Notes: generated by a model from the letters alone, not told the origin. A stretch of DNA of 35,345 bases from an uncultured Methanosarcinales archaeon (GCA_964535955.1 CAZHVK010000013.1:1-35345); one strand, 5' to 3'; positions 1 to 35,345 are shown, counted from the first letter of the stretch. Program-made: numbers and translations.

Positions 1-35
1 AGAGAATTAAACCCTTAACTTAACAAACTAAAGAG

Positions 36-806
36 GTGAAACAAATGCTAAAACACAAAAACATACCAATATACTCGACAAACGAATTAACTTATGAAGA
101 ATTTACAGATGAATCTAATATAAAAAAGCGTAATCCATGTTCATTCTTATTAGATGATATAGTAATTTCAGAACAAGCACAAAGACACAAAGGATCTATG
201 ATAGAAGATATGATCACAGGACAAACAGCATCAAAAACAGCAAAAGATTATATTTGTTCATTAGGATTGGAAGATTTTGTTATTGAATATAGTGAAGCGA
301 AATTAGGGCAAAGAGAGAATCATTATATTATTGATAAAATCACAAAGGAATTTAAAAAAGAAGATAGAGCATTAGATAAAGGCCAATGGGAACTTAGAGA
401 ACATAGTTTTTACTTTCCCACAGCATATTTTGTCTATATTACATTTACAAAAAATGAGACATCTATAGAATTGCCTATAATGATAGGTTCATCCAATGGC
501 AACATAGAAAATAAATACACAAAACAAGAGATAATTTCAACATGGGAGCTTGCTAAACAAAGAACAATAGTGATCATTGTACAAGACGAGAGAGCAGAAA
601 AAAGATTATATCATCATTTATCAAATGATGACGGAGTCAAAGAGATTGTTTCAGTAGATGATTGTGGAATAGGAGAAAGACTAAGAGAGGAATCAACATA
701 TGAAATTAAAGAAGATCAAACAAAGATGAAAAAAACAGCTGCTGCTGAGTATGAATGTGTAGTAGAAGAAATACATCCAATAGAATTAGAAAAAGACCAT
801 GACTAA
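36..806 (+). CDS. hypothetical protein
   Basis: 256-aa ORF with GAGGTG RBS-like sequence at the start; the true start may be the ATG at 45; no family recognised. Confidence 0.6.
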   Translation: MKQMLKHKNIPIYSTNELTYEEFTDESNIKKRNPCSFLLDDIVISEQAQRHKGSMIEDMITGQTASKTAKDYICSLGLEDFVIEYSEAKLGQRENHYIIDKITKEFKKEDRALDKGQWELREHSFYFPTAYFVYITFTKNETSIELPIMIGSSNGNIENKYTKQEIISTWELAKQRTIVIIVQDERAEKRLYHHLSNDDGVKEIVSVDDCGIGERLREESTYEIKEDQTKMKKTAAAEYECVVEEIHPIELEKDHD

Positions 807-1351
807 ACCCTCAACTTATTCTTCGTCGCCTTATCACTAACAATAGCACTATTACCAGTCTTATCTTCAATAATAATCTTTAACTTATCTCTGCCCCAAA
901 GAACATTATTCAACTTCTTGATCAATTTTTTAGCTTTTTTCTTAGCAGCTTTATCTTCTTCACTTTCACGAGCAGTTTCAATAGCAACCTTAGCCCTATT
1001 GATTATACCTTCAACATTAGTAACATAACCATTAGAAGCAGGACCAGGTGAAATAGTCAACACATGCGGAATCTTTACTAAAGCAGAAGCAGACTTAACA
1101 ACCCTGATCTTCAGATCATCCTCACTTGAAACCTCAAGTGTATATTTAGCAGGTTCATGTGTTTCAGCACATTCAAGATCAGCTTTATGATATTTACAAG
1201 AAGTACAAGTCATAGAAAACAGATAAACCTTACCAAAAAAAGGTATCTCATTTTCAGATTCAGAAAGAGTCAATGTATTTTTACTACACATTGGACAAGG
1301 TTGTCCTTTTAAAACATCTGGTTTATTTTCAACTTTTTTCTTTTTATCCAA
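803..1351 (-). CDS. ZPR1-type zinc finger protein
   Basis: CPMC...CTSC zinc ligands, EIPFFGKV, vtNVEG and IIEDKTGNSAI motifs of archaeal ZPR1; adjacent to sepF as is common in archaea. Confidence 0.92.
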   Translation of the reverse strand: MDKKKKVENKPDVLKGQPCPMCSKNTLTLSESENEIPFFGKVYLFSMTCTSCKYHKADLECAETHEPAKYTLEVSSEDDLKIRVVKSASALVKIPHVLTISPGPASNGYVTNVEGIINRAKVAIETARESEEDKAAKKKAKKLIKKLNNVLWGRDKLKIIIEDKTGNSAIVSDKATKNKLRV

Positions 1352-1395
1352 ACATAATCACCCTTTTTTATGAAATAAATTAAAAAGAAAAAAAT

Positions 1396-1809
1396 TTATT
1401 CTTGAACATCTGCTGTTTCAGAACTTCTATGGATCTTTGCAAAACTTGGTGTAACACAAATCCAGTCATCTCCAAAACCTGCAATATCTCCTTCAACAGC
1501 ATCACATGTCTTTTTTAACTTATTGATTGCTCTTTTTAATTCAACAATATCTTTATCTTTTAATGGTTGAATATTAACTAAAGCAATTGTATGTCCTGTT
1601 CTAAGAGAATCAAGTATAGGTCTAATATCTTCAAAATCTTCTAGCATAAAAGGTCTTACTACAACTCTAGACTCATCTTCTTTACTAACAACATCAGAAC
1701 CAAGTTCTACATATTCATCCTCTTTTTCTTCTGGCATTTCTTGATCAGGAGTACCTATCTTAGTGCTAAATTTTTCCTTTATATTTGATAAAAATCCTGG
1801 CATTGGCAT
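1396..1809 (-). CDS. sepF: cell division protein SepF
   Basis: ILDSLRTGHTIALVNI...ELKRAINKLK...GDIAG...VTP, archaeal SepF; GGAGG RBS upstream. Confidence 0.9.
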   Translation of the reverse strand: MPMPGFLSNIKEKFSTKIGTPDQEMPEEKEDEYVELGSDVVSKEDESRVVVRPFMLEDFEDIRPILDSLRTGHTIALVNIQPLKDKDIVELKRAINKLKKTCDAVEGDIAGFGDDWICVTPSFAKIHRSSETADVQE

Positions 1810-1944
1810 TTGTATCCCTCCGTTTTAATAAATATTAATTTATTTAATTTATTTTAAATGATAATTTCCCCTATATATAAATGTATCGAAATTAGATTAT
1901 ATATGTTGTGAAGGATATATGTATATATAGTAAGCATGACAATG

Positions 1945-2059
1945 AGTATGTGTATGGTGTCTGTAAGACAAGTGAGTACATAACACATTGTAAAACGATC
2001 AGGGCTTTCAAAACAATAATACAAAAACATTGAAAGTACGAACGAACCATACACATACT
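1945..2059 (+). repeat. structured dispersed element, family 1 copy A
   Basis: 14-bp terminal inverted repeat AGTATGTGTATGGT/ACCATACACATACT enclosing a GTCT-GTA-AGAC hairpin and the AAGTGAGTA...TACGAACGA core; homologous to 4607-4715 and 23284-23395. Confidence 0.85.
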
Positions 2060-2128
2060 AGAAAAAAACACAAATATATTTATAAACATTAAATAAAACT
2101 TTAAAAACAACCTAAGAGGTGAGTGAGT

Positions 2129-3481
2129 ATGAGCAAAATCTTCAAAGCATATGATATAAGAGGTATTTATCCTGAAGAGATAGATGAATTAATGGTTTAC
2201 AAGATTTCTAAAGCATACTGCGAATTTGTAAAACCACAAAAAGTAGTAATTGGTTGTGATGTAAGAACATCTTCACCATCTTTGAAAAAAGCAGCAATCA
2301 AAGCAATCACAGATTTAGGTATAAAAGTCATAGATGTTGGAACAATATCAACAGATATGCTGTATTTTTCAGTTGCAAACTATGGTTATGATGGTGGTTT
2401 ATCAATAACAGCTTCACACAATCCAAGAGAATACAATGGAATAAAGATGGTAAGAGAAAAATCTATTCCAATTTCATCTGATTCAGGTTTATATGATATA
2501 AGGGATATGGTAATGCAAATGGATTTAGATAAAAGTGTGTTAGATGGAGAAATCAATAAAAACTTAGTTGAACAAAAAGACATAATACATGATTATGTAA
2601 CTAAGATCAAAACATTTGCAAACTTTTCTAAGTTTAAAAAATTCAAAATAGTTGTTAATCCTAATTTTGGAGCAGCTGGCAAACCTCTCACCAATTTATT
2701 GGAAGGTACAGGAATAGAATTAGTAAAAATCAATTTTGAACCAGACGGCACATTTCCAAAAGGCAGACCAGATCCATTGATTCCAGAGAACAGGACAGAA
2801 GTCTCAGAATTAATAAAAAAATCAAATGCAGACTTAGGTGTTGCATGGGATGCTGACGCAGACAGATGTTTCTTTTTCACAGAAAAGGGTGAGTTTATTG
2901 AAGGTTATTTTGTAACAGCTTTATTAGCAAAGATATTTCTGAAAAAGAATCTCGGTGAGAAAATAATACATGATACAAGACTAACATGGGCAATAAAGGA
3001 CACTGTTAAAGAACTCTGTGGAAAGAATATACCAACAAAAGCAGGACATTCATTTATCAAAGAAAGAATGAAAAAAGAAAATGCATTATTTGGTGGTGAG
3101 ATGAGTGCACATTATTATTTTAGAGACTATTATTACTGTGACAATGGTATGATTCCCTTGGTAATGATGCTTGAATTTCTTTCAACACAAGAAAAAACAT
3201 TATCACAAGTAATGCATGATATGTTTTTTAATAAATATTATGTAAGCGGTGAAATAAACACAAAAGTCGAAGATGTTCAGACAATATTAAATAAAGCAGA
3301 ACAAACTTATTTATATGGAACAATTGACAAGACAGATGGTGTTTCTGTTGAATTCACTGACTGGAGATTTAATGTCAGACCAAGTAATACAGAGCCTGTC
3401 ATAAGACTCAATGTTGAAGCAAAATCAAAAGAATTAATGGAAAAGAAAAGAGATGAATTATTGGGATTGATTAGGGGTTAA
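2129..3481 (+). CDS. phosphomannomutase/phosphoglucomutase
   Basis: FKAYDIRG, ITASHNP phosphoserine loop, DADADR metal loop, GEMSAH; ATG at 2129 after GAGGTGA RBS. Confidence 0.95.
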   Translation: MSKIFKAYDIRGIYPEEIDELMVYKISKAYCEFVKPQKVVIGCDVRTSSPSLKKAAIKAITDLGIKVIDVGTISTDMLYFSVANYGYDGGLSITASHNPREYNGIKMVREKSIPISSDSGLYDIRDMVMQMDLDKSVLDGEINKNLVEQKDIIHDYVTKIKTFANFSKFKKFKIVVNPNFGAAGKPLTNLLEGTGIELVKINFEPDGTFPKGRPDPLIPENRTEVSELIKKSNADLGVAWDADADRCFFFTEKGEFIEGYFVTALLAKIFLKKNLGEKIIHDTRLTWAIKDTVKELCGKNIPTKAGHSFIKERMKKENALFGGEMSAHYYFRDYYYCDNGMIPLVMMLEFLSTQEKTLSQVMHDMFFNKYYVSGEINTKVEDVQTILNKAEQTYLYGTIDKTDGVSVEFTDWRFNVRPSNTEPVIRLNVEAKSKELMEKKRDELLGLIRG

Positions 3482-3876
3482 TCATCATCTTTACTAAACT
3501 GTTCTTGATACTTTACTAGTAAATCTGCTGTATCATCTCCTGCTAATGACCTTACATTATCAAGATAATGTCTAACAACATCTTTAAAAAAATGATTAAT
3601 CATAGAAACATTCTCAACATCATTTTTGAGAAAATAATCACATTGAAAAGAAGAGATCTGTCCAGCCAGGTCAACTTCATATTCTTCATCTTTATCAGAT
3701 TCAAGAAAATAAACATTTAGTATCAAATTATTATTACTAGAAAGATTAAATTCCCCAAAAAGAACATCTGGAAATTTTTCTTCTAAAGCTTCTTTAAAAT
3801 CAAAATAATGTTCCTTGTTTGTTTCTAATTTATTAATACGTGTCCTCAGTTTTGCTATAACATAATCTAATGTCAT
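3478..3876 (-). CDS. hypothetical acidic protein
   Basis: 132-aa ORF, TATA-like TTTATATA about 25 bp upstream (leaderless); no family recognised. Confidence 0.55.
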   Translation of the reverse strand: MTLDYVIAKLRTRINKLETNKEHYFDFKEALEEKFPDVLFGEFNLSSNNNLILNVYFLESDKDEEYEVDLAGQISSFQCDYFLKNDVENVSMINHFFKDVVRHYLDNVRSLAGDDTADLLVKYQEQFSKDDD

Positions 3877-3930
3877 ACATTCTACTTAGACAAAATAATA
3901 TATAAAGATTTGTATTATTAACCAACAACA

Positions 3931-3987
3931 TAACCACTTACCTAGTCAAGGGCGGGTGGTTGGGGGTAATGGAAGGTGGGAAACAAA
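3931..3987 (+). repeat. hairpin/G-rich dispersed element, family 2 copy A
   Basis: TAACCACTTACC...GGGCGGGTGGTTGGGGGTAATGGAAGGTGGGAAA, near-identical ends to 12071-12157. Confidence 0.8.
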
Positions 3988-3994
3988 CTATAAC

Positions 3995-4573
3995 TTACTT
4001 CTTCCCCCTTCTATTCAGATTAGCTCTTTTACTAGGCCTAACTTTTTCAGCGCCTTTTCCTTTGTTCCGCAATCCACGTGATTTCTTACCAGAACTTGTC
4101 AAACCTCTGAACACTCTTCCTCTTTTCCTAAACATCCAGCTAACATTTTTATCAGCTAAGATCTGAGGATGCATTGGATCAACTAATATAATTTCATACC
4201 ATTTATATTGAGCATCTTGTGCAACCCAATAACTGTTCAGAACTTCACAATTCTTATATTTTTTATTAGCTCTCTGCTCTGCAATTGTCTGATAATTCAT
4301 GTTCAGCACCATCTTTTGCCTAGCATGTTTTGGTCTACGTCCACCTGTTATGTTTGGCCTTTTGTGTCCGCCTCTGCCAACTCTTTGCCTGACTAATATA
4401 AAACCTTTTTTTGCTTTATAACCTAGTGATCTTGCTCTATCTAATCTAGTAGGTCTTTTAATTCTTATTGTTACAGGATCTTTTCTCCATAGAATTAATC
4501 TTTTTTGCCATAATTCTGGCATTGTTTTTCTTGGTTTTTTCCAAAGTTTTCTAATGTGTTTATACATACTCAT
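3995..4573 (-). CDS. rpl15e: 50S ribosomal protein L15e (eL15)
   Basis: [51 protein letters not shown]. Confidence 0.98.
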
Positions 4574-4606
4574 TTTTGTTAGCCTCCATTATTTGAATTA
4601 ATTTTA

Positions 4607-4715
4607 GTGAAATTGTCGCCTGTAAGGCCAGTGAGCAAATGTTAGTTTCACAAGACAACATTGTTGCTTCACTTGCACTCATATTACATGAAGCATGCGA
4701 ACGAGGCAATTTCAC
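4607..4715 (+). repeat. structured dispersed element, family 1 copy B (divergent)
   Basis: 11-bp terminal stem GTGAAATTGTC/GGCAATTTCAC (one G-T), GCCT-GTA-AGGC hairpin, CAGTGAGCA...TGCGAACGA core, two inner stems AATGTT/AACATT and TGCTTCA/TGAAGCA. Confidence 0.8.
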
Positions 4716-4720
4716 ACAAA

Positions 4721-4766
4721 GTTCAGGTAAGCTACTACCCACATCCTTTGATGATATATGGGATTT
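4721..4766 (-). promoter_or_regulatory. candidate eL15 ribosomal-protein mRNA leader
   Basis: Minus strand reads CCCATAT-N11-ATGTGGG overlapping GGTAG-TAGC-TTACC-TGAAC, just downstream of TTTATAAA (4775-4782) and upstream of rpl15e; match to known archaeal eL15 leaders is from memory only. Confidence 0.45.
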
Positions 4767-4880
4767 GAATTTTATTTATAAATCTTACTATACAATATAA
4801 AAATACTACTTTACAATAGTAAAAAGGGAAAACTTTATAAAGCAAAACACATTCCCCATACACAGTTTGAGGGAAATCAT

Positions 4881-6197
4881 ATGTTAAGAAATCCAGAAGA
4901 TTATTCAAAATATTATGTTCTAGAACTTGATACAGATAGAGCTCCATTAGAAGACAAGACATTATTAAAAGAAGATTTAGCACAATTTTTAAGAAAAGAA
5001 GTAGCTGAATTTGGCTTTGTCACTGCTAAAGATGCAAGAGACACTGAATATTTTGTAGTAGTTACAACATTAGATGAAAGAATTGATTATTTTGTTGACA
5101 CACAAAATGTGATTGAACAAAAGATTAAAGATCTAGAATTACACAGTGGTTTCACACTTAGAAAAGCCACACTAAGAGAGATACAACATACTGAAAGCAT
5201 TATCCATAAATCACTAAGCATACCTACCACTTATGACCCTGACCAAATATATGAGAAAAGGGAACAATATGTTCAAGATCTTGAACAATTGGTAATGCAA
5301 ACTGAAGAAGAATTACAAACATTAGAAAAAGATAAGAAAAAAACCACAGTTGGAGAACAACAAGTAGCACAATTTAAAAAAAAAAACAAACTTCTTAATT
5401 CTGAGATAATTGTTCTGAAAGAGACTGAAAAACAATCAACAAATAGAATAAAAGAACTCGAAAAACAATTATCACACAAAGCAGTCAGTCTAGATGAAAT
5501 AATTGAAATAATTGAAAGAAATGTGAAAAATGAAGTAGCAGAAATTAAAAAACTAAAAAAATCAAGAGAATCACCAGAATACCAAAAAATGGAAAAATCA
5601 GTATTAAAATATCATGGCAAAGAAAACAAGATGCCTGCAGCAGTAAAATCAATCTATGCTAGAAAAAAATTACTATTTGAAAAGATGAGAAAAGGCATTT
5701 CTGATAAGATAAATCAACATGTTAATAATCTGCTTCAATATGATGAAGAGAGTCTTGGCATGGCAAGCAAGATTTGTCCAAATGTTTATGATGGAACAGA
5801 GGTCCCTGAATTAAAAAGACTTCCTTCTGAAGATGAACTAAATGAATACTTAAAAGGATTAAATGAAATATCAGCAGGACTGATAATAACTTATGGAAGA
5901 CAAGAATACCACTACGAAAACTTATCACTTGAAGATGCTTTACAATGCAGATTATTTGAATATGGTATTAGAAAAATTGAGCATGAAAACAAAAAAAGAT
6001 TAAAAGAAAAAAAGAGACCCAGAATAAGAAGAATAAAAAAAGAGATAGAAGTAATTGTGCATAATTTTATGAAAACACAAGGCAAAAGAAGATTTGATTT
6101 TAAATTTAATTATACAAGAGCAAAAACACTTATGAAAAGATTAGGACATTGTACAAAAGAAATAGATAATGAATATATGCTAACTAATGGTAATTAA
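4881..6197 (+). CDS. hypothetical coiled-coil protein
   Basis: 438-aa K/E-rich ORF with central heptad-like region; TATA CTTTATAAA upstream. Confidence 0.7.
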   Translation: MLRNPEDYSKYYVLELDTDRAPLEDKTLLKEDLAQFLRKEVAEFGFVTAKDARDTEYFVVVTTLDERIDYFVDTQNVIEQKIKDLELHSGFTLRKATLREIQHTESIIHKSLSIPTTYDPDQIYEKREQYVQDLEQLVMQTEEELQTLEKDKKKTTVGEQQVAQFKKKNKLLNSEIIVLKETEKQSTNRIKELEKQLSHKAVSLDEIIEIIERNVKNEVAEIKKLKKSRESPEYQKMEKSVLKYHGKENKMPAAVKSIYARKKLLFEKMRKGISDKINQHVNNLLQYDEESLGMASKICPNVYDGTEVPELKRLPSEDELNEYLKGLNEISAGLIITYGRQEYHYENLSLEDALQCRLFEYGIRKIEHENKKRLKEKKRPRIRRIKKEIEVIVHNFMKTQGKRRFDFKFNYTRAKTLMKRLGHCTKEIDNEYMLTNGN

Positions 6198-7410
6198 AAT
6201 GGTTGTCACAAAAAAACAAGAAAAGAAAAAACTTACTGAAAAGATCTACTTAATAGAATTAAAAGGAAAATCAACAAATATTCAAGGAATGCTTGAGACA
6301 ACAGGGGATATTATTAGAGGAGCGACTGCTTTTATAAATGATAGAAAGACAAATGAACAAGTAACATATGAAGAAGGAGAGAATTGTATTTTTGTCAAGA
6401 CACAACTGCTAGATACTAAAACAAATCTAACAGATACATTAGAAAAAAAATTAAAGAACAATGTGACTCTTAAAAGACGCAAAGTATCAGCAGGAGTAAA
6501 GAAAATAACAAAAAAACAATATCAAGAGCAAAAACCAAAAGACAAGAATGACAAGAAAAAGTCAAATGGAAAAGAAACAGAGGAAATAAATATTTACAAA
6601 GCACAAATTGATGTTCTAAAATCAGAATCGCAAGAATACATAAATCAAATAGATGGATTAAAAGAAGAAATGAAAACACTTAAACAGGATAAAGCAAAAA
6701 TAGATGAATCAAATGAAGAATTAATAAAAGAAAACATAGAACTTGAAGATGTGATTAAAGAACTAAAAAAAAGAGACAAAGATTTTATTGAAAAACTAAA
6801 ACAAGGACAATTGATTGATTATTTTGTAGAATTATTAGAAGAAGTTGAAAAGATTTACAAAAACAAAGCACATGAAGAAGCTAAAAAAATAATTCAATTC
6901 TATAAAGATGAATTTGAAGTTGAAGATCCAAAAGATCTTGAAGATGAAGAATTTAGAGAATCTCTTGAATCTGCACTAAGAATTCATGAAGAATATCAAA
7001 AAGATACAGCAAAAAGTGAAAAAAAAGTAGTCGAAAGTGGAGAAACTTATGATACAATAATAAACACTGCTTGCGAAGCAACAAGATGGCTAATGGAAAG
7101 CGAAAATGAAGAATTAAAAGCAATCGCAAGAAAAGGAATGATACAATTTATGAGCATTTTTCAGCAATACTTAGGTGGAAAAGAAGAAACATCTGAACAA
7201 GAACTTAGTCATGAAGAATTATTTAGAAAAGCCATAGAAGAAGGACATGGAAAAGCTGATGAAATAACAGATTATATTAAACAACAGGATCCTAAATTCA
7301 ATAAATGGAAACTATACAGACTAGCAAAAGAAATGGAAGACATAACTACGCAAGGTAAAACAAGAGGAGCAAGATATGTCCTTATAAAAACAGATAACAC
7401 ATCACAATAA
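6187..7410 (+). CDS. hypothetical coiled-coil protein with possible C-terminal winged helix
   Basis: Overlaps the upstream ORF; central coiled coil; C-terminus ADEITDYI...KLYRLAKEMEDITTQGKTRGARYV resembles a wHTH wing. Confidence 0.65.
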   Translation: MVIKMVVTKKQEKKKLTEKIYLIELKGKSTNIQGMLETTGDIIRGATAFINDRKTNEQVTYEEGENCIFVKTQLLDTKTNLTDTLEKKLKNNVTLKRRKVSAGVKKITKKQYQEQKPKDKNDKKKSNGKETEEINIYKAQIDVLKSESQEYINQIDGLKEEMKTLKQDKAKIDESNEELIKENIELEDVIKELKKRDKDFIEKLKQGQLIDYFVELLEEVEKIYKNKAHEEAKKIIQFYKDEFEVEDPKDLEDEEFRESLESALRIHEEYQKDTAKSEKKVVESGETYDTIINTACEATRWLMESENEELKAIARKGMIQFMSIFQQYLGGKEETSEQELSHEELFRKAIEEGHGKADEITDYIKQQDPKFNKWKLYRLAKEMEDITTQGKTRGARYVLIKTDNTSQ

Positions 7411-7444
7411 TATTTAAATATCCTTATTCTGTCCTATATATATC

Positions 7445-8209
7445 ATGGATATATGGGACCAAATATTAAAAACAAGGGTGAAAGATATAGAAAGATTTGC
7501 TAATTTATTTCCTCAAGTAATTGATTATATTCTGTTTAAGAAAAGGGATTTTAATGATGATATGGAAGATAAAGATGATTATTTTCTAATAACAGAAGAA
7601 AACAGAGCAAATTGTGTGTTTGTACATGTTGTTCCAAAAGAACTAATGCAATTATTTAGACAAATGCAGATACAATCACCAAATGAATTCTATGGTTATT
7701 CTGTTCTTGCTGGTAGGCGTGATAATAAAGCTCTTAGAGTAACTTGTTTTGGTGTCCCTTGTTCAATATTATATAAAAGTATAATGAACAATGATATTGT
7801 AAAGGATATTAGGCAAGACAGTATTAAACATGTTGTTCTTGGTATGGTGTTTGATGATAGAGAAAGATTGTTAATGATAAAAACAACTAAACATCCATAT
7901 GAAGGACATTGGACATTACCAACTGGTGTGGTAAATAATAATGAACAAATAAACAATGCTGTAAAAAGAATAATTCATAATGAAACAGGTGTAATATCTG
8001 AGTTTGTAAAAGAAACAATGTTGATTGATAAGTTTGATAGAAGAAATAATAAAAATGTTCTGATACATTTCACATTATGCATTGCTCTGAATGACACAAC
8101 AGAGATTGGTGAAGAGGCAGAAGATGTTCGTTGGTTTTCAAAGCAAGATTTATTAACTATAAAGATTGTGCCTGAGTTTAAGAAGTATATTTTTGAAAGA
8201 TTATTCTAA
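7445..8209 (+). CDS. NUDIX-fold protein with uncharacterised N-terminal domain
   Basis: C-terminal GHWTLPTGVVNNNEQINNAVKRIIHNETGV (degenerate Nudix box) and EAEDVRWF. Confidence 0.75.
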   Translation: MDIWDQILKTRVKDIERFANLFPQVIDYILFKKRDFNDDMEDKDDYFLITEENRANCVFVHVVPKELMQLFRQMQIQSPNEFYGYSVLAGRRDNKALRVTCFGVPCSILYKSIMNNDIVKDIRQDSIKHVVLGMVFDDRERLLMIKTTKHPYEGHWTLPTGVVNNNEQINNAVKRIIHNETGVISEFVKETMLIDKFDRRNNKNVLIHFTLCIALNDTTEIGEEAEDVRWFSKQDLLTIKIVPEFKKYIFERLF

Positions 8210-8212
8210 TTA

Positions 8213-8255
8213 TGTGGTGTATAACCCAAAGGTTTATATATCTGTGGTGTATAAC
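8213..8255 (+). promoter_or_regulatory. 13-bp direct repeats flanking the BRE/TATA box of the Fic gene
   Basis: TGTGGTGTATAAC at 8213-8225 and 8243-8255 on either side of AAAGGTTTATATA. Confidence 0.7.
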
Positions 8256-8263
8256 TCCTTAGT

Positions 8264-9175
8264 ATGGCATATACAAGAAGGATTAAAGTTAAAGGAAAGA
8301 AATATTGGGTGTTAGAACACACAATAAGAAAAGGAAAAAAATATCAAAAAAAGATAAAATATATAGGAAAAACTCTGCCATCTAAAACAAAATTAGAAAA
8401 GTTAAAAGAAGAGTTTCTTAAAGATATCAATAAGAACAAATATAAATTTCTTACAGCAGAAGATATTAAAAAAATAGAAAATAAGAAAAAAAAATATAAC
8501 AAAGACCTTAAAAAAATTACCAAATTAGAAAAAGAAGAAAGATTAAAAGAATTTATAATCAGATTTACATATGACAGCAGTAAACTAGCAGGGGTCCCTG
8601 TAACATTAAGGCAGACTTATTTAATCTTAAAACAAGGAATCATGCCTAAAAATATTAAGAATCTGAGAACTGTTAAAGAATTAGAAAACCATGAAAAAGG
8701 ATTCATGGTCATAACAAAATATAGAGGAAAATTAAATTTAAAGTTTATTAAAAAGCTCCATAAAATTTTATTAACAGATGTTAATAATTCAATAGCAGGA
8801 AAATTAAGAAATGAATTAAAAAGAGATGTAAAGGTAGCAGGAACGCCTTACATTCCTCCAAAATGGAAAACTCTTAAAAAAGAGCTAAACAATTTCTTTA
8901 AATGGTATGACTCAGAAAAAAGAAAACTTCATCCGATTGAATTAGCAGCATTAGTTCACTTAAAAATGATCTCAATACAACCTTTTATTGATGGGAATAG
9001 TAGATTATCCAGATTACTGATGAATTGGGTCCTGTGGAAAAAGAATTATCCTTTGGTTGATATTCCTATTGAAGATATTGAAAAATATTATAATGTGTTG
9101 GATAAATACCAAATAGAAAAAAAAGAAAGACCTTTTATCAGATATATTAAAAAGAAATATTTAGAAGGTGTGTGA
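8264..9175 (+). CDS. Fic/DOC family protein (non-canonical motif)
   Basis: IKKLHKILL, AGKLR, HPIELAALVH..ISIQPFIDGNSRLSRLLMN. Confidence 0.9.
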   Translation: MAYTRRIKVKGKKYWVLEHTIRKGKKYQKKIKYIGKTLPSKTKLEKLKEEFLKDINKNKYKFLTAEDIKKIENKKKKYNKDLKKITKLEKEERLKEFIIRFTYDSSKLAGVPVTLRQTYLILKQGIMPKNIKNLRTVKELENHEKGFMVITKYRGKLNLKFIKKLHKILLTDVNNSIAGKLRNELKRDVKVAGTPYIPPKWKTLKKELNNFFKWYDSEKRKLHPIELAALVHLKMISIQPFIDGNSRLSRLLMNWVLWKKNYPLVDIPIEDIEKYYNVLDKYQIEKKERPFIRYIKKKYLEGV

Positions 9176-9627
9176 TTATGAAAAAAACAACCATTATACT
9201 AACCATATTAGCACTTATTCTATTAACAGGTTGCAACAAATGGCAAGACAGACCACCAATGTACAAAGAAATAGAACCAGTTCCAAATGAATGCGCAAAA
9301 TCAAAAGATGATGTATGTGAATTATTCGACTGCATGGTTGATCAGTGTTGGTGTAGTGAGATTAGTCCTGATGGTGCCATATTAAGTCAAGGCAGCATAG
9401 TAATTGAGAATGAAGAACAAGCAATGCAGGTAGTTTATGATTATTTCTTTGGTGCTTATGAGGAAGGAGAATTGTATGGCAAGATGGTTTACAGGAAAGT
9501 AAAGAAAGCAGTAAAGATTAATAATGTATTCTATAATGTGTTTGTAGATGAACATGAAGAAGGAAATGAAGTTACTTACACAGTAGCTGTTGATGGAACT
9601 ATTATAAAGACTATTTGTGGTGTTTAG
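9172..9627 (+). CDS. putative lipoprotein
   Basis: MKKTTIILTILALILLTGC lipobox-type signal; Cys-rich N-terminal part. Confidence 0.7.
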   Translation: MIMKKTTIILTILALILLTGCNKWQDRPPMYKEIEPVPNECAKSKDDVCELFDCMVDQCWCSEISPDGAILSQGSIVIENEEQAMQVVYDYFFGAYEEGELYGKMVYRKVKKAVKINNVFYNVFVDEHEEGNEVTYTVAVDGTIIKTICGV

Positions 9628-9667
9628 TACTTAACTTTATAAACACTTTTTCTTTCCTTTTTTTATT

Positions 9668-10654
9668 ATGAACAAAGAAACAAAAGAACTAATCACCAAA
9701 GCAAACACAACAACACTCCACAATTTCGGTAGAAATATCTGGTATGGCAGGTGTATATTCTTAAGTTGGTACTGTGACATAGGAACATGTAAGTTTTGTT
9801 ATAGATCAACACAAAAATCAAGGATAAAACATGCACAACATGCTAAGAGAAGTATTGGCTCAATTCTTGTAGAAGCATTACTTGCAAAAAACCTAGGCTG
9901 GAGAATAGAATTCTTAACAGGTGGTTATAAAAGTTTTCCAATTCAAGAACTTGTAGAAATTGCAAAGTTGGTAGAAAAAGTATATGGTGAAAAGATTTGG
10001 CTTAATCTAGGAGCATTAAGTAAACAAGATCTAGACAAGTTCAGACCACATATTAAAGGTATTGTATCATCAATTGAAACTGTTTCACCTGAACTTCATG
10101 GTAAGATCTGCCCTGACAAACCAATTGAACCATATGAAGATATGTTTTCTTATGCAAAAGATCTAAAGAAGAGTATTACGATTGTCATTGGTTTAGGTGA
10201 GAAGCGTGATGATTTTGAATTGTTAAAGAATTTCATTAATAGGTGGAAATTAAATAGAATAACATTCTATGCTTTAAAACCAGTCCAAGACACACCATAC
10301 ACAAAAGGTCCAACAACAGAAGAATATCTTTGGTGGATTGCAAAGACAAGAATCACCTTCCCCCAATTACAAATCATAGCAGGCACAACATTAAGACGTT
10401 ACAAAGAAGTTGGGCAAATATTAAAAGCAGGTGCAAATGCATTTACAAAGTTTCCAATCACAAAAAAGTTCAATTCTGAAGAAGCAAAGTATATTGAAAA
10501 AGATATTAAACAAGCAGGAAGAGAACTCAAAGGCACATTAACACAACTTAAAGACATTGACTGGCACAAACAGATTGACAATTTAGATATTGATGAACAA
10601 ATAAAAACAGAAGTCAAAGAAAAACTAAAAATCTATCTAAAAAGAATGAAATAA
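9668..10654 (+). CDS. radical SAM protein, BioB/HcgA-related
   Basis: YCDIGTCKFCY (CX4CX2C), EFLTGG, SSIET, ITIVIGLGE, FYALKP. Confidence 0.85.
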   Translation: MNKETKELITKANTTTLHNFGRNIWYGRCIFLSWYCDIGTCKFCYRSTQKSRIKHAQHAKRSIGSILVEALLAKNLGWRIEFLTGGYKSFPIQELVEIAKLVEKVYGEKIWLNLGALSKQDLDKFRPHIKGIVSSIETVSPELHGKICPDKPIEPYEDMFSYAKDLKKSITIVIGLGEKRDDFELLKNFINRWKLNRITFYALKPVQDTPYTKGPTTEEYLWWIAKTRITFPQLQIIAGTTLRRYKEVGQILKAGANAFTKFPITKKFNSEEAKYIEKDIKQAGRELKGTLTQLKDIDWHKQIDNLDIDEQIKTEVKEKLKIYLKRMK

Positions 10655-10656
10655 AA

Positions 10657-11151
10657 TTATTCTTCATCACCAAGAATAATCCCTCTTGCATCAAAAACAA
10701 TTTCATTTTTATTATCATTTGAAAATTTTAATTTATAAGATTGAATAACATACTCAACAGACCTAAAATAAAATATATTTTTACCCATGTTCTCAACCAA
10801 TTCTTCTAATAAAACAAGTTCATTATCATAAAACATAGTAACCCCAATCATATCAATACAAAGATCATCAACTCCAATATCAACTGTTTCACCACCAAAA
10901 ATAGGACATTCACCATAAGTACCCATCCTATAGATATATTTACCATAATATGAAGCAAGTTTATTCATCACATCTTCATTATATTCAGTAAAAACAGGTT
11001 GGCTAGCAGCAATAGGATCTTCTAATATCTTATCAAATTCTTGGATAATTTCTACATATTCTTTTGTTTTTCCTTCTCCAATCAATTTGTTTAACATATC
11101 CTTAGGCTGATCTCCTAATTCAATTTTCCAATCTGATTCATCATCCTCCAT
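10657..11151 (-). CDS. hypothetical acidic protein
   Basis: 164-aa ORF with TTTATAAA about 25 bp upstream. Confidence 0.6.
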   Translation of the reverse strand: MEDDESDWKIELGDQPKDMLNKLIGEGKTKEYVEIIQEFDKILEDPIAASQPVFTEYNEDVMNKLASYYGKYIYRMGTYGECPIFGGETVDIGVDDLCIDMIGVTMFYDNELVLLEELVENMGKNIFYFRSVEYVIQSYKLKFSNDNKNEIVFDARGIILGDEE

Positions 11152-11207
11152 AGAATAGATTATAGTAATTATAGTTTATAAAGATTTATGTATTAAAATA
11201 ATAGAAT

Positions 11208-11387
11208 TCATTCAACAATCTTAAACTTCTTACTCAGACCATGACTCAGCTGCACAACCTTAAACTTATCTAATTTCATCTTCTTTGCATATGCTTCTGC
11301 TTTGTCTTTAGATTTAAAAGTTTTTACTCTAGCTGTTCTTTCTCTTCCACCTTTTAACTTAGGCCTTTTCTTATGACTAATTCCCAT
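11208..11387 (-). CDS. small basic protein (59 aa), absent from the ORF track
   Basis: ATG 11387 to TGA 11208: MGISHKKRPKLKGGRERTARVKTFKSKDKAEAYAKKMKLDKFKVVQLSHGLSKKFKIVE; TTTTTAAATA about 25 bp upstream; fills an otherwise empty gap. Confidence 0.7.
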   Translation of the reverse strand: MGISHKKRPKLKGGRERTARVKTFKSKDKAEAYAKKMKLDKFKVVQLSHGLSKKFKIVE

Positions 11388-11506
11388 ATTATAAGTAGAA
11401 ATTAAGTGTATTTAAAAACTTAACTATTTATACCAATGATATATACAAAATAGCAACATTTATAAAAGATGAAACAAAACAAAAACTAGAAAAAGGGTTG
11501 ATTAGA

Positions 11507-12073
11507 ATGCGAAAAGAATTAAGATTTCATGGAAGGGGCGGACAAGGTGCAAAAACAGCTGCAGATTTACTAGCAAGAGCTGCTATTCTAGATGATAAAT
11601 ATGTAAGAGCATTCCCTGAATATGGCCCAGAACGAGCAGGCGCACCTGTAAAAACATTTGTAAGAATTTCTAATGAAAAAATAAGAACCTTTGCACCAAT
11701 AACAAAGCCAGACATTGTCATGGTATTAGATGAAACATTATTAGACAGTGTTGATGTTACACAAGGACTAAAGAAGAAAGGAATTTTATTAGTAAATTCA
11801 AAGAATAAACCAAAAGAAATTAAGAAAAAAACAAAATTCAAAGGAAAAACATTCTGCATTGATGCTTCAAAAATCTCTATAAAACAAATGGGTGTTAATT
11901 TACCTAACATTCCCTTGCTTGGTGCTCTTGTCAAACTAACTAATATTGTTAATCTAAAAAACCTTATGAGTGTTATTAATTACAAATTCAGAAGAAAGAT
12001 AGGTCAAAAAAAGACAGACTCAAACATAAATGGCTTAAAAGAAGCTTATACTAGTATTGATCAAAAAAGCTAA
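11507..12073 (+). CDS. porC: pyruvate/2-oxoacid:ferredoxin oxidoreductase gamma subunit
   Basis: RFHGRGGQGAKT, FPEYGPERAGAPV. Confidence 0.93.
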   Translation: MRKELRFHGRGGQGAKTAADLLARAAILDDKYVRAFPEYGPERAGAPVKTFVRISNEKIRTFAPITKPDIVMVLDETLLDSVDVTQGLKKKGILLVNSKNKPKEIKKKTKFKGKTFCIDASKISIKQMGVNLPNIPLLGALVKLTNIVNLKNLMSVINYKFRRKIGQKKTDSNINGLKEAYTSIDQKS

Positions 12074-12157
12074 CCACTTACCAAGATATTCCCTAGCTTA
12101 GTCCCCTAACAAAATAGGGTGGGTGGTTGGGGGTTTTGGAAGGTGGGAAAAAACAAA
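12071..12157 (+). repeat. hairpin/G-rich dispersed element, family 2 copy B
   Basis: TAACCACTTACC...GGGTGGGTGGTTGGGGGTTTTGGAAGGTGGGAAA; begins at the porC stop codon. Confidence 0.8.
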
Positions 12158-12170
12158 TCAAGGTGATAAA

Positions 12171-12260
12171 ATGAATAAATTAATGGAATATGGAATGTGG
12201 ATTTTATTGGCGATTGCTGGAGTTTTATTAATTATAGGTATAATAAAAACATTTTTTTAA
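12171..12260 (+). CDS. 29-aa single-TM micropeptide, absent from the ORF track
   Basis: AGGTGA RBS then MNKLMEYGMWILLAIAGVLLIIGIIKTFF*. Confidence 0.6.
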   Translation: MNKLMEYGMWILLAIAGVLLIIGIIKTFF

Positions 12261-12268
12261 GATAAAAG

Positions 12269-12451
12269 ATGAAAAAAGAACACAAATTTATAATATTTAC
12301 AGAATTTTGGGCAATCATTGCAATGGTTTTAATATTTTTTAAGATATTGTTGATAAGCCCAAAATGTTTTAGCATTAGTGATGGTTATTTTACAATATTA
12401 CCATTATTTATAACAAAAATATTAGAATTAAAATTAGTATTCAAAAAATAA
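12269..12451 (+). CDS. small hydrophobic protein
   Basis: 60-aa ORF with two hydrophobic segments, tightly packed between the micropeptide and porD. Confidence 0.45.
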   Translation: MKKEHKFIIFTEFWAIIAMVLIFFKILLISPKCFSISDGYFTILPLFITKILELKLVFKK

Positions 12452-12460
12452 AAAAACAAA

Positions 12461-12760
12461 ATGTCAAAAAAAACACAATTAAAAACACACAAACAAATAC
12501 CAATTGGTGGTAGGATAGAAAAACCAGGCAATTCTGTTAATTATAAGACTGGTTCATGGAAAGCATTCAGACCAATCGCAGACCTAAAAAAATGCATACA
12601 TTGTATGATATGTGTTAATTTCTGCCCAGAAACTTGTATCAAGATAAAAAATGGAAAAAGGATTCAATCAGATCTTAGTGTTTGCAAAGGTTGTGGAATA
12701 TGTGCAGAACAATGTCCAGTTAAATGTATTCAAATGAAGCCTGAAGGTGATTTCAGATGA
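12461..12760 (+). CDS. porD: pyruvate/2-oxoacid:ferredoxin oxidoreductase delta subunit
   Basis: KTGSWKAFRP, two CxxCxxCxxxCP motifs. Confidence 0.93.
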   Translation: MSKKTQLKTHKQIPIGGRIEKPGNSVNYKTGSWKAFRPIADLKKCIHCMICVNFCPETCIKIKNGKRIQSDLSVCKGCGICAEQCPVKCIQMKPEGDFR

Positions 12761-13920
12761 AAAAAAGGATGAGAGCAATGACAGGGGCAGAAGCAAGTGC
12801 ATTTGCAATGAAGCAGATTAACCCAGACGTTGTTGCAGCATATCCAATTACACCACAAACACCAGTTATGCAAAAGTTTGCACAATATGTTGCAGATGGT
12901 GAAGTTGACACAGAATTTGTTAGAGTAGAATCAGAACACAGTGCAATGTCAGCATGTGTTGGAGCTAGTGCAGCAGGTGCAAGAGTAATGACAGCAACAG
13001 CTTCAGCAGGATTAGCACTGATGTTTGAGATAGTTGGAGTAGCTTCAGGAAGTAGATTACCAATTGTGATGAGCATTGTAAATAGAGCACTTAGCGCACC
13101 GATTAACATTCATTGTGATCATGGTGATTCAATGGCATGCAGAGACCACGGCTGGTTACAATTTTATTGTGAAACAGCACAAGAAGCATATGAATATACT
13201 TTGTTAGCAATGAAATTAGCAGAACACAAAGACATACAATTGCCAGTCATGGTATGTCAAGATGGTTTTATCACATCACACTGTGTTGATAATGTTCATA
13301 CTTATCCAACAGAATCAGTAAGACAATTTATAGGTAAGCATAAACCAGACAAATGGTTGCTAAACACAAAAGATCCTCACACTGTTGGTCCATTAGAACT
13401 GACAGATTATTATTTTGAAACCAAAAGACAACAAACACATGCAATAATGAATACTTTCAAGATATTTCCTAAAGTTGCTCGTGAATTACGTAGGATTACT
13501 CATAAAAAATATGATTACACAGCTGAGTACAAATTAAAAGACGCAGAAGTTGCAATTGTTGCAATGAGTTCAACATGCGGCATTATAAAAGAAGTTATTG
13601 ATAAATTAAGAAAAAAAGGTAAAAAAGTTGGTTTGTTAAAAGTAAGAATGTTCAGACCATTTCCATATTCAACAGTAAGACAAAGACTTGATCATCTAAA
13701 ATCAATAATTGTAATGGACAGGTCAGAGTCATTTGGTGCTAGGCCACCACTTTATGCAGAAGTCAGAAATGCTTTGTACAAGTTAGATAAAAGACCTAAT
13801 TTAATGAGTGTTATTTATGGTTTAGGTGGCAGAGATATTTATGAAAAAGATATTGAAAAACTTTTCAAAGATATGTTAGGTGGAAAGAAATGGGAAAGGA
13901 GATATGTGGGTGTTAGATAA
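12757..13920 (+). CDS. porA: pyruvate/2-oxoacid:ferredoxin oxidoreductase alpha subunit
   Basis: AAYPITPQT, VESEHSAMS, NRALSAPINIHCDH, YGLGGRD. Confidence 0.95.
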   Translation: MKKRMRAMTGAEASAFAMKQINPDVVAAYPITPQTPVMQKFAQYVADGEVDTEFVRVESEHSAMSACVGASAAGARVMTATASAGLALMFEIVGVASGSRLPIVMSIVNRALSAPINIHCDHGDSMACRDHGWLQFYCETAQEAYEYTLLAMKLAEHKDIQLPVMVCQDGFITSHCVDNVHTYPTESVRQFIGKHKPDKWLLNTKDPHTVGPLELTDYYFETKRQQTHAIMNTFKIFPKVARELRRITHKKYDYTAEYKLKDAEVAIVAMSSTCGIIKEVIDKLRKKGKKVGLLKVRMFRPFPYSTVRQRLDHLKSIIVMDRSESFGARPPLYAEVRNALYKLDKRPNLMSVIYGLGGRDIYEKDIEKLFKDMLGGKKWERRYVGVR

Positions 13921-14171
13921 TGCCAAGCATAATAACAACAGATGATCAAACACAAGAAGATCCTACAGAACTAGGAGCATTAGCATACACATTAAGATCA
14001 AGTCAATCACAAGCAGACCAAATTGCAGAAATTCCTAAATATTTAGGACCACTTGCAGAAGCATATTTAGATTGTTATGAAAAACAAATAGAACAAGCAA
14101 GATCAACTGAACCACCAACTCATGAAGGAAGAACCTTAGGACCATTAAGTAGAAGAGAAATATATGATTAA
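13920..14171 (+). CDS. hypothetical protein between porA and porB
   Basis: 83-aa ORF coupled to porA by a TAATG overlap and overlapping the porB start region. Confidence 0.55.
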   Translation: MPSIITTDDQTQEDPTELGALAYTLRSSQSQADQIAEIPKYLGPLAEAYLDCYEKQIEQARSTEPPTHEGRTLGPLSRREIYD

Positions 14172-15105
14172 AATGAACATAAAAGAATTAGCTCAACTAA
14201 AACAAGACAATGTAAAGTTTGCACCCGGACATAGATCATGCTCTGGCTGTCCATTCCCACCTATTGTCAGAACAGTTTTAGCAGCTGCAAAAGATGATGT
14301 AGTTGTAAGTAATGCAACTGGTTGTTTAGAAGTAACATCAACAATATATCCATACACATCGTGGAAAGTTCCATGGATACATAATGCATTTGAAAATGCA
14401 GCAGCAACAATATCAGGAGCAGAAGCAGCATATGTATCATTAAAGAGAACAGGCAAGATACCAAAAGACAAAGTAATTAAATTTATAACATTTGGTGGTG
14501 ATGGAGGAACTTATGATATTGGTTTACAAAGTCTGTCCGGAGCTTTAGAAAGAGGCCATAAATTCCTTTATGTTCTTTATGATAATGAAGCTTATATGAA
14601 CACTGGTATTCAAAGAAGTAGTGCAACACCATACGGAGCAGCAACTACAACAACACCTGCTGGTAAAGTACATCCAGGCAAAGAAAAATTCAAAAAAGAT
14701 ATAACAAAGATCATGGTTGCACACAATCTTAAATATGTTGCACAAGCATCTGTGCACAATTTAATTGATCTTTATAATAAAGCAGAAAAAGCAATTAACA
14801 CAGATGGTCCTACATTCATAAATGTTTTATCTCCTTGTATTCCTGGTTGGAAAATTGATACAAATTCTGCTATTAAGATTGCAAAGCTAGGTGTTGAGAC
14901 TAATTTCTGGCCATTGTATGAAGTAGAAAATGGCAAATACAAACTAAACTATGAACCTAGCAAACCAAAACCAATTGAAGAATGGCTTAAACCACAAGGT
15001 AGATTTAGACATCTTTTCAAAGAAAAAAACAAACACATTATTGAAAAGATACAAAAACATGTTGATGAAGAGTTTGAAAAGTTAAAGAAGCTATGTACAG
15101 ACTGA
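14164..15105 (+). CDS. porB: pyruvate/2-oxoacid:ferredoxin oxidoreductase beta subunit
   Basis: GHRSCSGC, ATGCLEV, GGDGG...DNEAYMNTGIQRS TPP-binding motif, SPC. Confidence 0.95.
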   Translation: MIKMNIKELAQLKQDNVKFAPGHRSCSGCPFPPIVRTVLAAAKDDVVVSNATGCLEVTSTIYPYTSWKVPWIHNAFENAAATISGAEAAYVSLKRTGKIPKDKVIKFITFGGDGGTYDIGLQSLSGALERGHKFLYVLYDNEAYMNTGIQRSSATPYGAATTTTPAGKVHPGKEKFKKDITKIMVAHNLKYVAQASVHNLIDLYNKAEKAINTDGPTFINVLSPCIPGWKIDTNSAIKIAKLGVETNFWPLYEVENGKYKLNYEPSKPKPIEEWLKPQGRFRHLFKEKNKHIIEKIQKHVDEEFEKLKKLCTD

Positions 15106-15146
15106 TTTACGATAACTTTATAAATAGACATTATTTCTCAAGTACT

Positions 15147-15404
15147 ATGAAAGCTACAATAGTCAATTATAGAATAGGAAGACATCATCAAAAGCCAAGA
15201 CACATGGTTATACATATACAAGATATTGATGACAAAGAAAAAGCTGAAAAATTAATAGGTAAAGAAGTAGTATGGACTACACCAGCTAAAAAAGAAATCA
15301 AAGGCAAGATCAAGTCAACACATGGTAATAAAGGTAATGTTAGAGCTGTGTTTGAAAAAGGTATGCCTGGTCAATCATTAGGAACAAAAGTTGAGATAAA
15401 ATAA
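15147..15404 (+). CDS. rpl35ae: 50S ribosomal protein L35Ae (eL33)
   Basis: IVNYRIGRHHQ, LIGKEVVW, HGNKGNVRAVFEKGMPGQSLG; start reassigned to ATG 15147 (TATA at about 15118). Confidence 0.95.
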   Translation: MKATIVNYRIGRHHQKPRHMVIHIQDIDDKEKAEKLIGKEVVWTTPAKKEIKGKIKSTHGNKGNVRAVFEKGMPGQSLGTKVEIK

Positions 15405-15443
15405 TTCTAATAATAAATAATTAAAAAAAAACAAAAGAAATCC

Positions 15444-15599
15444 TTATTTACCAGGACAAATATTTATTCCAATTGGTAATATTCCTGATGCAATTAGATA
15501 AGTTAAAGCAACACCAACTGCCAGACCTATTAAGAAAAATATCATTTCTTTTTTAAATAATAACCAAACAAATGCTTTTTTACTGAACTTCTTGAACAT
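15444..15599 (-). CDS. small membrane protein, possible class III signal peptide
   Basis: AGGTGA RBS before ATG 15599; MFKKFSKKA followed by a hydrophobic stretch. Confidence 0.6.
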   Translation of the reverse strand: MFKKFSKKAFVWLLFKKEMIFFLIGLAVGVALTYLIASGILPIGINICPGK

Positions 15600-15754
15600 T
15601 ATTATCACCTTTTTATTTTTTATATTTATTATTTTGTACACTTATTTATATACACATAGTATTTAAATGTTTTGAAATTTTTAAGAAATTTAGCATTACT
15701 TCTAAAAAGTGATTACACAAATTATATATATAAATAAGATTAAAATACTAAAAT

Positions 15755-17926
15755 ATGACATATTTAACATCACCTTTGCTTAATTTAGGTGAATTATATG
15801 GTTCTTATTGGTATCTTATTGACTTTGGATTATTGTTTGCTTTTTTCTTTTATGCTCTTACTAATGAAAAAACAGCATCATGGGGAAGCAATGTAGGTGT
15901 TAGTAAGAAACTCTTGAAAACATTTAGTGTAATTCTAACTTTCTCAATGATAATGTTAGAATGGCAAGTAGGCAAGAATTTAGGTGATGTTGCAAGCTTT
16001 GCATTAGTATTTGTTGCATTGATTACATGGCGTATTCTTTGGCATTATTTAAGAGACTTTTCAAAAGACTTTACTAAAGATGGTAAAGAAAGAAAAATAT
16101 CAACAGGAATAATTGCAGCCATCTTAGTACTCGCATTCTTAAATGAATTATTCACAGCAGAAGTATTAACAGATTCATTTGCACAATTCTTATCAGCTAT
16201 TTTTATAGATATAGGTGGATGGATAAGAATACTTCTTGCAGCAGCAGTTCTTTGGGTAGTTATATGGATGTTTTCCAGTTGGAAATCAAAAAGAACACCT
16301 GGTGGTGGTGCAGAGTATGATGAAGGAAGATTAGATGATTTAGACACAAAAATAGGAGAAGTTTCAGAAAGACTAGACACAGCAACAGATGATTTTAGAC
16401 TTGAGATAGATAGACTTGAGGGAAAGATTGACACTCAAGCACAAGAAATTGCAGGACTTCATGACTTGGTCACACAAATACAAGACAAGCTTCAAGAAGC
16501 TGCACAAAGATTTGAGCAGATAGAAGGAACAATAGATGAAATGGAAACTAGATTAGGAGAAGCAGAAACAGGAACACAAGAAGCAAAAGATCTTGCTCAA
16601 CAAGCAGAGCAGCTTGGACAAGATGCAATTGATTATGCAGATGGTGTAAGAAGATATTTAGTAGAAGAAATATTACCAATACAACACAAAGCAATTAAAA
16701 GGGCAAAAGAGATTGCAGAAGAAGCAAAACAAGGATATGAAAATTTGAAAAGAAGATTTGGACTTCATACCGCACAGATACAAGAGATGAAAAAAACCAT
16801 TGGTGATATGGATAAATTCGAAAAACAATTAGCAAAAAAATTAAAAGGATTTAAAGATAAAGCAAGTGCAGATGAATTTGAAAAACAAGTAAGAGCTGAC
16901 ATTGATAAACTTAACAAAGAAAAAGCAACACTAAAACAAGTAGAAGATAAAGTAAGAGAAATCCTTAATGATGAAGTCATAACTGAGATAACTAGGCTAG
17001 AAAAAGAGATAAAAAAACAAGGCGACACAATGATTACATTAAGCAGAAGAATAGGTGATCAAAAAGGAAGACTGACAAGATACAAAACACATATGGCAGG
17101 AAAATTAGGTCAAATGAAAAAAGACATAACACAAGCAAGAAAAGAATATATTAGAATGCAAAAAGAATTAAAGAAATTCCAAGACCAATTAGAAGAACTT
17201 AACAAAAACGCAATAAGCAAACAAGAGCTTGAGGAGCTTACAGAAAGGGTTGGAGCAACTGAGGGAAATATTAAGAAAATAAAAGCATTGACAGCAAAAC
17301 TTCATGAAGATTTGAAAGTGGTTAAAAAATATATTGATGAAGAAGAGAGTTTAGAAAAAGAGATTCAAAAAATAATTAATGAAGCAAAAAGTATTTATGC
17401 AATTATTTCAACTCCTCTTAAGGATTTTGATAACAATAGAAAACAGACAATCAAAGAAATTAATGCATGTATTAAACATTTGAAAAAAGAACCAAAAGGA
17501 ACAAAAAAGATTTTAATGAAAGGGAAATATATGGAAGAATATGGTGAAATAGAAAAATACGCAAGATATGCTATAAAATTAGAAAACAAACTAAAAGCAC
17601 CTTTGGAACAAGGAACATTCTTTTGCTCAGAAACAATATATAAATTATTAAGTCCAAAAAACCAAAAAATAATTGAATTATTTAGAAAAAATTGTGGGAA
17701 TATTTTTAATGCATTCAATGAATCTAAAAAGCTTTTACAAAAATTGCAATTATATTGTAATAAAATAATGGATAAACCTTATGAAGTTGCTTATAAAGGT
17801 CTAATCGACTCTTTAGAAAAACATAAAGAAAATATGGAAACAATAAGAATCACAATGGCAGAACCTTTAGAAGAACTTATAGATATCAGAAAAAGTATAT
17901 ATAAAATGAAAGAAAAAACAAAATAA
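15755..17926 (+). CDS. membrane-anchored long coiled-coil protein
   Basis: About 5 hydrophobic segments in the first ~175 aa, then more than 400 aa of heptad-rich sequence. Confidence 0.75.
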   Translation: MTYLTSPLLNLGELYGSYWYLIDFGLLFAFFFYALTNEKTASWGSNVGVSKKLLKTFSVILTFSMIMLEWQVGKNLGDVASFALVFVALITWRILWHYLRDFSKDFTKDGKERKISTGIIAAILVLAFLNELFTAEVLTDSFAQFLSAIFIDIGGWIRILLAAAVLWVVIWMFSSWKSKRTPGGGAEYDEGRLDDLDTKIGEVSERLDTATDDFRLEIDRLEGKIDTQAQEIAGLHDLVTQIQDKLQEAAQRFEQIEGTIDEMETRLGEAETGTQEAKDLAQQAEQLGQDAIDYADGVRRYLVEEILPIQHKAIKRAKEIAEEAKQGYENLKRRFGLHTAQIQEMKKTIGDMDKFEKQLAKKLKGFKDKASADEFEKQVRADIDKLNKEKATLKQVEDKVREILNDEVITEITRLEKEIKKQGDTMITLSRRIGDQKGRLTRYKTHMAGKLGQMKKDITQARKEYIRMQKELKKFQDQLEELNKNAISKQELEELTERVGATEGNIKKIKALTAKLHEDLKVVKKYIDEEESLEKEIQKIINEAKSIYAIISTPLKDFDNNRKQTIKEINACIKHLKKEPKGTKKILMKGKYMEEYGEIEKYARYAIKLENKLKAPLEQGTFFCSETIYKLLSPKNQKIIELFRKNCGNIFNAFNESKKLLQKLQLYCNKIMDKPYEVAYKGLIDSLEKHKENMETIRITMAEPLEELIDIRKSIYKMKEKTK

Positions 17927-17944
17927 ACACCCAACTTCAAAATC

Positions 17945-18247
17945 ATGATTAAAACTATCACTTCTCAAAAACTAGAAAAATATTTCAGCATAACAAAACA
18001 AGCTCTTAAAAAAGTAAAGATAGTAAACAAACAAACAAAAACAATCAAATGGAAAAGTAATGCAGAAGACTTCCTAGATATGGCAGAAAGATACTTTAGT
18101 GATGCAAAATACTTTAAGAAAAAAGGGGACATTGTGACTGCATTTGCAGCACTTAACTATGCACATGGCTGGCTAGATGCAGGAGCAAGATTAGGATTGT
18201 TTGATGTTGGTAAGGACAATGTATTGTTCACAGTAGATCCAGAATAA
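17945..18247 (+). CDS. DUF357 family protein
   Basis: DFLDMAERYFSDAKYF...AFAALNYAHGWLDAGARLG. Confidence 0.92.
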   Translation: MIKTITSQKLEKYFSITKQALKKVKIVNKQTKTIKWKSNAEDFLDMAERYFSDAKYFKKKGDIVTAFAALNYAHGWLDAGARLGLFDVGKDNVLFTVDPE

Positions 18248-18262
18248 ATAGGTGAAAATAAA

Positions 18263-18673
18263 ATGGCACTCTTCACACACAAAAAAAGAATAAAATTTCC
18301 CAAGCAAGAGATCAATCCTCAGCAGGAAATAAATGAAATATCTGAAAGATTATCATACTTAACAAACAAACAAATACACATAAAAAAACAAAACATAAAA
18401 CAGAACAATGCATCAGAGACAGAAATATTACATTTAAAAAACCAATTAAAGGTAATAAAGTCAGACATTATAGAAATAAAACAAAAAACACAGCAAGTTA
18501 AAAACAATTTTGATAATGCTATAAAAGAACTTAACATGCGTGCAAAGATTGAAGACCTAGACCGTGTAAAAAGAATAATACAAGAATATGATCCAGCAGA
18601 TCTAATACCATATGAAGATTTTAGAAAAATAGCAGAAGAAAGAATTAATGCTTTAATAAATAAACCTACTTAA
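18263..18673 (+). CDS. hypothetical coiled-coil protein
   Basis: 136-aa ORF, AGGTGA RBS. Confidence 0.65.
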   Translation: MALFTHKKRIKFPKQEINPQQEINEISERLSYLTNKQIHIKKQNIKQNNASETEILHLKNQLKVIKSDIIEIKQKTQQVKNNFDNAIKELNMRAKIEDLDRVKRIIQEYDPADLIPYEDFRKIAEERINALINKPT

Positions 18674-20045
18674 ACTTCATCATACCTTTACCAGCACCTT
18701 GAAACCGTTTCATCATTTGCTGCATCTTTTTATCAGACTTACCAGCACCAACACCTTTAAACATTTTCATCATTTTTTTACTCTTTTTATATTGTTTTAA
18801 TAATTCTCTGATCTCGCCAACACTACAGCCACTGCCTTTTGCAACACGATCAATCCTTGTAGTACTCATGATATCAGGATTTTCTAATTCTTTTTTAGTA
18901 AAAGAATTCATAATAAATCTCCATTTTTTTAATTTATCTTCTTGAACCTTTAACATATCTTTAGGAATATTCATGTTACCAAAACCAGGGATCATATCCA
19001 TTATCTTACCCAAAGGTCCCATCTTATTAACAGCCTGCATTTGTTCATAAAGATCAATAAGATTAAACTCACCTTTTAAGAATTTCTTGCCAAGATCTTT
19101 AGCATCTTCTTCTGTAATAACTTCCTTAGCCTTTTCAAGCAAAGCTTTAAGATCCCCCATTCCTAATAATTTTCCAACAAATCTTTCTGGTTCAAAAACA
19201 TCAATATCATCAATTTTTTCACCGATTCCAATAAACTTAACAGGAGCACTTGTTACAGAGCATGCTGTTAAAGCACCACCACCTTTAGCAGTACCATCAA
19301 GCCTTGTGATGATCACACCAGTCACATTACAAGTATCGTGAAACTTTTGTGCTTGATCTTTAGCAGCTTGTCCAATATCAGCACTCATCACAAGAATTCT
19401 TTCATCAGGTTGAGCATGTTTATTCAAAGTATTAAGTTCTTGAACCAAATCATCACTAAGTGCATCTCTTCCAGCTGTATCTATCAATAAGATATCAAAT
19501 TTAGAAAACTGATCTTTGAACTTATCATATATCTTGATAACATCTTTCTCACCCCTATCAATAAAATAAGGTAAGTTAGCAGATTTAGCAATTTGTTCTA
19601 ATTGGTCCATTGCAGCTGGCCTATGAATATCAAGACCAAGCAAAGCAACTCTATAACCACGCTTTGCATAATACTTTCCTAATTTACCCATAGAAGTTGT
19701 CTTACCATTACCAAACAATCCAACCAGCATGATCTTAAACGGCTTTTTCTTAGCATCAATCTTTATATCATGAGCTTCTTTACCTAAGAAATTAGTCAAT
19801 TCTTCATATACAATGTTAATTAAATGCTCTTTTTTTGTTAAACCAGCAGCTGTGTCTTCTTTCTTAATCCTATCCTTGATCTTATTCGATAGATCAAACA
19901 CTAATTGTACATTAACATCTGATTGTAATAAAGATCTTTGTATATCTTTAACTAACTCATTTATTAGTTTATCATCTACAAAGACTGATTTAGCTATTTT
20001 CCCTAATGTATCTCTTAATGAAGAGCCTAGTTTGTCTAATACCAT
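18666..20045 (-). CDS. srp54: signal recognition particle 54-kDa protein
   Basis: GLFGNGKTT, DTAGR, DGTAKGGGAL, GIGEK, Met-rich M domain with RVAKGSG. Confidence 0.97.
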   Translation of the reverse strand: MVLDKLGSSLRDTLGKIAKSVFVDDKLINELVKDIQRSLLQSDVNVQLVFDLSNKIKDRIKKEDTAAGLTKKEHLINIVYEELTNFLGKEAHDIKIDAKKKPFKIMLVGLFGNGKTTSMGKLGKYYAKRGYRVALLGLDIHRPAAMDQLEQIAKSANLPYFIDRGEKDVIKIYDKFKDQFSKFDILLIDTAGRDALSDDLVQELNTLNKHAQPDERILVMSADIGQAAKDQAQKFHDTCNVTGVIITRLDGTAKGGGALTACSVTSAPVKFIGIGEKIDDIDVFEPERFVGKLLGMGDLKALLEKAKEVITEEDAKDLGKKFLKGEFNLIDLYEQMQAVNKMGPLGKIMDMIPGFGNMNIPKDMLKVQEDKLKKWRFIMNSFTKKELENPDIMSTTRIDRVAKGSGCSVGEIRELLKQYKKSKKMMKMFKGVGAGKSDKKMQQMMKRFQGAGKGMMKFK

Positions 20046-20109
20046 ATTATACTGCTAAAAGAAGGTACTGTTTATAAATTTTTAGGGTATATTACAATAT
20101 ACATAGAAT

Positions 20110-20427
20110 TCAAAGTTTTTCCTCTTCCTGTCCCCACCTAACACGTTCCCAGATACGTTCATGAACATAATAAAGAAAAAACCTAATAACATGAAACAAA
20201 ACAGTAACAATTGTTGCTTTTTGTATATCTTTAGTATAATACCAACTGATAATTCCCAGAATAATGATTCCAATAGTTCTCCAGACAATTGATTTAACAA
20301 TAGACCTAGTAGGAGTATCTATTAACCTGACATATACTTTTCTAATTCTTTTAAATCTCTTTTTAGAACTATTCTTTTTCTTACTTTTCCTCTTTTTAGT
20401 AGACCGAATCCTCTTTTTTGTTGCCAT
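20110..20427 (-). CDS. DUF2061 family membrane protein
   Basis: RSIVKSIVWR...LYYVHERIWERVRWG. Confidence 0.85.
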   Translation of the reverse strand: MATKKRIRSTKKRKSKKKNSSKKRFKRIRKVYVRLIDTPTRSIVKSIVWRTIGIIILGIISWYYTKDIQKATIVTVLFHVIRFFLYYVHERIWERVRWGQEEEKL

Positions 20428-20448
20428 AGTATCATTAAAAAACTAGTA

Positions 20449-21330
20449 TTATTTAAACCTTTTCAACCAACCACCTAAAACCTTAATCATTCCTTTGAGA
20501 TTAGGACTATAATGATGATTAGCATTCTTCACAACAATTGTTTTACATTTAACATTTGCAGAATCTTTTATCAATTGCAAACTTTTTTCAATATTCTCTT
20601 GTGCCATATGTTCTTCAGATCCACCAAGAATGGCAAGAATAGGAACCTTGATCTTAGAAATATAATTTAATTTCTTTTTTGTATAGTCAAAGATTTTTGA
20701 TTCCACACCACAATGTAGGCCGTAATATCTTTCAGCAGTAAACAAGCCAATAAATTCCTTTTTTTTATTATTTTTAATCAATTTTTTAGCATGATTTAAT
20801 CTTTTCTTAAAAACTTTTTCACCACCATGCATTATTTCAGCATCAGTATCATTACACGGAGCTAATAAAACAACTCCTTTAACATTTTTATCATGTATTT
20901 GAGACAGATAATAACTAGATTTTTGACAACCAGTACTATGTCCTATAAGAAAGATCTTGTTACAGCCTCTTTTCTTTAGAAAATTCACTGCAGCTTGGAT
21001 ATCATGTTTACAATCAGTAAACCTTTCAAATCCAGCACCAATTACCTTACTCTTTTTATCTTTTTTTGAAGCATAGATTTTATTAATAAGTCCAAATCCT
21101 CTGTTATTGAACATCAAAAAGTTATACCCTAATGATTTTGAAAGATAATAAACAGACCTGATCAAATCTTTCCCATTCATCCTACCTGTTAATCCATGAA
21201 TAAAAACAATAGCTTTTTTGCTTCTAGTTTTAGAAAAAAAACCTTCCATCTCTAAATTATCTTTTGTTGGAAATACAACAAACTCACCTAACATCCCTTT
21301 ACCTTTACTTCTAAATAATTTTAGTTTCAT
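20449..21330 (-). CDS. alpha/beta hydrolase (DUF1749-like)
   Basis: VFIHGL, GHSTGCQ nucleophile elbow, ANHH. Confidence 0.85.
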   Translation of the reverse strand: MKLKLFRSKGKGMLGEFVVFPTKDNLEMEGFFSKTRSKKAIVFIHGLTGRMNGKDLIRSVYYLSKSLGYNFLMFNNRGFGLINKIYASKKDKKSKVIGAGFERFTDCKHDIQAAVNFLKKRGCNKIFLIGHSTGCQKSSYYLSQIHDKNVKGVVLLAPCNDTDAEIMHGGEKVFKKRLNHAKKLIKNNKKKEFIGLFTAERYYGLHCGVESKIFDYTKKKLNYISKIKVPILAILGGSEEHMAQENIEKSLQLIKDSANVKCKTIVVKNANHHYSPNLKGMIKVLGGWLKRFK

Positions 21331-23225
21331 CTCTTCTCCTCAACTTCCTTTTCTAATTCTTTAATAAAATCACTCACCTTGACTTCACCCAAGATCTTAT
21401 TATCTCTTGTACGAACATTAACAGTTTTGTTCTCAACTTCTTTGTCACCAATTACAAAGATATAATTAACTTTATCTAACTCAGCATCTCTTATCTTCTT
21501 GCCTGTTGTTTCTGCTCTATAGTCTTTTGTAACCTGAAACCCTTTTTTAAACAATTGAGAATAAACTTTTTCAGCATGTTCTTGATGACGATCAGCAATC
21601 GTAAGAATACGAACTTGCTCAGGAGACAACCATAATGGAAACTTACCTGCATAATGTTCAACTAAAACACCTAAAAATCTTTCAACACTTCCATATATTG
21701 CTCTGTGCACCATAACAGGCCTATGCTTTGTTCCATCTTTTCCTTCATATGCAAGATCAAACTTTTCAGGCATTGAAAAATCTACTTGTATTGTACCACA
21801 CTGCCATTTTCTTCCTAATGCATCTTTGATATGAAAATCAATCTTTGGCCCATAGAATGCGCCATCACCTGGATTAAGTTTATAATTTATTTTTTTCTTA
21901 GCAAGTGCATTTTTCAGAGCATTTTCTGCTTTATCCCATACTTTCTGAGATCCCATTGCTTTCTCAGGCTTTGTTGAAAGTTCAACAAGATACTCAAAAC
22001 CAAATGTTTTGTATACTCTATTTACAAGTTCAATTAATTCAATTATTTGTTCTTCTAATTGTTCTTCAGTACAAAACACATGCGCATCATCTTGTGTAAA
22101 ACATCGAACCCTGAACAAACCAGACAAAACTCCTGATAACTCATGCCTATGCACAAGACCAAACTCACCAGCTTTGATAGGTAATTCTCTATAAGAATGC
22201 ATTTGGGTTTTATATATCAACAAATTTCCAGGACAATTCATTGGTTTGACTGCAAAATCCTGTTTATCAATTTTTGTAAAATACATATTTTCTTTATAAT
22301 GATCCCAATGTCCTGACTGCAGCCATAAAGATTTGTTAAGAATTATTGGTGTTTTATTTACTTGATAATGTAATTTTCTCATTTCTTGTTCCATGTACCA
22401 AACCAATTTATTCCAAATATGCAGACCTCTTGAATGAAAAAATGGCATACCAGGTGCTTCATCATGAAAACTATACAAATCCAAATCCCTTCCAATTTTT
22501 CTATGATCTCTTTTCTTTGCTTCTTCTAATAGATGCAGATATTGTTTTAGTTCTTTTTTATCAGGAAATGATATTCCATATATTCTTTGTAATTGTTCTT
22601 TTTCAGCATCAGCTCTCCAATAAGCACCAGCAACTTTCATTAATTTGATTGCTTTGATCTGGCCTGTGTGTTGAACATGAGGACCCCTGCACAAAACAGT
22701 ATATTCACTATTTTTATAGATTGTAACTTTATCATCTTCTAATTCTTGAATCATTTCTACTCTGAACTTATTGTCTTTGAACATCTCAAGTGCTTCTTGT
22801 TTTGAAACTACTTGTCTTTCAAATGGTTGTTTTTCTTTGATTATCTCTTTCATCTTTTGTTCAATCTTTTCAAGATCTTTTTCTTTTATTGCTTGCATAT
22901 CAAAATCATAATAAAAACCTTCTTCAACAGCAGGCCCAATAGTGGGCTTTGCATTAGGATATAACCTCACAACAGCAGAAGCTAGTATGTGCGCAGATGA
23001 GTGTCGAAATACTTCAACTCCTTCTTTATCTTTGAAAGTAATAATTCTTATCTTAGAATTCTCATTAATGGAAGTGCTTAGGTCTTGTAATTTACCATTT
23101 ACTTCAATTGCTAAAGCAGCTCTTCCTAAACCTTCAGAAATATGATTAGCAATATCAATACCTTTGACACCTTTATCAAAGTCTTCTTTTGAACCATCTG
23201 GAAACTCTATCTTAATCTTTGTCAT
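21327..23225 (-). CDS. thrS: threonine--tRNA ligase, bacterial type with TGS and editing domains
   Basis: RHSSAH, LCRGPH, RDHRKIG, KPMNCP, GLFRVRCFTQDDAH, AFYGPKID, HRAIYGSVERF. Confidence 0.98.
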   Translation of the reverse strand: MTKIKIEFPDGSKEDFDKGVKGIDIANHISEGLGRAALAIEVNGKLQDLSTSINENSKIRIITFKDKEGVEVFRHSSAHILASAVVRLYPNAKPTIGPAVEEGFYYDFDMQAIKEKDLEKIEQKMKEIIKEKQPFERQVVSKQEALEMFKDNKFRVEMIQELEDDKVTIYKNSEYTVLCRGPHVQHTGQIKAIKLMKVAGAYWRADAEKEQLQRIYGISFPDKKELKQYLHLLEEAKKRDHRKIGRDLDLYSFHDEAPGMPFFHSRGLHIWNKLVWYMEQEMRKLHYQVNKTPIILNKSLWLQSGHWDHYKENMYFTKIDKQDFAVKPMNCPGNLLIYKTQMHSYRELPIKAGEFGLVHRHELSGVLSGLFRVRCFTQDDAHVFCTEEQLEEQIIELIELVNRVYKTFGFEYLVELSTKPEKAMGSQKVWDKAENALKNALAKKKINYKLNPGDGAFYGPKIDFHIKDALGRKWQCGTIQVDFSMPEKFDLAYEGKDGTKHRPVMVHRAIYGSVERFLGVLVEHYAGKFPLWLSPEQVRILTIADRHQEHAEKVYSQLFKKGFQVTKDYRAETTGKKIRDAELDKVNYIFVIGDKEVENKTVNVRTRDNKILGEVKVSDFIKELEKEVEEKR

Positions 23226-23283
23226 ATAATATCCCCTCCTGATACTATTAGTTGAAAACTAAATATAAATGTTTCTACTTTTT

Positions 23284-23395
23284 GTATGTGCATAGCGCCT
23301 ATTAGGCAAGTGAGCACCCTTAAGATTATAAAACGATCAGGGCTTTTCATGTAATGTTGCATTAGATGGAAAGTGCGAACGAGCTATGCACATAC
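23284..23395 (+). repeat. structured dispersed element, family 1 copy C
   Basis: 13-bp perfect terminal stem GTATGTGCATAGC/GCTATGCACATAC, GCCT-ATT-AGGC hairpin, AAGTGAGCA...TGCGAACGA core; shares TAAAACGATCAGGGCTTT with copy A. Confidence 0.85.
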
Positions 23396-24093
23396 TACTT
23401 TTTTATATATAGAACAAACTCACCAAACAAGTCCCTCTCACCTACACTAAACACTTTTTTAAACACTTTATCATAATTCTGCCTAGTATGTTTCCTATTA
23501 TACAAATCCATCAACCTAACCAATTTATGACCAGAATACTTATCAACAAGATATGTTGTAAAACTAAACCATATAGGGTATTTAACTATTTGTGGTGATA
23601 TTTTGAACTTTCTTTTAAGATACCTATAATCTAATATAGAATAATCAATTTTATACTTATTAACCAGATTCTTTAATTGCTTTTTAGACAATTTTCTAAA
23701 CCCAGCAACATAACAAGCTAGTCCTTCTAATAACCAGCAAGGTTTGCATGTTCTGTAAAAAGAATTCCAAAACACATGATTAATCTCATGTACCATTATC
23801 TTTGGAAATAATTTTTTATCCCACCTGCCAACCTTGCCTATAAACTCAGGGCTTCTTGTAATTAGATCATTATTTCTCATAACAGACGCAGTTGTTCTTT
23901 TTTTATAATAATATTTCATTTGTTTTTTAAAATCAGATTCATTATCACACACAAATATTCTAAAACTTTTAACATCTTTACCAAAGAATCTTTTATTAAT
24001 CTTATAAGCCTTAGTAAACACATTGACCAAAGAATTAAGAATAGGCTTATTTCTATATATTATTGCAAATCCTATATTCTTTTTATATTTCAT
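23395..24093 (-). CDS. zinc metallopeptidase-like protein (HExxH)
   Basis: HEINH followed by PCWLLEGLA, a gluzincin/peptidase MA-like arrangement. Confidence 0.75.
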   Translation of the reverse strand: MKYKKNIGFAIIYRNKPILNSLVNVFTKAYKINKRFFGKDVKSFRIFVCDNESDFKKQMKYYYKKRTTASVMRNNDLITRSPEFIGKVGRWDKKLFPKIMVHEINHVFWNSFYRTCKPCWLLEGLACYVAGFRKLSKKQLKNLVNKYKIDYSILDYRYLKRKFKISPQIVKYPIWFSFTTYLVDKYSGHKLVRLMDLYNRKHTRQNYDKVFKKVFSVGERDLFGEFVLYIKK

Positions 24094-24101
24094 GAGAATA
24101 A

Positions 24102-25145
24102 TTATTTCTTCTTAAAACCCATCATCCTTAAAAGCATTTTAAAAAATCCTTCTTTCTTTTTTTTAACTTTCACAGGTCTTAAATGAACTTCTTCTTTATA
24201 TTCTTCTAAAGGGACAGGAGATGGTAGTTCTAGATCAAAATCATGAATTCCAGAAGAAAAAGTAGGTAATCCAAGATCAAACTGATGCAATTCTTCTTTT
24301 TGTTTTATTTTTAATTTGGGTGTTGACACTAATTTTTTCTTTTTTAATGATGGTTTAAGTTTTTTTAATTCAGTTTCTATTTTAGGTTTTTCAGGTTTTT
24401 CTTTTGGCTCAACAATTCCCTGCTCCAACATTAACTCTGTTTCTAAATCATTTAATTCTTGTTTTTTCTCATCCAACATTTTACTTATTTGATTAATAAC
24501 CTTGAATTCCATATCATCTCCTTTTTTCATTCTAGAACTGATTATTCCAGAGGATCTTTTTTTCAGTAAATCAATTTTATTATTGATTCTATCAATAATT
24601 TTTTTCTCATCATCATTAGTTGGTTTAGAGATATTATCCAATCTATTTTCTAGATCAATAATCCTATTTGTTATTTTAGTTAATCTTTCTTTTCTTATTA
24701 TAGAAAATTCCTTATCTACTTGAAACCTTTTCTCACGTTCTGTTAAGATTGAATCAAGCTTACTCTGCAAATACTGAATTTTATCTTTTAATATGTTAAC
24801 TCTTAACTGTTTCATTTCAATATTAGAAATTTCACCTTTAATATCTTTATGATGGATTAACAAATCAACTCTCTCTTTAAGATAATTGAGGTTTTTATTA
24901 ACATAACTCATTTTCAGAGCTTCACTAGAATCCTTAGAAGACAATAATAAATTAATTTTATTCTGCATTTGTTTTACTTGATCTTTGAGATCTTGGATAT
25001 CTGTAATAGAAATATTAGAATAATTACTATCAGAAATACCAGAAATATCTAAATTAGGTTTTTGCTTAGTATTGATTGAACTAAGAAAGTTTTTTAATTT
25101 TCCTTTATCTAATTTAAATTCATTACTCATCTTTTTATTTACCAA
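24102..25145 (-). CDS. hypothetical coiled-coil protein
   Basis: 347-aa ORF with repeated heptad segments and a C-terminal amphipathic/basic tail. Confidence 0.65.
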   Translation of the reverse strand: MVNKKMSNEFKLDKGKLKNFLSSINTKQKPNLDISGISDSNYSNISITDIQDLKDQVKQMQNKINLLLSSKDSSEALKMSYVNKNLNYLKERVDLLIHHKDIKGEISNIEMKQLRVNILKDKIQYLQSKLDSILTEREKRFQVDKEFSIIRKERLTKITNRIIDLENRLDNISKPTNDDEKKIIDRINNKIDLLKKRSSGIISSRMKKGDDMEFKVINQISKMLDEKKQELNDLETELMLEQGIVEPKEKPEKPKIETELKKLKPSLKKKKLVSTPKLKIKQKEELHQFDLGLPTFSSGIHDFDLELPSPVPLEEYKEEVHLRPVKVKKKKEGFFKMLLRMMGFKKK

Positions 25146-25647
25146 ATAAATTTAAGCTTTTTTTAGGTTTTCTTTCAAAATCAGGAGATGGTGGTGGAGG
25201 AGGTGGTGGTAAATTCATGCCAGGCATTGTTTTATGAATAGGTTGTTGTCCAGGCAGAGGCGGTAAAAATCCTTTCCCAGGTTGCATTGGAGGCATTGGT
25301 TGTTGCCTTTGTGGAACCATGGGTCTAGGTTGCATTGGAGGCATTGGTTGTTGTCTTTGAGGCATCATAGGTCTTGGCCCAGTTGGTGGCCTTGGTCCTA
25401 TAGGGCCCGGTATTGGCTGCATTTTTTTAATCAATTCAATCACTTCAATTATTCCTCTAGCAATTTTTTCATTTTGATCAAGAACCTGGTTTAACATATC
25501 AAATAATTGTTTATTACTAATTTCAGAATCTCCTTCCAACTTGACTGTATCAGAAGCTGTATTTAAAGCATGAGAAAATCTATCTAATTTTAAACTAAGT
25601 CTATCTATTGAATCTACTACTTCAGGATTATTTTGCATAAATATCAC
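25135..25647 (-). CDS. proline-rich hypothetical protein
   Basis: N-terminal coiled coil, P/Q/M-rich C-terminus; AGGTGA RBS. Confidence 0.7.
   Translation of the reverse strand: MIFMQNNPEVVDSIDRLSLKLDRFSHALNTASDTVKLEGDSEISNKQLFDMLNQVLDQNEKIARGIIEVIELIKKMQPIPGPIGPRPPTGPRPMMPQRQQPMPPMQPRPMVPQRQQPMPPMQPGKGFLPPLPGQQPIHKTMPGMNLPPPPPPPSPDFERKPKKSLNLFGK
25280..25375. repeat. intragenic 48-bp tandem duplication
   Basis: GGTTGCATTGGAGGCATTGGTTGTTG occurs twice 48 bp apart, encoding RPM(M/V)PQRQQPMPPMQP twice. Confidence 0.8.
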
Positions 25648-25783
25648 CTACTTTTTTTATTATATCTTATTATATATATAACTTATAGAATTAATGTTTA
25701 TAAATTTATCTATAATACTTGAGCATAATGTAGTTATTACTTCACAGTAATATTTATAAATCACAATAGACTCCATTTAGCAA

Positions 25784-26752
25784 ATGACAATCAAAGTATT
25801 AGGTGGATTAACAATAGAGAACTTAGCATCTGATGATCCAAAAGTTCTAGATAGGATACAAATACAAAAACAATTATATGAACAAGGTTTTACACAAGGA
25901 ATACAGCTTAGGGTTGGCCATGATTTTACAAATTCTGCATCATTAGACAAATTAATTGAAAAAATAAACAAATTAGAAATACCATATATTGTCCATGGTC
26001 CTGCAACAAACCTAGGAGTTGATCTAGGCAAGACATGGGATGAAAAAAACATATTTAAAAATTATATATTAGAACATCTTGGATCTAGTTGGGAAGAATT
26101 CAGTAAACAAGCAATCATGAATGCATCAAAAGTTGCTATGCAGAAAAACAGTCTCTGTGAAAAGATTGTTCTGCATCCAGGTTATACTTTTATTGATGAT
26201 AATTACAAAAACACAAAACTAGTAAGATTAAAAAACAATTACAAAGATGTATCAACATATGCAAACTTTAGTCTAGAAACAGTTCCAACACCTGTGATAG
26301 ATGAACAAACACATGAACTAATGTATCATGGATTTGGTGCTATTCCTAAAGATATGATCAGATTATTAGGTAAAGAAAATGTTTACAAACCAGGTTATGT
26401 AACAATAGATTTCACTCACCTAGAGGTTACTGCTAATACTATGAAAAAATATCCAGATTTATTTGAAAACCCATGTAAATTTGAACAATTAGTTGAAGAT
26501 TTTCTAGAATTAGGTGTAAGTAATTTCATGCATTTTTCAGGCCATACAGATGAATTATGGGATATCCATCCGGGTTTTATTAATCTCAAAACATTCAATA
26601 GAACTAAACAAGAAATAATCAATAATGCATTGAGAGAAATAGAATCAAGATATAATAATGAGATATATGTAGCACTAGAAATCATGTTCAATGATCTTGA
26701 TACATGTAAAAGAGAGATAGATGCATTTATGTTACAATATGATTTTCTATGA
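25784..26752 (+). CDS. TIM-barrel protein, xylose isomerase-like/AP endonuclease 2 superfamily
   Basis: IVHGP, IVLHPG, SLET, TIDFTH, MHFS...DIH, VALE metal-ligand pattern. Confidence 0.7.
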   Translation: MTIKVLGGLTIENLASDDPKVLDRIQIQKQLYEQGFTQGIQLRVGHDFTNSASLDKLIEKINKLEIPYIVHGPATNLGVDLGKTWDEKNIFKNYILEHLGSSWEEFSKQAIMNASKVAMQKNSLCEKIVLHPGYTFIDDNYKNTKLVRLKNNYKDVSTYANFSLETVPTPVIDEQTHELMYHGFGAIPKDMIRLLGKENVYKPGYVTIDFTHLEVTANTMKKYPDLFENPCKFEQLVEDFLELGVSNFMHFSGHTDELWDIHPGFINLKTFNRTKQEIINNALREIESRYNNEIYVALEIMFNDLDTCKREIDAFMLQYDFL

Positions 26753-26754
26753 AT

Positions 26755-27927
26755 TTACTCTGAAGATTCAGATTCATAATCTAAATATGGAAATTCATAA
26801 TCTTCATCCAACACATTCTGCTTCTGATCAATAGGAATATATTTTCCTTGATTTATTATGAATTTACCAATTTTTCTAATTGTTTCATCAGAATAACAAC
26901 TAAGACCAGATAATTCTAAAATAGGTACATCATAATCAGGAACCTTTTCATGTATTAGACCAGTTATAACATCAAAATCACATGGTTCAGCATCATAATC
27001 ATCTCTTTTTTGACTAATTCTGCAAAGCCTATGCTTTAAATGATGATCAGCTAAACAATGTTGACCAGCTTGAGTTGTTTCTAAATATACAAGAGTTTCT
27101 GGATGAATTGCAAATCCTCTTATGTTTTGACCTTGAGAAGGTTTTTTAACACGAATACCACCACCTTTAAGTAATTCTCTGCCAGCACATCTTAAAAGAG
27201 CAGCATGTAATTCTCTTTTTTCATCTTTTGAAAGTTGTTTTATTTTATTTAGATTAACCATATAAATTTCATCAACAATTTTTAGAAAAAGTGGTTTCCT
27301 TGGAAGTATATCATCATATTCAGCTTTTACTAGATTACCACCTAACTGTCGACACCTTAAATATTCAGCAACAATCTTATCATTAAAACAAGGTACACCT
27401 AAAACTCTTTCATCTTCCTTGTCACCAGAATAATGATAATTATAAGCATATTCCAATAATTCAATCTCATCACTAACAAACAGGATTTGTTGTCTTTTTT
27501 TAAATTTCTTTTTTACATCAGGTATAAGATCAAACAAAAAATCACCATCATATTCAACAAAATGAATATTATCATATTTAGAATAATCAGATGATGAATA
27601 ATCATCATCATTATCTTCATCAAAATGATAGCAAGGAAATATAATAACAGGAATACCATTGTCATAAACTTTTGTAGATAAATCAATTATACTGTTACCA
27701 TAATCTTTAAATTCATATATACCAATAAGCATCATGATTACTTCATCTAATGAAAATTGTTTTTCATCAAGATCTTGTTTAAAATCCTCAAAACAATGAT
27801 ATAATAAACATTCTAAATCATGATCTTTTTCTAGGACATGTTTAATTGCATATGTTTCATGCTTATAATCAGACATTGGATTCACATCCCCTATAAATGC
27901 TACTTTTGCTTTATACATTATAAACAC
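26755..27927 (-). CDS. hypothetical protein
   Basis: 390-aa ORF, no family recognised. Confidence 0.6.
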   Translation of the reverse strand: MFIMYKAKVAFIGDVNPMSDYKHETYAIKHVLEKDHDLECLLYHCFEDFKQDLDEKQFSLDEVIMMLIGIYEFKDYGNSIIDLSTKVYDNGIPVIIFPCYHFDEDNDDDYSSSDYSKYDNIHFVEYDGDFLFDLIPDVKKKFKKRQQILFVSDEIELLEYAYNYHYSGDKEDERVLGVPCFNDKIVAEYLRCRQLGGNLVKAEYDDILPRKPLFLKIVDEIYMVNLNKIKQLSKDEKRELHAALLRCAGRELLKGGGIRVKKPSQGQNIRGFAIHPETLVYLETTQAGQHCLADHHLKHRLCRISQKRDDYDAEPCDFDVITGLIHEKVPDYDVPILELSGLSCYSDETIRKIGKFIINQGKYIPIDQKQNVLDEDYEFPYLDYESESSE

Positions 27928-28031
27928 AAAAAATCATGATTCTTTTATAAAAATTAGTATAATCATAACTATATATTACCATCAGTATATAAGCAATTAA
28001 CTTTATAAATCCACACACACACCACCTATCC

Positions 28032-28655
28032 ATGCCACAAAAAATATCACAAGGAGCAGAAGCAACAATATACAAAGATAAAGATAAGATAATAAAACAT
28101 AGGACAGTCAAATCTTATAGAAACAAAGAAATAGATAATAAACTAAGAAAATACAGAACAAGAAGAGAAGCAAAGGTGCTTAAGAAACTCAGTGAAATGA
28201 ATTTTCCTGCTCCAAAATTAAAAAAAGACATTGACGAAATCAATATGAAGATTGAAATGGAACATATTGATGGTACAAAACTAAGAGATTTTCTACACAA
28301 GAATCATAAAGAGCTAAGTAATGAAATAGGTAGAAAAATAGCAATATTACACAAACATGATATTATTCATGGTGATCTGACAACATCAAACATGATTGTT
28401 AATGAAGAAATTTATTTAATAGATTTTGGCTTGAGTTTTTTTTCAAAAAAACCAGAAGATAAAGCAGTTGATCTTCATCTATTAAAAAGAGCTCTGGAAT
28501 CCAAACATCACATGATATTTGAAGAATGTTTTGATGAAATCATAAAAGCATATAAAGAACATTATCCAGATCATGAAAAAGTTCTCAACAGATTAGAGAT
28601 AGTTGAGAAGAGAGGAAGGAATAAACATAAAGGTGATAAAAATGATAGAACTTGA
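28032..28655 (+). CDS. bud32: KEOPS complex kinase Bud32
   Basis: QGAEA, RTRREAKVL, IIHGDLTTSNM, IDFGL, EDKAVDLHLL, EKRGR. Confidence 0.95.
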   Translation: MPQKISQGAEATIYKDKDKIIKHRTVKSYRNKEIDNKLRKYRTRREAKVLKKLSEMNFPAPKLKKDIDEINMKIEMEHIDGTKLRDFLHKNHKELSNEIGRKIAILHKHDIIHGDLTTSNMIVNEEIYLIDFGLSFFSKKPEDKAVDLHLLKRALESKHHMIFEECFDEIIKAYKEHYPDHEKVLNRLEIVEKRGRNKHKGDKNDRT

Positions 28656-29163
28656 AAGAACATTTCTTGCAAAGTCTATTCCAAAAGGATTAAAGAATTG
28701 TAAAAATAAAGAAATACTTGATATCTTTATACCAAAAACAGTTGTTCATCCAAGATTAAGAATTAGAAAGAATAATGATAAATATGAAATAACCAAAAAA
28801 GTAACAGTAACAAAAGATGATTTTTCTAAATATCATGAACACAATACTCCACTAACAAAAGAGGAGTTTGAAATTTTATCAGAAATAGATGGCAAAAGAT
28901 TACACAAAATCAGATATTTATTAGAGTACAAAGGATTAATAGCAGAGATAGATGTTTTTCTTGATGATTTAAAAGGATTAGTAGTTATTGAGTTTGAATT
29001 TGAATCAGAAGAACAAAAAGATAAATTTATAATGCCTGACTTTTGCTTAGTAGATGTCACACAAGAGGAATTCATAGCAGGCGGAATGTTAGCAGGTAAA
29101 AGTTATGATGATATCGAGGAACATTTAGATAAGTTTGGTTATAAAAAATTAGAGGTAGAATAA
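28642..29163 (+). CDS. CYTH domain protein
   Basis: ELERTFL (ExExK/R motif), LRIRK, KIRY, EIDVF, IEFEF; ATG 28642 after AGGTGA. Confidence 0.85.
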   Translation: MIELERTFLAKSIPKGLKNCKNKEILDIFIPKTVVHPRLRIRKNNDKYEITKKVTVTKDDFSKYHEHNTPLTKEEFEILSEIDGKRLHKIRYLLEYKGLIAEIDVFLDDLKGLVVIEFEFESEEQKDKFIMPDFCLVDVTQEEFIAGGMLAGKSYDDIEEHLDKFGYKKLEVE

Positions 29164-29567
29164 TGACAGACTGCATATTTTGCAAAATAATCAAAGGTGA
29201 AATGCCTTGTTATAAGATATATGAAGATGAAGACTTCTTAGTATTCTTAGATATTATGCCTGTTAACAAAGGACATACATTGGTTATATCAAAACAACAT
29301 TATGAAACAATCATAGACACACCTGATGAATTATTAGAAAAAATGATCAATATCATGAAAAAAGTGACAAAAGCATTAAAACAAGATTGTGATGGAGTAA
29401 ACATTGCCCAGAACAATTTCAAAGCATCAGGACAATTAGTTCCACATATACATTTTCATATAATTCCTAGGTTTGAAAGTGATGGATTAAAATCATGGCC
29501 TCAAGGAAAATATGATGAGAATGAGATAGAACAATACAGATTGAAAATAGAAAACCTTTTAAAATAA
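29163..29567 (+). CDS. HIT family hydrolase
   Basis: DCIFCKII, GHTLVI, GQLVPHIHFHIIPR. Confidence 0.95.
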   Translation: MTDCIFCKIIKGEMPCYKIYEDEDFLVFLDIMPVNKGHTLVISKQHYETIIDTPDELLEKMINIMKKVTKALKQDCDGVNIAQNNFKASGQLVPHIHFHIIPRFESDGLKSWPQGKYDENEIEQYRLKIENLLK

Positions 29568-29589
29568 CATCCTTTTTTGATGTTCACAT

Positions 29590-29765
29590 GGCGGTATAAC
29601 TCAGTCTGGTTAGAGTGCTACAACCAATTTGGTAGCAAGGCTCATATGTTTGAGCGATGATCCTTAGGGAGATGATTATCTCAAATTACCACTGAGTGAC
29701 GTAGAGCAATTAAAGAAATATCTTATTGCATGGAAATGTCCCGAGTTCAAATCTCGGTACCGCCA
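29590..29765 (+). tRNA. tRNA-Met(CAU), probably elongator, with three introns
   Basis: Acceptor GGCGGTA/TACCGCC; introns 29622-29639 (30/31), 29647-29698 (37/38), 29705-29735 (about 43/44); removal gives a 75-nt cloverleaf with anticodon arm CTACG-CTCATAA-CGTAG. Confidence 0.9.
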
Positions 29766-29820
29766 TTCTTTATTTTTTAATAATGAAATTCTAAGAAAAA
29801 TAATAAAAAAGAATACCTAA

Positions 29821-30027
29821 TTATATAGCTAAACTTATTCTAGTCAATAGATCTAAAACATCTAATCTGATATACAGATAAATCAGCCCTATAAAAAACA
29901 ACCCAAGCAAACCAATAAGAATTGCTATCAAATAATTCTTTTGCTTTAATATTTTATTCTGCTTTGCCTGCAGTTTTTGAGAATAAGAGATTTCGTACAC
30001 TTTTCCTTTTTCATCAACATACTTCAT
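29821..30027 (-). CDS. small membrane protein
   Basis: 68 aa with one TM segment; GGGTGG RBS. Confidence 0.65.
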   Translation of the reverse strand: MKYVDEKGKVYEISYSQKLQAKQNKILKQKNYLIAILIGLLGLFFIGLIYLYIRLDVLDLLTRISLAI

Positions 30028-30239
30028 TATACCACCCTTTTATTTTTTTAAAACAAATATTATATATAAGCAAATATTTTGCATATTTAAATATTGTGAT
30101 ATCTTAATACATATGTTAGACAATATAATGAATCTAGAAAATGCATCAAAAAGATATATACATACAAAAAAACACAAACAAACAATACACAGATTATAAA
30201 TAGCAAGATTTATATATAAATATACTATAAATTATAAAT

Positions 30240-30704
30240 ATGCGCAAGCTATTAAGAAATAAAAAAGGGGTATCGCCTTTAATAGCCACAATCTTTCTAA
30301 TGGCATTTGCAGTAGGTTTAGGTGCAGTTGTAATGCAGTTTTCAGAAGGTTTGATAGGTGGTGATGAAAAAACAGCATGTGGTGCTGATTTTGACATGGT
30401 TATCACAAAAATATGCATGAAATCTACAAAAGATCTTCAATTTACAGCAAAAAATAATGGTAACATTGAAATAAATGGTGTGCAAGTACGTATTACAGAC
30501 ATGAATGGTAAAGATGCTGTACAAGAATTTATGAAAGCCATAGCAACAAAATCAAAACTAAGTCAAAAAATAAGCCACCGTGGCAAGATTCAAGCTGTTC
30601 AGTTCATCCCTATGGTTAGACAAGGCATTGCAAAAGATGCAAAACCAAATGCATGCATATCTAAAGCAACATTGTTTACAAAAGATGACATTGATGCTTG
30701 TTAA
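30240..30704 (+). CDS. archaeal type IV pilin-like protein
   Basis: Class III signal peptide KKG/VSPLIATIFLMAFAVGLG. Confidence 0.88.
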   Translation: MRKLLRNKKGVSPLIATIFLMAFAVGLGAVVMQFSEGLIGGDEKTACGADFDMVITKICMKSTKDLQFTAKNNGNIEINGVQVRITDMNGKDAVQEFMKAIATKSKLSQKISHRGKIQAVQFIPMVRQGIAKDAKPNACISKATLFTKDDIDAC

Positions 30705-30710
30705 TCAAAA

Positions 30711-31484
30711 ATGAAAGTAAAAATCAATATTTCTAAAACAATAGAACAAAATGCAGCTTCTTATTATGAAAAAGTTAAAAAATTGAAAAGGAAACTAGAA
30801 GGAGCAACAAAAGCTTTGGGTAGAAGTAAGATTAAATTAGATAAGTTAAAGAAAAAAGAAATACAAATAAAAGGCAAAAGTAAAAAAGAAAAAAAGCTCA
30901 CCAAAATCTCAGTGGAACGAAAATGGTATGAAAAGTTTCATTGGTTTTATTCATCAAATGATTTCTTAGTGATTGGCGGCAAAGATGCTACTTCTAATGA
31001 AATAATTGTTAAAAAACATACTGATAAAGGAGATCTAGTTTGTCACACTGACATGTCTGGTTCACCATTTGTTGTTATAAAAGCAGATGGTAAGAAAATA
31101 GATGATAAAACAAAGAAACAAGCTGCTCAAGTATGTGCATCATATTCTCGTGCTTGGAAACTAGGTTTAGGTCAAACAGAAGTTTATATGATAAAACCAG
31201 ACCAAGTAAAGAAAGAATTTGGTCTGCCAAGAGGAAGTTTTATGGTACATGGCAAAAGAGAATATTTTAAACCTAAGTTAGAGATTGCTGTTGGAATTGA
31301 TAAAGATGGTAAAGTGATTGGTGGGCCTTTGTCTGCTATTAAGAAACATGCTGAGAAATTCATCATAGTTGTTCCTGGTAAACTGAAAAAGTCTGATACT
31401 GCTAAGAAGATCAAACAAAAGATTGGTGGAACTTTGGATGAAATAAGTAGGTTTTTGCCTAGTGGTGGTTGTGGGATAAAATAA
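30711..31484 (+). CDS. NFACT-R (DUF814) RNA-binding domain protein
   Basis: QNAASYYEKVKK, WYEKFHWF, IGGKDATSNE, HTDMSGSPF, GSFMVHGKR. Confidence 0.88.
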   Translation: MKVKINISKTIEQNAASYYEKVKKLKRKLEGATKALGRSKIKLDKLKKKEIQIKGKSKKEKKLTKISVERKWYEKFHWFYSSNDFLVIGGKDATSNEIIVKKHTDKGDLVCHTDMSGSPFVVIKADGKKIDDKTKKQAAQVCASYSRAWKLGLGQTEVYMIKPDQVKKEFGLPRGSFMVHGKREYFKPKLEIAVGIDKDGKVIGGPLSAIKKHAEKFIIVVPGKLKKSDTAKKIKQKIGGTLDEISRFLPSGGCGIK

Positions 31485-31487
31485 AAA

Positions 31488-31642
31488 TGAACCCGCCCGG
31501 ACTTTCTCACTAACGTTCGAAGCAGTAACGCTTCCAGCGTTAATATTCGAACCGGGGTCAATCGGTCCTTGGCCAAAAATATTGAAGCCGATCGCACTTT
31601 CTAGTGTTATTGACAAGCATATCCAGACTATGCTACGGGTCC
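31488..31642 (-). tRNA. tRNA-Arg(UCG) with three non-canonical introns
   Basis: Acceptor GGACCCG/CGGGTTC; introns 31599-31620 (D loop), 31569-31583 (35/36), 31502-31545 (about 59/60); removal gives a 74-nt cloverleaf with GGATA D loop (A20) and ATCGG-CTTCGGA-CCGAT. Confidence 0.87.
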
Positions 31643-31712
31643 TTGTAATTAATAATAACAGAAATATACTTCAAAGTATAAAAACCTTACCTAAAAAAAG
31701 AATAAATTAAAC

Positions 31713-31997
31713 TCACTTCTTCAATAAAACAATCTCAATTGTTGAAACTCTTACTTGTTTTCCTTCTTTGTTTTGAAATTCTTCTGAATCAATTTTTATA
31801 TCTTTTACTTCTGACTGACCTTCTAGGAAACGTTTTGTAGATACTTCTGCAATGTCTACTGCCCGAGAAATAAACTTACCACGAGCTTTTATAATCACTT
31901 CTGTAGCTCCTTTGGTTGTAAACTGCATTACTACACCAGTCACATAGTTCATAAAAGGTCTGCCGCCAACAAATATTGTGTTGTCTGTTCCTACCAT
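31713..31997 (-). CDS. albA: DNA/RNA-binding protein Alba
   Basis: [30 protein letters not shown]. Confidence 0.96.
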
Positions 31998-32008
31998 TTA
32001 TATCCCTC

Positions 32009-32194
32009 CTATTCACTTTTCTTTAGTCTTGTTATATAGCCTGCAATGATATTCCTTAATTTTTTTGAAGGAATGTCTGCAAACTTCTCAACTAATTTCT
32101 TGTTCTCTTGAAAATCTTTTTTAAACTCTTTAGAGTGTTTACTAAATAACTCTTTTGTTACTCTCTTTATTAATTGTGTCTTTATTCTTCCCAT
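32009..32194 (-). CDS. rps17e: 30S ribosomal protein S17e (eS17)
   Basis: MGRIKT...FQENK...SKKLRNIIAGYITR; start reassigned to ATG 32194. Confidence 0.96.
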   Translation of the reverse strand: MGRIKTQLIKRVTKELFSKHSKEFKKDFQENKKLVEKFADIPSKKLRNIIAGYITRLKKSE

Positions 32195-32232
32195 GTAAAC
32201 AAACACCCTAATAAATATAAGGTAGTAATTTA

Positions 32233-32305
32233 TATTTATAAAAGTATCGCAAAACGATGCTTTTATGCTCACAAATGTGCTATCATTTTTGTTGTATAAA
32301 GTTAT
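32233..32305 (-). promoter_or_regulatory. conserved extended promoter module, copy 1 (rps17e-albA)
   Basis: Minus strand CTTTATACAACAAAAAT...AGCATAAAAGCATCGTTTTGCGATACTTTTATAAATA. Confidence 0.75.
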
Positions 32306-32509
32306 CTACTCTACAACCTTAATACAACCAGATTTAGATGTATGTGCTTCACAAGCTCTGCATCCAATACATGCATCAGGGTTTTTAACAACCACTTTAT
32401 TATCTTCTAAAGCAAAAACATCAACAGGACATATATCAATAGCACCTTTAAGCTCATCTTCCTGTTCTTTTGTCTTGATTTTGGAATAATCTATTATAGG
32501 TTTAGGCAT
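32306..32509 (-). CDS. ferredoxin (single [4Fe-4S] cluster)
   Basis: ICPVDVF and ACIGCRACE; the first CxxCxxC motif is absent. Confidence 0.85.
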   Translation of the reverse strand: MPKPIIDYSKIKTKEQEDELKGAIDICPVDVFALEDNKVVVKNPDACIGCRACEAHTSKSGCIKVVE

Positions 32510-33221
32510 TATTACCGCCTTCCTTTTTTGGTTCTTCAGATATTGCTGCTGGTTCTTCTAAAATGTGTCTTTTTTTCTTTACTTTTTCCAAACCTCTAAT
32601 CTCAGAGATTCTAACAGGAAATATTTTCATTAATTTTCTTTTTAATGATGATTGTAATTTAAAAGAAAAGATATCTTTCATAATATTTGCAAAAGTATTC
32701 TGGCTTAAGTATTCAATTAACACTCTTTCTCCTTTTTTAGCTAATGCTGTTTTAACAGACTTTTTACATTTAAAGATAGTAAGAATTATAGGTTTTATTT
32801 TTATATTGATATTATCTTTAGTTTTAGCAGTAAAAGACCAAACAACTTTATCCTGGTTCCTTCTAACCAATCTTTTAACAGCAGCAGGCATTAATTGATA
32901 CTTATCTATCATAGTCGTTGCTTTATTGTCCTTAATATTGATTATCCTAAAAGTAATAACAGAACTTTGTTTCTTCATATCTCCAGTTAATTGCATTAAA
33001 TTAGTATTAATAGTCCTTCCAATTAAAAGGTTAGGATCAGCAACTAGACTTTTTCCTATTACAGATTCATTAAAATCCCTTGGAGCAATTATAAAATACC
33101 AATGTTTCTTCTTAATTCTTGTAATAGTCTTAGTTTTTGCTTTTTTAAGCAATACTCTCTTAGCTGCTTGTTTCTTTTGCTTTTTTGCTTGTTTTTTAGC
33201 TTCTCTTTTAGCTTTTGACAT
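32502..33221 (-). CDS. rps3ae: 30S ribosomal protein S3Ae (eS1)
   Basis: KHWYFIIAPRDF, LIGRTI, KRLVRR, KIFPVRISEIR; start reassigned to ATG 33221. Confidence 0.88.
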   Translation of the reverse strand: MSKAKREAKKQAKKQKKQAAKRVLLKKAKTKTITRIKKKHWYFIIAPRDFNESVIGKSLVADPNLLIGRTINTNLMQLTGDMKKQSSVITFRIINIKDNKATTMIDKYQLMPAAVKRLVRRNQDKVVWSFTAKTKDNINIKIKPIILTIFKCKKSVKTALAKKGERVLIEYLSQNTFANIMKDIFSFKLQSSLKRKLMKIFPVRISEIRGLEKVKKKRHILEEPAAISEEPKKEGGNNA

Positions 33222-33244
33222 ATAGTATATTGAGTTTAAAGATG

Positions 33245-33316
33245 TATTTATAAAAGTATCGTAAAACAATGCTTTTATGCTTTAAAATCTACAAGATATT
33301 TATTGTAAAAAGTTAT
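33245..33316 (-). promoter_or_regulatory. conserved extended promoter module, copy 2 (rps3ae)
   Basis: Minus strand CTTTTTACAATAAATAT...AGCATAAAAGCATTGTTTTACGATACTTTTATAAATA. Confidence 0.75.
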
Positions 33317-33425
33317 TGGTTATATGTGTATGTACATGGTGCCTGCTATGAATTTAACATACAATTACATAGACATTCAAAAATATAGAAACGTTTATAT
33401 ATACTGTTTTACAAAATATTTAATT

Positions 33426-33932
33426 ATGGCAGATGTAGTTCCTGTTCCAAGACCAATACCCACAATAAGGTGTACTGGGATTATAGATTATGATGGTTTA
33501 TATAATCTTATTATCTCATGGTTTAAAGACAATTTATATGATTTTATTGAAGAAAAGCATGAACTTAAACCAACACAAGGTGGTAAAGAAATCAAATTAC
33601 AATGGGCAGCAGATAAAAAAGTTACTAGTTATCTTAAATATGTTATTAAGATTTACATGATTTTAATTGATGTTAACAAAGTAGAAATAGTAGAACAAGG
33701 AGTTAAGAAAAAGAGAGTTAAAGCAAGAGTAGAAATAAAGATAAAAGCACATGCAGAGCTAGATTACCAAGCAAGGTGGGAAAAGACCAAGTTTCAAAAA
33801 ATGTTAAGAGATTTATATCATAAATATGTAATTAAATACTATATAATGTTTGATGTTTGGCTCACACTCTACAACAAGATTGAAGGATTATCAACAAAGA
33901 TAAAGAAATTTTTAAATATGAGTAGTGTTTAA
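33426..33932 (+). CDS. hypothetical protein, paralog of the next gene
   Basis: Start likely ATG 33426 (TATA GTTTATATA upstream); shares its pattern with 33961-34461. Confidence 0.75.
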   Translation: MADVVPVPRPIPTIRCTGIIDYDGLYNLIISWFKDNLYDFIEEKHELKPTQGGKEIKLQWAADKKVTSYLKYVIKIYMILIDVNKVEIVEQGVKKKRVKARVEIKIKAHAELDYQARWEKTKFQKMLRDLYHKYVIKYYIMFDVWLTLYNKIEGLSTKIKKFLNMSSV

Positions 33933-33960
33933 ATATAGATTATAGGTAAAAATATACAAT

Positions 33961-34461
33961 ATGGCAGAAAAAAAATTTGTCTTAAAAGGACTATCAATAA
34001 GTTATGAAGGATTATTTGATATTAAAGCATTTTACAAATTCTTAGAAAAATTCATTAAAGATTATGGATATCAAAAAAATGAAGTAACAAATGAACAAAA
34101 AACACACAAAACAGGAAAAGATATTTATTTATTTTTAGAACCGTACAGAACTATATCATATTATGCAAAGAATTTTATCCAGGTCAAAATATCAATTAAA
34201 AATCTAAAAGATGTTGAAATTGTAAAAGATAATAAAAAAGTTAAGATGAATGACGCCAAAGTATCAATAGAGATTAATAGTTATCTTAAGACAGATACAG
34301 AAGGAAGATGGGAGCACAAACCTTTATTTGTTTTTTTCAGAGGAATAATGGAAAAATATGTTTATAAAATTTACATGAACAGTTTTGAAAAAAAACTAGA
34401 AAAAGACACAAGACAATTATATAATTCTATCAAGAGTTTCTTTAATTTATATAAGTATTGA
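33961..34461 (+). CDS. hypothetical protein, paralog of the previous gene
   Basis: YEGLFDIKAFY...GKDIYL...DVEIVKDNKK...AKVSIEI...DTEGRWE...EKYVYK...LYNSIKSFFNL aligns by eye with the upstream ORF. Confidence 0.75.
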   Translation: MAEKKFVLKGLSISYEGLFDIKAFYKFLEKFIKDYGYQKNEVTNEQKTHKTGKDIYLFLEPYRTISYYAKNFIQVKISIKNLKDVEIVKDNKKVKMNDAKVSIEINSYLKTDTEGRWEHKPLFVFFRGIMEKYVYKIYMNSFEKKLEKDTRQLYNSIKSFFNLYKY

Positions 34462-34465
34462 ACAA

Positions 34466-34537
34466 AACCTTTTTACAATAAAAATCATATTGATTTTTAA
34501 GCATAAAAGCATCTTCATACGATACTTTTATAAATAC
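34466..34537 (+). promoter_or_regulatory. conserved extended promoter module, copy 3 (tRNA-Leu/adk)
   Basis: CTTTTTACAATAAAAAT...AGCATAAAAGCATCTTCATACGATACTTTTATAAATA. Confidence 0.75.
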
Positions 34538-34560
34538 ACTCTTACCATTCCTATATAGAT

Positions 34561-34722
34561 GTGAGGGTAGCGAAGTCTGGAGATTACCAAATAATCGGAC
34601 AATCAAACGCGCAGGACTTAAGATCACATACGGACACTCATCTGTAAATGAGATATCCTGTCCCTTAGTGGGTCCGGGGGTTCGAAATGTAGTAATACAA
34701 TACGAAAGGCCCTCCCCTCACA
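34561..34722 (+). tRNA. tRNA-Leu(UAA) with three introns
   Basis: Acceptor GTGAGGG/CCCTCAC; introns 34581-34602 (19/20), 34623-34654 (37/38), 34687-34708 (59/60), each with a 4-bp BHB central helix; mature 86 nt with long variable arm. Confidence 0.9.
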
Positions 34723-34732
34723 TTTTTTTAAA

Positions 34733-35345
34733 ATGAACATACTATTCTTAGGAAAACCAGGATCAGGAAAAGGAGTACAATCTAATTTATTAGTTCTTAC
34801 AAAACAATTAATACATGTTTCAACTGGTGACATGCTAAGACAAGCATATGAAAAACAAACAGAATTAGGTTTAAAAGCACAAAAATTTTGGTTTGATGGT
34901 GGTTATGTACCAGACGATATTATGATTCCACTAATGCAAGAAGAAATTTCTCATTTTTTAGCAATTAACAAATATCTTGGTGATGGTTATCCAAGAACAA
35001 TTCCACAAGCAAAAGCATTTGATGAATCATTGAAAAAGTTAGGCACAAAACTTCATGCAGTAATATTATTAAGAGTATCAGATGAAGTCTGCAAACAAAG
35101 ATTAATACATAGAAGCTATTGCCCTGAATGTAAATTAAATTATAATATTACTCATAAAAGATTCAATGCATACAAAGGTAAGTGTAAGTATTGCTTAGGT
35201 TCATTAAAAAAAAGATCAGATGATACTCCATCCAGAGTTGATTACAGATTAGGTGATGTTTATGTAAATCTAGTTACACCTCTTTATGATTATTACAAAC
35301 AACAAGGAATTCTTCATGAAGTAGATGGTGAAAAAGACCCATTTG
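34733..35345 (+). CDS. adk: adenylate kinase (bacterial-type, zinc lid), truncated by the window end
   Basis: Translated by hand: MNILFLGKPGSGKG, HVSTGDMLR, GGYVPD, DGYPRT, CPEC...CKYC, RSDD; no stop before the window end. Confidence 0.92.
   Translation, partial: MNILFLGKPGSGKGVQSNLLVLTKQLIHVSTGDMLRQAYEKQTELGLKAQKFWFDGGYVPDDIMIPLMQEEISHFLAINKYLGDGYPRTIPQAKAFDESLKKLGTKLHAVILLRVSDEVCKQRLIHRSYCPECKLNYNITHKRFNAYKGKCKYCLGSLKKRSDDTPSRVDYRLGDVYVNLVTPLYDYYKQQGILHEVDGEKDPF

Follow-up and report, generated by a model that had tools for sequence, protein, structure and literature searches.

The window, by which we mean the full stretch of 35,345 nucleotides that was analysed, with coordinates counted from its first letter, harbors three full copies of a branched element of about 113 bp, together with the degenerate remnant of a fourth. 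All four are found on the + strand. An earlier note on this DNA had described the three full copies as antisense to the neighboring sepF, rpl15e and thrS genes; the orientation is as described, but the copies are all intergenic, so that the statement describes orientation only. Copies 1 and 2 each precede a gene of the same orientation, the intergenic region being divergent in both cases.

Copy 1 (1946..2058, + strand; 113 bp) has the P1 arms GTATGTGTATGGT and ACCATACACATAC, referred to here as type A, with an extra A-T pair at 1945/2059 beyond them, and it scores 121.6 bits against the covariance model. Copy 2 (4605..4717, + strand; 113 bp when its arms are counted as 13 nt; 108.9 bits) is paired over 4607-4715. 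Its P1 arms, GTGAAATTGTC and GGCAATTTCAC, are unrelated in sequence to type A, and its P5 is rebuilt through three double changes. The flanks of copies 1 and 2 match at 4 and 2 of 8 bases, respectively, and hold no duplication. Copy 3 (23284..23395, + strand; 112 bp; 121.3 bits) gives the complete architecture in its RNA MFE structure, with P1 at 23284-23296 / 23383-23395, P2 at 23297-23307, P3, containing a tandem G.A, at 23310-23316 / 23374-23380, P4 at 23317-23342 and P5 at 23343-23373, all on the + strand. This copy is flanked by the target-site duplication (TSD) TACTTTTT, upstream at 23276..23283 and downstream at 23396..23403 (+ strand; 8/8 match, background 1.85e-4). The last base of the copy, together with the downstream TSD, provides the TAG stop (23395-23397, - strand) of an ORF at 23395..24093.

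The remnant, at 33322..33345 on the + strand, consists of a P1 5' arm of type A, into which 6 nt are inserted, followed by GCCTG, the first 5 nt of P2, after which the sequence is degenerate. It is found in the divergent intergenic region between an S3Ae gene (-) and a hypothetical gene (+), and is below the length detectable by the covariance model. Both this fourth copy and the 8-bp flanking repeats had been overlooked in the earlier note.

When the window is scanned with the pattern AGTGAGYA-N40-70-TRCGAAC, exactly three matches are returned, all on the + strand (0.00 expected from 100 shuffles), and a looser pattern also gives three, against 0.08 expected. GTGAGYA and TRCGAAC lie 57-58 nt apart in each of the three full copies. 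The claim of three copies is thereby confirmed at the same positions, and every helix claimed for them is found: a P1 of 11-14 bp, a hairpin of 4 bp capped by a 3-nt loop, the GTGAGYA/TRCGAAC helix with its tandem G.A, and two inner stems.

Fold and family

The strict pattern scan covered 185,579 species genomes and identified five additional copies in three AT-rich archaeal MAGs, one of them labelled Woesearchaeota, with one or two strict-pattern copies in each of these three genomes. The covariance model adds two more, a copy of 226 nt whose P4 is expanded (L001b) and, adjoining it in L001, an internally deleted copy of 57 nt. The claim of a dispersed family with compensatory changes is upheld both by the copies in other genomes and by the double changes. 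Seven of the nine full copies are 112-114 bp in length. Pairwise identity among copies is 45-81% (45-72% for those in the window), and across the family the core is better conserved than the termini. Between types, the P1 arms are only 15-42% identical while the interiors are 47-81% identical, and the termini of type A are 85-96% identical across four genomes. Copy 1 and L005 have interiors that are 81% identical and P1 helices that are 23% identical, both arms having been swapped together.

The copies in different genomes are flanked by no orthologous genes (no synteny), and a check for empty sites found the source sequences to be without any common orthologous region. Searches with blastn against phage and plasmid collections gave no match. 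In the literature, as far as it was accessible, no description of the family was found, and it may already have been detected automatically in an archaeal MITE census (PMC11602168).

The three full copies in the window follow the same order of P1, P2, P3 with the tandem G.A, P4 and P5. RNA folding of copies 1-3 gives z values of -4.7, -3.0 and -5.4 for the + strand and -3.3, -2.9 and -4.1 for the - strand; under DNA parameters the + strand gives -3.8, -3.0 and -5.8, and the values are similar for both strands. Pairing statistics were calculated from eight copies, the three in the window and the five from other genomes, over 32 pairs or 256 pair cells. Standard pairs occupy 94.9% of these cells, compared with 78.3% in shuffles, none of which (0/500) reaches the observed value, and sliding the partner strand drops pairing to 20-44%. 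Both sides have changed in 20 of the 32 pairs. P2, P3 and P5 are paired in 100% of cases and the 13 pairs of P1 in 93.3%. The tandem G.A is located inside a continuous helix, with GU/AC below, GYA/URC above and no bulge, and its register is fixed because Y38 and R100 covary. Loop-loop pairing between P4 and P5, spotted by eye, was dropped, as it is no more than would be expected by chance in AT-rich loops.

G-T wobbles had been said to favor the + strand, and inside the helices of the eight copies there are indeed five G.U and no A.C; the argument is weak, however, with three A.C at the outermost P1 position and with one U.G and two A.C contributed by the long copy L001b. Selection on structure rather than sequence is apparent for P1, but not for the core, where both sequence and pairing are conserved.

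The elements do not appear to belong to a known class of RNA. The comparison with Rfam proposed earlier gave no match: in Rfam 15, no family reaches gathering score in the window, and none falls on the elements at E<=10, with either the window or copy 3 alone as query. A tRNA origin was rejected, with ARAGORN finding no tRNA in the window or loci; the absence of calls is due to introns in the tRNA genes and not to the elements being tRNAs. The SRP RNA of L004 has only GCCUGU in common with P2, and an SRP or Alu-like origin was likewise rejected. The hammerhead type III core consists of CUGANGA, GAAA and UH around three helices. The helix order of the element is compatible with such a core, but the strand linking P2 to P3 has NAGUGA in place of CUGANGA, GAA is followed by three additional nucleotides, and the position at which cleavage would take place is a G. 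In kink-turns, including that of box C/D RNAs, a 3-nt bulge is followed by tandem sheared G.A pairs next to a canonical stem; this was ruled out by the bulge-free, continuous helix around the tandem G.A. An H/ACA reading was rejected on inspection of the core. Finally, no consistently open frame is present among the six frames of eight copies, and a protein-coding reading was set aside, the 66-aa ORF over copy 1 being spurious and without a homologue.

Target-site duplications and gene boundaries

In three of the nine full copies, namely copy 3 (TACTTTTT), L001a (GAAAATTA) and L001b (TATGTTTT), the 13-nt P1 arms are directly bordered by exact direct repeats of 8 bp. At the same spacing, 8/8 matches are found at 102 of 551,317 genomic positions, or 1.85e-4, and the best flank match among 72 cross-copy controls is 6/8. 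The flanks of the remaining six full copies match at 2-4 of 8 bases; L003 is ambiguous, with an A-rich flank, and five have no duplication. The 8-bp repeats represent target-site duplications, and the elements are therefore insertions. In both copy 3 and L001a the repeat overlaps the neighboring stop codon, and once L001a is deleted with one of its repeats, the adjacent ORFs are again joined by a tight stop-SD-ATG operon junction. The 13-bp P1 constitutes a terminal inverted repeat (TIR), and arms of 11-14 bp (13 in type A) are present in all nine full copies. The element inserts at gene boundaries and in doing so duplicates 8 bp of AT-rich target DNA, and the family decays to internally deleted and shortened copies, with a P4 that can be expanded. 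The earlier suggestion of a non-autonomous mobile element is supported in this way by duplications that had not been seen when it was made.

Five of the nine full copies are found in divergent intergenic regions. Of the four in tandem gene contexts, three are co-oriented with the downstream gene and copy 3 is anti-oriented. L001a takes up the 137 nt that separate two co-oriented ORFs, a Pcc1-like one upstream and a prefoldin one downstream. A co-oriented start codon lies 25, 14 and about 5 nt beyond the ends of L001a, L003 and L006, respectively. L003 and L005 start approximately 3 and 13 nt past the upstream ORF. The downstream genes are unrelated to one another, and encode a phosphoglucomutase, a prefoldin, an ABC ATPase, an HTH regulator, a PUA protein and hypothetical proteins.

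The search for a mobilising enzyme covered the 35-kb window and 76 kb of loci, amounting to 111 kb and 95 ORFs, in which no transposase (DDE type included), HUH nuclease, RAYT, TnpA, TnpB or reverse transcriptase was found. This agrees with the earlier statement that the window encodes no cognate enzyme, and a check beside the copies for a gene encoding HUH/RAYT/TnpA or a reverse transcriptase was equally negative within the 111 kb. The loci contain only two tyrosine recombinases, in L003 and L005, both several kb off. Neither additional terminal-repeat pairs bracketing an autonomous element (window and 76 kb of loci) nor an autonomous IS with matching termini (111 kb) was found.

Nature of the element

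We consider that the copies are probably a non-autonomous, MITE-like transposable element of about 113 bp that belongs to AT-rich, DPANN-type archaea. An enzyme encoded elsewhere would mobilise the element in trans via 8-bp staggered cuts, which are a signature of DDE-type transposases. The asymmetric core would comprise P2 (GCCUGUAAGGC), GUGAG...CGAACGA with the tandem G.A, and P5, and its sequence and pairing may be kept because only copies that fold correctly as a single strand propagate or are tolerated. This single-stranded form is most likely RNA, as the read-through positions suggest: L001a, L003 and L006 must be transcribed with their neighbors, since L001a has no room for a promoter and L003 and L006 lie close to starts.

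Several observations sit less easily with a MITE. No duplication is recognisable in six of the nine full copies, the identity of 45-81% among copies is far below that of a recent MITE burst, and the copy number may be low, at one or two strict-pattern copies in each of the other genomes. The combination of a conserved core with replaced arms is the opposite of what would be expected if a transposase recognised the sequence of the termini, and an autonomous partner was not found in the 111 kb. A minor possibility, then, is that the mobilising machinery reads the fold and not the terminal sequence. The element could be a transposon that moves as a folded single strand, either RNA or ssDNA, and integrates by an 8-bp staggered cut, or it could be a gene that is itself mobile and whose product is a functional RNA, for instance an RNP scaffold or a ribozyme not yet recognised as such. 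We know of no described family that combines folded-single-strand movement with an 8-bp staggered cut. This possibility is retained because the P1 arms are replaced together while interiors stay around 80% identical, because pairing in P2, P3 and P5 is complete and accompanied by compensatory changes, and because the core beside both ends is invariant and no transposase was seen in the 111 kb.

The copies might instead form a stable chromosomal gene family whose product is a structured ncRNA that acts in trans, as a ribozyme or as part of an RNP, and in which P1 is only the closing stem. Such genes would account for a core that is nearly invariant across four genomes beside a freely covarying P1, for the excess of G.U over A.C inside the + strand helices, for the conserved tandem G.A, for the few strict-pattern copies per genome, and for the five of nine copies that are in divergent, promoter-rich regions. 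They would not be expected to carry three exact 8-bp TSDs or to have shortened and internally deleted copies without synteny; L001a lacks room for a promoter, L003 and L005 start almost directly after the upstream ORF, and Rfam offers no match, all of which makes stable ncRNA genes rather unlikely. The same TSDs weigh against a cis-regulatory 5'-UTR element, either riboswitch-like or a protein-binding leader of the downstream gene. The co-orientation of three of the four tandem-context copies and the short distances from L001a, L003 and L006 to their start codons would fit such a leader, but the downstream genes are unrelated and copy 3 is anti-oriented, and we regard it as very improbable. 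The other five of the nine contexts are uninformative on orientation because they are divergent.

The earlier note had favored a folded ssDNA element resembling REPs or IS200/IS605, on which an HUH (Y1) nuclease encoded at another locus would act. Pairing that is kept with compensatory changes, folding under DNA parameters as well, and the location of all four window copies on one strand are in keeping with this model. To our knowledge, however, HUH Y1 elements such as REP and IS200/IS605 insert without target-site duplication and have no terminal inverted repeats, and here both TIR and TSD are present. In addition, the 111 kb contain no HUH, RAYT, TnpA or TnpB gene, and the element is approximately three times as long as a REP and is not arranged in REP-like clusters. 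No link between the strand bias and replication can be drawn, because the GC skew of the window tracks gene orientation. The model is not supported, and we consider it very unlikely.

DPANN archaea have tiny, tightly packed genomes, in which mobile elements have barely been described. Insertions placed exactly at gene boundaries, on stop codons or in the space separating a stop from the ribosome-binding site that follows, provide a marker of recent genome change, and the element is also a likely source of annotation errors in the form of spurious ORFs and shifted starts. An invariant folded core with freely covarying termini is not what sequence-specific recognition by a transposase predicts, and the family thus represents a concrete archaeal case on which to test whether mobility can depend on structure, or whether an RNA gene can be mobile.

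Comparison with known systems

As far as the accessible part of the MITE census describes them (PMC11602168), prokaryotic MITEs, which are non-autonomous derivatives of IS elements, share with the element a small size, the lack of an ORF, TIRs (13 bp here), the absence of a nearby transposase, a fixed-length TSD (8 bp here) in AT-rich intergenic DNA, and the occurrence of deleted or shortened derivatives; the same part describes a Woesearchaeal genome in which MITEs number 105 per Mb. In MITEs the termini are the best conserved part and the copies of one genome are highly similar. Here the termini differ from one subfamily to another, both arms together, and it is an asymmetric core in the interior that hardly varies. 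The copies are 45-81% identical rather than near-identical, and the fold is branched rather than one long hairpin. We know of no parent IS for an element of about 113 bp.

REPs are single imperfect palindromes of approximately 20-40 nt that are often clustered, have a RAYT (HUH Y1) gene and generate no TSD, and the ends of IS200/IS605 and PATEs have subterminal hairpins, no TIR, no TSD and a TnpA or TnpB partner. REP/BIME-RAYT systems, IS200/IS605 ends and PATEs are likewise folded, strand-asymmetric and intergenic, with the enzyme encoded elsewhere; they are, however, shorter single hairpins without TIR or TSD, whereas the fold here is branched, 113 nt in length and has both. SINEs derive from tRNA, 7SL or 5S RNA, and have duplications of variable length, A-rich tails and no terminal inverted repeat. 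Those such as Alu resemble the element in being mobile, non-coding, about 100-300 nt in length and flanked by TSDs, with an RNA-type fold that is selected among active copies. Unlike SINEs, the element here has a TIR and matches no known RNA, and no reverse transcriptase is found in the 111 kb.

In C/D box RNAs the C box is RUGAUGA and the D box CUGA, and both boxes are absent from copies 1-3. A MITE-like element of Pyrobaculum calidifontis carries C/D box sRNA-like sequences (PMC6009581), and, from the accessible part of that account, it too is archaeal, multi-copy and intergenic, with inverted repeats around an interior that resembles a structured sRNA. Its inverted repeats are described there as highly conserved and its interior as moderately so (PMC6009581), an order of conservation that is reversed in the element described here.

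Architecture of the element and its relatives

The window is AT-rich (28-32% GC), and its genes are archaeal housekeeping genes (ribosomal proteins L15e, L35Ae, S17e and S3Ae; Alba, SepF, SRP54 and ThrRS). Three stretches that an earlier note had described as one folded family are confirmed as the sole matches in the window to AGTGAGYA-N40-70-TRCGAAC, with 0.00 expected, and all three lie on the + strand. Each is intergenic: copy 1 (1946-2058) is found between sepF (-) and a phosphoglucomutase gene (+), copy 2 (4605-4717) between rpl15e (-) and a hypothetical gene (+), and copy 3 (23284-23395) between thrS (-) and a peptidase-like gene (-). A fourth copy is a 24-nt remnant (33322-33345), comprising a 5' arm of type A, one of the outer-arm types, and the beginning of the adjacent hairpin. 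The fold of each of the three copies is better than that of shuffled sequence, and the minimum-energy fold of copy 3 displays the complete architecture. This consists of an outer stem of 13 bp (P1, the terminal inverted repeat), a hairpin (P2, GCCU-AUU-AGGC) followed by a linker of two bases, a core helix (P3) of GU/AC, tandem G.A and GCA/UGC, two inner stems (P4 and P5) carried on a perfect three-way junction, and a GA linker that leads into P1'.

A strict scan of 185,579 species genomes for P2, GTGAG and CGAACGA, with a gap of 43-73 nt, yields six loci (L001-L006), five of which hold true copies. The sixth, L002, is a chance match that is GC-rich, coding and without P1. The true copies are spread over three AT-rich archaeal MAGs, titled in their records as one Woesearchaeota and two 'uncultured Methanosarcinales', at only one or two strict-pattern copies per genome, the pattern being narrow and the MAGs incomplete. 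The L003-L006 records (contigs CAYWFN01 and CAZYAB01) carry the title 'uncultured Methanosarcinales archaeon'; the same element occurs in the Woesearchaeota-labelled MAG and in the window, the part of the surrounding sequence that was read is AT-rich, and the deposited label may be erroneous.

Trained on the eight copies (three in the window and five from the scan), a covariance model recovers the same eight at 106-125 bits and adds two more in L001, 59 nt apart within one divergent intergenic region (11845-12186, -). The larger, L001b (11845-12070, -), is 226 nt long, with P4 enlarged by ~110 nt of additional hairpins, an expansion that marks P4 as a cargo-tolerating site; its P2, GCAU/AUGC, provides a new compensatory pair. 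The smaller (12130-12186, -) is an internally deleted copy of 57 nt, made up of P1, P2 and ten further bases. Elsewhere in L001, an intein that contains a LAGLIDADG homing endonuclease domain splits a HerA/DUF87-type ATPase gene (13156-15594, -).

Across the eight copies, standard pairs fill 94.9% of 256 pair cells, as against 78.3% in shuffles, none of 500 of which reaches as high, and 20-44% when the partner is slid. Double-sided changes are found at 20 of the 32 pairs, and pairing in P2, P3 and P5 is 100%. The register of P3 is set by one pair, which two copies change from C-G to U-A and L001b shows in the intermediate form U.G. The wobble argument for the + strand, also from the earlier note, amounts to a weak signal: within the helices of the eight copies there are five G.U and no A.C oppositions, L001b contributes one U.G and two A.C, and both strands fold under RNA and DNA energy models alike.

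Comparison with known RNAs and coding sequence

Against Rfam 15 the whole window has no match at gathering score; at E<=10 none falls on the elements, nor on copy 3 searched alone. Inspection also leads to rejection of a hammerhead (NAGUGA stands where the CUGANGA of hammerheads is expected), of a K-turn or C/D box RNA (the tandem G.A lies within an unbulged helix) and, from its core, of an H/ACA RNA, each set against the consensus sequence of its class. An SRP RNA origin of the core is likewise rejected. The sole gathering-score match in five loci is an archaeal SRP RNA (L004 7164-7438, -; 140.6 bits). No consistently open reading frame is present in the element, and a 66-aa ORF over copy 1, for which no homologue was found, is spurious.

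Default ARAGORN calls no tRNA in the window. A tRNA gene interrupted by ~100 nt is nevertheless visible at 29590-29766 (+), with acceptor GGCGGTA...TACCGCC, D arm and T arm GAGTTCAAATCTC. It is missed by default ARAGORN and by the Rfam gathering score; relaxed ARAGORN calls a 99-nt intron, in which GATGA and CTGA motifs seen by eye are reminiscent of the C/D box sRNA consensus. A second tRNA-like gene, at about 31491-31642 (-), has a 5' GGACCCG that pairs with a 3' CGGGTTC, a D arm and GGTTCGAAT, and is broken by long insertions, one apparently within the T arm; Rfam at E<=10 on this region alone does not detect it. The absence of tRNA calls in 111 kb (window plus loci) is explained by the interruption of both genes.

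Target-site duplications

A fixed rule set the element ends: 13 nt beyond P2 on one side and the same distance beyond CGAACGA on the other. Identical 8-base sequences then lie on both flanks in three of the nine full copies: TACTTTTT at copy 3 (23276-23283 and 23396-23403), GAAAATTA at L001a, the other full copy in L001, and TATGTTTT at L001b. The remaining six match at 2-4 of 8 positions; L003, with an A-rich repeat of 8-10 nt at slightly asymmetric offsets, is counted as ambiguous. Cross-copy controls (72 comparisons) reach at most 6/8, and the background rate of 8/8 at the same spacing over all 111 kb is 1.85e-4, so that by our own arithmetic the chance of three such matches in nine trials is ~5e-10. 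The conclusion survives a generous correction for the choice of boundary and repeat length. As the three repeats differ from one another, they are neither part of the element nor the core site of a recombinase, but target-site duplications. When L001a and one repeat are taken out, a compact operon junction (stop, 13 nt, GGTGA, ATG) is restored.

In two of these three copies, insertion falls exactly on the neighbouring stop codon (window 23395-23397 for copy 3; L001 7877-7879 for L001a). The repeat overlaps the stop codon and, when the remaining base of that codon is counted, is 9 bp long at both sites, so that the stop is retained with and without the insertion.

A mobile element with a conserved fold

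Terminal inverted repeats, a fixed 8-bp duplication, a constant small size (112-114 bp in seven of nine full copies) and the lack of coding capacity define the element as a MITE-like non-autonomous transposon, as do its deleted, truncated and expanded derivatives and its insertion at unrelated gene boundaries without synteny. An 8-bp staggered cut is the signature of DDE-type transposition. The earlier note had proposed a REP-like or IS200/IS605-like single-stranded DNA element served by an HUH (Y1) nuclease encoded elsewhere. Its broader idea of a mobile, non-autonomous element with a distant enzyme stands, and the cognate enzyme is absent from the window as it said: no transposase, HUH nuclease or reverse transcriptase occurs among the 95 ORFs of window and loci, nor does a second arm pair able to bracket an autonomous copy. 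The HUH mechanism itself is disfavoured: HUH Y1 systems (IS200/IS605, REP/RAYT) are not known to duplicate the target site or to end in inverted repeats, and this element does both. L003 and L005 each carry, 6-8 kb from the element, a gene for a tyrosine recombinase of the phage integrase family (L003 537-1732, -, adjoining an HNH-repeat protein gene; L005 18081-18824, +). These may be part of other integrated elements or XerA-like enzymes, and no link to the family is seen.

A plain MITE is an ill match in other respects. Overall identity between copies is 45-81%, and strict-pattern copies elsewhere number only one or two per genome. Across four genomes, arms of type A (RTATGTGTATGGT) retain 85-96% identity, and those of copy 2, L003 and L005 are quite unlike them; copy 1 and L005 share 81% identity in the interior and 23% in P1. 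Replacement of P1 is always joint, with both arms changed and length constant. The inner part of P1 is a different variant in each of the three copies that keep their duplications intact, the outer (G/A)TATGT...ACATAC being common to these three. What is invariant in the family is an asymmetric core adjoining both ends. Identity range, joint arm swaps, invariant core and low copy number together suggest that selection acts on the folded single strand.

The likeliest setting of that strand is RNA, given where several copies are placed. L001a occupies the entire gap between two co-oriented ORFs, with no space for its own promoter; L003 and L005 begin ~3 and 13 nt downstream of the preceding ORF, and L003 and L006 end 14 and ~5 nt upstream of a co-oriented start. 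With such spacing, copies of this kind would have to be transcribed together with their neighbours. Only four contexts say anything on orientation relative to the downstream gene: in three the element runs with the gene and in one it does not. Mobilisation that depends in one step on the structure, or a mobile gene whose RNA has a function, is a possibility of low probability. The family is of moderate interest, and of more if the fold proves to be the recognised feature.

Judged on open-access text, this MITE-like family of DPANN archaea is new as well as structurally unusual, though it may be listed in the published MITE census (PMC11602168), which records 105 MITEs per Mb in one woesearchaeal genome. 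An archaeal precedent is provided by Pyrobaculum calidifontis, where inverted repeats surround an sRNA-like core (PMC6009581).
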